Assembly (NCBI RefSeq): GCF_006345805.1
Contig: NC_043015.1
Span: 28,582,001 to 28,646,000, forward strand
Origin: Octopus sinensis
Taxonomy: Eukaryota
Direction of reading: 5' to 3'
Length of the DNA stretch: 64,000 nucleotides
Shown: positions 1-64,000 of the stretch, piece after piece
Layout of the letters: every line of letters begins with the position of its first letter
Position numbering within the stretch: position 1 is the stretch's first letter
Position numbers and translations under genes: made by a program
The notes under the pieces: model-generated
Seen by the model: only the letters and a program-made list of their open reading frames with translations
Told to the model about the DNA's origin: nothing
Database searches by the model: none

Positions 1-183
1 CACCTTCACATAATTAATGTAAATACATCACAAAAGATTGATTTACTGCTGTGCATATCTCAAATTATTTTATCTCATAAGAACACGCTGCATTAAAAAA
101 TACAATATATATATCGAAGGCAGACGAAAATTGTTCTAGTTGCAAAGTGGTAAGTATGCTAGATGCATTTCTGCCTTATTTAA

Positions 184-377
184 GAAGGTGCATGGCTCAG
201 TGGTTAGGGCGTCGAGCTTTCGATCGTGAGGTTGTGAGTTCGAATCCCGGACCGGGCTGCGTGTTGTGTTCTTGAGCAAGACACTTAATTTCACGTTGCT
301 CCAGTTCACTCAGCTGTAGAAATGAGTTGCGACGTCACAGGTGCCAAGCTGTATCGGCGCCTTTGCCTTTCCCTTGG
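184..377 (+). mobile_element. tRNA-derived SINE, family a (copies at 12925-13118 and 52178-52354)
   Basis: A box TGGCTCAGTGG and B box GTTCGAATCC followed by a non-tRNA body. Absent at the homologous site near 41190. Confidence 0.85.
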
Positions 378-400
378 CTATGAGTATGTGCCATTGACAA

Positions 401-760
401 TGTAGCAGCACAAGCAGTCAGCGCCATATTGGATGAGATCTCACGGCAGCCATTGCCATCTCCGAGACGGGAGCGAGACCTCACCTGCATCCATTTGCCA
501 TGCGTAAGATCACAACGAGGCTCGTGATAGAAAACTATATAAAGGGAAAACCCTCTTCAAATCTCTCTTCTTTGGCGCCGCTACACACCAGCGCTTGCTG
601 AACACACCACTGGCTGGAGGCAATTTGCACCCGCATTATCGGAGCTTAAGATGGCAGCTGAGAGCAGCACCCTTCATTACCTTTCCTGTAAATAAACCAG
701 TTGTAAATAGCATTTATAATTGAAGTCTTTTCTCTTCACCTGCTGGAAGCCTGAACTACA
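401..760 (+). mobile_element. LTR-like element, 360 bp (copies 13142-13501 and 52378-52737)
   Basis: TGTAG...CTACA termini, with TATATAAA at 536 and AATAAA at 691 in LTR order. Absent from the homologous flank near 41215. No clean TSD. Confidence 0.55.
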
Positions 761-1224
761 TAAAGAACAAAAAGATGATGGAAGGAGATGATATTCCTCC
801 AATATCATAAACCTTGCCTTCCATTATTAAAACAATGTCTAACAGGACATGAACACATTTAGCATTCTCACCAACCACTGCTAGGACAATCTTCATGTGC
901 CTGATATAAATTGTGTTTTTAAACAAGCATGTCCATATGAGATATTATTTCTGCATGAATACTACAGAAAGTTTGCCTTTTCTGATGTATTTACTTTACA
1001 TATAATATCCAGATGGATATGTATATATATTTAAGTATGCTGTGCATGAGAAGACCTGGCAGGACAAGTGGGACCATAAGCTGTGACCTCTACATGGGAT
1101 GTAGCCAGTCCACTTATGCATATCTTTCCTTCTAGGGACACAAAACTCTGCTTGCGAAGACCTGTTGAGGCAAGTGAAAATCAAAATCGAAATCGATGAA
1201 CATCAATGGAAATTGCAGCTGTGA

Positions 1225-1656
1225 TAACAGTGCCGGTGGTATGTAAGAGAACCATCTGAACGTGGCCGTTGGCAGCGCCGCCCCGACTGCCCTCGTAAAA
1301 AGCACCCACTACACTCACAGAGTGGTTGGCATTAGGAAGGGCTTCTTAACTATACAGCAACACCTGTACCCTAGAAAATTTGACTGCTCCTGGGTGGGCT
1401 TGTACCATTTATTTTTTAGTCTGTTGCCAGCCCCGCCTGGCCCTCGTGCTGGTGGCCGTTTGCCAGTCCTGTCCGACACCTGTGCCGGTGGCACGTAAAA
1501 AGTACCCACTACACTCACGGAGTGGTTGGCGTTAGGAAGGGCATCCAGCCGTAGAAATACTGCCAGACCAGACTGGGCCTGGTGCAGCCTTCTGGCTTCC
1601 CAGACCCTAGTTTGAACCGTCCAACCCATGCTAGCACGGAAAGCGGACGCTAAACA

Positions 1657-1688
<32 letters not shown>
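1225..1688 (+). mobile_element. SINE family b with an RTE-like 3' end and (ATG)n tail (copies 20281-20475, 31108-31515, 53435-53888, 62148-62550)
   Basis: Shared body GGCACGTAAAAAGCACCCACTACACTC...AGGAAGGGCATCCAGC...CCATGCTAGCA ending in (GAT)n. Confidence 0.75.
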
Positions 1689-1690
<2 letters not shown>

Positions 1691-2110
1691 GTTTGCATCT
1701 TGCTTAATATTTTCAAATATTTTTTAAAAATGAAAATGTTGGTTTGTAAATATTAAATGAAGCCCCATCACTGGAATTTCAGTAACAGCAACAAAAATAG
1801 AAAAGTATATGGGAATTTCTTCACTGATTCTTGTTCTACTTATAGATAGAACATTCTAGAATAGACGGTATATATTCTCTTTGCTACCTTGAGAATATAT
1901 ATGTATATGGTACATTGGCTGTTAACTTTCCAAAAGTTTTGTAATGCCGCAATTATTGAAACAATGTAATTAGTTTATCAAGATCCAAGACATAATTACA
2001 AAGGGTGAACACGGGCGCTCAAAAATTTCGAATGTCTAAATTTAAAACAAAGAATATAAAAGCCAGATGCAATCAACACATACATAATAATGGAATATTT
2101 ACTGAGATAC

Positions 2111-2151
2111 TTTATTAATATGAAACATACAAATATTGATTTCACTTTATT
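2111..2151 (-). terminator. Candidate polyadenylation signals of S1 (two AATAAA)
   Basis: Plus-strand TTTATT at 2111-2116 and 2146-2151, about 320-360 nt past the stop. Both are conserved in most paralog 3' flanks. Confidence 0.5.
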
Positions 2152-2467
2152 CAACCAGAAAATAACGTTTACAGGCAACAGTAGATATATTGTTAAAATA
2201 GTAAACTTGCAAAGAAAGGATACTTTAAAAAGTGTCAAATTTTTCTGTCAATGTATGGCATATACAAATTCATAATATTGATTTAGATTAATGTGGTATT
2301 ATAATATATCATTGAATAGATATGACCTTGGTTCTACACGATTACAACTGTAATGACCTCAGTCATTTTACTAAAAACAATTCTAAATAAATTTGCTCAG
2401 TTACATTCTCCACATAATACAATGTAGTATTCCATAAGAGGGAAATCTTTGACAGGGCAATATCATC

Positions 2468-3631
2468 TCATGTTGTAGGATTTGTTACTTTACCAATGAA
2501 ATGGATCATTTTAGTTCGGTTGTCAACAATTAAAAATGTGAATGGATGATTGACATCAAAATCTATACGATTTATAAAAATTTGTGCTGACGCGAAGGTC
2601 GTGACTATTCCACTTGCAGCAGCAGCTTCCGTTCCTTCTTCATTAACATCAACAAATGCTTTATGAAACATTTCACTGGCATAAATATTCTTCTCACCAC
2701 CAGTCATTCCAGATAAATCAGCTTTTAGAGGATCAAAAATATCAGAGAGTCCAAGCTTTTTCAAAACATCACCCAACTGAAAACTACTCTCTAAACAAAA
2801 TTTTGGCATATGTAATTTTAGACACATCATTTCAAATCCTTTTCTGTCAACAATGTCTTTGAGAAATTGAGCATTAATCTCCTTCTCTAAAGCAGCAAGG
2901 CCATTGATTTCATTGGGAAGAATTACAAACATACTAAATGCTTTCCCTATATAAGGTAACTCAACCACTTTATAGTTGTCACTTATTTTTGTATTAAATT
3001 CTTCAGATATATACATAAAATCATGAGATACAGTCTTGTCAGAGCTTAAATAAAACTTTCTAGATGAAGTTGCTTCTTCTGAGAATATTTCAGCCCACGT
3101 TCCTTTGAAGTATACCGCATTAATAAGAACTAGAACCGATTGAGGTGTCAAACTTCCACTTGGTAACAGATCAGTAATTTTGTTATTTGTGTTATTCTTA
3201 ACCCAATCATTAATAGTTATTCTTGTCTTCTCAGCATTTGTTATAAAGTCTACATTTTCAATATCTGAAAAGAAATATTTTACCATGTTGTTCTTGTAGT
3301 CTTCTGAAATAGGGAATTTTTCATTGGCACACAAACGATTCACTAAATTGGATGTGACGAGTTTATCTGAGTTTTTCAAAAGTGAAAAATATTCTTTAAA
3401 AGCTAAAGCTACAGAATCTGGATTTGATGTTATCTTCAAAACATTTTCAAACTGTTTGGAAGAGTTTTGTCTTGCTCCCAAATAAACCATTGATAAAACA
3501 GTAGCAACACTGAATGGTGACATGAAGACATTTTCATTGATTCCTGTAGCCACAGCTTGATAAAGACTGTTTGTAAAATAATCAATTGAAGCAGCAAGGT
3601 TACTGATGTCTTGTTTCTTTGCTGAGTCCAT
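2468..3631 (-). CDS. Serpin S1, intracellular (no signal peptide), inhibitory type; RCL SGIVTTFA-SAQIFINRID (P1-P1' about Ala-Ser)
   Basis: Intact 387-aa ORF with serpin motifs NVFMSPFSV, LINAVYFKGTW, MPKF, HKAFVDVNEEGTEAAAA and FDVNHPFTFLI; no hydrophobic N-terminus; coding region has no intron. Confidence 0.97.
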   Translation of the reverse strand: MDSAKKQDISNLAASIDYFTNSLYQAVATGINENVFMSPFSVATVLSMVYLGARQNSSKQFENVLKITSNPDSVALAFKEYFSLLKNSDKLVTSNLVNRLCANEKFPISEDYKNNMVKYFFSDIENVDFITNAEKTRITINDWVKNNTNNKITDLLPSGSLTPQSVLVLINAVYFKGTWAEIFSEEATSSRKFYLSSDKTVSHDFMYISEEFNTKISDNYKVVELPYIGKAFSMFVILPNEINGLAALEKEINAQFLKDIVDRKGFEMMCLKLHMPKFCLESSFQLGDVLKKLGLSDIFDPLKADLSGMTGGEKNIYASEMFHKAFVDVNEEGTEAAAASGIVTTFASAQIFINRIDFDVNHPFTFLIVDNRTKMIHFIGKVTNPTT

Positions 3632-3648
3632 ATTGTATACGATAGTAT

Positions 3649-3680
3649 CTGGAGAATATAGAATATGAAGAGAAAATATA
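3649..3680 (-). promoter_or_regulatory. 3' splice acceptor of a 5'-UTR intron upstream of the serpin coding exon (conserved before every minus-strand copy)
   Basis: Minus strand reads TTTTCTCTTCATATTCTATATTCTCCAG then a 17-nt leader then ATG. The leader is 17 nt in S1-S5 and S8 and 16 nt in S7, so its phase is not conserved, which fits a UTR. Confidence 0.7.
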
Positions 3681-4223
3681 CAGAATAAATTCTTGCAAAC
3701 ATTTCAAAATATTATATTAGACATTACTGTAATTAGAGACATCTATAAAAGCAAAGTCTGAAATCTCTTCTGATCAAACTCTAATTTTAACTTTTACATG
3801 AACATATTTCTTAACATAACACAGAGTTAATGTGTTTTAAACAGTTTTTAAAATAATTAAAAATTTATATGATTAATTAATATAACCATTTTTCTCTCCA
3901 ATATTTATCTGATATTTGGCACATATCTTAAAAGTTTCATTTATAAGATGATGTTGGAACTTAACCATGTTTGCATTTCAGAGACAAATTTGAATGGAGC
4001 AGGTTTAGTTTTCATTTTTTGCATATATGGTAAGATAAGGTATCAAGTACAATGATATACTCCACCTGCTGAGAGCCTGGTCAAATACTTGCAACAAAAT
4101 GACATCCTCAAAAAAGGCCTTAATGTGCCTGGAGGTGATGTTGAACTAATTAGTGTAATACCAAGCTAGACCGGATCCTGTAAACCTAGACTCAATGGTT
4201 AATATTTAGTTTGTAGAATGACC

Positions 4224-4502
4224 TGTGGGATGACGTCAGCAGCTGGGTGCGTTGACCGGAAGCTGGGGCAACCGGAAGGGGCTGCTGTCAGGCGTGCGCA
4301 GGCAGCAGTCAATTGGGCCTTTCCAACGTGGGCCGTCCAAATGACAAGACGTGTGAGGATGGTGGCGAAGGGTCTGGGTGAGCAGCTGCTATCTTTAGTG
4401 TTCGGGTTGGAGCTGTGTCGAAGGATTAGCTACCACAGAAGGGTCTCCATCACGAGGAAGAGAAGGTAGGTGCCTTTATATTCAAATCGTGCACACACCA
4501 CA
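4224..4502. mobile_element. Solo LTR, 279 bp, 5-bp TSD TGACC (copies 16492-16770, 22995-23284, 56425-56703)
   Basis: TGTGG...CCACA termini flanked by TGACC at 4219-4223 and 4503-4507. The empty site with a single TGACC is at 44257-44261. Confidence 0.85.
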
Positions 4503-5099
4503 TGACCGTGTGAAGGAGAGGTGACGAGAATGTCTCCTTTAGTACGCCGCACGGTCGATTACAATAAATAGGAAAAAGGATGAATGAGTATGAATGCCAG
4601 CAGGAAAAGAGAGACACAACCAGTAGAATGTTTAAGAGAAAGATTTTATTGATAGGTTAACATGTGTGTCTGTGTGTGTGTCATGTATATATAATAATAG
4701 ACAGGCCGTCATGTATACATAATGTGTGTGCAGAAACGTGGATGTATGCATGTGCGATAAGTACAGAGCATTGAAAGAGTCTATAATAGGACGTTAGAAG
4801 AATGCAATGCAGAGCCAGTTGAGGCACATGTCATGCGTGAAGCTGTGGCTACTATGCAGAGCCGGTTACTTGGTACAGAAGGTTCTCGCAGGTTGTATCT
4901 GCTGTTAACCATGGTGAAATAATTCATGAACAGTGTTGAGTAGAGGCCATTGATTGGTTAAAATCTGAAAAATTAAACTACGTTAAACTTACAAATTACA
5001 ATTTTCTCAAGAGAGCCAGAAATTGTGTTGAAAACTGCCGTTCAAAAGGAATAGATCCTCCTTTTCTAATTGAAACCATTTTTCTGCAAGGCCTTCCAC

Positions 5100-6058
5100 A
5101 TGACCATATCACGCCATCCGACAAATTTTTTTTGGCTACATCCTTCAAGGAACATTTCTAGAGAATAGTAAGTTAAAGTGCAACCAGATTATTGATATTT
5201 TATATTATTGGGCAAAAGAAGATTTAGCAAAGGGAATAGCCCAGGAATGCCGTATAGATTGGAGAAATTTTTGCTGTGATATATGTGCAGAATATTATGT
5301 TGCACAAAACATTAAGCTCGGAGGGCCAAACTGAATTGTAGAGATAGATGAAAGAGCGTTTGTTAGAAGAAAATATAATGTTGGCCATCAGGTTAAAACG
5401 CAGTGGGTTTTTGGTGCTTTGGAAAGGGATACTAGAAGATGGTATTTGGTGGCAGTGGAAGATCGGACTGCGGACACTCTTTTAGAAATTATACAAGAGC
5501 GTATATAGCCTGGTACAACTGTAATTTCTAACCTCTGGCGTTCGTATAATACGCTCAATCAGCTAGGATATAGGCATTTGACTGTGAATCATCATCATCA
5601 TCATCATCATCGTTTAACGTCCGTTCTCCATGCTAGCATGGGTTGGACGGTTCGACCGGGGTTCTGGGAAGCCAGAAGGCTGCACCAGGCTCCAGTCTAA
5701 TCTGGCAATGTTTCTACAGCTGGATGCCCTTCCTAACGCTAACCACTCCGTGAGTGTAGTGGGTGCTTTTTACGTGCCACCTGCACAGGTGCCAGGCGAG
5801 GCTGGCAACGCCCACGGTCAGATTGGTGTATTTTATGTGCCACCGGCAATAAATTTTGTTGATCCGGTAACATTTGCCACAACCAACCACATAGAATGTT
5901 TATGGAAGCATGTAAAGAATCGTAACAAAAGAGAAAATGGAACAGCCCGAAATTTACTTCAATCCCATCTCATTGAATTCATGTGGCATTATGAATTTAA
6001 GGACGAAATCTTTGGAAAGTTATTGGAACAAATTCAACATCTATACCCATGCATTTGA
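5100..6058 (+). pseudogene. Merlin-superfamily (IS1595/ISXO2-like DDE) transposase fossil with a SINE inserted at about 5593-5846
   Basis: Motifs VEIDE, WVFGALER, TVISxLW, HLTVNH, TTNHIECLW and LLQSHLIEFMW. Several stops. An antisense family-b SINE is inserted in HLTVNH|SINF. Confidence 0.85.
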
Positions 6059-6434
6059 AACGTTACAGAATAGAAGTATCTACAAAGCATTTGTTTTATA
6101 TTTCATTAAATTCTCTCAGTTGAAAATTATATTTTTATATTCTAAATAATTTGCAATTTCAGAAAATATATTAACTTTGCATTTTTTAATTTGATAAGTT
6201 CTACGGAAACAAACAAGTTACGTCAGATTGAAGTTACACTTTCTTTTACTTTCCTCCTGACAGCTAATTCCGTAGTGGTGCCTGTAACAGGATGTAGCGC
6301 AACTACGTGCTCTTTTGTTTTCTTACACACACGCCGCCTCAATTCAGGTGGGGTAAACATTTAAAATAACATTTTTTTGTTGATGCTTGTATCCCACCAA
6401 TGGAGCACGCATGTGGCCCATTGGTTTCATCATT

Positions 6435-6765
6435 GCAATGTTTCGTTTGTAGTAGCACGCTTGTAGCACGTTTCCGTCAATTTCTGTAAAAAACTTTAAT
6501 TTTTTTTACATATGGCTTTGCGGGAACATTTGAAGTAATGAGAGCGAAAGAGACTAAGAGGAAGCGATTTTATGACGAGGAAATTTCTTTTGAAGCTATG
6601 AAAGCATTGATGTACGTGTGTGTGTGTGTTTGATGGGGTGTGGGAGACAGACAGTATGTTGTGTAAGTGAAGTGCTTCTGTTAGTGTGTGTGAAGAGACA
6701 GAGAGAGTAATGTGTGAAAGAGAGAGATAACTGAAATTTTTTGCTACTACAAACGAAACATTGCC
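6435..6765. mobile_element. MITE, short (internally deleted) form with TIR GGCAATGTTTCGTTTGTAGTAGCA (second short copy at 26853-27173)
   Basis: Inverted termini GCAATGTTTCGTTTGTAGTAGCA and TGCTACTACAAACGAAACATTGCC. Absent at the homologous sites near 46270 and 58970. Confidence 0.85.
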
Positions 6766-6982
6766 CCATTGGCTCCTGAAAGTTATGAGGGAAAAAATAG
6801 GATTGTGTGAATTTTCCGAAAGTCCTCTCCTCCTCTCCGTTTCGTTTACGCAAATTTTGTTTTCCAGATTCGTTAACTTTTTTCTTCTTGTTCTGGTGGC
6901 CGGGTATTAAACTTGTAGTGTGATGGATGAAGAAGACAACAGAAAAAGAATCAACGGGAGAAAGAAATACAAAAGGCCTTAC

Positions 6983-7170
6983 CTCTTCGAAATCAGCGGT
7001 CTCTTTCACGAATTCTACACGTCTTAACGCTTTCCCGTCTATGTTGGAACTGTCCTGCTTGACAAACTCCTGCTGCGCATGCATTCTGCAGTCTTCCGCC
7101 CACTTCATCTATCACCAGTGCACCACTTAGCTCATCACATCCTATAACACCGACTGCCAACACCACAAAA
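6983..7170 (-). other. Candidate upstream (first) exon ending at donor GAG|GTAAGG; homologs end at 27391, 46480 and 59182
   Basis: AG|GTAAGG is conserved in all four copies and is followed by a pyrimidine-rich stretch on the minus strand. The region is CpG-rich relative to its flanks. The 5' end is unknown. Confidence 0.45.
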
Positions 7171-7171
7171 C

Positions 7172-7420
7172 TAGGGAGTAACCGATTCGCTGGCAGAAAA
7201 GTTAGCACGACGGGCGAAATGCTTAGCGGTATTTCGTCAGCGATACGTTCTGGGTTCAAATTCCGCCAAGGTCGACTTTGCCTTTTATCCTTTCGGGGTC
7301 GATAAATTAAGTACCAGTTACGCACTGGTGTCGATGTAATGGACTGAATACCTATGTCTGTCCTTGTTTGTCCCCTCTGTGTTTAGCCCCTTGTGGGTAA
7401 TAAAGAAATAGGTATCCCAG
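7172..7420 (+). mobile_element. SINE family c (copies near 27580-27820, 46670-46910, 59370-59610; a unit-specific insertion at 53007-53231)
   Basis: Body GGGTTCAAATTCCGCC..GGTCGACTTTGCCTTT..CCTTTCGGGGTCGATAAATTAAGTACCAG. The 53-kb copy sits in a (TA)n site that is empty at about 1025 and 13765. Confidence 0.8.
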
Positions 7421-8052
7421 ACACTCCTATTAGATTGATACAGAAATTAACCGTTTTCTTATTTTTCAAGGTAGGATATGATTTTAGGAAGATTTGGCTG
7501 GTCTATTGACCACGTAGGGGTTTTCTCTTTGACTCATATCTAGATTTTGATGTCAGCCAAGTTTTTTAAAGAATGAAAGTTTTCGAAAATGAACACGCTA
7601 ATAATAAATAATTTCCATTATTTTATTTCATACAAAAACATTCGGTTAATGTGAATAACTTGTCTTATTTTATCTAAAAAGACGAAGTGAAAAAAAAAAA
7701 GAATTTAATCTGCTACATGGTGAAGTTTTGCCGTGATTTGACTTTCAAATAATGCATGACAAAACTATGGAATGTCGTCGATAATGAAGAGACTTTGCGA
7801 GGAAAGTTTGAGCGACGTGGCAATGAATGTGAAGTAATTAGTATGTCGAGTTTCGTTCCTTGCTGATAGAGTTAAAATGGGAGAAACATTTTTGTTTTAA
7901 AATTTCTATAGCGCAAAATAGAAGTTAACTGCAGCATAAAGTAGAAAAGAAGTTCTGCCGACGACCACGTAGACTGCAGTTGACTCCAGAATGTGTACGG
8001 TAGACTAATTAACGATCTCGGCGTATAATGTGTGATGAACCAGAAATAATAA

Positions 8053-8445
8053 TCTCTCTATATGTAAAACTGAGAACGTGTGTCTGTCTGTGTTTCCCTA
8101 AAAGTTGAGAACTACATAACCAATTTCATTCAAATTTTACACATGCCTTACTTAGAGTCCATGTTTTTTTAATGGGCAAAAAAAACATTCAACTTCTTGC
8201 CTTGGGCGAGCCCATAGCAATATCATATCTTCTCCACTATGATTCGCTAAAACTTGAGAACTACATAACCAATTTCATTCAAATTTTACACATGCCTTAC
8301 TTAGGGTCCATGTAGTTTCAAGGGGGAAAAAAATGTTCAACTTCTTGCCTAGAGCGAGCCCATAGCAATATCATATCTTCTCCACTATTTCTGTATTACG
8401 TGTTAAAAGTGAAACAAAAACATTTCTCTATTTTATGTCAGATAC
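8053..8445 (+). mobile_element. 5' portion of a non-autonomous Helitron with ~149-bp internal tandem repeats (also 47550-47940)
   Basis: A|TCTCTCTATATGTAAAACTGAGAACGTGTGTCTGTCTG start, matching the 5' end of the complete elements at 28461 and 60254. I found no 3' hairpin-CTAG in these units. Confidence 0.55.
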
Positions 8446-8480
8446 TTTCACATTTTCTTACCTTTTGTAAGATAGAAAAT

Positions 8481-8990
8481 GGAAGAAGAAGAAGAAGAAG
8501 AAGAAGAAGAAGAAGAAGAAGAAGAAGAAGAAGAAGAAGAAGAAGAAGAAGAAGAGAAGAAGAAGGAGAAGAAGAAGAAGGAGAAGAAGAAGAAGGAGAA
8601 GAAGAAGAAGAAGAAGGGAAGAAGAAGAAGGAGAAGAAGAAGAAGAAGAAGGAGAAGAAGAAGAAGAAGAAGAAGGGGAAGAAGAAGAAGGAGAAGAAGA
8701 AGAAGGAGAATAAGAAGAAGAAGAAGAAGGAGAAGAAGAAGAAGGAGAAGAAGAAGAAGAAGGAGAAGAAGAAGGAGAAGAAGATGAAGAAGAAGAAGAT
8801 GGAGAAGGAGAAAAAGAAGAAGATGGAGAAGAAGAAGAAGAAGGAGAATAAGAAGAAAGAGAAGAAGAAGAAGAAGAAGAAGAAGAAGAAGAAGGAGGAG
8901 GAGGCGGCAGAGAAGGAGGAGGGGGAGAAGAAGAAGAAGAAGAAGTTGATGATAATGACGACGACAACAATGATGAAGATGATGATGGGT
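8481..8990. repeat. Long (GAA)n / (GGAGAA) polypurine tract followed by (GAT)n (homolog about 47972-48435)
   Basis: Directly visible. Source of the spurious poly-E/K/R/F/S ORFs. Confidence 0.98.
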
Positions 8991-9201
8991 GTAGTGATGA
9001 CTAGAACCACATTCATTATCTTTGAATGATGGATCATTAGGGCCATTTGAGCATCAATGTTATTGACTCTAACCAGTTTCTCTGGAAATTGCTGGTATGC
9101 CATTATAGAGAATATTATCAGAAGGAGCCTTCACTGTTCCATCACAACTGCTGGAGCTAGAGTAGGTTTTGACTGGTGATGGTAGGTGCCCCAACAGAAT
9201 A

Positions 9202-9724
9202 CTGTAAATCCTCGAGTATAGTCTGCCCTTGAGTATAATACGCAGGGGATTTTTAGGAGGCTCTACCTCTGAAAAACCTAAACCTTGTGTATAATACGCA
9301 CTCCTTCTCTAACTTGAGTCGTGCATAATTAAACCAGCAGCACCTAGTCGAACAGACACTTCTGCACATGCGTAATACAATAATGGTGATGTTCTTAACT
9401 GTTATATGGGAATGTTAATATGTTTGCAAATTGTTTTTATTACATGTTATTCTGTGTTCTAAATACTTTTATTTCGATAAATGTTGCTTACTGCAAGTTA
9501 TGGATGATTCTTTTATGACTTCATTGCTTTCAGGCTTAGCTTAAGGTATTTTCGTGCCTGACATCACAAAATGTGTCTGAATAAACATTGCCGGACAGCA
9601 AATAGAGACTCGGACATTGCTTAGAAAATATTTTTCATTTTTAATCTCGTATAAAGTATGCACTAGTGATCTTGACCATTAAATTTTTGGGTAAAAAGTG
9701 CAGATTATACTTGAGGATTTACGG
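9202..9724. mobile_element. Tc1/mariner-superfamily (pogo/Tigger-like) MITE with TA TSD (copy 48648-49153)
   Basis: TA|CTGTAAATCCTCGAGTATA ... TATACTTGAGGATTTACGG|TA: imperfect 19-bp TIRs flanked by TA. Confidence 0.8.
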
Positions 9725-9805
9725 TATGGTATATTGGTTTCCATAGGGGAAAAGCAAATCCCTAATTTGGGACATGATGTGCTACATTCTCTAGCTGCAT
9801 CTGGC

Positions 9806-10036
9806 CCATAACGCAGAAGAGAGGAAGTTTAACAAATGCATGAGCCTGACTGGCTGCTGTCTGTTTGTGCAGATTGCCATCAAGACCTTCGGTGTTCTTG
9901 GGCCCCTCACTGCTAATTCCTTCCACTAAATTAGGAAAGCAGTGGCCCGTCTGAAAAATGAACCCAGCAAAGTGGTATGGCTGTTGTAGCGAGCATTGTT
10001 GGCCATTCTCTGTGACAATGCTTTTGCAGTTATGTC
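9806..10036 (+). pseudogene. Fossil C-terminal restriction-like endonuclease region of an RLE non-LTR retrotransposon (CRE-like; copy 49205-49486)
   Basis: Translation AEERKFNKCMSL...LFVQIAIKTFGVLGP...EPSKVVWLL*RALLAILCDNAFAV matches the remembered pattern AE.RK..KY...F.P.A.ET.G..GP...WL.QR.S.AI.RGNA. Confidence 0.55.
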
Positions 10037-10149
10037 AGTGGAGTGCAGCTGAACATGCCATTTGGTCTGGGGTGTAAAACCTCTTACTCCTTCTCACCCC
10101 ATCTTTTGCTGTTTAATTCCCCCTTTTTTCTTTGTTTCCTCAGTGAGGT

Positions 10150-10382
10150 TACTCTCTCTTTACTCTTTTACTCTTTTACTTGTTTCAGTCATTTGACTGC
10201 AGCCATGCTGGAGCACCACCTTTAATCGAGCAACTCGACCCCGGGACTTATTCTTTTTGTAAGCCCAGTACTTATTCTATCGGTCTATTTTGCCGAACCG
10301 CTAAGTAACGGGGACCTAAACACACCAGCATCGGTCGTCAAGCAATGCTAGGGGGACAAACACAGACACACAAACACACACA

Positions 10383-10424
<42 letters not shown>

Positions 10425-10590
10425 TACGACAGGCTTCTTTCAGTTTCCGTCTACCAACTCCACTCACAAGGCTTAGGTTGGCCCGGGGCTATAGTAGAAG
10501 ACACTTGTCCAAGGGGCCACGCAGTAGGACTGAGCCCGGAACCATGTGGTTGGTAAGCAAGCTACTTACCACACAGCCACTCCTGCGCCT
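10150..10590 (-). mobile_element. SINE family d with an internal (TA)n/(CA)n tract (copies 11262-11430 -, 32053-32420 +, 35732-35970 +, 49610-50079 -, 50750-50910 -, 63088-63490 +)
   Basis: tRNA-like head AGGCGCAGGAGTGGCTGTGTGGTAAGTAGCTTGCT..GGTTCCGGGTTCAGTCCC, a central microsatellite, and a tail ending ...GACTGAAACAAGTAAAAGAGTA. Confidence 0.85.
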
Positions 10591-10911
10591 GTTTTGGTTT
10601 TTCTTTTCTTTTGCTAATTTTAATCTTTTATATTGTTAATGTTTTTTTCTCTCTTTTCTTTCAATTCGACTTAAAAAAACAAATTTGAATGAGTTGATGA
10701 ACAAATATAAGGGAGGCAACTCTTAGCATGCTAATATCCTTTGCGTCAGAAAAAAATTTAGTTGTTATTTTTAAGAGTCAATTTAGCCATGGTCAAGCAG
10801 ACTTATGATTAAAGAGGTTCCAACAGCAATCAACCTTTCTTTTATTTTTTTTAATGTTGTGTAAAGACCACGAGCAAATTATTGAATGGTTAAAAAGGTA
10901 CAATCTTCTTT

Positions 10912-11255
10912 TCCAAAGACATACATCATCTCGAAAGTGTCCAGAAGCTGGCTACCCACATGGTTCTTGGTCTCAAGCATTTGTCTTATGACGAAAGGCT
11001 GAAGACGCTCGACCTTTATTCTCTAGAAAAACGCCGCCGCCGTGGTGATCTCATTCTCGCTCACAACATCATAAGCAGAAAGTGTAACCTCTCGAAAGAG
11101 CTGTTCTACACTCCTGCACCAGAGTGTCGGCTGCGGGGTCACTCCGAAAAGCTCTATCTGCGACGAATTCATCTCAATCGAAGGAGAGGGGCTTTCTCTG
11201 TCCTGGTTGCGGATCCGTGGAATAAGCTGCCGGACGAGATAGTGAAGATTCTGAC
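10912..11255 (+). mobile_element. CR1/L2-type LINE ORF2 C-terminal fragment (copy 50401-50745)
   Basis: LESVQKLATHMVLGLKHLSYDERLKTLDLYSLEKRRRRGDLI...RGHSEKL...WNKLP is the conserved CR1-clade 3' end. Confidence 0.85.
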
Positions 11256-11737
11256 GACCACATATATACGGCAGGCTCCATTCAGTTTCCGTCTACCAAA
11301 TCCACTCACAAGGCATTGGTCGGCCCGAGGCTATAGCAGAAGACACTTACCCAAGATGCCACGCCGTGGGACTGAACCTGGAACCATGTGGTTGGTTAGC
11401 AAGCTACTTACCATACAGCCACTCCTGCACCTATACAGACACGTGTGTGTGTGTGTGTATATACACACGTGTTACACACATGTATAAGATTGACTGATTA
11501 CAGTAATTTATGGCTGCTTTATATTGTTTTAACTTACAAGGCATCCATTAACCATTTCTATATTATTTTTTATGTAGAAATAAAAGCCATTCTTCCTTCT
11601 CTTCAAAAATATCTATGCCATTTAAACTTTCCTGTCAGCAAAGAGCATTTTGGTGCTAAGTTGAAAATACATTCTCAGACCATGTTTTCTATGAATTTAT
11701 TTTAGTTGTTAAGATGTATATTATGTCACTTTATCTA

Positions 11738-12200
11738 TGAGGTCTGATCAAAAAATATCAGAACTTGTGCTATAAAAAGAAAACTATAACACAAATCAAT
11801 TCAGCATTTAATCGCCTTCAAAGTAATCCTGTTCTAAAGACACACACTTTATCCAGTGCCGTTTCCATTAATGGAAGTATTCTTGCAACTTTTTTGGGGG
11901 GGGGGGACAGTGAGCAGTTGCCGCATTGCATTCTCTTAGATTTCCATGATGTCTTGAAATCTTGTTCAAGTGGAATTTGATTTTTGACTTGTTTTTGGAG
12001 TCACAGCCAAAGACCCATGATTTATCACCTCTTGTAACTGTTTTCAAAAGTTTTCGTCTTCCTCAACACAATCAAGGAGATCCTGCACATTTGAAACTTG
12101 ACCCTTTTTTTTGAGATGACCACACTCTACACACTTTACTTCCAAGCATTGTTATAAACAACAGAAGTGTGCATGCGGGACAGGGTTCAAGGTGAATTTT
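11738..12200 (-). mobile_element. Mariner remnant: one TIR plus a decayed transposase fragment (copies near 40842-40980 and 51236-51700)
   Basis: TA|TGAGGTCTGATCAAAAAATATC mariner-type terminus. Minus-strand TVTRGDKSWVFGCDSKNK resembles the IVTGDETWVY.YDPETK motif. Confidence 0.6.
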
Positions 12201-12410
12201 CCAAGTGGCTTCATTGTAGATAACTCAGCAACAGCCCAATCCTTTTTAATCAGACCTTGTATTATAATAATTCTATTCACATTCACAATGCATTCATTAT
12301 AAGAATGAATATCCCTATAATCACACCAGTATTTGACTGCTAATCTATTTCATTGATTTTGTAAAGGTAAAAGATATTATTGAACCAATTGTGTATCATA
12401 CTTAATGTCT

Positions 12411-12748
12411 GAGACCCCCTTCAGTCACGACACAGACCATGAGATTGCACCAAGAAAGTTACTCTCCCAGGCACAAGTCCGGGAAAGTTTGCTTATGGAA
12501 GACCAGCAGTCACCCATGCATACCAGCCTCCCCTCTCCACACCACTGATGTTATCCAAGGGAAAGGCAAAGGGGCCAATACAGCTTGGCACCTGTGACAT
12601 CGCAACTCATTTCTCCAGCTGAGTGAACTGGAGCAACATGAAATAAAGTGTCTTGCTCAAGAACACAACACGCAGCCCGGTCCGGGATTTGAGCTCACAA
12701 CATCACGATCGTAAGCTCTACGCTCTAACCAATGAGCCATGCACCTTC
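12411..12748 (-). mobile_element. Full-length family-a SINE in reverse, head-to-head with the plus copy at 12925 (homolog 51913-52177)
   Basis: Reverse complement of the 184-377 head plus an extended 3' body. The window starts in the head of the equivalent copy. Confidence 0.85.
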
Positions 12749-14735
12749 ACATACTTAATGTAAATACATCACAAAAGGTTGATTTACTGCTGTGTATATC
12801 TCAAATTATTTTATCTCATAAGAACATGCTGCATTAAAAAATACAATATATATATCGAAGGCAGACGAAAATTGTTCTAGTTGCAAAGTGGTAAGTATGC
12901 TAGATGCATTTCTGCCTCATTTAAGAAGGTGCATGGCTCAGTGGTTAGGGCGTCGAGCTTTCAATCGTGAGGTTGTGAGTTCGAATCCCGGATCGGGCTG
13001 TGTGTTGTGTTCTTGAGCAAGACACTTAATTTCACGTTGCTCCAGTTCACTCAGCTGTAGAAATGAGTTGCGACGTCACAGGTGCCAAGCTGTATCGGCG
13101 CCTTTGCCTTTCCCTTGGCTATGAGTATGTGCCATTGACAATGTAGCAGCACAAGCAGTCAGCGCCATATTGGATGAGATCTCACGGCAGCCATTGCCAT
13201 CTCCGAGACGGGAGCGAGACCTCACCTGCATCCATTTGCCATGCGTAAGATCACAACGAGGCTCGTGATAGAAAACTATATAAAGGGAAAACCCTCTTCA
13301 AATCTCTCTTCTTTGGCGCCGCTACACACCAGCGCTTGCTGAACACACCACTGGCTGGAGGCAATTTGCACCCGCATTATCGGAGCTTAAGATGGCAGCT
13401 GAGAGCAGCACCCTTCATTACCTTTCCTGTAAATAAACCAGTTGTAAATAGCATTTATAATTGAAGTCTTTTCTCTTCACCTGCTGGAAGCCTGAACTAC
13501 ATAAAGAACAAAAAGATGATGGAAGGAGATGATATTCCTCCAATATCATAAACCTTGCCTTCCATTATTAAAACAATGTCTAACAGGACATGAACACATT
13601 TAGCATTCTCACCAACCACTGCTAGGACAATCTTCATGTGCCTGATATAAATTGTGTTTTTAAACAAGCATGTCCATATGAGATATTATTTCTGCATGAA
13701 TACTACAGAAAGTTTGCCTTTTCTGATGTATTTACTTTACATATAATATCCAGATGGATATGTATATATATTTAAGTATGCTGTGCATGAGAAGACCTGG
13801 CAGGACAAGTGGGACCATAAGCTGTGACCTCTACATGGGATGTAGCCAGTCCACTTATGCATATCTTTCCTTCTAGGGACACAAAACTCTGCTTGCGAAG
13901 ACCTGTTGAGGCAAGTGAAAATCAAAATCGAAATCGATGAACATCAATGGAAATTGCAGCTGTGATACCAGTGCCGGTGGTATGTAAGAGAACCATCTGA
14001 ACGTGGCCGTTGGCAGCGCCGCCCCGACTGCCCTCGTAAAAAGCACCCACTACACTCACAGAGTGGTTGGCATTAGGAAGGGCTTCTTAACTATACAGCA
14101 ACACTACTTATAGATAGAACATTCTAGAATAGACAGTATATATTCTCTTTGCTACCTTGAGAATATATATGTATATGGTACATTGGCTGTTAACCTTCCA
14201 AAAGTTTTGTAATGCCGCAATTATTGAAACAATGTAATTAGTTTATCAAGATCCAAGACATAATTACAAAGGGTGAACACGGGCGCTCAAAAATTTCAAA
14301 TGTCTAAATTTAAAACAAAGAATATAAAAGCCAGATGCAATCAACACATACATAATAATGGAATATTTACTGAGATACTTTATTAATATGAAACATACAA
14401 ATATTGATTTCACTTTATTCAACCAGAAAATAACGTTTACAGGCAACAGTAGATATATTGTTAAAATAGTAAACTTGCTAAGAAAGGATACTTTAAAAAG
14501 TGTCAAATTTTTCTGTCAATGTATGGCATATACAAATTCATAATATTGATTTAGATTAATGTGGTATTATAATATATCATTGAATAGATATGACCTTGGT
14601 TCTACACGATTACAACTGTAATGACCTCAGTCATTTTACTAAAAACAATTCTAAATAAATTTGCTCAGTTACATTCTCCACATAATACAATGTAGTATTC
14701 CATAAGAGGGAAATCTTTGACAGGGCAATATCAGC

Positions 14736-15899
14736 TTATGTTGAAGGATTTGTTACTTTACCAATGAAATGGATCATTTTAGTTCGGTTGTCAACAATTA
14801 AAAATGTGAATGGATGATTGACATCAAAATCTATACGATTTATAAAAATTTGTGCTGACGCGAAGGTCATGACTATTCCAGTTGCAGCTGCAGCTTCCGT
14901 TCCTTCTTCATTAACATCAACAAATGCTTTATGAAACATTTCACTGGCATAAATATTCTTCTCAGCACCAGTCATTCCAGATAAATCAGCTTTTAGAGGA
15001 TCAAAAATATCAGAGAGTCCAAGCTTTTTCAAAACATCACCCAACTGAAAACTACTCTCTAAACAAAATTTTGGCATATGTAATTTTAGACACATCATTT
15101 GAAATCCTTTTCTGTCAACAATGTCTTTGAGAAATTGAGCATTAATCTCCTTCTCTAAAGCAGCAAGACCATTGATTTCATTGGGAAGAATTACAAACAT
15201 ACTAAATGCTTTCCCTATATAAGGTAACTCAACCACTTTATAGTTGTCACTTATTTTTGTATTAAAACCTTCAGATAGATACATAAAATCATGAGATACA
15301 GTCTTGTCAGAGCTTAAATAAAACTTTCTAGATGATGTTGCTTTTTTTCCGAATGTTTCAGCCCACGTTCCTTTGAAGTATACAGCATTAATAAGAACTA
15401 GAACCGATTGAGGTGTCAAACTTCCACTTGGTAACAGATCAGTAATTTTGTTATTTGTGTTATTCTTAACCCAATCATTAATAGTTATTCTTGTCTTCTC
15501 AGCATTTGTTATAAAGTCTACATTTTCAATATCTGAAAAGAAATATTTTACCATGTTGTTCTTGTAGTCTTCTGAAATAGGGAATTTTTCATTGGCACAC
15601 AAACGATTCACTAAATTGGATGTGACGAGTTTATCTGAGTTTTTCAAAAGTGAAAAATATTCTTTAAAAGCTAAAGCTACAGAATCTGGATTTGATGTTA
15701 TCTTCAAAACATTTTCAAACTGTTTGGAAGAGTTTTGTCTTGCTCCCAAATAAACCATTGATAAAACAGTAGCAACACTGAATGGTGACATGAAGACATT
15801 TTCATTGATTCCTGTAGCCACAGCTTGATAAAGACTGTTTGTAAAATAATCAATTGAAGCGGCAAGGTTACTGATGTCTTGTTTCTTTGCTGAGTCCAT
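14736..15899 (-). CDS. Serpin S2; RCL TGIVMTFA-SAQIFINRID
   Basis: Intact 387-aa ORF. By manual comparison it differs from S1 at about 11 residues, none in the first ~180 aa. Confidence 0.97.
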   Translation of the reverse strand: MDSAKKQDISNLAASIDYFTNSLYQAVATGINENVFMSPFSVATVLSMVYLGARQNSSKQFENVLKITSNPDSVALAFKEYFSLLKNSDKLVTSNLVNRLCANEKFPISEDYKNNMVKYFFSDIENVDFITNAEKTRITINDWVKNNTNNKITDLLPSGSLTPQSVLVLINAVYFKGTWAETFGKKATSSRKFYLSSDKTVSHDFMYLSEGFNTKISDNYKVVELPYIGKAFSMFVILPNEINGLAALEKEINAQFLKDIVDRKGFQMMCLKLHMPKFCLESSFQLGDVLKKLGLSDIFDPLKADLSGMTGAEKNIYASEMFHKAFVDVNEEGTEAAAATGIVMTFASAQIFINRIDFDVNHPFTFLIVDNRTKMIHFIGKVTNPST

Positions 15900-17349
15900 A
15901 TTGTATACGATAGTATCTGGAGAATATAGAATATGAAGAGAAAATATACAGAATAAATTCTTGCAAACATTTCAAAATATTTTATTAGACATTACTGTAA
16001 TTAGAGACATCTATAAAAGCAAAGTCTGAAATCTCTTCTGAACAAACTCTAATTTTAACTTTTACATGAACATATTTCTTAACATAACACAGAGTTAATG
16101 TGTTTTAAACAGTTTTTAAAACAATTAAAAATTTATATGATTAATTAATATAACCATTTTTTTCTCCAATATTTATCTGATATTTGGCACATATCTTAAA
16201 AGTTTCATTTATAAGATGATGTTGGAACTTAACCATGTTTGCATTTCAGAGACAAATTTGAATGGAGCAGGTTTAGTTTTCATTTTTTGCATATATGGTA
16301 AGATAAGGTATCAAGTACAATGATATACTCCACCTGCTGAGAGCCTGGTCAAATACTTGCAACAAAATGACATCCTCAAAAAAGGCCTAAATGTGCCTGG
16401 AGGTGATGTTGAACTAATTAGTGTAATACCAAGCTAGACCGGATCCTGTAAACCTAGACTCAATGGTTAATATTTAGTTTGTAGAATGACCTGTGGGATG
16501 ACGTCAGCAGCTGGGTGCGTTGACCGGAAGCTGGGGCAACCGGAAGGGGCTGCTGTCAGGCGTGCGCAGGCAGCAGTCAATTGGGCCTTTCCAACGTGGG
16601 TCGTCCAAATGACAAGACGTGTGAGGATGGTGGCGAAGGGTCTGGGTGAGCAGCTGCTATCTTTAGTGTTCGGGTTGGAGCTGTGTCGAAGGATTAGCTA
16701 CCACAGAAGGGTCTCCATCACGAGGAAGAGAAGGTAGGTGCCTTTATATTCAAATCGTGCACACACCACATGACCGTGTGAAGGAGAGGTGACGAGAATG
16801 TCTCCTTTAGTACGCCGCACGGTCGATTACAATAAATAGGAAAAAGGATGAATGAGTATGAATGCCAGCAGGAAAAGAGAGACACAACCAGTAGAATGTT
16901 TAAGAGAAAGATTTTATTGATAGTTAACATGTGTGTCTGTGTGTGTGTCATGTATATATAATAATAGACAGGCCGTCATGTATACATAATGTGTGTGCAG
17001 AAACGTGGATGTATGCGTGTGCGATAAGTACAGAGCATTGAAAGAGTCTATAATAGGACGTTAGAAGAATGCAATGCAGAGCCAGTTGAGGCACATGTCA
17101 TGCGTGAAGCTGTGGCTACTATGCAGAGCCGGTTACTTGGTACAGAAGGTTCTCGCAGGTTGTATCTGCTGTTAACCATGGTGAAATAATTCATGAACAG
17201 TGTTGAGTAGAGGCCATTGATTGGTTAAAATCTGAAAAATTAAACTACGTTAAACTTACAAATTACAATTTTCTCAAGAGAGCCAGAAATTGTGTTGAAA
17301 ACTGCCGTTCAAAAGGAAAAGATCCTCTTTTTCTGCAAGGCCTTCCACA

Positions 17350-18307
17350 TGACCATATCACGCCATCCGACAAATTTTTTTTGGCTACATCCTTCAAGGA
17401 ACATTTCTAGAGAATAGTAAGTTAAAGTGCGAGCAGATTATTGATATTTTATATTATTGGGCAAAAGAAGATTTAGCAAAGGGAATAGCCCAGGAATGCC
17501 GTATAGATTGGAGAAATTTTTGCTGTGATATATGTGCAGAATATTATGTTGCACAAAACATTAAGCTCGGAGGGCCAAACTGAATTGTAGAGATAGATGA
17601 AAGAGCGTTTGTTAGAAGAAAATATAATGTTGGCCATCAGGTTAAAACGCAGTGGGTTTTTGGTGCTTTGGAAAGGGATACTAGAAGATGGTATTTGGTG
17701 GCAGTGGAAGATCGGACTGCGGACACTCTTTTAGAAATTATACAAGAGCGTATATAGCCTGGTACAACTGTAATTTCTAACCTCTGGCGTTCGTATAATA
17801 CGCTCAATCAGCTAGGATATAGGCATTTGACTGTGAATCATCATCATCATCATCATCATCGTTTAACGTCCGTTCTCCATGCTAGCATGGGTTGGACGGT
17901 TCGACCGGGGTTCTGGGAAGCCAGAAGGCTGCACCAGGCTCCAGTCTAATCTGGCAATGTTTCTACAGCTGGATGCCCTTCCTAACGCCAACCACTCCGT
18001 GAGTGTAGTGGGTGCTTTTTACGTGCCACCTGCACAGGTGCCAGGCGAGGCTGGCAACGGCCACGGTCAGATTGGTGTATTTTATGTGCCACCGGCAATA
18101 AATTTTGTTGATCCGGTAACATTTGCCACAACCAACCACATAGAATGTTTATGGAAGCATGTAAAGAATCGTAACAAAAGAGAAAATGGAACAGCCCGAA
18201 ATTTACTTCAATCCCATCTCATTGAATTCATGTGGCATTATGAATTTAAGGACGAAATCTTTGGAAAGTTATTGGAACAAATTCAACATCTATACCCATG
18301 CATTTGA
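17350..18307 (+). pseudogene. Merlin transposase fossil, copy 2, with the SINE insertion
   Basis: Near-identical to 5100-6058. Confidence 0.85.
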
Positions 18308-18885
18308 AACGTTACAGAATAGAAGTATCTACAAAGCATTTGTTTTATATTTCATTAAATTCTCTCAGTTGAAAATTATATTTTTATCTTCTAAATAATT
18401 TGCAATTTCAGAAAATATATTAACTTTGCATTTTTAATTTGATAAGTTCTACGGAAACAAACAAGTGACGTCAGATTGAAGTCACACTTTCTTTTACTTT
18501 CCTCCTGACAGCTAATTCCGTAGTGGTGCCTGTAACAGGATGTAGCGCAACTACGTGCTCTTTTGTTTTCTTACACACACGCCGCCGCCTCAATTCAGGT
18601 GGGGTAAACATTTAAATTAACATTTTTTTGTTGATGCTCATATCCCACCAATGGAGCACACGTGTGGCCCACTGGTATAATCATTAAAGGGGATGAGGAG
18701 TAAAAAAAAAAAAAAATCATAAATTTTCCAAACCATTTTTTCATAACAAGATGTTTCCCATCATTTCGAAGGTTGCGGTGAAAAACAATCGGGAAAACCC
18801 AGTCAAAAGGAGAAATTCCAACTTATGTGGTCTTCTTGATCGGAAACTCCTCTCCCTGCTCCCTAAAAAATTTTTCCACCAGAAA

Positions 18886-19980
18886 GGCAATGTTTCGTTT
18901 GTAGTAGCACGCTTGTAGCACGTTTCCGTCGATTTCTGTAAAAAACTTTTATTTTTTTTACATATGGCTTTGCGGGAACATTTGAAGTAATGAGAGCGAA
19001 AGAGACTAAGAGGAAGCGATTTTATGACGAGGAAATTTCTTTTGAAGCTATGAAAGCATTGATGTACGTGTGTGTGTGTGTTTGATGGGGTGTGGGAGAC
19101 AGACAGTATGTTGTGTAAGTGAAGTGCTTCTGTTAGTGTGTGTGAAGAGACAGAGAGAGTAATGTGTGAAGAGAGAGATAACTGAAATTTTTTACTCGAT
19201 TTATGGCTGCATGTATGTGTGTGTGTGTATGTATCTATGTATGTGTGTGTGTATGTATGTGTGTGTGTATGTATGTGCGCATGTATCTATGTATGTGTGT
19301 GTGTATGTATGGCCGATTCAGTAATTTTTTACTCGGTGTATGTGTATATGTATGTCTGAATGTATGTATGTATGTGTGTATGTATCTATGTATCTGTGTA
19401 TGTGTATGTATGTATGTATTTATGGCCGATTCAGTCTAATTTTTTACTCGGTGTATGTGTATATGTATGTCTGCATGTATGTATGTGTGTGTATGTATCT
19501 ATGTATGTGTGTGTGTGTGTAAGTATGTGTAAAAAATTACACTGAATCGGCCATACATACATACATACATACTTACACATACATACATAGATACATACAC
19601 ACACACATACATATATACATACATCGAGTAAAAAATTTCAGTTATCTCTCTCTTTCACACATTACTCTCTCTCTGTCTTTCACACACACTAACAGAAGCA
19701 CTTCACTTACAACAACATACTGTCTGTCTCCCACACCGCATCAAACACACACACACGTGTACATCAATGCTTTCATAGCTTCAAAAGAAATTTCCTCGTC
19801 ATAAAATCGTTTCATAGCTTCAAAAGAAATTTCCTCGTCATAAAATCGCTTCCTCTTCGTCTCTTTCGTTCTCATTACTTCAAATGTTTTTTTACGGAAA
19901 TCGACGGAGGAAATCGACAATCGACGGAGGAAATCGACGGAAACGTGCTACAAGCGTGCTACTACAAACGAAACATTGCC
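18886..19980. mobile_element. Foldback (long-TIR) form of the same MITE with a (TATG)n-rich core; a further truncated arm follows at 19986-20280
   Basis: Arms 18886-19200 and 19622-19980 are inverted copies with consistent internal differences. Confidence 0.8.
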
Positions 19981-21249
19981 GAAATGGCAATGTTTCGTTT
20001 GTAGTAGCACGCTTGTAGCACGTTTCCGTCGATTTCCGTAAAAAACTTTTATTTTTTTACATATGGCTTTGCGGGAACATTTGAAGTAATGAGAGCGAAA
20101 GAGACTAAGAGGAAGCGATTTTATGACGAGGAAATTTCTTTTGAAGCTATGAAAGCATTGATGTACGTGTGTGTGTGTGTTTGATGGGGTGTGGGAGACA
20201 GACAGTATGTTGTGTAAGTGAAGTGCTTCTGTTAGTGTGTGTGAAGAGACAGAGAGAGTAATGTGTGAAAGAGAGACATAATGCTGGTGGCACGTAAAAA
20301 AGCACCCACTACACTCACGGAGTGGTTGCGTTAAAAGGCATTCCAGCATAGAAAAAACTGCCAGATCAGACTGGGCCTGATCGCCTCGCGCTTTCCAGAC
20401 CCCAGTTTGAACCGTCCAACCCATGCTAGCACGAAGCGGACGCATGATGATGATGATGATCATGATGATGATGATTTGTTTGCATCTTGCTTAATATTTT
20501 CAAATATTTTTTAAATGGAAATGTTGGGTTTGTAAATATTAAATGAAGCCCCATCACTGGAATTTCAGTAACAGCAAACAAAAATAGAAAAGTAGATGGA
20601 ATTTCTTCACTGATTCTTGTTCTACTTATAGATAGAACATTCTAGAATAGACGGTATATATTCTCTTTGCTACCTTGAGAATATATATGTATATGGTACA
20701 TTGGCTGTTAACTTTCCAAAAGTTTTGTAATGCCGCAATTATTGAAACAATGTAATTAGTTTCAAGATCCAAGACATAATTACGAAGGGTGAACACGGGC
20801 GCTCAAAAATTTCGAATGTCTAAATTTAAAACAAAGAATATAAAAGCCAGATGCAATCAACACATACATAGTAATGGAATTTTACTGAGATACTTTATTA
20901 ATATGAAACATACAATATTGATTTCACTTTATTCAACCAGAAAATAACGTTTACAGGCAACAGTAGATATATTGTTAAAATAGTAAACTTGCAAAGAAGG
21001 ATACTTTAAAAAGTGTCAAATTTTTCTGTCAATGTATGGCATATACAAATTCATAATATTGATTTAGATTAATGTGGTATTATAATATATCATTGAATAG
21101 ATATGACCTTGGTTCTACACAATTACAATTATAATGTCCTAAGTCATTTTACTAAAAAACGATTCTAAATAAATTTGTTCAGTTACATTCTCCACATAAT
21201 ACAATGTAGTATTCCATAAGAGGGAAATCTTTGACAGGGCAATATCATC

Positions 21250-22406
21250 TCATGTTGTAGGATTTGTTACTTTACCAATGAAATGGATCATTTTAGTTTG
21301 GTTGTCAACAATTAAAAATGTGAATGGGTGATTGACATCAAAATCCATAGGCATACCAAAATAGCCTGACAAATCCATCGCGAACATTCCAGTTGCAGCT
21401 GCAGCTTCCGTCCCTTCTTCATTAACTTCAACAAATGCTTATGAAACATTTCACTGGCATAAATATTCTTCTCACCACCAGTCATTCCAGATAAATCAGC
21501 TTTTTGAGGATCAAAAATATCAGAGAGTCCAAGCTTTATCAAAACTTCACCTAACTGAAAACTACTCTCTAAACGAAATTTTGGCATACGTAATTCTAGA
21601 AACAACCCTTCAAATCCTTTTCTGTCTATAATATCTTTGAGAAATTGAGCATTGATCTCCTTCTCTAAAGCAGCAAGACCATTGATTTCATTGGGAAGAA
21701 TTACAAACATACTAAATGCTTTCCTATATAACGTAACTCAACCACTTTATAGTTGTCACTTATTTTTGAATTAAAAACCTTCAGATAGATACATAAAATC
21801 ATGAGATACAGTCTTGTCAGAGCTTAAATAAAACTTTCTAGATGATGTTGCTCTTTCTGAGAATATTTCAGCCCACGTTCCTTTGAAGTATACAGCATTA
21901 ATAAGAACTAGAACCGATTGAGGTGTCAAACTTCCACTTGGTAACAGATCAGTAATTTTGTTATTTGTGGTATTCTTAACCCAATCATTAATAGTTATTC
22001 TTGTCTTCTCAGCATTTGTTATAAAGTCTACATTTTCAATATCTGAAAAGAAATATTTTACCATGTTGTTCTTGTAGTCTTCTGAAATAGGGAATTTTTC
22101 ATTGGCACACAACGATTCACTAAATTGGATGTGACGCGTTTATCTGAGTTTTTCAAAAGTGAAAAATATTCTTTAAAAGCTAAAGCTACAGAATCTGGAT
22201 TTGATGTTATCTTCAAAACATTTTCAAACTGTTTGGCAGAGTTTTGTCTTGCTCCCAAATAACCATTGATAAAACAGTAGCAACACTGAATGGTGACATG
22301 AAGACATTTTCATTGATTCCTGTAGCCACAGCTTGATAAAGACTGTTTGTAAATAATCAATTGAAGCAGCAAGGTTACTGATGTCTTGTTTCTTTGCTGA
22401 GTCCAT
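21250..22406 (-). CDS. Serpin S3, frameshifted in this assembly but probably intact; RCL TGMFAMDL-SGYFGMPMD
   Basis: ORF fragments 22224-22406, 21771-22112 and 21312-21710 tile a full serpin. The roughly five breaks are all 1-nt indels in short A/T runs (near 22350, 22260, 22110, 21775, 21440), and I saw no nonsense substitution. The RCL was read manually from 21335-21420. Confidence 0.8.
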
Positions 22407-23889
22407 ATTGTATACGATAGTATCTGGAGAATATAGAATATGAAGAGAAAATATACAGAATAAATTCTTGCAAACATTTCAAAATATTTATTAGACATTA
22501 CTGTAATTAGAGACATCTATAAAAGCAAAGTCTGAAATCTCTTCTGATCAAACTCTAATTTTAACTTTACATGAACATATTTTAACATAACACAGAGTTA
22601 ATGTGTTTTAAACAGTTTTTAAAATAATTAAAAATTTATATGATTAATTAATATAACCATTTTTTTCTCCAATATTTATCTGATATTTGGCACATATCTT
22701 AAAAGTTTCATTTATAAGATGATGTTGGAACTTAACCATGTTTGCATTTCAGAGACAAATTTGAATGGAGCAGGTTTAGTTTTCATTTTTTGCATATATG
22801 GTAAGATAAGGTATCAAGTACAATGATATACTCCACCTGCTGAGAGCCTGGTCAAATACTTGCAACAAAATGACATCCTCAAAAAAGGCCTTAATGTGCC
22901 TGGAGGTGATGTTGAACTAATTAGTGTAATACCAAGCTAGACCGGATCCTGTAAACCTAGACTCAATGGTTAATATTTAGTTTGTAGAATGACCTGTGGG
23001 ATGACGTCAGCAGCTGGGTGCGTTGACCGGAAGCTGGGGCAACCGGAAGGGCTGCTGTCAGGCGTGCGCAGGCAGCAGTCAATTGGCCTTTCCATTGGGC
23101 CTTTCCAACGTGGGTCGTCCAAATGACAAGACGTGTGAGGATGGTGGCGAAGGTCTGGGTGAGCAGCTGCTATCTTTAGTGTTCGGGTTGGAGCTGTGTC
23201 GAAGGATTAGCTACCACAGAAGGGTCTCCATCACGAGGAAGAGAAGGTAGGTGCCTTTATATTCAAATCGTGCACACACACACATGACCGTGTGAAGGAG
23301 AGGTGACGAGAATGTCTCCTTTAGTACGCCGCACGGTCGATTACAATAAATAGGAAAAAGGATGAATGAGTATGAATGCCAGCAGGAAAAGAGAGACACA
23401 ACCAGTAGAATGTTTAAGAGAAAGATTTTATTGATAGGTTAACATGTGTGTCTGTGTGTGTGTGTCATGTATATATAATAATAGACAGGCCGTCATGTAT
23501 ACATAATGTGTGTGCAGAAACGTGATGTATGCGTGTGCGATAAGTACAGATGAAAGAGCATTGAAAGAGTCTAATAGACGTTAGAAGAATGCAATGCAGA
23601 GCCAGTTGAGGCACATGTCATGCGTGAAGCTGTGGCTACTATGCAGAGCCGGTTACTTGGTACAGAAGGTTCTCGCAGGTTGTATCTGCTGTTAACCATG
23701 GTGAAATAATTCATGAACAGTGTTGAGTAGAGGCCATTGATTGGTTAAAATCTGAAAAATTAAACTACGTTAAACTTACACAATTACAATTTTCTCAAGA
23801 GAGCCAGAAATTGTGTTGAAAACTGCCGTTCAAAGAAATAGATCCTCCTTTTCTAATTGAAACCATTTTTCTGCAAGGCCTTCCACATG

Positions 23890-24841
23890 ACCATATCACG
23901 CCATCCGACAAATTTTTTTTGGCTACATCCTTCAAGGAACATTTCTAGAGAATAGTAAGTTAAAGTGCGAGCAGATTATTGATATTTTATATTATTGGGC
24001 AAAAGAAGATTTAGCAAAGGGAATAGCCCAGGAATGCCGTATAGATTGGAGAAATTTTTGCTGTGATATATGTGCAGAATATTATGTTGCACAAAACATT
24101 AAGCTCGGAGGGCCAAACTGAATTGTAGAGATAGATGAAAGAGCGTTTGTTAGAAGAAAATATAATGTTGGCCATCAGGTTAAAACGCAGTGGGTTTTGG
24201 TGCTTTGGAAAGGGATACTAGAAGATGGTATTTGGTGGCAGTGGAAGATCGGACTGCGGACACTCTTTTAGAAATTATACAAGAGCGTATATAGCCTGGT
24301 ACAACTGTAATTTCTAACCTCTGGCGTTCGTATAATACGCTCAATCAGCTAGGATATAGGCATTTGACTGTGAATCATCATCATCATCATCATCATCGTT
24401 TAACGTCCGTTCTCCATGCTAGCATGGGTTGGACGGTTCGACCGGGGTTCTGGGAAGCCAGAAGGCTGCACCAGGCTCCAGTCTAATCTGGCAATGTTTC
24501 TACAGCTGGATGCCCTTCCTAACGCCAACCACTCCGTGAGTGTAGTGGGTGCTTTTTACGTGCCACCTGCACAGGTGCCAGGCGAGGCTGGCAACGGCCA
24601 CGGTCAGATTGGTGTTTTTATGTGCCACCGGCAATAAATTTTGTTGATCCGGTAACATTTGCCACAACCAACCACATAGAATGTTTATGGAAGCATGTAA
24701 GAATCGTAACAAAAGAGAAAATGGAACAGCCCGAAATTTACTTCAATCCCATCTCATTGAATTCATGTGGCATTATGATTTAAGGACGAAATCTTTGGAA
24801 AGTTATTGGAACAAATTCAACATCTATACCCATGCATTTGA
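23890..24841 (+). pseudogene. Merlin transposase fossil, copy 3, with the SINE insertion
   Basis: Near-identical to 5100-6058 apart from homopolymer indels. Confidence 0.8.
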
Positions 24842-24865
24842 AACGTTACAGAATAGAAGTATCTA

Positions 24866-25636
24866 CAAAGCATTTGTTTTATATTTCATTAAATTCTCTC
24901 AGTTGAAAATTATATTTTTAATTCTAAATAATTTGCAATTTCAGAAAATATATTAACTTTGCATTTTTAATTTGATAAGTTCTACGGAAACAAACAAGTG
25001 ACGTCAGATTGAAGTCACACTTTCTTTTACTTTCCTCCTGACAGCTAATTCCGTAGTGGTGCCTGTAACAGGATGTAGCGCAACTACGTGCTCTTTGTTT
25101 CTTACACACACACGCCGCCTACACCAAGCATTTGTTTTATATTTCATTAAATTCTCTCAGTTGAAAATTATTTTTATATTCTAAATAATTTGCAATTTCA
25201 GAAAATATATTAACTTTGCATTTTTTAATTTGATAAGTTCTACGGAAACAAACAAGTGACGTCAGATTGAAGTCACACTTTCTTTTACTTTCCTCTGACA
25301 GCTAATTCCGTAGTGGTGCCTGTAACAGGATGTAGCGCAACTACGTGCTCTTTTGTTTTCTTACACACACGCCGCCTTACACACAAGCATTTGTTTTATA
25401 TTTCATTAAATTCTCTCAGTTGAAAATTATTTTTTATATTCTAAATAATTTGCAATTTCAGAAAATATATTAACTTTGCATTTTTTAATTTGATAAGTTC
25501 TACGGAAACAACAAGTGACGTCAGATTGAAGTCACACTTTCTTTTACTTTCCTCCTGACAGCTAATTCCGTAGTGGTGCCTGTAACAGGATGTAGCGCAA
25601 CTACGTGCTCTTTTGTTTTCTTACACACACGCCGCC
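24866..25636 (+). repeat. Tandem triplication of ~258 bp from the Merlin 3' end
   Basis: Three copies of AAGCATTTGTTTTATATTTC...ACACACACGCCGCC, ending at about 25119, 25376 and 25636. Single copy in the other four units. Confidence 0.9.
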
Positions 25637-26001
25637 TCAATTCAGGTGGGGTAAACATTTAAATTAACATTTTTTTGTTGATGCTCACATCCCACCAATG
25701 GAGCACACGTGTGGCCCACTGGTATAATCATTAAAGGGGATGAGGAGTAAAAAAAAAAAAATCATAAATTTTCCAAACCATTTTTTCATCATAACAATGT
25801 TTCCCATCATTTCGAAGGTTGTGGTGAAAAACAATCGGGAAAACCCAGTCAAAAGGGAGAAATTCAAACTTATGTGGTCTTCTTGATCGGAAACTCCTCT
25901 CCCTGCTCCTTAAAAAATTTTTCCACGAGAAATTTCTTTATAATCTTAATCTATGCTGTTTGAAAGGTATTTATATAAAATTGATTAAAATATCCCTTTT
26001 C

Positions 26002-26848
26002 GGCAATGTGTCGTTTGTAGTAGCACGCTTGTAGCACGTTTCCGTCGATTTCTGTAAAAAACTTTTATTTTTTTTACATATGGCTTTGCGGGAACATTTG
26101 AAGTAATGAGAGCGAAAGAGACTAAGAGGAAGCGATTTTATGACGAGGAAATTTCTTTTGAAGCTATGAAAGCATTGATGTACGTGTGTGTGTGTGTTTG
26201 ATGGGGTGTGGGAGACAGACAGTATGTTGTGTAAGTGAAGTGCTTCTGTTAGTGTGTGTGAAGAGACAGAGAGAGTAATGTGTGAAAGAGAGAGATAACT
26301 GAAATTTTTTACTCGATTTATGGCTGCATGTATGTGTGTGTGTGTATGTATCTATGTATGTGTGTGTGTATGTATTGTGTGTGTATGTATGGCCGATTCA
26401 GTAATTTTTTACTCGGTGTATGTGTATATGTATGTCTGCATGTATGTATGTGTGTGTATGTATCTATGTATGTGTGTGTGTGTGTAAGTATGTGTAAAAA
26501 ATTACACTGAATCGGCCATACATACATACATACATACATATATACATACATCGAGTAAAAAATTTCAGTTATCTCTCTCTTTCACACATTACTCTCTCTC
26601 TGTCTCTTCACACACACTAACAGAAGCACTTCACTTACACAACATACTGTCTGTCTCCCACACCGCATCAAACACACACACACGTGTACATCAATGCTTT
26701 CATAGCTTCAAAAGAAATTTCCTCGTCATAAAATCGCTTCCTCTTCGTCTCTTTCGTTCTCATTACTTCAAATGTTTTTTTACGGAAATCGACGGAGGAA
26801 ATCGACGGAAACGTGCTACAAGCGTGCTACTACAAATGAAACATTGCC
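26002..26848. mobile_element. Foldback MITE, second full copy, in tandem with the short form at 26853-27173
   Basis: Same arms and the same arm-specific differences as 18886-19980. A degenerate ~8-bp TSD (CCATTTTC in the empty site at about 46265) fits the Merlin superfamily. Confidence 0.78.
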
Positions 26849-28460
26849 CCATGGCAATGTTTCGTTTGTAGTACACGCTTGTAGCACGTTTCCGTCGATT
26901 TCTGTAAAAAACTTTTATTTTTTTACAATATGGCTTTGCGGGAACATTTGAAGTAATGAGAGCGAAAGAGACAAGATGAAGCGATTTTATGACGAGGAAT
27001 TTCTTTTGACTATGAAAGCATTGATTACGTGTGTGTGTGTGTTTGATGGGGTGTGGGAGACAGACAGTATGTTGTGTAAGTGAAGTGCTTCTGTTAGTGT
27101 GTTGAAGAGACAGAGAGAGTAAGTGTGAAAGAGAGAGTAACTGAAATTTTTGCTACTACAACGAAACATTGCCCCATTGGCTCCTGAAAGTTATGAGGGA
27201 AAAAATAGGATTGTGTGAATTTTCCGAAAGTCCTCTCCTCCTCTCCGTTTCGTTTACGCAAATTTTGTTTTCCAGATTCGTTAACTTTTTTCTTCTTGTT
27301 CTGGTGGCCGGGTATTAAACTTGTAGTGTGATGGATGAAGAAGACAACAGAAAAAGAAGCAACGGGAGAAAGAAATACAAAAGGCCTTACCTCTTCGAAA
27401 TCAGCGGTCTCTTTCACGAATTCTACACGTCTTATCGCTTTCCCGTCTATGTTGGAACTGTCCTGCTTGACAAACTCCTGCTGCGCATGCATTCTGCAGT
27501 CTTCCGCCCACTTCATCTATCACCAGTGCACCACTTAGCTCATCACATCCTATAACACCGACTGCCAACACCACAAAACTAGGGAGTAACCGATTCGCTG
27601 GCAGAAAAGTTAGCACGACGGGCGAAATGCTTAGCGGTATTTCGTCAGCGATACGTTCTGGGTTCAAATTCCGCCAAGGTCGACTTTGCCTTTTATCCTT
27701 TCGGGGTCGATAAATTAAGTACCAGTTACGCACTGGTGTCGATGTAATGGACTGAATACCTATGTCTGTCCTTGTTTGTCCCCTCTGTGTTTAGCCCCTT
27801 GTGGGTAATAAAGAAATAGCTATCCCAGACACTCCTATTAGATTGATACAGAAATTAACCGTTTTCTTATTTTTCAAGGTAGGATATGATTTTAGGAAGA
27901 TTTGGCTGGTCTATTGACCACGTAGGGGTTTTCTCTTTGACTCATATCTAGATTTTGATGTCAGCCAAGTTTTTTAAAGAATGAAAGTTTTCGAAAATGA
28001 ACACGCTAATAATAAATAATTTCCATTATTTTATTTCATACACAAAACATTCGGTTAATGTGAATAACTTGTCTTATTTTATCTAAAAAGACGAAGTGAA
28101 AAAAAAAAAAGAATTTAATCTGCTACATGGTGAAGTTTTGCCGTGATTTGACTTTCAAATAATGCATGACAAAACTATGGAATGTCGTCGATAATGAAGA
28201 CTTTGCGAGGAAAGTTCGAGCGACGTGGCAATGAATGTGAAGTAATTAGTATGTCGAGTTTCGTTCCTTGCTGATAGAGTTAAAATGGGAGAAACATTTT
28301 TGTTTTAAAATTTCTATAGCGCAAAATAGAAGTTAACTGCAGCATAAAGTAGAAAAGAAGTTCTGCCGACGACCACGTAGACTGCAGTTGACTCCAGAAT
28401 GTGTACGGTAGACTAATTAACGATCTCGGCGTATAATGTGTGATGAACCAGAAATAATAA

Positions 28461-30951
28461 TCTCTCTCTATATAAAACTGAGAACGTGTGTCTGTCTGTG
28501 TTTCCCTAAAAGTTGAGAACTACATAACCAATTTCATTCAAATTTTACACATGCCTTACTTAGGGTCCATGTTTTTTTAATGGGCAAAAAAAATGTTCAA
28601 CTTCTTGCCTTGGGCGAGCCCATAGCAATATCATATGTTCTCCACTATGATTCCCTAAAACTTGAGAACTACATAACCAATTTCATTCAAATTTTACACA
28701 TGCCTTAATCAGGGTCCATGTTTTTTTAATGGGCAAAAAAATGTTCAACTTCTTGCCTCGGGCGAGCCCATAGCAATATCATATCTTCTCCACTATGATT
28801 CCCTAAACTTGAAAAGTACATAACCAATTTCATTCAAATTATACACATGCCTTACTTAGGGTCCATGTAGTTTCATGGGCAAAAAAATGTTCAACTTCTT
28901 GCCTAGAGCGAGCCCATAGCAATATCATATCTTCTCCACTATTTCAGTGTTACGTGTTAAAAGTGAAACAAAAACATTTCTCTATTTTATGTCAGATACT
29001 TTCACTTTAACAATAAAAGTTAGAGATAATAATAACAATTGAATTATATGCAGTAAGTAATAATTACAATCAAACTAAAGTATAATATAATCGTAACATA
29101 ACAAAAGTAAAAATAGCAGTTGGTATAAAACTGCATCAATGACTTGAACTTGAATAAGTGATTTCACATGAATGGGAATAACTCAAAAATAAAATTAGTG
29201 TGCAGTATTGGAATAGCCCAGATGGAGCTGTGCACATACCATTTACCACGGCTTTTACATTAGATTATTTGCTAATTAGCTAGCATTAAGTTTGGCTGCA
29301 TGTAATGTCTGTTTTCTCGAACAGCCACTACTACTGAGTACTGCTGTTGGTTTATTTTTTTATATATAAAAGACCATAGCTTCAACTGCGTACTGCTTTT
29401 TGATTCACCGTAAGGATTGTTGTTATTATTATTATTATTGTTTATTGTTATCACGTTTGTTGGTTCCTAGTAAGGGAAACGTTGTTGTGTTACATTTGTT
29501 AAATAATTGTAAACTGTAACCCTCCTTCTTTGGGAAAAGGGGCTTTGGTTATTGTTTAAAATTGAATTGTGTCCCTGTTTGGGGAAATTGACAATATTTT
29601 CACTGTTTATACGGAAGCATTTTTGTTAGAATGCCTTCGATAGAAGAAAGTCCAAAAATGAATTTCGCTGCAGCCGTCGGCGGGCGCGACCTCATTAAAT
29701 TAAAATGGAAGAAATACAAACCTATTTCGGATTGATCACAGACAAAGATGGTGAATCTAGGATAACACCACCAAACGAAATAAAAAATTAAATTAAAGAA
29801 AAGACTATTGTCTATAAAGTATACAATGTAGAGAAAAAAAAGATTTGAACACCTGGAGGAAAGCACCATCGTAAAGTGTCTTGGTGCGACTATGAAAGAT
29901 ATCTAACCAGAGGCAGTAAATTCACAACAATAGAAGCAAGGTTCGAGTCAACGGAGCATGCAAGGGAGTACTTGACTCGAACCTTGCAAAGTGGAAATAT
30001 TTTATTTTTACCTTTATATCTGGGACGTAGGACGTCCCAGATGAAAATTAAAAATGTCCCCCCAGAAGTAGAGGTAGGCTGGATTGTAGCCACACTGCTA
30101 TACAAGAGGGAGGACAAGATACAATTGATCGAAATTGCAAGAGACAAGCCTACAATTCCAGTCTGTTATATATTTTGAATGTGTTGTTATGTTTAAAATT
30201 GAATTTTGTCCCTGTTTGGAAATTGACAATATTTTCACTGTTTATACGGGGAACTTTTGTTAGAATGCCTCGATAGAAGAAGTCCAAAAATGAATTTCGC
30301 TGCAGCCGTCGGCGGGCCGACCTCATTAAAAAAAATGGAAAATACAACCTATTTCGGATTGATCACAGACAAAGATGGTGAATCTAGGATAACACCACCA
30401 ACGAAATAAAATTAAATTAAAGAAAAGACTATTGTCTATAAAGTATACAATGTAGAGAAAAAAAAGATTTGAACACCTGAGAAAGCACCATCGTAAGTGT
30501 CTTGGTGCGACTATGAAAGATATCTAACCAGAGGCAGTAAATCACACAATAGAAGCAGGTTCGAGTCAACGGAGCATGCAAGGGAGTACTTGACTCGAAC
30601 CTTGCAAAGTGGAAATATTTTATTTTTACCTTTATATCTGGGACGTAGGACGTCCCAGATGAAAATTAAAAATGTCTCCCCCCAGAAGTAGAGGTAGGCT
30701 GGATTGTAGCCACACTGCTATACAAGAGGGAGGACAAGATACAATTGATCGAAATTGCAAGAGACAAGCCTACAATTCCAGTCTGTTATATATTTTGAAT
30801 GTTGTTATCACTAGCGATATCAAGATATAACTTTGTATTTTGTATTTTATGTGTAGATGTATATATAGATGTACATGTAATATGTACACATATATACACA
30901 TATATACATGCACTAGCACTATGACCCGGCAATAATGGGTCATAATGCTAG
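28461..30951 (+). mobile_element. Non-autonomous Helitron carrying an internal LINE-ORF1-like fragment (homolog 60254-61979)
   Basis: A|TC 5' end. The 3' hairpin TATGACCC-GGCAATAAT-GGGTCATA is followed by TGCTAG|T. Three 149-bp repeats here, two in the 60-kb copy. Confidence 0.6.
29552..30805 (+). repeat. ~615-bp tandem duplication containing a probable retroelement ORF1 fragment (EARFESTEHA...GRRTSQMKIKNVPPEV)
   Basis: Two copies here and one at 61200-61825. The offset to the 61-kb homolog shifts from 31646 to 31031 across it. The second copy is indel-rich. Confidence 0.75.
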
Positions 30952-32644
30952 TAATAAATAGATATTTTTTCAACTAGCAAGGAAAATCATTAACTAATAC
31001 TCGCCCGAACTTCTTTTATAATATGGAGCAATATATGCATGAAATAAGTAAATATAATGAACACATGTAAATAATAATTAAGAAAATAATTAAGTAAATA
31101 ATTAATGAACACAAGTGTGATCGTTGCCAGAGCAGCAAACTGCCTTCCGTTCCGGCGGCACGTAAAAAGCACCCTTTGAGTGTGATTGTTGCCAGCGTTG
31201 CCCTACTGGCACATGAAAAAACATTCAAGCAAGGTCGTTACCAGTGCTGCTGGACTGGCACCTGTGTAGGTGGCACGTAAAAACACTATTTGAGCATGGC
31301 CGTTGCCAGTACCACTTGACTGGCCCTTGTGCCAGTGGCATGTAAAGTACCCACTACACTCTCGGAGTGGTTGGCATTAGGAAGGGCATCCAGCTGTAGA
31401 AACTTTGGCAGATCAGATTGGAGCCTCGTGCAGCCATCTGGTTCACCAGACCTCAGTCAAATTGTCCAATCCATGCTAGCATGGAAAGTGGACGTTAAAC
31501 GATGATGATGATGATTCTTGTTCCACTTATAGACAGAACACTCCCAGAATATATATTAATCATTCTCTCTGTTATTTTGAGAATGCCAACTTTGCTACAT
31601 TACTAATTCGGCAATTAAGGCAGTGAGCTAGCAGAATCATTAACGTGCCAGGGGAATGTTTGGTATTTCGCCTGTCACTACATTCTGAGTTCTAATTCCA
31701 CCGAGGTCGACTTTGCATTTCATTCTGTTGGGGGTCAATAAAAATAACCCGGTGGTACACTGGGGTCAGTGTAATCGACTTGATACCGACTCCTCAAGCT
31801 GCACTTGTGGCAAAAATTGTGAAATAATTATTAATTAGACAGTGCATTAATTAGACATATGCATGGTATTTATATGTATATAGTGTGTTGGCTGTTAACT
31901 TTTCAAAAGTTTTGTAACATCAAAATTACAGAATCAATGGAATTCTTCAATCAAGATCCAAGACTAAAATCCCTGAGGTAATATGAGGGCTCAAGAATTT
32001 CAAATGTCTATATTTAAAAGAAAATAAAGCCAGATGCAATTAACACATACATAGGCGCAGGAGTGGCTGTGTGGTAAGTAGCTTGCTAACCAGCCACATG
32101 GTTCCGGGTTCAGTCCCACTGCTGGCATCTTGGGCAAGTGTCTTCTGCTATAGCCCCCGGCCTCTGAAAGAAGCCTGTCGTATATATGTATATATATGTA
32201 TATGTATGTATGTGTGTGTGTGGTGTGTTTGTGTGTCTGTGTGTTTGTCCCCCTAGCATGGTGTGTTACGTCCCCGTCACTTAGCGGTTCGGTAAAAGAG
32301 ACCGATAGAATAAGTACTGGGCTTACAAAGAATAAGTGCCGGGGTTCGATTTGCTCGACTAAAGGCGGTGCTCCAGCATGGCCGCAGTCAAATGACTGAA
32401 ACAAGTAAAAGAGTAAAAGAGAGAAAAAAAGAGAATAATGATTAAATATTTACTGAGATGCTTTATTAATATAAACAGAAATAAAACTTACAAGCATTGA
32501 TTTCACTTTATTCAATAAGTAAATAACGTTTACAGGCAACAATAAGTTTATTGTTAAAATAATAAAAGATACGTTCAAGAGTGTAATATTTTCCGTAAAT
32601 GTACAACACATACAAATTGATAATGTTGATTAAAATTAAAACTT

Positions 32645-32969
32645 ATTTACGTTATTTACAATTGACAAGAATTTGTCCTCATCTTGTTGTTGTTAACACA
32701 TTTCAGCTGATATTCTATCTAGCATTCATCAGGTGTCTTGGGAAATTTCGAACCTGGGTTCTCATTCCTAAGGTATTTTTCGATGTTGCTGTTGTTGTTA
32801 TCATCATCATCATCATCATCATCATTATTCAGGCCACTGCCTGGAATTGAACGTGGGCATATGGCGTAGTCGTTAAGAGCACAGGCTACTAATCCCAAGA
32901 TTCCAAGTTCGATTCCAGGCAGTGACCTAAATAATGATAATAATAATAGTAATAATAATAATAATAATC

Positions 32970-33009
<40 letters not shown>

Positions 33010-33758
33010 TGCAGTACCAGGCAGTGGCTCTCATGGCTTCTCATCTTAACTGATTGGAAGTGTTATCATGTACATTGTTTTGTCTTGGTATGAAAGATTG
33101 GCTTACAAAAATATTCTGCTCAATACCACAGATTTGCTTGTCAGTTGTTTGACCTCAACCAGTTGATCATGTCCCTTAGTGGCTGATGATATGTGCATCT
33201 CTGATTACGAGCAGAAGTAGTGGGGGAGCATCATAGCCATGTGTTGAGAGGGACTCTTCAGGGTTTGAATAATTCACCTCTGGAAACTTGGGTGTTTCGT
33301 TCAACATCCTTAAACAACCCTTATTCAGGGACCTTTTGAGCTGGATGGGCTACTCGACCAGAAGAAAATTCTAAGTGGGCCCCACCTGCAAGGTCATGTG
33401 CTGTTTATCTTGATATGAGATCACCATGTCGCACACATATGGTTGTGATGCATGTGCTTAGTGTACCCTTATCAGACAGGTAGTCATGATGGGTATATTG
33501 GGCTTCGTATATTTTACCCCAGTATCACTATGATGGCATGCACTGCTCTCTCACTCAATAATAATAATAATAATAATAACGACAATATCGCAAAATACCT
33601 TAGGTATGAGAGCCCAGGTTCAAAATTTCCCCAAGACACCTGATGAAGGTTGGACGGTATATCAGCTGAAACATTGTGTTAATAACAAACAAGATGAGGA
33701 CAAATATCCATCAATTGTAAATAATGTATTTAATTCCTCATCTCTTAAATATAGAACT
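32645..33758. mobile_element. Inverted dimer of a tRNA-headed element with a Penelope-type hammerhead-like tail, inserted in the S4 3' flank (left part repeated at about 63710-64000)
   Basis: Arms 32645-32852 (reverse) and 32853-33758 (forward) share head, (ATN)n and AAATACCTTAGG...CAAGACACCTGATGAA...GAAA...GATGAGGACAAAT. A further repeat is nested at about 33010-33555. Confidence 0.65.
33633..33680 (+). ncRNA. Degenerate minimal hammerhead-ribozyme motif
   Basis: AAGACAC-CTGATGA-A-GGTTG(loop)CAGCT-GAAAC-ATT-GTGTT. Stem I is GACAC/GTGTT and stem II is GGTTG/CAGCT. Stem III is AACATT where a palindromic AACGTT would be expected. Confidence 0.45.
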
Positions 33759-33937
33759 AAATTAAAACTATTCTTATAATCTTTCATTGCATAGATATGT
33801 CCATGGTCTTGCACAATTACAACTATAATGCTTTAAGTCATTCTACTCAAAAATATTGTAAATAGATTTGCTCAGTTACGTTGTCTACATAATACAATCT
33901 AGTATCCCATAAGAGAAAAATCTTTGACAAGACAATA

Positions 33938-35094
33938 TCATCTATATCGTGGGTTTGTTACTTTACCAATGAAATGGATCATTTTAGTTCGGTCATCAAC
34001 AACTAAAAACGTGAATGGGTGATTGACATCAATTGCATCCCAATTCTCGACATATAATTTGAGACCACCATTCCACTTGCAGCAGCAGCTTCCGTTCCTT
34101 CTTCATTAACATCAACAAATGCTTTATGAAACATTTCACTGGCATAAATATTCTTCTCACCACCAGTCATTCCAGATAAATCAGCTTTTTGAGGATCAAA
34201 AATATCAGAGAGTCCAAGCTTTTTCAAAACATCACCCAACTGAAAACTACTCTCTAAACGAAATTTTGGCATATTTAATTCTAGAAGCATCATTTGAAAT
34301 CCTTTTCTGTCTATAATATCTTTGAGAAATTGAGCATTAATCTCCTTCTCTAAAGCAGCAAGACCATTGATTTCATTGGGAAGAATTACAAACATACTAA
34401 ATGCTTTTCCTATATAAGGTAACTCAACCACTTTATAGTTGTCGCTTATTTTGGTATTAAAATCTTCAGATTTATACATAAAATCATGAGATACAGTCTT
34501 GTCAGAACTTAAATAAAACTTTCTAGATTTTGTTGCATGTTCTGGGAATTTTTCAGCCCACATTCCTTTAAAATACACAGCATTAATAAGAACTAGAATT
34601 GATTGAGGTGTCAAACTACCACTTGGTAACAGATCGGTAATTTTGTTATTTGTGTTATTCTTTACCCAATCATTAATAGTAATTCTTGTCTTCTCAGCAT
34701 TTGTTATGAAGTCTACATTTTCAATATCTGAAAAGAAATATTTTACCATGTTGTTCTTGTAGTCTTCAGAAAAAGGGAATTTTTCACTGGCATACAAACG
34801 ATTCACTGAATTGAATGTGACAAGTTTATCTGATGTTTTCAAAAGTGAAAAATATTCTTTAAAAGCCAAAGCGACAGAATCTGGATTAGAAGTTATCTTC
34901 AAAACATTTTCAAACTGTTTGGCAGAGTTTTGTCTTGCTCCCAAATAAACCATTGATAAAACAGTAGCAACACTGAATGGTGACATGAAGACATTTTCAT
35001 TGGTTCCTGTAGCCACAGCTTGATAAAGACTGTTTGTAAAATAATCAATTGAAGCAGCAAGGTTACCGATGTCTTGTTTCTTTGCTGAGTCCAT
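33938..35094 (-). CDS. Serpin S4; short RCL SGMVVSNY-MSRIGMQ; one apparent frameshift just after the RCL
   Basis: ORF 34003-35199 contains MDSAKK starting at 35094. One T is missing in ATGCAA(T)TTGAT near 34031 relative to S5 (MQFDVN). Restoring it gives the C-terminus ...GKVTNPRYR with a stop at 33938-33940. Confidence 0.85.
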
Positions 35095-35198
35095 ATCGTA
35101 TATTGTCGTATCTGGAGAATATAGAATATGAAGAGAAAATATACAAAATAAATTCTTATAAACATTTGAGGCTACTGACCAGATCTCTAGATGGTGCA

Positions 35199-35476
35199 AA
35201 GTCCCCTTTCATCCCAAGGTAACATGGTGGTGGAACAATGTAGTTGACAGGGTCATTAGGGAAATGAAACAGGCTTGGAAAGACTGGAAGAACGGTGGTA
35301 GCAGGGAAATGTATCAGATCGCCAGAAGGGAAACTAGGAGACAGGTTTACTTAGTCAGAGGGGAAGCAGATAAGAAAAAAATTTGTCAATGTTCTGTGTC
35401 GTGAGGACCAAAGACTTAAAGTGTTTTGTGTTGCAAGACAGTGTGTGAGAGAGAATCATGATGTTATAGGAGAGAT
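35199..35476 (+). mobile_element. RTE-clade LINE ORF2 internal fragment
   Basis: TWWWNNVVDRVIREMKQAWKDWKNGGSREMYQIARRETRRQVYLVRGEADKKK resembles the EN-RT linker of RTE elements. It replaces the normal upstream flank of S4. Confidence 0.7.
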
Positions 35477-36509
35477 ATACACACACACAAATACATGCAT
35501 GCATGTACACGTACACACACACACACACACACTCATGCATGCATATTTTTATTATGAGTTCTGTATAAATATTTCAAAATGTTGAGTTAGTATGAAGGAC
35601 ATTGAGTAATTCTGCTTCAAAAAAATTAGACGAAACAGAAAACAATAATAAAATAACTTGTTGGATTTAGGAATGTTAAAAATCTCCAAACAATTATCAG
35701 ATAATAGATGAACTGAGAACAATGGAATATTAGGCGTAGGAGTGGCTGTGTGGTAAGTAGCTTGTTAACCAACCACATGGTTCCGGGTTCATCCCACTGT
35801 GTGGCATCTTGGGCAAATGTCTTCTGCTATAGCCCCGGGCCGACCAATGCTGTGTGAGTGGATTTGGTAGACGGAAACTGAAAGAAGCCTGTCGTATATA
35901 TATATGTATGTGTGTGTTTGTGTGTCTGTGTTTGTCCCCCTAGCATTGCTTGACAACCGATGCTGGTGTGTAAAAGTTTTGTAATGCCACAATTATTGAA
36001 ACAATGTAATTATTTTATCAAGATCCAAGACATAATTACGAAGGGTGAACACGGGGGCTTAAAAATTTCGAATGTCTAAATTTAAAACAAAGAATATAAA
36101 AGCCAGATGCAATCAACACATGCAAAATAATGGAATATTTACTGAGATACTTTATTAATATGAAGCATACAAATATTGATTTCACTTCATTCAACCAGAA
36201 AATAACGTTTACAGGCAACAGTAGATATATTGTTAAAATAGTAAACTTGCAAAGAAAGGATACTTTAAAAAGTGTCAAAATTTTCTGTCAATGTATGGCA
36301 TATACAAATTCATAATATTGATTTAGATTAATGTGGTATTATAATATATCATTGAATAGATATGACCTTGGTTCTACACAGTTACAATTATAATGTCCTA
36401 AGTCATTTTACTAAAAAAACCATTCTAAATAAATTTGTTCAGTTACATTCTCCACATAATACAATGTAGTATTCCCTAAGAGGGAAATCTTTGACAGGGC
36501 AATATCATC

Positions 36510-37663
36510 TCATGTTGTAGGATCTGTTACTTTACCAATGAAATGGATCATTTTAGTTCGGTCATCAACAACTAAAAACCTGAATGGGTGATTGACATCA
36601 AATTGCATCCCAATTCTCGACATATAATTTGAGACCACCATTCCACTTGCAGCAGCAGCTTCCGTTCCTTCTTCATTAACATCAACAAATGCTTTATGAA
36701 ACATTTCACTGGCATAAATATTCTTCTCACCACCAGTCATCCCAGATAAATCAGCTTTTAGAGGATCAAAAATATCAGGGAGTCCAAGCTTTTTCAAAAC
36801 ATCACCCAACTTAAAACTACTCTCTAATGAAATTTTGGCATATTTAATTCTAGAAGCATCATTTTAAATCCTTTTCTGTCAACAATGTCTTTGAGAAATT
36901 GAGCATTAATCTCCTTCTCTAAAGCAGCAAGACCATTGATTTCATTGGGAAGAATTACAAACATACTAAATGCTTTTCCTATATAAAGTAACTCAACAAC
37001 TTTATAGTTGTTGCGTATTTTTGTATTAAAATCTTCAGATATATACATAAAATCATGAGATACAGTCTTGTCAGAGCTTAAATAAAACTTTCTAGATGAT
37101 GTTGCTTGTTCTGGGAATTTTTCAGCTCACATTCCTTTGAAGTATACAGCATTAATAAGAACTAGAACTGACTGAGGTGTCAAACTTCCACTTGGTAACA
37201 GATCGGTAATTTTGTTATTTGTGTTATTCTTAACCCAATCATTAATAGTAATTCTTGTCTTCTCAGCATTTGTTATGAAGTCTACATTTTCAATATCTGA
37301 AAAGAAATATTTTACCATGTTGTTCTTGTAGTCTTCTGAAATAGGGAATTTTTCACTGGCATACAAACGATTCACTGAATTGAATGTGACAAGTTTATCT
37401 GAGTTTTTCAAAAGTGAAAAATATTCTTTAAAAGCCAAAGCTACAGAATCTGGATTTGATGTTATCTTCAAAACATTTTCAAACTGTTTGGCAGAGTTTT
37501 GTCTTGCTCCCAAATAAACCATTGATAAAACAGTAGCAACACTGAATGGTGACATGAAGACATTTTCATTGGTTCCTGTAGCCACAGCTTGATAAAGACT
37601 GTTTGTAAAATAATCAATTGAAGCAGCAAGGTTACCGATGTCTTGTTTCTCTGCTGAGTCCAT
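36510..37663 (-). pseudogene. Serpin S5, probable pseudogene; RCL identical to S4
   Basis: The conserved Trp codon of FKGMW is TGA (37127-37129), a substitution rather than a homopolymer slip. There is a second frameshift with a substitution at MPKF (about 36825). Confidence 0.8.
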
Positions 37664-38208
37664 ATCGTATACGATAGTGTCTAGAGAATATAGAATATGA
37701 AAAGAAAATATACAAAATAAATTCTGGCAAACATTTCAGTATATTGTAGAAGACATCTATGAAAGCAATGTCTGAAATCTCTTCTGTTCAAACTTTAAAT
37801 TTAACTTTTACATGAACATATTTTGTACGGTAACACTCAATATGATTTAAATAGATTTTAAAATAATTAAAAATTTATAAGATTTAATAATATAACCATT
37901 TCTTTCTTCCATTCTTTATGTGGCATTTGGCACATACCTTAAAATGATGTTGAAATGTTTTAGCTTAAATACGGTGATTATTTACAAAATAGATTTGAAC
38001 ATTATGTATCACATTTAGAATACAGTTAGGAAACAATAAAATTTGGGTTTTTGCATAAATCATTTCAGACCATTTTCATACAGAATTCTTAGATCACATT
38101 AGTGTGTTTTACACTCTCTTGAAATATTGAACAGGAACTGTTTTTCAGGAAATTCTTTTGCATTTCATCTCTTCATATTGTATATTCTTTAGATGCCACG
38201 GAAATAAT

Positions 38209-39243
38209 ATGGACTAAGCAAAGAAACAAGACTTCGGTAACCTCGCTGCTTCAGTTGATTATTGTACAAAGAGTCTTTTTCAAGCTGTGTCTACAGGAAC
38301 CGTTGAAAATGTTTTCATGTCACCATTCAATGTTGCTACCGTTTTATCAATGGTTTATTCTGGAGCAAGACAAAACTCTGCCAAACAATTGAAAATATTT
38401 TGAAAATAACTTTAAATACAGATCCTGTAATTTGAGGTTTTAAAGAATATTTTTCACTTTTGAAACACTCAGATGAACTTATTGCATTGAATTCAGTCAA
38501 TTGTTTTAGTGCCAATGAAAAATTTCGTATTTCAGGAGACTAAAAGAACATTATTGCAAAAAATTTCTTTTCAGATATTGAAAATGTAGACTTCATGACA
38601 AATATTGGAAAAGGAAGAATTAATATTAATTACAATGTTGTAAGACAACAAGATGCTCGAATTGTTAGTATGCTGGGCAAAATACTTAGTAGCAATTTGT
38701 CCATCTTGACATTCTGGAGTTGACATTGTCATCCTTTAGGGTTTGACAAAATAAGTACCAATTGAGCACTTGTGTTGCTGTAATTGATTTACCCCTACAA
38801 TTAAATTGCTGGCCTTGCACCAAAATTTGAAAGCAGTTTTAATGATTGTGCTGAAAATAACACAAATAACATAATTACCGATCTCTTAACAATTTGAAGT
38901 TGACACCTCAGTCGGTTCTAGTTCTTATTAATGCTGTGTACTTGAAAAGAATATGGCATAAAATATTCCTATAAAAAGCAACATCATCTAGAAAGACAAT
39001 TTTAGCACAAAAATAAGCAACAGCTCTACAGTTGTTGAGTTACCTTATATAGGAAAAGCATTTAGTATGTTTGTAATTCTTCCCAATGAAATCAATGGCC
39101 TTAATGCTTTAGTGAAGGAGATTAATGCTCAATTTCTCAAAGATATTGTAGACAGAAAAGGGATTTGAAATGATGCTTCTAGAATTAAATATGCCAAAAT
39201 TTCGTTTAGAGAGTAGTTTACAGTTGGGTGATGTTTTGAAACC
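38209..39243 (+). pseudogene. Serpin S6, inverted, decayed and 3'-truncated (no RCL)
   Basis: Plus-strand translation from ATG 38209 gives MD*AKKQDFGNLAASVDYCTKSLFQAVSTGTVENVFMSPFNVATVLSMVYSGARQNSAKQ. It has multiple stops and indels and a ~200-bp insertion at about 38635-38840, resumes at the INDWVKNNTNN homology, and ends after SSLQLGDVLK. Confidence 0.9.
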
Positions 39244-39479
39244 CTACAATCTGCTCAATCCAACTATAGGAAAACTGATCTTTCTTACTGTTTCCACCTA
39301 TGGCACACCCTCTGAAATATTTTCAAATCACTCACTACTGAAATGCAAACCGAGGCAAATTCATATGTAACCTGACACCACGATGCCTGATTACTCATCA
39401 CAGGCAAGTGTTGTCCTTGAAATACCACATCCTGCTAAATGCTGGCCAAGTGACACAACCATCTTGCCTGCTTCACCAC

Positions 39480-39730
39480 ATGCCATCATCATCATCATCC
39501 ATCATTTTGAATCCGGGTTTTGTCCTCATTAACGACGGTGGCCGGATCTACTTCAATGCCATAGCAATTGCCCTCACACCATCTCACACATTTTTCGGCA
39601 ATCCTCCCTTCTTAAGCCAACCATCCCAATCACCTCCTCCACTTGTTCCCTCCACCTGTTCCACAGTCTATTTCGCTTTTGCCGTCCATTTCCCTCAGAC
39701 TCTAGCACCCTCTTCACAACTTGCCCCTCA
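39480..39730 (-). mobile_element. RTE-clade LINE 3' end with (GAT)n tail
   Basis: RDEGQVVKRVLESEGNGRQKRNRLWNRWREQVEEVIGMVGLRREDC resembles the RTE C-terminus and is followed by a GAT repeat. Confidence 0.7.
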
Positions 39731-39934
39731 TCCCTCGTGTAGCATCTGTTACAAGAAGCAGTTGTTGCTGAAATATCATACACTTAAGAATGTCATTCAC
39801 TTGGCACCAACATTATGTTTGTTTCCCATAAATGAATTGATGTCGCTATGAGAGCAATAACAACCAGATGACTCAAACTGATCATTGGAGATTTAAATAC
39901 ATCAGCCCTTAAGCCACTCCAGATTTATTTTAAA

Positions 39935-40330
39935 CTAGCAGTATCGCCCGGCGTTGCTCGGGTTTGTAAGGGAAATAACTATATAAGCATTTTTAGAGAT
40001 GTAAAGTATAATAGCCATCTCAATATGGCTAACCACAAAGGGAGGGTGTTACTGTAGCTTTTTATGTTCTGAAATTTAATAATACATTTTTAGAGAGTTA
40101 CTTCCCTTATATATGCCAAAAATGCATTAAAAATGGGGAAAATTGATGGTAAATTATTTTTAAAATCGTAGACTCATCGTAGATGCGCGCCATTACCCAG
40201 AAGGGCTCGATATGAATCACGACTATAAGATACCCGGTTTTGGTTAAACTGTACTGCAAAATGTGGGAGTAGTTAGGAATCTAAATCGTAGGAGACAGAC
40301 AGCACACAACCTCACTTTTATATATAAAGA
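39935..40330 (-). mobile_element. Short non-autonomous Helitron (396 bp)
   Basis: Minus strand A|TCTTTATATATAAAAG...CCCGAGCAACGCCGGG (hairpin 39947-39962)...CTAG|T: canonical TC/CTAG ends at an AT site. Confidence 0.85.
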
Positions 40331-41884
40331 TTCTCTTAACTCTCTCCTTAAATATCGGATGATGTGAAAATGTTTGCAATTTCGAAAGTTTTAAATGATG
40401 TGCCATAGTCAAAGTTTTATTAAACTGAATATATTGGGTGATACTTTCTCTTGTTCACTCATTCTTATATATGTATACACACAAACGGGTGTATATATAT
40501 ATAACGTATACATGTTTACTCTCCCAGACTCTAGGCTTATGTGTCTCATTTGCTCTTTTCCTCTACTGGGCATTCCATCCTGCCGCAGTTTTCATCAGAT
40601 CAACTGATCCCACGGATTTGAGTCTGCTTCATAAGGTTTTAACTTATGCGGTATCCATTATCCATTTCCATATTACTTTATGTAGAAAGAAAAGGCTTTC
40701 TTCTTTTCTCTACAACAATATTTGTGCCATTTAAATTTCCCTCTCAGCAAAAAGTATTTTTGTGTTGAAAATATATTCTCAAATCATATTTTCTAATAAT
40801 TTATTTAAGTTGTTAAGATGTATATTATGTCACTTTATCTATGAGGTCTGATCAAAAATTATCCGGCCTTATGCTATAAAAAAAAACTACAACACATATT
40901 AATTCAGCATTTAATCCTCTTTGAAGTAGTCCCATTCTGAAGCTACACAAATGACCCAACATTGTTTCCATTCATGGATGCTTTATGTACCATACACAGT
41001 ATAAATACATCACAAAATTTCAATTTACTGCAGTATATATCTCCAGATAATATCCTTTAAGAACATGCTGCATATAAAAATACGATATATATCGAAGGCA
41101 GATGAAAATTGTTCTAGTTGCAAGTATGCTAGTTTCTAGCTGCAGCTGGTGAGTGTGTTAGATGTATTTCTGCCTCATCTAAGCAGCTGGTTGCCTATGA
41201 GTATATGCTATTGATAACATCCAACAGGACCTGAATGCATCTAGTATCCTCACCAACCAACCAACCAACCACTGCTAGGACAATCTTCATATGCCTGATA
41301 TAAATAGCATTTTCAAACACAGCATATCATTGTGAGCTTTTATCTCTGTATGAATACTGTATTGAATCAATGTAATTTTTTAATGAAGATCTAAGACTAA
41401 AATACCAGAGACTATCAAGAGGGCTGAAGAAGTTGAAATGTCTACATTTGTAACAAAGCTATTAAAAGCCAGTTGCAATTAACACATACATTAAAATGGA
41501 ATATTTACTGAGATGCTTTATTAATATAAACAGAAATAAAAACATACAAGCATTGATTTCATTTTATTTAACCAGTAAATAATGTTTACAGGCAACAATA
41601 AGTATATTGTTAAAATAATAAACTTGCAAAGAAAGGATACTTTAAAAAGTGTCATATTTTTCTGTCAATATATGGCAAGTACAAATTGATAATATTGATT
41701 TAGATTAATGTGGTATTATAATATATCATTGAATAGATATGACCTTGGTTCTACATAGTTACAATTATAATGTCCTAAGTCATTTTACTAAAAACAATTC
41801 TAAATAAATTTGCTCAGTTACATTCTCCACATAATACAATGTAGTATTCCATAAGAGGGAAATCTTTGACAGGGCAATATCATC

Positions 41885-43048
41885 TTATGTTGTAGGATTT
41901 GTTACTTTACCAATGAAATGGATCATTTTAGTTCGGTTGTCAACAATTAAAAATGTGAAGGGGTGATTGACATCAAAATCCAAGGGATTTATAACACGTC
42001 TTCCTTTACATGGCACTAAGCGGGCCTTAGTTGCAGCTGCAGCTTCCGTTCCTTCTTCATTAACTTCAACAAATGCTTTATGAAACATTTCACTGGCATA
42101 AATATTCTTCTCACCACCAGTCATTCCAGATAAATCAGCTTTTAGAGGATCAAAAATATCAGGGAGTCCAAGCTTTTTCAAAACTTCACCCAACTGAAAA
42201 CTACTCTCTAAACGAAATTTTGGCATATGTAATACTAGAAGCATCATTTTAAATCCTTTTCTATCTATAATATCTTTGAGAAATTGAGCATTAATCTCCT
42301 TCTCTAAAGCAGCAAGACCATTGATTTCATTGGGAAGAATTACAAACATACTAAATGCTTTCCCTATATAAGGTAACTCAACCACTTTATAGTTGTCGCT
42401 TATTTTTGTATTAAAATCTTCAAATTTATACATAAAATCATGAGATACAGTCTTGTCAGAGCTTAAATAAAACTTTCTAGATGATGTTGCTTTTTTTCCG
42501 AATGTTTCAGCCCACGTTCCTTTGAAGTATACAGCATTGATAAGAACTAGAACCGATTGAGGTGTCAAACTTCCACTTGGTAACAGATCAGTAATTTTGT
42601 TATTTGTGTTATTCTTTACCCAGTCATTAATAGTAATTCTTGTCTTCTCAGCATTTGTTATGAAGTCTACATTTTCAATATCTGAAAAGAAATATTTTAC
42701 CATGTTGTTCTTGTAGTCTTCAGAAATAGGGAATTTTTCATTGGTGCACAAACGATTCACTAAATTGGATGTGACAAGTTTATCTGAGTTTTTCAAAAGT
42801 GAAAAATATTCTTTAAAAGCCAAAGCTACAGAATCTGGATTAGAAGTTATCTTCAAAACATTTTCAAACTGTTTGGCAGAGTTTTGTCTTGCTCCCAAAT
42901 AAACCATTGATAAAACAGTAGCAACACTGAATGGTGACATGAAGACATTTTCATTGGTTCCTGTAGCCACAGCTTGATAAAGACTGTTTGTAAAATAATC
43001 AATTGAAGCAGCAAGGTTACCGATGTCTTGTTTCTTTGCTGAGTCCAT
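41885..43048 (-). CDS. Serpin S7; basic RCL TKARLVPC-KGRRVINPLD
   Basis: Intact 387 aa from MDSAKK at 43048. The ORF-track extension to 43123 runs through the polypyrimidine tract and acceptor, so it is probably intronic. Confidence 0.96.
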   Translation of the reverse strand: MDSAKKQDIGNLAASIDYFTNSLYQAVATGTNENVFMSPFSVATVLSMVYLGARQNSAKQFENVLKITSNPDSVALAFKEYFSLLKNSDKLVTSNLVNRLCTNEKFPISEDYKNNMVKYFFSDIENVDFITNAEKTRITINDWVKNNTNNKITDLLPSGSLTPQSVLVLINAVYFKGTWAETFGKKATSSRKFYLSSDKTVSHDFMYKFEDFNTKISDNYKVVELPYIGKAFSMFVILPNEINGLAALEKEINAQFLKDIIDRKGFKMMLLVLHMPKFRLESSFQLGEVLKKLGLPDIFDPLKADLSGMTGGEKNIYASEMFHKAFVEVNEEGTEAAAATKARLVPCKGRRVINPLDFDVNHPFTFLIVDNRTKMIHFIGKVTNPTT

Positions 43049-43558
43049 ATTGTATTTGTAGTGTCTGGAGAATATAGAATATGAAGAGAAAACATATGAA
43101 ATAAATTCTTGCAAACATTTCAAAATATTTTTTTAGACATTACTGTAATTAAAGACATATATGAAAGCAAAGTCTGAAATCTCTTCTGATCAAACTCTAA
43201 TATTAACTTTTACAGGAACATATTTCTTAACATAACACAGAGTTGATGTGTTTTAAACAGTTTTTAAAATAATTAAAAATTTATATATACCATTTTTTCT
43301 CCAATATTTATCTGATATTTGGCACATATCTTAAAAGTTTCATTTATAAGATGATGTTGGAACTTATCCATGTTTGCATTTCAGAGACAAATTTGAATGG
43401 AGCAGGTTTAGTTTTCATTTTTTGCATATATGGTAAGATTAGGTATCAAGTACAATGATATACTCCACCTGCTGAGAGCCTGGCCAAATATTTACAACAA
43501 AATGACATCTTCAAAAAAGGCCTCCATGTGCCTGGAGGTGATGTTGAACTAATTAGTG

Positions 43559-44189
43559 TGTAAAGGGAACTGGTTCTTTTTTACACTTTTGGGGTGCAAC
43601 TTGGGTGCAACACAATTTCCTTTCTTTTTTGTTTCTAGAAAATACCAGTCGGTAACAAAACGCAACTTTAAAAATATATACAATTCTTTATTCTCTTCTT
43701 CACAAATGAAGTACGATGGTATACTGGTATCCCCCTAGTTCAACACAGCAAAGCTGAATTCTAACGTTTGTAAGATTCTTACAATTCAGCAGCAACAGAA
43801 CAGGTCAAATCCTAAGCGTCTGGGACAGGAGAATAGGCTGATCACACGTTTAAAAATACATCCTTTCTCTTCTATCGCTGTGTCTCAAGTCAACGACGCT
43901 ATTAAGGAACACGATAGAATTCCTTTCCCAGTCTCTAGCGCATGTGCATGAGGAAACGTTCTTATGCCTTTCCAGAAGGTTCCAACCCCGCACACGCATA
44001 CTGAAGAAGGATGTACCGCACACGCACCCTGAAGAAGGATGTACCGCACACGCACACTGAATAAGGATGTACCGCACACGCACACTGAATAAGGATGTAC
44101 CGCACACGCACACTGAAGAAGGATGTACCGCACACGCACACTGAAGAATGACGTTGCGTGTGCGCACATTGGAATATGACGTCACTACA
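43559..44189. mobile_element. Solo LTR, 631 bp, 4-bp TSD AGTG, with an internal 28-bp tandem repeat (about 43989-44149)
   Basis: TGTA...TACA termini flanked by AGTG at 43555-43558 and 44190-44193. Empty site AATTAGTGTAATACC at about 4150 and in the other A-type units. Confidence 0.85.
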
Positions 44190-44993
44190 AGTGTAATACC
44201 AAGCTAGACCGGATCCTGTAAACATAAACTCAATGGTCAATATTTAGTTTGTAGAATGACCGTGTGAAGGAGAGGTGACGAGAATGGCTCCTTTAGTACG
44301 CCGCACGGTCAATTACAATAAATAGGAAAAAGGATAAATGAGTATGAATGCCAGCAGGAAAAGAGAGACACAACCAGTCGAATGTTGAAGAGAAAGATTT
44401 TAGTGATAGGTTAACATGTGTGTCTGTGTGTGTGTCATGTATACATAATAATAGACAGGCCGTTATGTATACATAATGTGTGTGCAGAAACGTGGATGTA
44501 TGCGTGTGCGATAAGTACAGAGCATTGAAAGAGTCTATAATAGGACGTTAGAAGAATGCAATGCAGAGCCAGTTGAGGCACGTGTCATGCGTGAAGCTGT
44601 GGCTACTATGCAGAGCCGGTTACTTGGTACAGAAGGTTCTCGCAGGTTGTATCTGCTGTTAACCATGGTGAAATAATTCATGAACAGTGTTGAGTAGAGG
44701 CCATTGATTGGTTAAAATCTGAAAAATTAAACTACGTTAAACTTACAAATTACAATTTTCTCAAGAAAGCCAAGAGAAAAAATGTTTTATTTTGACACAT
44801 TCTACCAGTATACGAAGTTTAAAAGTGTTTAGTTAACTAGAAATTGTGTTGAAAACTGCCGTTCAAAAGGAAAAGATCCTCCTTTTCTAATTGAAACCAT
44901 TTTTCTGCAAGGCCTTCCACATGACCAAATCATGCCATCCGACAAATTTTTTTTGGCTACATCCTTCAAGGAACATTTCTAGAGAATAGTAAG

Positions 44994-45626
44994 TTGAAGT
45001 GTGAGCAGATTATTGATATTTTATATTATTGGGCAAAAGAAGATTTAGCAAAGGGAATAGCCCAGGAATGCTGTATATACTGGAGAAATTTTTGCTGTGA
45101 TATATGTGCAGAATATTATGTTGCACAAAACATTAAGCTCGGAGGGCCAAACCAAATTGTAGAGATAGATGAAAGCGCGTTTGTTAGAAGAAAATATAAC
45201 GTTGGCCATCAGGTTAAAATGCAGTGGGTTTTTGGTGCTTTGGAAAGGGATACTAGAAGATGGTTTTTGGTGGCAGTGGATGATCAGACTGCGGACACTC
45301 TTTTAGAAATTATACAAGAGCGTATATAGCCTGGTACAACTGTAATTTCTGACCTCTGGCGTTTGTATAATACGCTCAATCACCTAGGATATAGGCATTT
45401 GACTGTGAATCATTCAATAAATTTTGTTGATCCGGTAACATTTGCCACAACCAACCACATAGAATGTTTATGGAAGCATGTAAAGAATCGCAACAAAAGA
45501 GAAAATGGAACAGCCCGAAATTTACTTCAATCCCATCTCATTGAATTCATGTGGCGTTATAAATTTAAGGACGAAATCTTTGGAAAGTTATTGGAACAAA
45601 TTCAACATCTATACCCATGCATTTGA
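44994..45626 (+). pseudogene. Merlin transposase fossil without the SINE insertion (best-preserved copy)
   Basis: ORFs 44994-45329 and 45363-45626 are in one frame split by a TAG: ...GGPNQIVEIDESAFVRRKYNVGHQVKMQWVFGALER...TVISDLWRLYNTLNHLGYRHLTVNHSINFVDPVTFATTNHIECLW. Confidence 0.9.
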
Positions 45627-48600
45627 AACGTTACAGAATGGAAGTATCTACAAAGCATTTGTTTTATATTTCGTTAAATTCTTTCAGTTGAAAATTATAT
45701 TGTTATATTCTAAATAATTTGCAATTTCAGAAAATATATTAACTTTGCGTTTTTTAATTTGATAAATTCTACGGAAACAAACAAGTGACGTCAGATTGAA
45801 GTCACACTTTCTTTTACTTTCCTCCTGACAGCTAATTCCGTAGTGGTGCCTGTAACAGGATGTAGCGCAACTACGTGCTCTTTTGTTTTCTTACACACAC
45901 GCCGCCTCAATTCAGGTGGGGTAAACATTTAAAATAACATTTTTTTGTTGATGCTCGTATCCCACCAATGGAGCATGCATGTGGCCCATTGGTATCATCA
46001 TTAAAGGGGATGAGGAGTAAAAAAAAAAAATCATAAGTTTTCCAAACCATTTTTTCATAACAAGATGTTTCCCATCATTTCGAAGGTTGTGGTGAAAAAC
46101 AATCGCGAAAACCCTGTCAAAAGGGAGAAATTCCAACTTATGTGGTCTTCTTGATCGGAAACTCCTCTCCCTGCTCCTTAAAAATTTTTTCCCCAAAAAA
46201 TTTCTTTATAATCTTAATCCATGCCGTTTGAAATGTATTTATATAAAATTTCACTAAAAGATATCCATTTTCCTGAAAGTTATGAGGGAAAAAATCGGAT
46301 TGTGTGAATTTTGCGAAAGTCCTCTCCTCATCCCCGTTTCGTTTGCGCAAATTTTGTTTTCCAGATTCGTTAACTTTTTTCTTCTTGTTCTGGTGGCCGG
46401 GTATTAAACTTGTAGTGTGATGGATGAAGAAGACAACAGAAAAAGAAGCAACGGGAGAAAGAATAACTAAAGGCCTTACCTTTTCGAAATCAGCGGTCTC
46501 TTTCACGAATTCTACACGTCTTATCGCTTTCCCGTCTATGTTGGAACTGTCCTGCTTGACAAACTCCTGCTGCGCATGCATTCTGCAGTCTTCCGCCCAC
46601 TTCATCTATCACCAGTGCACCACTTAGCTCATCACATCCTATAACACCGACTGCCAACACCACAAAACTAGGTAGTAACCGATTCGCTGGCAGAAAAGTT
46701 AGCACGACGGGCGAAATGCTTAGCGGTATTTCCTCAGCGATACGTTGTTAGTTCAAATTCCGCCGAGGTCGACTTTGCCTTTCATCCTTTCGGGGTCGAT
46801 AAATTAAGTACCAGTTACGCACTGGAGTCGATGTAATGGACTGAATACCTATGTCTGTCCTTGTTTGTCCCCTCTGTGTTTAGCCCCTTGTGGGTAATAA
46901 AGAAATAGGTATCCCAGACACTCCTATTAGATTGATACAGAAATTTAACCGTTTTCTTATTTTTTAAGGTAGGATATGATTTTAGGAAGATTTGGCTGGT
47001 CTATTGACCAAGTAGGGTTTTTCTCTTTGACTCATATCTAGACTTTGATGTCAGCCAAGCTTTTTAAAGAATGAAAGTTTTCGAAAATGAACACGTTAAT
47101 AATAAATAATTTCCATTATTTTATTTCATACAAAAACATTCGGTTAATGTGAATAACTTGTCTTAATTTATCTAAAAAGACGAAGTAAAAAAAAAAAATC
47201 TAATCTGCTACACGGTGAAATTTTGCCGTGATTTGTCTTTCAAATAATGCATGACAAAACTATGGAATGTCGTTGATACTGAAGAGACTTTGCGAGGAAA
47301 GTTCGAGCGACTTGGCAATGAATGTGAAGTAATTAGTATGTCGAGTTAGGTTCCTTGCTGATAGAGAGTTAAAATGGGAGAAACTTTTTTGTTTTAAAAT
47401 TTCTATAGCGCAAAATAGAAGTTAACTGCAGCATAAAGTAGAAAAGAAGTTCTGCCGACGACCACGTAGACTGCAGTTGACTCCAGAATGTGTACGGTAG
47501 ACTAATTAACGATCTCGGCGTATAATGTGTGATGAACCAGAAATAATAATCTCTCTATATATAAAACTGAGAACGTGTGTCTGTCTGTGTTTCCCTAAAA
47601 CTTGAGAACTACGTAACCAATTTCATTCGAATTTTACACATGCCTTACTGAGGGTCCATGTAGTTTCATGGGCAAAAAAATGTTCAACTTCTTGCCTAGG
47701 GCGAGCCCATAGCAATATCATATCTTCTCCACTATGATTCCCTAAAACTTGAGAACTACAAAACCAATTTTATTCAAATTTTACACATGCCTTACTTAGG
47801 GTCCATATAGTTTCATGGGTAAAAAAACGTTCAACTTCTTGCCTAGAGCGAGACCATATCAATATCATATCTTCTCCACTATTTCTGTATTACGTGTTAA
47901 CAATTAAACAAAACATTTCTCTACTTTATGTCAGATACTTTCACTTTATTTTACCTTTCGTAAGATAGAAAATGGAAGAAGAAGAAGAAGAAGAAGAAAG
48001 AGAAGAGAAGAAGAAGAAGAAGAAGAGAAGAAGAAGAAAAGAAGAGAAGAAGAAGAAAAGAAGAAGAGAAGGAGAAGAGAAAAAGAAGAAAAGAAAAGAG
48101 AAGAAGAAGAAGAAGAAGAAGAAGGAGAAGAAGAGAAGAAGAAGAAGAAAGAGAAGAGAAGAGAAAAAGAAAGAGAGAAGAAAAGAAAGAAGAAGAAGAA
48201 AAGAAGAAGAAGAAGAAAGAAGAGAAGAAGAAAAAGAAGAAGAAGAAGGAGAAGGAGAAGAAGAAGGAGAAGAAAGAAGAGAAGGAGAAGAAGAAGAAGA
48301 AGAAGAAGAGAAGAAGAAGAGAGAGGAGAGAAGAGAAGAAGATGGAGAAGAAGGAGGAGGAGGAGAAGGAGAGAAGAAGAAAGAAGAAGTTGATGATGAT
48401 GACGACGACAGCAATGATGAGATGATGATGATGGGTGTAGTGATGACTAGAACCACATTCATTATCTTTGAATGATGGATCGTTAGGGCCATTTGAGCAT
48501 CAATGTTATTGACTCTAACCAGTTTATCTGGAAATTACTGGTATGCCATTATAGAGAATATAATCAGAAGGACTCTTCACTGTTCCATCACAACTGCTGG

Positions 48601-49832
48601 AGCTAGAGTAGGTTTTGACTGGTGATGGTAGGTGCCCCAACAGAATACTGTAAATCCTCGAGTATAATATGCAGAGGACTTTTAGGAGGCTGTACCTCTG
48701 AAAAACCTAAACCTTGTGTATAATACGCACTCCTTCTCTAACTTGAGTCATGAGTAATTAAATCAGCAGCATGTAGTTGAACAAATACTTCTGCACATGC
48801 GTAATACAATAATGGTGATGTTCTTAACTGTTATATGGGAATGTAAATATGTTTGCAAATTGTTTTTATTACATGTTATTCTGTGTTCTAAATACTTTTA
48901 TTTTGATAAATGTTGCTTACTGCAAGTTATGGATGATTCTTTTATGACTTCATTGCTTTCAGGCTTAGCTTAAGGTATTTTCGTGCCCGACATTACAAAA
49001 TGTGTCTGAATAAGCATTGCCGGACAGCAAATAGAGATTCGGATATTGCTTAGAAAATATTTTTCATTTTTAATCTCGTATAAAGTACGCACTAGGGATT
49101 TTGACCACTAAATTTTTAGGTAAAAAGTGCGGATTATACTTGAGGATTTACGGTATGGTATATTGGTTTCCATAGGGGAAAACCAAATCCCTAATTTGGG
49201 ACATGATGTGCTACATTCTCTAGCTGCATCTGGCCCATAAACATGAGTGTTACTGCCCATAACGCAGAAGAGAGGAAGTTTAACAAATGCATGAGCCTGA
49301 CTGGCTGCTGTCTGTTTGTGCAGATTGCCATCAAGACCTTCGGTGTTCTTGGGCCCCTCACTGCTAATTCCTTCCACTAAATTAGGAAAGCAGTGGCCCG
49401 TGTGAAAAATGAACCCAGCAAAGTGGTATGGCTATTGTAGCGAGCATTGTTGGCCATTCTCTGTGATAATGCTTTTGCAGTTATGTCAGTGGAGTGCAGC
49501 TGAACATGCCATTTGGTCTGGGGTGTAAAACCTCTTACTCCTTCTCACCCCATCTTTTGCTGCTTAATTCCCCCTTTTTCTTTGTTTCCTCGGTGAGGTT
49601 ACTCTCTCTTTACTCTTTTACTCTTTTACTTGTTTCAGTCATTTGACTGCAGCCATGCTGGAGCACCGCCTTTAATCAAGTAACTCGACCCCGAGACTTA
49701 TTCTTTTTGTAAGACCAGTACTTATTCTATCGGTCTCTTTTGCCGAACCGCTAAGTAACGGAGACCTAAACACACCAGCATCGGTTGTCAAGCAATGCTA
49801 GGGGGACAAACACAGACACACAAACACACACA

Positions 49833-49912
<80 letters not shown>

Positions 49913-52900
49913 TACGACGGGCTTCTTTCAGGTTTCCGTCTACCAAATCCACTCACAAGGCTTTGGTTGGCCCGGGGCTATAGTAGAAGACACTTGTCCA
50001 AGGGGCCTCGCAGTGGGACTGAGCCCGGAACCATGTGGTTGGTAAGCAAGCTACTTACCACACAGCCACTCCTGCGCCTGTTTTGGTTTTTCTTTTCTTT
50101 TGCTAATTTTAATCTTTTATATTGTTAATGTTTTTTTCTCTCTTTTCTTTCAATTCGACTTAAAAAAACAAATTTGAATGAGTTGATGAACAAATATAAG
50201 GGAGGCAACTCTTAGCATGCTAATATCCTTTGCGTCAGAAAAAAATTTAGTTGTTATTTTTAAGAGTCAATTTAGCCATGGTCAAGCAGACTTATGATTA
50301 AAGAGGTTCCAACAGCAATCAACCTTTCTTTTATTTTTTTTAATGTTGTGTAAAGACCACGAGCAAATTATTGAATGGTTAAAAAGGTACAATCTTCTTT
50401 TCCAAAGACATACATCATCTCGAAAGTGTCCAGAAGCTGGCTACCCACATGGTTCTTGGTCTCAAGCATTTGTCTTATGACGAAAGGCTGAAGACGCTCG
50501 ACCTTTATTCTCTAGAAAAACGCCGCCGCCGTGGTGATCTCATTCTCGCTCACAACATCATAAGCAGAAAGTGTAACCTCTCGAAAGAGCTGTTCTTCAC
50601 TCCTGCACCAGAGTGTCGGCTGCGGGGTCACTCCGAAAAGCTCTATCTGCGACGAATTCATCTCAATCGAAGGAGAGGGGCTTTTTCTGTCCTGGTTGCG
50701 GATCCGTGGAATAAGCTGCCGGCCGAGATAGTGAAGATCCTGACGACCACATATATACGGCAGGCTCCATTCAGTTTCCGTCTACCAAATCCACTCACTA
50801 GGCATTGGTCGGCCCGAGGCTATAGCAGAAGACACTTACCCAAGATGCCACGCCGTGGGACTGAACCCGGAACCATGTGGTTGGTTAGCAAGCTACTTAC
50901 CACACAGCCACTCCTGCACCTATACAGACACGTGTGTGTGTGTGTGTATATACACACGTGTTACACACATGTGTGTAACTTATAAGATTGACTGATTACA
51001 GTAATTTATGGCTGCTTTATATTGTTTTAACTTACAAGGCATCCATTAACCATTTCTATATTATTTTTTATGTAGAAATAAAAGCCATTCTTACTTCTCT
51101 TCAAAAATATCTATGCCATTTAAACTTTCCTATCAGCAAAGAGCATTTTGGTGCTAAGTTGAAAATACATTCTCAGACCATGTTTTCTATGAATTTATTT
51201 TAGTTGTTAAGATGTATATTATGTCACTTTATCTATGAGGTCTGATCAAAAAATATCAGAACTTGTGCTATAAAAAGAAAACTATAACACAAATCAATTC
51301 AGCATTTAATCGCCTTCAAAGTAATCCTGTTCTAAAGACACACACTTTATCCAGTGCCATTTCCATTGATGGAAGTATTCTTGGAACTTTTTTTTGGGGG
51401 GGGGGGGACAGTGAGCAGTTGCCGCATTGCATTCTCTTAGATTTCCATGATGTCTTGAAATCTTGTTCAAGTGGAATTTGATTTTTGACTTGCTTTTGGA
51501 GTCACAGCCAAAAGACCCATGATTTATCACCTCTTATAACTGTTTTCAAAAGTTATCGTCTTCCTCAACACAATCAAGGAGATCCTGCACATTTGAAACT
51601 TAACCCTTTTTTTTGAGATGACCACACTCTACACACTTTACTTCCAAGCATTGTTATAAACAACAGAAGTGTGCATGCGGGACAGGGTTCAAGGTGAATT
51701 TTCCAAGTGGCTTCATTGTAGATAACTCAGCAACAGCCCAATCCCTTTTGATCAGACCTTGTATTATTATAATTCTATTCACATTCACAATGCATTCATT
51801 ATAAGAATGAATATCCCTATAATCACACTAGTATTTGACTGCTAATCTATTTCATTGATTTTGTAAAGGTAAAAGATATTATTGAACCAATTGTGTATCA
51901 TACTTAATGTCTGAGACCCCCATCAGTCACAACACAGACCATGGGATTGCACCTAGAAAGTCACCCTCTCAGGTACACGTCCGGGCAAGTTTGTTTATGG
52001 AAGACCAGCAGTCGCCCATGCATACCGGCCACCCCTCTCCATACCACCGATGTTATCTGAGCGAAAGGCAAAGGGACCGATACAGCTTGGAACCTGTGTC
52101 GTCGTAACTCATTTCTCCAGCTGAGTGAACTGGAGCAATGTGATATAAAGTGTCTTGCTCAAGAACACAACACGCAGTGGTTAGGGCGTCGAGCTTTCGA
52201 TCGTGAGGTTGTGAGTTCGAATCCCGGACCGGGCTGCGTGTTGTGTTCTTGAGCAAGACACTTTATTTCACGTTGCTCCAGTTCACTCAGCTGTAGAAAT
52301 GAGTTGCGATGTCACAGGTGCCAAGCTGTATCGGCCCCTTTGCCTTTCCCTTGGCTATGAGTATGTGCCATTGACAATGTAGCAGCACAAGCAGTCAGCG
52401 CCATATTGGATGAGATCTCGCGGCAGCCATTGCCATCTCTGAGACGGGAGCGAGACCTCACGTGCATCCATTTGCCATGCGTAAGATCACAACGAGGCTC
52501 GTGACAGAAAACTATATAAAGGGAAAACCCTTTTCAAATCTCTCTTCTTTGGCACCGCTACACAGCAGCGCTTGCTGAACACACCACTTGCTGGAGGCAA
52601 TTTGCACCCGCATTATCGGAGCTTAAGATGGCAGCTGAGAGCAGCACCCTTCATTACCTTTCCTGTAAATAAACCAGTTGTAAATAGCATTTATAATTGA
52701 AGTCTTTTCTCTTCACCTGCTGGAAGCCTGACCTACATAAAGAACAAAAAGATGATGGAAGGAGATGATATTCCTCCAATATCATAAACCTTGCCTTCCA
52801 TTATTAAAACAATGTCTAACAGGACATGAACACATTTAGCATTCTCACCAACCACTGCTAGGACAATCTTCATATGCCTGATATAAATTGTGTTTTTAAA

Positions 52901-54669
52901 CAAGCATGTCCATATGAGATATTATTTCTGCATGAATACTACAGAAAGTTTGCCTTTTGCGATGTATTTACTTTACATATAATATCCAGATGGATATGTA
53001 TATATACTGGCGAGCTGGCAGAAACATTAGCACACTGGGTGAAATACGTAACCATATTTCGTCTGTCGTTACGTTCCGAGTTCAAATTCCGCCAAGGTCG
53101 ACTTTGCCTTTCATCCTTTCGGGGTCGATAAATTAAGTACCAGTTACGTACTGGGGTCGATGTAATCGACTTAATCCCTTTGTCTGTCCTTGTTTGTCCA
53201 TTCTGTGTTTAGCCCCTTGTGGGTAGTAAAGATATATATATATTTAAGTATGCTGTGCATGAGAAGATCTGGCAGGACAAGTGAGACCATAAGCCGTGAC
53301 CTCTACATGGGATGTAGCCAATCCACTTATGCATACCTTTCCTTCTAGGGACAGAAAACTCTGCTTGTGAAGACTTGTTGAGGCAAGTGAAAATCAAAAT
53401 CGAAATCGATCAACATCAATGGAAATTGCAGCTGTGATACCAGTGCCGGTGGTATGTAAGAGAACCATCCGAACGTGGCCATTGCCAGCGCCGCCCCGTC
53501 TGGCCTCGGAAAAAGCACCCACTACACTCACGGAGTGGTTGGCATTAGGAAGGGCTTCTTAACTATACAGCAACAACTGTACTCTAGAAAATTTGACTGC
53601 TCCTGGGTGGGCTTGTACCATTTATTTTTTAGTCTGTTGCCAGCCCCGCCTGGCCCTCGTGCTGGTGGCCGTTTGCCAGTCCTGTCTGACACCTGTGCCG
53701 GTGGCACGTAAAAAGTACCCACTACACTCACGGAGTGGTTGGCGTTAAGAAGGGCATCCAGCTGTAGAAATACTGCCAGATCAGACTGGGCCTGGTGCAG
53801 CCTTCTGGCTTCCCAGACCCCAGTTTGAACCGTCCAACCCATGCTAGCACGGAAAGCGGACGCATGATGATGATGATGATGATGATGATTTGTTTGCATC
53901 TTGCTTAATATTTTCAAATATTTTTTTAAATGGAAATGTTGGTTTGGAAATATTAAATGAAGCCCCATCACTGGAATTTCAGTAACAGCAACAAAAATAG
54001 AAAAGTATATGGGAATTTCTTCACTGATTCTTGTTCTACTTATAGATAGAACATTCTAGAATAGACAGTATATATTCTCTTTGCTACCTTGAGAATATAT
54101 ATGTATATGGTACATTGGCTGTTAACTTTCCAAAAGTTTTGTAATGCCGCAATTATTGAAACAATGTAATTATTTTATCAAGATCCAAGACATAATTACG
54201 AAGGGTGAACACGGGCGCTCAAAAATTTCGAATGTCTAAATTTAAAACAAAGAATATAAAAGCCAGATGCAATCAACACATACATAATAATGGAATATTT
54301 ACTGAGATACTTTATTAACATGAAACATACAAATATTGATTTCACTTTATTCAACGAGAAAATAACGTTTACAGGCAACAGTAGATATATTGTTAAAATA
54401 GTAAACTTGCAAAGAAAGGATACTTTAAAAAGTGTCAAATTTTTCTGTCAATGTATAGCATATACAAATTCATAATATTGATTTGGATTAATGTGGTAGT
54501 ATAATATATCATTGAATAGATATGACCTTGGTTCTACACGATTACAATTATAATGTCCTAAGTCATTTTACTAAAAAAACGATTCTAAATAAATTTGTTC
54601 AGTTACATTCTCCACATAATACAATGTAGTATTCCATAAGAGGGAAATCTTTGACAGGGCAATATCATC

Positions 54670-55833
54670 TTATGTTGTAGGATTTGTTACTTTACCAATG
54701 AAATGGATAATTTTAGTTTGGTTGTCAACAATTAAAAATGTGAATGGATGATTGACATCAAAATCTATACGATTTATAAAAATTCGTGCTGACAGTAAGG
54801 TCATGACCATTCCAGTTGCAGCAGCAGCTTCCGTTCCTTCTTCATTAACATCAACAAATGCTTTATGAAACATTTCACTGGCATAAATATTCTTCTCACC
54901 ACCAGTCATTCCAGATAAATCAGCTTTTAGAGGATCAAAAATATCAGGGAGTCCAAGCTTTTTCAAAACTTCACCCAACTGAAAACTACTCTCGAAACGA
55001 AATTTTGGCATATGTAATACTAGACCCATCATTTCAAATCCTTTTCTGTCAACAATGTCTTTGAGAAATTGAGCATTAATCTCCTTCTCTAAAGCAGCAA
55101 GACCATTGATTTCATTGGGAAGAATTACAAACATACTAAATGCTTCTCCTATATAGGGTAACTCAACCACTTTATAGTTGTCGCTTATTTTTGTATTAAA
55201 TCCTTCATATATATACATAAAATCATGAGATACAGTCTTGTCAGAGCTTAAATAAAACTTTCTAGATGATGTTGCTTCTTCTGAGAATATTTCAGCCCAC
55301 GTTCCTTTAAAGTACACAGCATTAATAAGAACTAGAACCGATTGAGGTGTCAAACTTCCACTTGGTAACAGATCAGTAATTTTGTTATTTGTGTTATTCT
55401 TAACCCAATCATTAATAGTAATTCTTGTCTTCTCAGCATTTGTTATGAAGTCTACATTTTCAATATCTGAAAAGAAATATTTTACCATGTTGTTCTTGTA
55501 GTCTTCAGAAATAGGGAATTTTTCATTGGCGCACAAACGATTCACTGAATTGGATGTGACGAGTTTATCTGAGTTTTTCAAAAGTGAAAAATATTCTTTA
55601 AAAGCTAAAGCTACAGAATCTGGATTTGATGTTATCTTCAAAATATTTTCAAACTGTTTGGCAGAGTTTTGTCTTGCTCCCAAATAAACCATTGATAAAA
55701 CAGTAGCAACACTGAATGGTGACATGAAGACATTTTCATTGGTTCCTGTAGCCACAGCTTGGTAAAGACTGTTTGTAAAATAATCAATTGAAGCAGCAAG
55801 GTTACCGATGTCTTGTTTCTCTGCTGAGTCCAT
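54670..55833 (-). CDS. Serpin S8; RCL TGMVMTLL-SARIFINRID
   Basis: Intact 387-aa ORF with the same serpin motifs as S1. Confidence 0.97.
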   Translation of the reverse strand: MDSAEKQDIGNLAASIDYFTNSLYQAVATGTNENVFMSPFSVATVLSMVYLGARQNSAKQFENILKITSNPDSVALAFKEYFSLLKNSDKLVTSNSVNRLCANEKFPISEDYKNNMVKYFFSDIENVDFITNAEKTRITINDWVKNNTNNKITDLLPSGSLTPQSVLVLINAVYFKGTWAEIFSEEATSSRKFYLSSDKTVSHDFMYIYEGFNTKISDNYKVVELPYIGEAFSMFVILPNEINGLAALEKEINAQFLKDIVDRKGFEMMGLVLHMPKFRFESSFQLGEVLKKLGLPDIFDPLKADLSGMTGGEKNIYASEMFHKAFVDVNEEGTEAAAATGMVMTLLSARIFINRIDFDVNHPFTFLIVDNQTKIIHFIGKVTNPTT

Positions 55834-57369
55834 ATTGTATACGATAGTGTCTGGAGAATATAGAATATGAAGAGAAAATATACGAAATAAATTCTTGCAA
55901 ACATTTCAAAATATTTTATTAGACATTACTGTAATTAAAGACATCTATAAAAGCAAAGTCTGAAATCTCTTCTGATCAAACTCTAATATTAACTTTTACA
56001 TGAACATATTTCTTAACATAACACAGAGTTAATGTGTTTTAAACAGTTTTTAAAATAATTAAAAATTTATATGATTAATTAATATAACCATTTTTTCTCC
56101 AATATTTATCTGATATTTGGCACATATCTTAAAAGTTTCATTTATAAGATGATGTTGGAACTTGTCCATGTTAGCATTTCATAGACAAATTTGAATGGAG
56201 CAGGTTTAGTTTTCATTTTTTGCATATATGGTAAGATAAGGTATCAATTACAATGATATACTCCACCTGCTGAGAGCCTGGTCAAATACTTGCAACAAAA
56301 TGACATCCTCAAAAAAGGCCTTAATGTGCCTGGAGGTGATGTTGAACTAATTAGTGTAATACCAAGCTAGACCGGATCCTGTAAACCTAGACTCAATGGT
56401 TAATATTTAGTTTGTAGAATGACCTGTGGGATGACGTCAGCAGCTGGGTGCGTTGACCGGAAGCTGGGGCAACCGGAAGGGGCTGCTGTCAGGCGTGCGC
56501 AGGCAGCGGTCAATTGGGCCTTTCCAACGTGGGTCGTCCAAATGACAAGACGTGTGAGGACGGTCACGAAGGGTCTGGGTGAGCAGCTGCTATCTTTAGT
56601 GTTCGGGTTGGAGCTGTGTCGAAGGATTAGCTACCACAGAAGTGTCTCCATCATGAGGAAGAGAAGGTAGGTGCCTTTATATTCAAATCGTGCACACACC
56701 ACATGACCGTGTGAAGGAGAGGTGACGAGAATGGCTCCTTTAGTACGCCGCACGGTCGATTACAATAAATAGGAAAAAGGATGAATGAGTATGAATGCCA
56801 GCAGGAAAAGAGAGACACAACCAGTCGAATGTTGAAGAGAAAGATTTTATTGATAGGTTAACATGTGTGTCTGTATGTGTGTCATGTATACATAATAATA
56901 GACAGGCCGTCATGTATACATAATGTGTGTGCAGAAACGTGGATGTATGCGTGTGCGATGAGTACAGAGCATTGAAAGAGTCTATAATAGGACGTTAGAA
57001 GAATGCAAAGCAGAGCAAGTTGAGGCACGTGTCATGCGTGAAGCTGTGGCTACTATGCAGAGCCGGTTACTTGGTACAGAAGGTTCTCGCAGGTTGTATC
57101 TGCTGTTAACCATGGTGAAATAATTCATGAACAGTGTTGAGTAGAGGCCATTGATTGGTTAAAATCTGAAAAATTAAACTACGTTAAACTTACAAATTAC
57201 AATTTTCTCAAGAGAGCCAAGAGAACAAATGTTTCATTTTGACACATTCTACCAGAATACGAAGTTTAAAAGTGTTTAGTTAACTAGAAATTGTGTTGAA
57301 AACTGCCGTTCAAAAGAAAAAGATCCTCCTTTTCTAATTGAAACCATTTTTCTGCAAGGCCTTCCACAT

Positions 57370-58326
57370 GACCATATCACGCCATCTGACAAACTTTTTT
57401 TGGCTACATCCTTCAAGGAACATTTCTAGAGAATAGTAAGTTAAAGTGCGACCAGATTATTGATATTTTATATTATTGAGCAAAAGAAGATTTAGCAAAG
57501 GGAATAGCCCAAGAATGCCGTATAGATTGGAGAAATTTTTACTGTGATATATGTGCAGAATATTATGTTGCACAAAACATTAAGCTCGGAGGGCCAAACC
57601 GAATTGTAGAGATAGATGAAAGAGCGTTTGTTAGAAGAAAATATAATGTTGGCCATCAGGTTAAAACGCAGTGGGTTTTTGGTGCTTTGGAAAGGGATAC
57701 TAGAAGATGGTATTTGGTGGCAGTGGAAGATCGGACTGCGGACACTCTTTTAGAAATTATACAAGAGCGTATATAGCCTGGTACAACTGTAATTTCTGAC
57801 CTCTGGCGTTCGTATAATACGCTCAATCAGCTAGGATATAGGCATTTGACTGTGAATCATCATCATCATCATCATCATCGTTTAACGTCCGTTCTCCATG
57901 CTAGCATGGGTTGGACGGTTCGACCGGGGTTCTGGGAAGCCAGAAGGCTGCACCAGGCTCCAGTCTAATCTGGCAATGTTTCTACAGCTGGATGCCCTTC
58001 CTAACGCCAACCACTCCGTGAGTGTAGTGGGTGCTTTTTACGTGCCACCTGCACAGGTGCCAGGCGAGGCTGGCAACGGCCACGGTCAGATTGGTGTATT
58101 TTATGTGACACCGGCAATAAATTTTGTTGATCCGGTAACATTTGCCACAACCAACCACATAGAATGTTTATGGAAGCATGTAAAGAATCGTAACAAAACA
58201 GAAAATGGAACAGCCCGAAATTTACTTCAATCCCATCTCATTGAATTCATGTGGCATTATGAATTTAAGGACGAAATCTTTGGAAAGTTATTGGAACAAA
58301 TTCAACATCTATACCCATGCATTTGA
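57370..58326 (+). pseudogene. Merlin transposase fossil, copy 5, with the SINE insertion
   Basis: Near-identical to 5100-6058. Confidence 0.85.
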
Positions 58327-61300
58327 AACCTTACAGAAAAGAAGTATCTACAAAGCATTTGTTTTATATTTCGTTAAATTCTCTCAGTTGAAAATTATAT
58401 TTTTATATTCTAAATAATTTGCAATTTCAGAAAATATATTAACTTTGCGTTTTTTAATTTGATAAATTCTACGGAAACAAACAAGTGACGTCAGATTGAC
58501 GTCACACTTTTTTTCACTTTCCTCCTGACAGCTAATTCCGTAGTGGTGCCTGTAACAGGATGTAGCGCAACAACTTGCTCTTTTGTTTTCTTACACACAC
58601 GCCGCCTCAATTCAGGTGGGGTAAACATTTAAATTAACATTTTTTTGTTGATGCTCGTATCCAACCAATGGAGCACGCGTGTGGCCCACTGGTATCATCA
58701 TTAAAGGGGATGAGGAGTAAAAAAAAAAAATCGTAAATTTTCCAAACCATTTTTTCATAACAAGATGTTTCCCATCATTTCGAAGGTTGTGGTGAAAAAC
58801 AATCGGGAAAACCCTGTCCAAAAGGGAGAAATTCCAACTTATGTGGTCTTCTTGATCGGAAACTCCTCTCCCTGCTCCCTTAAAAATTTTTTCCAAAAAA
58901 AATATCTTTATAATCTTAATCTATGCCGTTTGGAAGGTATTTATATAAAATTTCACTAAAAGATATCCATTTTCCTGAAAGTTATGAGGGAAAAAATAGG
59001 ATTGTGTGAATTTTGCGAAAGTCCTCTCCTCATCCCTGTTTCGTTTACGCAAATTTTGTTTTCCAGATTCGTTAACTTTTTTCTTCTTGTTCTGGTGGCC
59101 GGGTATTAAACATGTAGTGTGATGGATGAAGAAGACAACAGAAAAAGAAGCAACGGGAGAAAGAAATACAAAAGGCCTTACCTCTTCGAAATCAGCGGTC
59201 TCTTTCACGAATTCTACACGTCTTAACGCTTTCCCGTCTATGTTGGAACTGTCCTGCTTGACAAACTCCTGCTGCGCATGCATTCTGCAGTCTTCCGCCC
59301 ACTTCATCTATCACCAGTGCACCACTTAGCTCATCACATCCTATAACACCGACTGCCAACACCACAAAACTAGGTAGTAACCGATTCGCTGGCAGAAAAG
59401 TTAGCACGCCGGGCGAAATGCATAGCGGTATTTCGTCAGCGATACGTTGTGAGTTCAAATTCCGCCGAGGTCGCGTTTGCCTTTCATCCTTTCGGGGTCG
59501 ATAAATTAAGTACCAGTTACGCACTGGAGTCGATGTAATGGACTGAATACCTATGTCTGTCCTTGTTTGTCCCCCCTGTGTTTAGCCCCTTGTGGGCAAT
59601 AAAGAAATAGGTATCCCAGACACTCCTATTAGATTGATACAGAAATTTAACCGTTTTCTTATTTTTTAAGGTAGGATATGATTTTAGGAAGATTTGGCTG
59701 GTCTATTGACCACGTAGGGGTTTTCTCTTTGACTCATATCTAGATTTTGATGTCAGCCAAGCTTTTTAAAGAATGAAAGTTTTCGAAAATGAACACGCTA
59801 ATAATAAATAATTTCCATTATTTTATTTCATACAAAAACATTCGGTTAATGTGAATAACTTGTCTTATTTTATCTAAAAAGACGAAGTGAAAAAAAAAAA
59901 AGAATTTAATCTGCTACATGTTGAAGTTTTGCCGTGATTTGACTTTCAAATAATGCATGACAAAACTATGGAATGTCGTCGATAATGAAGAGACTTTGCG
60001 AGGAAAGTTCGAGCGACGTGGCAATGAATGTGAAGTAATTAGTATGTCGAGTTTCGTTCCTTGCTGATAGAGTTAAAATGGGAGAAACATTTTTGTTTTA
60101 AAATTTCTATAGCGCAAAATAGAAGTTAACTGCAGCATAAAGTAGAAAAGAAGTTCTGCCGACGACCACGTAGACTGCAGTTGACTCCAGAATGTGTACG
60201 GTAGACTAATTAACGATCTCGGCGTATAATGTGTGATGAACCAGAAATAATAATCTCTCTATATGTAAAACTGAGAACGTGTGTCTGTCTGTGTTTCCCT
60301 AAAAGTTGAGAACTACATAACCAATTTCATTCAAATTTTACACATGCCTTACTTAGGGTCCATGTTTTTTTAATGGGCAAAAAAATGTTCAACTTCTTGC
60401 CTCGGACGAGCCCATAGCAATATCATATCTTCTCCACTATGATTCCCTAAAACTTGAAAAGTACATAACCAATTTCATTCAAATTATACACATGCCTTAC
60501 TTAGGGTCCATGTAGTTTCATGGGCAAAAAAATGTTCAACTTCTTGCCTAGAGCGAGCCCATAGCAATATCATATCTTCTCCACTATTTCAGTGTTACGT
60601 GTTAAAAGTGAAACAAAAACATTTCTCTATTTTATGTCAGATACTTTCACTTTAACAATAAAAGTTAGAGATAATAATAACAATTGAATTATATGCAGTA
60701 AGTAATAATTACAATCAAACTAAAGTATAATATAATCGTAACATAACAAAAGTAAAAATAGCAGTTGGTATAAAACTGCATCAATGACTTGAACTTGAAT
60801 AAGTGATTTCACATGAATGGGAATAAATCAAAAATAAAATTAGTGTGCAGTATTGGAATAGCCCAGATGGAGCTGTGCACATACCATTTACCACGGCTTT
60901 TACATTAGATTATTTGCTAATTAGCTAGCATTAAGTTTGGCTGCATGTAATGTCTGTTTTCTCGAACAGCCACTACTACTGAGTACTGCTGTTGGTTTAT
61001 TTTTTTATACATAAAAGACCATAGCTTCAACTGCGTACTGCTTTTTGATTCACCGTAAGGATTGTTGTTATTATTATTATTATTGTTTATTGTTATCACG
61101 TTTGTTGGTTCCTAGTAAGGGAAACGTTGTTGTGTTACATTTGTTAAATAATTGTAAACTGTAACCCTCCTTCTTTGGGAAAAGGGCTTTGGTTATTGTT
61201 TAAAAATTGAATTGTGTCCCTGTTTGGGGAAATTGACAATATTTTCACTGTTTATACAGAAGCATTTTTGTTAGAATGCCTTCGATAGAAGAAAGTCCAA

Positions 61301-64000
61301 AAATGAATTTCGCTGCAGCCGTCGGCGGGCGCGACCTCATTAAAATTAAAATGGAAGAAATACAAACCTATTTCGGATTGATCACAGACAAAGATGGTGA
61401 ATCTAGGATAACACCACCAAACGAAATAAAAAATTAAATTAAAGAAAAGACTATTGTCTATAAAGTATACAATGTAGAGAAAAAAAAGATTTGAACACCT
61501 GGAGGAAAGCACCATCGTAAAGTGTCTTGGTGCGACTATGAAAGATATCTAACCAGAGGCAATAAATTCACCACAATAGAAGCCAGGTTCGAGTCAACGG
61601 AACGTGCAAGGGAGTACTTGACTCGAACCTTGCAAAGTGGAAATATTTTATTTTTACCTTTATATCTGGGACGTAGGACGTCCCGGATTAAAATTAAAAA
61701 TGTCCCCCCAGAAGTAGAGGTAGGCTGGATTGTAGCCACACTTCTATACAAGAGGGAGGACAAGATACAATTGATCGAAATTGCAAGAGACAAGCCTACA
61801 ATTCCAGTCTGTTATATATTTTGAATGTTGTTATCACTAGCGATATCAAGATATAACTTTGTATTTTGTATTTTATGTGTAGATGTATATATATAGATGT
61901 ACATGTAATATGTACACATATATACACATATATACATGCACTAGCACTATGACCCGGCAATAATGGGTCATAATGCTAGTAATAAATAAAGATATTTTTT
62001 TCAACTAGCAAGGAAAATCATTAACTAATACTCGCCCGAACTTCTTTTATAATATGGAGCAATATATGCATGAAATAAGTAAATAATTAATGAACACATG
62101 TAAATAATTAATTAAGTAAATAATTAAGTAAATAATTAATGAACCCAAGTGTGATCGTTGCCAGAGCAGCAAACTGCCTTCCGTTCCGGCGGCACGTAAA
62201 AAGCACCCTTTGAGTGTGATTGTTGCCAGCGTTGCCTTACTGGCACATGAAAAAACATTCAAGCAAGGTCGTTACCAGTGCTGCTGGACTGGCACCTGTG
62301 TAGGTGGCACGTAAAAAACACTATTTGAGCATGGCCGTTGCCAGTACCACTTGACTGGCCCTTGTGCCAGTGGCATGTAAGAGTACCCACTACACTCTCG
62401 GAGTGGTTGGCATTAGGAAGGGCATCCAGCTGTAGAAACTTTGGCAGATCAGATTGGAGCCTCGTGCAGCCATCTGGTTCACCAGACCTCAGTCAAATTG
62501 TCCAATCCATGCTAGCATGGAAAGTGGACGTTAAACGATGATGATGATGATTCTTGTTCCACTTATAGACAGAACACTCCAGAATATATATTAATCATTC
62601 TCTCTGTTATTTTGAGAATGCCAACTTTGCTACATTACTAATTCGGCAATTAAGGCAGTGAGCTAGCAGAATCATTAACGTGCCAGGGGAAATGTTTGGT
62701 ATTTCGCCTGTCACTACATTCTGAGTTCTAATTCCACCGAGGTCGACTTTGCATTTCATTCTGTTGGGGGTCAATAAAATAAATACCGGTGGTACACTGG
62801 GGTCAGTGTAATCGACTTGATACCGACTCCTCAAGCTGCACTTGTGGCAAAAATTTGAAATAATTATTAATTAGACAGTGCATTAATTAGACATATGCAT
62901 GGTATTTATATGTATATAGTGTGTTGGCTGTTAACTTTTCAAAAGTTTTGTAACATCAAAATTACAGAATCAATGGAATTCTTCAATCAAGATCCAAGAC
63001 TAAAATCCCTGAGGTTAATATGAGGGCTCAAGAATTTCAAATGTCTATATTTAAAAGAAAAAAGCCAGATGCAATTAACACATACATAGGCACAGGAGTG
63101 GCTGTGTGGTAAGTAGCTTGCTAACCAGCCACATGGTTCCGGGTTCAGTCCCACTGCTGGCATCTTGGGCAAGTGTCTTCTGCTATAGCCCCGGGCCGAC
63201 CAATACCTTGTGAGTGGATTTGGTAGACGGAAACTGAAAGAAGCTTGTCGTATATATGTATATATATGTATATGTATGTATGTGTGTGTGTGTTTGTGTG
63301 TCTGTGTGTTTGTCCCCCTAGCATGGTGTGTTTACGTCCCCGTCACCTAGCAGTTCGGTAAAAGAGACCGATAGAATAAGTACTGGGCTTACAAAGAATA
63401 AGTGCCGGGGTTCGATTTGCTTGACTAAAGGCGGTGCTCCAGCATGGCCGCAGTCAAATGACTGAAACAAGTAAAAGAGTAAAAGAGAGAAAAAAGAGAA
63501 TAATGATTAAATATTTACTGAGATGCTTTATTAATATAAACAGAAATAAAACTTACAAGCATTGATTTCACTTTATTCAATAAGTAAATAACGTTTACAG
63601 GCAACAATAAGTTTATTGTTAAAATAATAAAAGATACGTTCAAGAGTGTAATATTTTTCCGTAAATGTACAACACATACAAATTGATAATGTTGATTAAA
63701 ATTAAAACTTATTTACGTTATTTACAATTGACAAGAATTTGTCCTCATCTTGTTTGTTGTTAACACATTTCAGCTGATATTCTATCTAGCATTCATCAGG
63801 TGTCTTGGGGAAATTTCGAACCTGGGTTCTCATTCCTAAGGTATTTTTCGATGTTGCTGTTGTTGTTATCATCATCATCATCATCATCATCATCATTATT
63901 CAGGCCACTGCCTGGAATTGAACGTGGGCATATGGCGTAGTCGTTAAGAGCACAGGCTACTAATCCCAAGATTCCAAGTTCGATTCCAGGCAGTGACCTA

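What the first reader, a model, noticed from the sequence alone, without database searches (positions are those of the whole stretch)
2468..55833. Tandem array of single-coding-exon serpins with a frozen scaffold and non-homologous, swapped reactive-centre loops
Seen in sequence: seven minus-strand paralogs are nearly identical over the N-terminal half and share the hinge EEGTEAAAA. The bait loop is SGIVTTFA-SAQIFINRID (S1), TGIVMTFA-SAQIFINRID (S2), TGMFAMDL-SGYFGMPMD (S3), SGMVVSNY-MSRIGMQ (S4/S5), TKARLVPC-KGRRVINPLD (S7) and TGMVMTLL-SARIFINRID (S8). These fall into four classes with little resemblance beyond the hinge and differ in length (15-18 residues from P8 to FDVN). Established: the small-residue hinge marks inhibitory serpins, P1 largely sets specificity, and accelerated RCL evolution is known in mammalian serpin clusters and, via alternative RCL exons, in Manduca serpin-1. 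Inference: this is a young, still-expanding intracellular anti-protease repertoire. Predicted P1 by the 17-residue rule (+/-1) is Ala, Ala, Leu, Tyr, Cys and Leu. It diversifies inside one exon rather than through exon cassettes, and may act in immunity or in self-protection from the animal's own secreted proteases.
Basis: partly seen in the sequence, partly recalled or inferred. Interest (0 to 1): 0.8.

Follow-up and report, generated by a model that had tools for sequence, protein, structure and literature searches.

The report
Octopus tandem serpin array, hypervariable loops
This window is part of a large, recently duplicated cluster of octopus protease-inhibitor (serpin) genes whose bait loops are evolving fast under selection, a pattern well known from mammals and insects but apparently not yet described in cephalopods.

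Summary
Four are intact ORFs. S3, S4 and S5 are broken only by 1-nt homopolymer indels; for S3 these are almost certainly assembly errors.

The interpretation needs correcting.
- The scaffold is not frozen. It diverges as much as the non-coding flanks (1.5-5.6% versus 0.5-7%; dN/dS 0.24-0.97), so it is simply young.
- The loops are not unrelated. Neighbouring copies and O. vulgaris supply intermediates, and five window copies form one young "long-loop" clade.
- Loop changes are almost all nonsynonymous (22 N : 2 S). Their rate is 3.2 times the scaffold synonymous rate and peaks at P2-P1. Three sheet-C patches co-vary, and short gene-conversion tracts shuffle them.
- Every body exon keeps a 3' splice site. 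Upstream of the window, gene models splice one signal-peptide exon to alternative short-loop bodies, so "single exon, intracellular" holds at best for the long-loop copies.

The array spans at least 150 kb, and its copy number may be inflated by false duplication. Verdict: a new member of a known kind, of moderate interest.

The parts
2468..3631 (-). S1: intact 387-aa serpin body ORF; loop 2561-2614 (SGIVTTFASAQIFINRID), hinge 2615-2641; predicted P1 Ala
3632..3676 (-). S1 upstream 3' splice site (polypyrimidine tract + CAG) and 18-nt in-frame linker (D)TIVYN. The same element lies at 15900-15944, 22407-22451, 35095-35139, 37664-37708 and 55834-55878. In S7 (43049-43093) the linker is 17 nt, out of frame with the leader.
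14736..15899 (-). S2: intact 387-aa ORF; loop 14829-14882 (TGIVMTFASAQIFINRID); CDS 100% identical to a copy in L002, 53 kb to the left
21250..22406 (-). S3: body with six 1-nt homopolymer indels in its CDS; loop about 21343-21393 (TGMFAMDLSGYFGMPMD). Five of the six ungapped pieces are 100% identical to intact P0003; the sixth (aa 230-333, 92%) runs across one of the indels. P0003 is encoded at L002:10001.
33947..35094 (-). S4: short-loop body (SGMVVSNYMSRIGMQ, 34033-34077) with a 1-nt deletion in a T run straight after the loop; 99.5% identical over 2.1 kb to the intact gene at L001:41360, which is annotated with the leader as isoform X3
36510..37663 (-). S5: short-loop body (same loop as S4, 36603-36647) with one 1-nt homopolymer deletion at CDS nt 837; no near-identical twin found
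38209..39241 (+). S6: inverted, decayed serpin fragment (many stops, 42-76% identity), head-to-head with S5 and 546 bp from it
41885..43048 (-). S7: intact 387-aa ORF; loop 41978-42031 (TKARLVPCKGRRVINPLD); predicted P1 Cys flanked by basic residues
54670..55833 (-). S8: intact 387-aa ORF; loop 54763-54816 (TGMVMTLLSARIFINRID); intermediate between the short-loop copy L1_33612 and S1/S2

Best explanation
The window is the middle of a tandem array, at least 150 kb long, of leukocyte-elastase-inhibitor-like (ov-serpin-like) inhibitory serpin genes on an Octopus sinensis chromosome. Each serpin body is one exon preceded by a conserved 3' splice site. Shown: copies arise by recent segmental duplication, with body-to-body spacing of 2.6-12.8 kb that carries repeats and a (GAA)n tract. 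They exchange short tracts by gene conversion. Their differences are concentrated in nonsynonymous changes at loop positions P6 to P3' (peak at P2-P1) and in three patches on or beside beta-sheet C, next to the loop. Inferred: this is diversifying selection producing suicide-substrate inhibitors with different protease specificities. Predicted P1 is mostly hydrophobic (Ala, Leu, Met, Phe, Tyr), which suggests elastase- or chymotrypsin-like targets; S7 has a Cys/basic loop. The ancestral short-loop copies upstream can be secreted through a shared signal-peptide exon. The window's young long-loop clade (S1, S2, S3, S7, S8), defined by a 2-3-residue P'-side insertion, is so far known only as leaderless and therefore probably cytoplasmic proteins. 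The biological role is not established; plausible roles are defence against pathogen proteases or control of the animal's own digestive or salivary serine proteases.
For: Family and fold: PF00079 at E ~1e-107; best solved relatives are antithrombin and SERPINB3/B4 (E ~1e-67) and leukocyte elastase inhibitor 4ga7 (6e-62); AlphaFold model pLDDT 90.5 with only residues 337-352 disordered. Youth: multi-kb blocks including flanks are 96-99.9% identical, and scaffold divergence is about equal to flank divergence. Selection: for six alignable copies the loop N:S is 22:2 against 61.5:36.5 in the scaffold (Fisher p = 0.0065). Loop N rate is 3.2 times the scaffold S rate (p = 3.6e-5), while loop S rate equals scaffold S rate (ratio 1.07). 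The peak is at alignment columns 346-347, which are P2 and P1. Patches at aa 181-190, 201-220 and 261-280 have N:S 39:5 against 43.5:47.5 elsewhere (post hoc) and map to the s3A-s4C loop, s3C and s2C. Homology of loops: graded series and shared insertion; long-loop clade with support 94/97. Gene conversion: the S2 patch at nt 545-556 matches S7; 42% of site pairs fail the four-gamete test; PHI-like p = 0.017; the S4-type loop is shared with O. bimaculoides on scaffolds that do not group together. Leader: L001:10001 exon with a phase-1 donor, three isoforms sharing it; the same layout in O. bimaculoides; conserved acceptors; no long-loop protein carries a leader.
Against: No expression, protein or inhibition data were available, and the gene models may rest on multi-mapping RNA-seq reads. 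Substitution counts are small and tree-free, and recombination violates the assumptions of any dN/dS estimate. For the most divergent loops (S3, S4, S7) synonymous sites are saturated too, so selection cannot be separated from older ancestry there. Part of the array may be a false duplication, which would reduce the number of independent copies. The frameshifts in S4 and S5 could be real. Because flanks are so similar, conservation of the splice acceptor in the young copies carries little weight.
Confidence: 0.65

Rival explanations
1. Concerted evolution alone: the loop classes are old lineages kept distinct by selection, while the rest of each gene and its flanks are repeatedly homogenised by gene conversion or unequal crossing-over. 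On this view the contrast between a similar scaffold and different loops does not require fast adaptive change in young duplicates.
For: The S4-type loop is shared by O. sinensis and O. bimaculoides, yet Obim_23154 groups with its neighbour Obim_28665, which has a different loop (100/93). Ovul_P0006 (long loop) groups with short-loop Ovul_12189 (97/88). Mosaic tracts and four-gamete failures are present. Loop synonymous divergence is 0.5-0.78 for S4- and S7-type loops against scaffold dS of 0.08-0.15.
Against: Within the closely related subsets the loop synonymous rate equals the scaffold rate while the nonsynonymous rate is 7 times the scaffold N rate, which conversion alone does not predict. 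Non-coding flanks are collinear for several kb, consistent with duplication of whole units. Graded intermediates (L1_33612 to S8 to S2 to S1) look like stepwise change in place.
Confidence: 0.2
2. One reading: strictly single-exon, intracellular serpins with a constrained (frozen) scaffold whose loops are unrelated sequences swapped in.
For: The 387-aa ORFs are uninterrupted and lack an N-terminal hydrophobic segment. No long-loop protein with a leader is on record. Within the window alone the four loop classes are hard to align.
Against: Scaffold divergence is about equal to neutral flank divergence. Loops are connected by intermediates and a shared insertion. A conserved splice acceptor is present, and a shared signal-peptide exon is used by sister copies, including S4's twin.
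Confidence: 0.1
3. Largely an artefact or a gene graveyard: the copies are haplotype or false duplications in a long-read assembly, and/or decaying pseudogenes whose loops drift freely.
For: The window's S3 unit differs from L002 by 3 mismatches but 74 gap positions in 5.1 kb. The S2 CDS is identical to L2_17649, and S4 is 99.5% identical to L1_41360. Three of the seven copies are frame-broken in the window.
Against: The seven window copies differ from each other by 1.5-5.6% with distinct loops, so they are not one locus. All length changes in loops are in frame, the hinge is invariant, and synonymous changes outnumber expectation under drift in the scaffold (dN/dS < 1). Orthologous arrays exist in two other octopus genomes.
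Confidence: 0.05

Closest known systems
Tandem serpin clusters with accelerated reactive-centre evolution: rodent Serpina1/Serpina3 clusters (Hill and Hastie 1987, recalled from memory), woodrat SERPINA duplicates (PMC12646145), primate SERPINB3/B4 (PMC4136820), parasitoid CvT-serpins (PMC10735303)
   Same: Tandem young paralogues, a conserved inhibitory hinge, an excess of nonsynonymous change centred on P1 and its neighbours, and an inferred diversification of target proteases.
   Different: The host is a cephalopod mollusc. The whole body is a single exon. Loop length also changes (a 2-3-codon P'-side insertion defines a clade). Three sheet-C patches co-vary and are shuffled by short conversion tracts. 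No targets are known.
Serpin genes diversified by alternative splicing: Manduca sexta serpin-1 (recalled from memory; cited within PMC10513286) and Pteromalus PpSerpin-1 (PMC10513286)
   Same: PpSerpin-1 has N-terminal isoforms with and without a signal peptide and many alternative specificity-determining 3' exons. Here too one leader exon is optional (isoforms X1 versus X4) and is joined to alternative downstream exons that differ in the loop.
   Different: In insects the alternative exon starts at the hinge and encodes only the loop and C-terminus. Here there is no intron at the hinge, and the alternative unit is the entire 384-387-aa serpin body with its own stop codon.
Amphioctopus fangsiao serpin (P0016, UniProt A0A023NGS8), a named octopod serpin in the database
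   Same: Same octopod subfamily (61% identity, full coverage), has a signal-peptide leader, and has a short loop of the same length.
   Different: It belongs to a different paralogue group (with P0014 and P0015). Nothing I found describes it as part of an array or as loop-hypervariable.
Human SERPINB1 (leukocyte elastase inhibitor, PDB 4ga7) and SERPINB3/B4 (2zv6, 4zk0); antithrombin (1ant)
   Same: About 37-40% identity over the full length, the EEGTEAAAA-type hinge, and no N-terminal signal in the 387-aa form (as in clade B).
   Different: Clade membership across phyla is not established. Antithrombin scores as high as the clade B proteins, so the 'leukocyte elastase inhibitor-like' name is only a best-hit label.

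Membership tests
Serpin superfamily (Pfam PF00079) | Full-length match to the serpin domain above the curated cut-off | tested here: met
   360-368 bits against a cut-off of 27, profile positions 4-370 of 370, for S1, S2, S7 and S8
Serpin superfamily (Pfam PF00079) | Native serpin fold with an exposed, flexible reactive-centre loop | tested here: met
   AlphaFold2 model pLDDT 90.5, pTM 0.89; the only segment below 50 is residues 337-352; the strand and helix order matches serpins. This is a prediction, not an experiment.
Inhibitory serpins | Hinge consensus: P17 Glu, P15 Gly, P14 Thr/Ser, P12-P9 small residues | tested here: met
   EEGTEAAAA is invariant in all seven copies and in the neighbouring copies
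Inhibitory serpins | Forms a covalent, SDS-stable complex with a target protease after cleavage at P1-P1' | not testable with these tools
   Needs recombinant protein and protease assays
Intracellular ov-serpin / clade-B-like serpins | No cleavable N-terminal signal peptide | tested here: inconclusive
   The 387-aa ORFs lack a hydrophobic N-terminus (maximum Kyte-Doolittle 0.85 against 2.0-3.2 for leaders), and no long-loop protein with a leader is on record. But every body keeps a splice acceptor in frame with a signal-peptide exon that sister copies use.
Loop-cassette serpin genes (Manduca serpin-1 type) | Constant body exons plus mutually exclusive exons that begin at the hinge and encode the loop | tested here: not met
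   Hinge, loop and C-terminus are contiguous with the body in one ORF, and no alternative loop-only exons were found by tblastn
Tandem serpin clusters with accelerated loop evolution | Tandem paralogues in which loop nonsynonymous change exceeds the neutral (synonymous) rate | tested here: met
   Loop N rate is 3.2 times the scaffold S rate (p = 3.6e-5), and N:S is 22:2. Limited power, and recombination is present.

The most novel reading that the evidence does not exclude
The array works as a 'variable-body' locus. A single signal-peptide exon, and perhaps an alternative non-coding first exon, is spliced to any one of more than a dozen complete serpin-body exons spread over about 95 kb or more. 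Exon choice rather than separate promoters would then decide which inhibitor a cell makes and whether it is secreted or cytoplasmic. The logic resembles the clustered protocadherin or UGT1A loci, but with variable 3'-terminal exons. The window's copies, which all keep the acceptor, would take part in this.
Probability: 0.15. Interest if true: 0.65.

Novelty: new member of a known kind. Interest (0 to 1): 0.4.

Why it matters
It extends the classic picture of tandem serpin duplication with adaptive loop change to cephalopods, where immune and venom/digestive protease biology is poorly known. I found no paper in the searchable library that describes this array. It gives a concrete set of natural loop variants (P1 Ala, Leu, Met, Phe, Tyr, Cys; short and long P' sides) on a nearly constant scaffold, which is convenient for specificity studies. 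It also flags co-varying sheet-C patches as candidate exosites. The shared-leader, alternative-whole-body arrangement, if confirmed by transcripts, would be an unusual way to build an inhibitor repertoire. On a practical level, this region of the O. sinensis assembly contains homopolymer indel errors and possibly a false 53-kb duplication that affect gene annotation.

Tried and rejected
1. I searched the window and L002 for a signal-peptide leader exon by tblastn with five leaders and by blastn-short with the L001 exon, and found only chance 4-13-letter matches. The nearest leader is 33.5 kb beyond the right end of the window.
2. An exact look-up of the S7 protein found no gene on record. 99% relatives (P0002, P0133) exist elsewhere on the chromosome.
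3. I considered S3 as a decaying pseudogene and rejected it. All indels lie in homopolymers, five of its six ungapped pieces are 100% identical to intact P0003 (the sixth, aa 230-333, spans an indel), and the whole 5.1-kb unit differs from the L002 copy by 3 substitutions and 74 gap positions.
4. I considered loop-only alternative exons (Manduca type) and found none.
5. A Pfam scan of four intergenic ORFs (6596-7108, 10960-11487, 19948-20463, 50449-50985) gave no family.
6. A leader-restricted database search for leader plus long-loop proteins returned only short-loop bodies.
7. Literature searches for octopus or cephalopod serpins found only mentions of 'SerpinB10' and haemocyte serpin transcripts responding to Aggregata infection, and nothing on the array.
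8. Pairwise dN/dS on the most divergent loops (S3, S4, S7) was uninformative because both site classes are saturated or misaligned.
Full report
**What is there.** Listing ORFs and running tblastn with the first ORF shows seven serpin bodies on the minus strand: S1 2468-3631, S2 14736-15899, S3 about 21250-22406, S4 about 33947-35094, S5 about 36510-37663, S7 41885-43048 and S8 54670-55833. There is also one inverted fragment riddled with stops, S6 at 38209-39241. The four uninterrupted ORFs (S1, S2, S7, S8; 387 aa each) match Pfam Serpin PF00079 end to end at E ~1e-107.

**Where it comes from.** The closest proteins are Octopus sinensis 'leukocyte elastase inhibitor-like' models on a 53.9-Mb chromosome, followed by O. 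bimaculoides, O. vulgaris and Argonauta. A fetched locus overlaps the window exactly (L001 43524-52514 = window 64000-55010). That places the window at CM016877.1:28,582,001-28,646,000.

**The array extends beyond the window.** L001 lies upstream in the sense of the genes and holds six more bodies spaced about 3 kb apart. L002 lies 20-40 kb to the left and holds two more. At least 15 bodies therefore lie within about 150 kb.

**The broken copies.** Every 1-nt indel that interrupts S3 (six in the CDS), S4 and S5 sits in a run of three or four identical bases.
- S3: five of its six ungapped pieces are 100% identical to the intact protein P0003, which is encoded at L002:10001; the sixth (aa 230-333, 92%) runs across one of the indels. 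The 5.1-kb S3 unit differs from the L002 copy by 3 substitutions but 74 gap positions. That is the signature of unpolished long-read sequence, not decay.
- S4: it is 99.5% identical over 2.1 kb to the intact gene at L001:41360.
- S5: it has no twin, so its single frameshift is unresolved.

L002 is collinear with window 14.1-33.5 kb at 99.7-99.9% substitution identity, and the S2 CDS is identical to L2_17649. A 53-kb higher-order repeat is therefore either extremely recent or a false duplication, and copy number needs checking with reads.

**'Frozen scaffold'.** Self-comparison shows that whole units repeat at 96-99% identity, several kb of non-coding DNA included. Region by region:

| Region | Nucleotide divergence between copies |
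|---|---|
| CDS outside the loop | 1.5-5.6% |
| Homologous flanks, same pairs | 0.5-7% |

For S1 versus S3 the flanks differ by 0.5% and 2.0% while the scaffold differs by 3.1%. Nei-Gojobori estimates for ten intact bodies give scaffold dS of 0.025-0.15 and dN/dS of 0.24-0.97. The scaffold is under only mild constraint. It looks invariant because the duplications are young.

**The loops.** Between classes the 54-nt loop differs at 40-78% of positions, so the contrast with the scaffold is real. The loops are nevertheless related.
- Adding the neighbouring copies gives a graded series:

| Copy | Loop |
|---|---|
| L1_22127 (the form also seen in O. bimaculoides P0012 and, nearly, Argonauta) | TGMVMMAL-SAQIGMD |
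| L1_33612 (identical in O. vulgaris P0128) | TGMVMTLM-SAQIGMD |
| S8 | TGMVMTLL-SARIFINRID |
| S2 | TGIVMTFA-SAQIFINRID |
| S1 | SGIVTTFA-SAQIFINRID |

- The P'-side insertion (…F/V-I-N-x-x-D) is shared by S1, S2, S8, S7 (RVINPLD) and O. vulgaris (NKFFINRMD), with variants in S3 and P0006.
- A maximum-likelihood tree of the scaffold with the loop removed puts S1, S2, S3, S7, S8 and an O. vulgaris copy in one 'long-loop' clade, with support 94/97.

**Selection.** I used a tree-free minimum-step count per codon column on the six copies whose loops align without doubt.

| Measure | Loop | Scaffold |
|---|---|---|
| Nonsynonymous : synonymous steps | 22 : 2 | 61.5 : 36.5 |

- The N:S difference gives Fisher p = 0.0065.
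- Loop nonsynonymous density is 3.2 times the scaffold synonymous density (binomial p = 3.6e-5).
- Loop synonymous density equals the scaffold's (ratio 1.07). This argues against a mutational hotspot or import of old diverged sequence for these copies.
- Variability peaks at alignment columns 346-347. These are P2 and P1 when P17 is the first hinge Glu, the same count that places Arg393 of antithrombin at P1 in the HMMER alignment.
- For S3-, S4- and S7-type loops both site classes are saturated, so no such statement can be made.

**Beyond the loop.** Three further stretches are rich in nonsynonymous change: aa 181-190 (13 N: 1 S), 201-220 (10: 2) and 261-280 (16: 2). Together they give 39:5 against 43.5:47.5 in the rest of the scaffold (post hoc windows, p = 4e-6). 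An AlphaFold2 model of S1 (pLDDT 90.5, pTM 0.89) has residues 337-352 as its only disordered segment. It places the patches in the s3A-s4C loop, in s3C and in s2C, that is, on or beside beta-sheet C at the loop end of the molecule; naming these elements relies on my knowledge of serpin topology. Residues 208-211 align with the antithrombin segment MMYQEGKF. From memory, that segment carries the factor Xa/IXa exosite residues Tyr253 and Glu255. I infer that these patches are exosite surfaces co-evolving with the loop.

**Gene conversion.** Informative-site patterns are mosaic. S2 differs from its near-twin S1 by a short tract at nt 545-556 that is identical to S7 (ETFGKK versus EIFSEE). Of scaffold site pairs, 42% fail the four-gamete test, and neighbouring sites are more compatible than permuted ones (p = 0.017). 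Across species, the clearly orthologous S4-type loop (O. sinensis SGMVVSNYMSRIGMQ, O. bimaculoides TGMVVTNYMLRIGMQ) sits on scaffolds that do not group together. Obim_23154 instead pairs with its neighbour Obim_28665, which has a different loop (100/93). So 'swapping' has a kernel of truth. It is exchange of short homologous tracts among paralogues, acting together with selection; it is not insertion of unrelated loops.

**Gene structure and location of the proteins.**
- Several octopod relatives are 410-413 aa long and begin with a hydrophobic leader.
- In O. sinensis that leader (MARIIPGFPFWVLLFCMSQQTVS) is one small exon at L001:10001. This is equivalent to window coordinate 97,523, which is 33.5 kb beyond the right end. 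It has a phase-1 GT donor.
- Gene models splice it to three alternative whole bodies 12, 15 and 31 kb downstream (isoforms X1 to X3). Isoform X4 is the first of these bodies without the leader.
- O. bimaculoides has the same layout, and P0004 and P0009 share an identical leader on different bodies.
- Every body in the window keeps a polypyrimidine tract plus CAG or TAG exactly 18 nt before its ATG, in frame with that donor. S7 is the exception, with a 17-nt linker.
- No leader exon exists in the window or in L002. A database search restricted to the leader finds it only on short-loop bodies.
- The 387-aa N-terminus is not hydrophobic.

My reading: the family has secreted members that use a shared leader, and S4's twin is one of them. 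The long-loop copies are, on present evidence, leaderless, and their acceptor probably serves an untranslated first exon. Because the flanks are so young, conservation of the acceptor in these copies is weak evidence either way.

**Comparison and novelty.** Tandem serpin duplicates with adaptive change around P1 are well documented: woodrat SERPINA (PMC12646145), SERPINB3/B4 (PMC4136820), parasitoid CvT-serpins (PMC10735303), and the classic rodent cases, which I recall from memory. Insect serpins diversify by loop-only alternative exons and by optional signal-peptide exons (PMC10513286). The octopus array fails the defining feature of the loop-cassette type, because there is no intron at the hinge. 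It fits the tandem-cluster type. Library searches found no description of it. They found only 'SerpinB10' and haemocyte serpin transcripts responding to Aggregata infection in O. vulgaris. I therefore rate it a new member of a known kind. The shared-leader, alternative-whole-body arrangement is the one feature that could raise its interest if transcripts confirm it.

**Limits.** I had no expression or biochemical data. The counts are small, recombination is present, and the assembly in this region is imperfect.

Noticed in passing
window 14104-33558 versus L002 1-19444 (CM016877.1:28,541,139-28,562,299): A repeat with a period of about 53 kb has almost no substitutions (for example 3 in 5.1 kb) but many 1-nt gaps (74 in the same stretch). 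It is either a very recent segmental duplication or a false (haplotype) duplication with one unpolished copy.
   Followed up: partly
window 38209-39241 (+) with S5 at 37663 (-); L001 24591, 30053, 33065, 36078, 38549 (antisense fragments): A recurring module: an inverted, decayed N-terminal serpin fragment lies head-to-head about 546 bp from the ATG of an intact body. It is repeated with the roughly 3-kb short-loop units upstream of the window.
   Followed up: partly
window 8482-8945 and about 47941-48492: A long (GAA)n microsatellite (155 copies, 85% matches) lies inside the large repeat units and produces spurious poly-K/E/R and poly-S/F ORFs on both strands.
   Followed up: partly
window 10960-11487 (+) and 50449-50985 (+): A duplicated 175-178-aa ORF (MVLGLKHLSYDERLKTLDLYSLEKRRRRGDL...) has no Pfam match. 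From memory it resembles the C-terminal tail of LINE-type retrotransposon ORF2 proteins, so it is probably a transposon remnant carried along in the duplication unit.
   Followed up: partly
window S7 loop 41978-42031: S7's loop has a K-G-R-R stretch immediately after the predicted P1 Cys. If the scissile bond is shifted by a few residues in this long loop, the target could be a basic-residue-specific (trypsin- or convertase-like) protease. S7 is also the only copy whose linker is out of frame with the leader.
   Followed up: no
database models P0007, P0122, P0125, P0126: There are annotation artefacts in the array. A 342-aa model of S2 is truncated inside the loop. An O. sinensis 411-aa model has a nonsense N-terminus, apparently caused by a frameshift in the body at L001:36625. 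O. vulgaris has 571-aa and 1736-aa models that look too long for one serpin and may fuse several tandem copies (I did not inspect them).
   Followed up: no
window 35094-33950 (S4) and 37663-36513 (S5): S4 and S5 have identical loops (0 differences in 45 nt) although their scaffolds differ by 3.4% and their flanks are unrelated beyond about 100 bp. This is compatible with conservation of this old loop class or with a conversion tract, and is not significant on its own (p about 0.2).
   Followed up: partly
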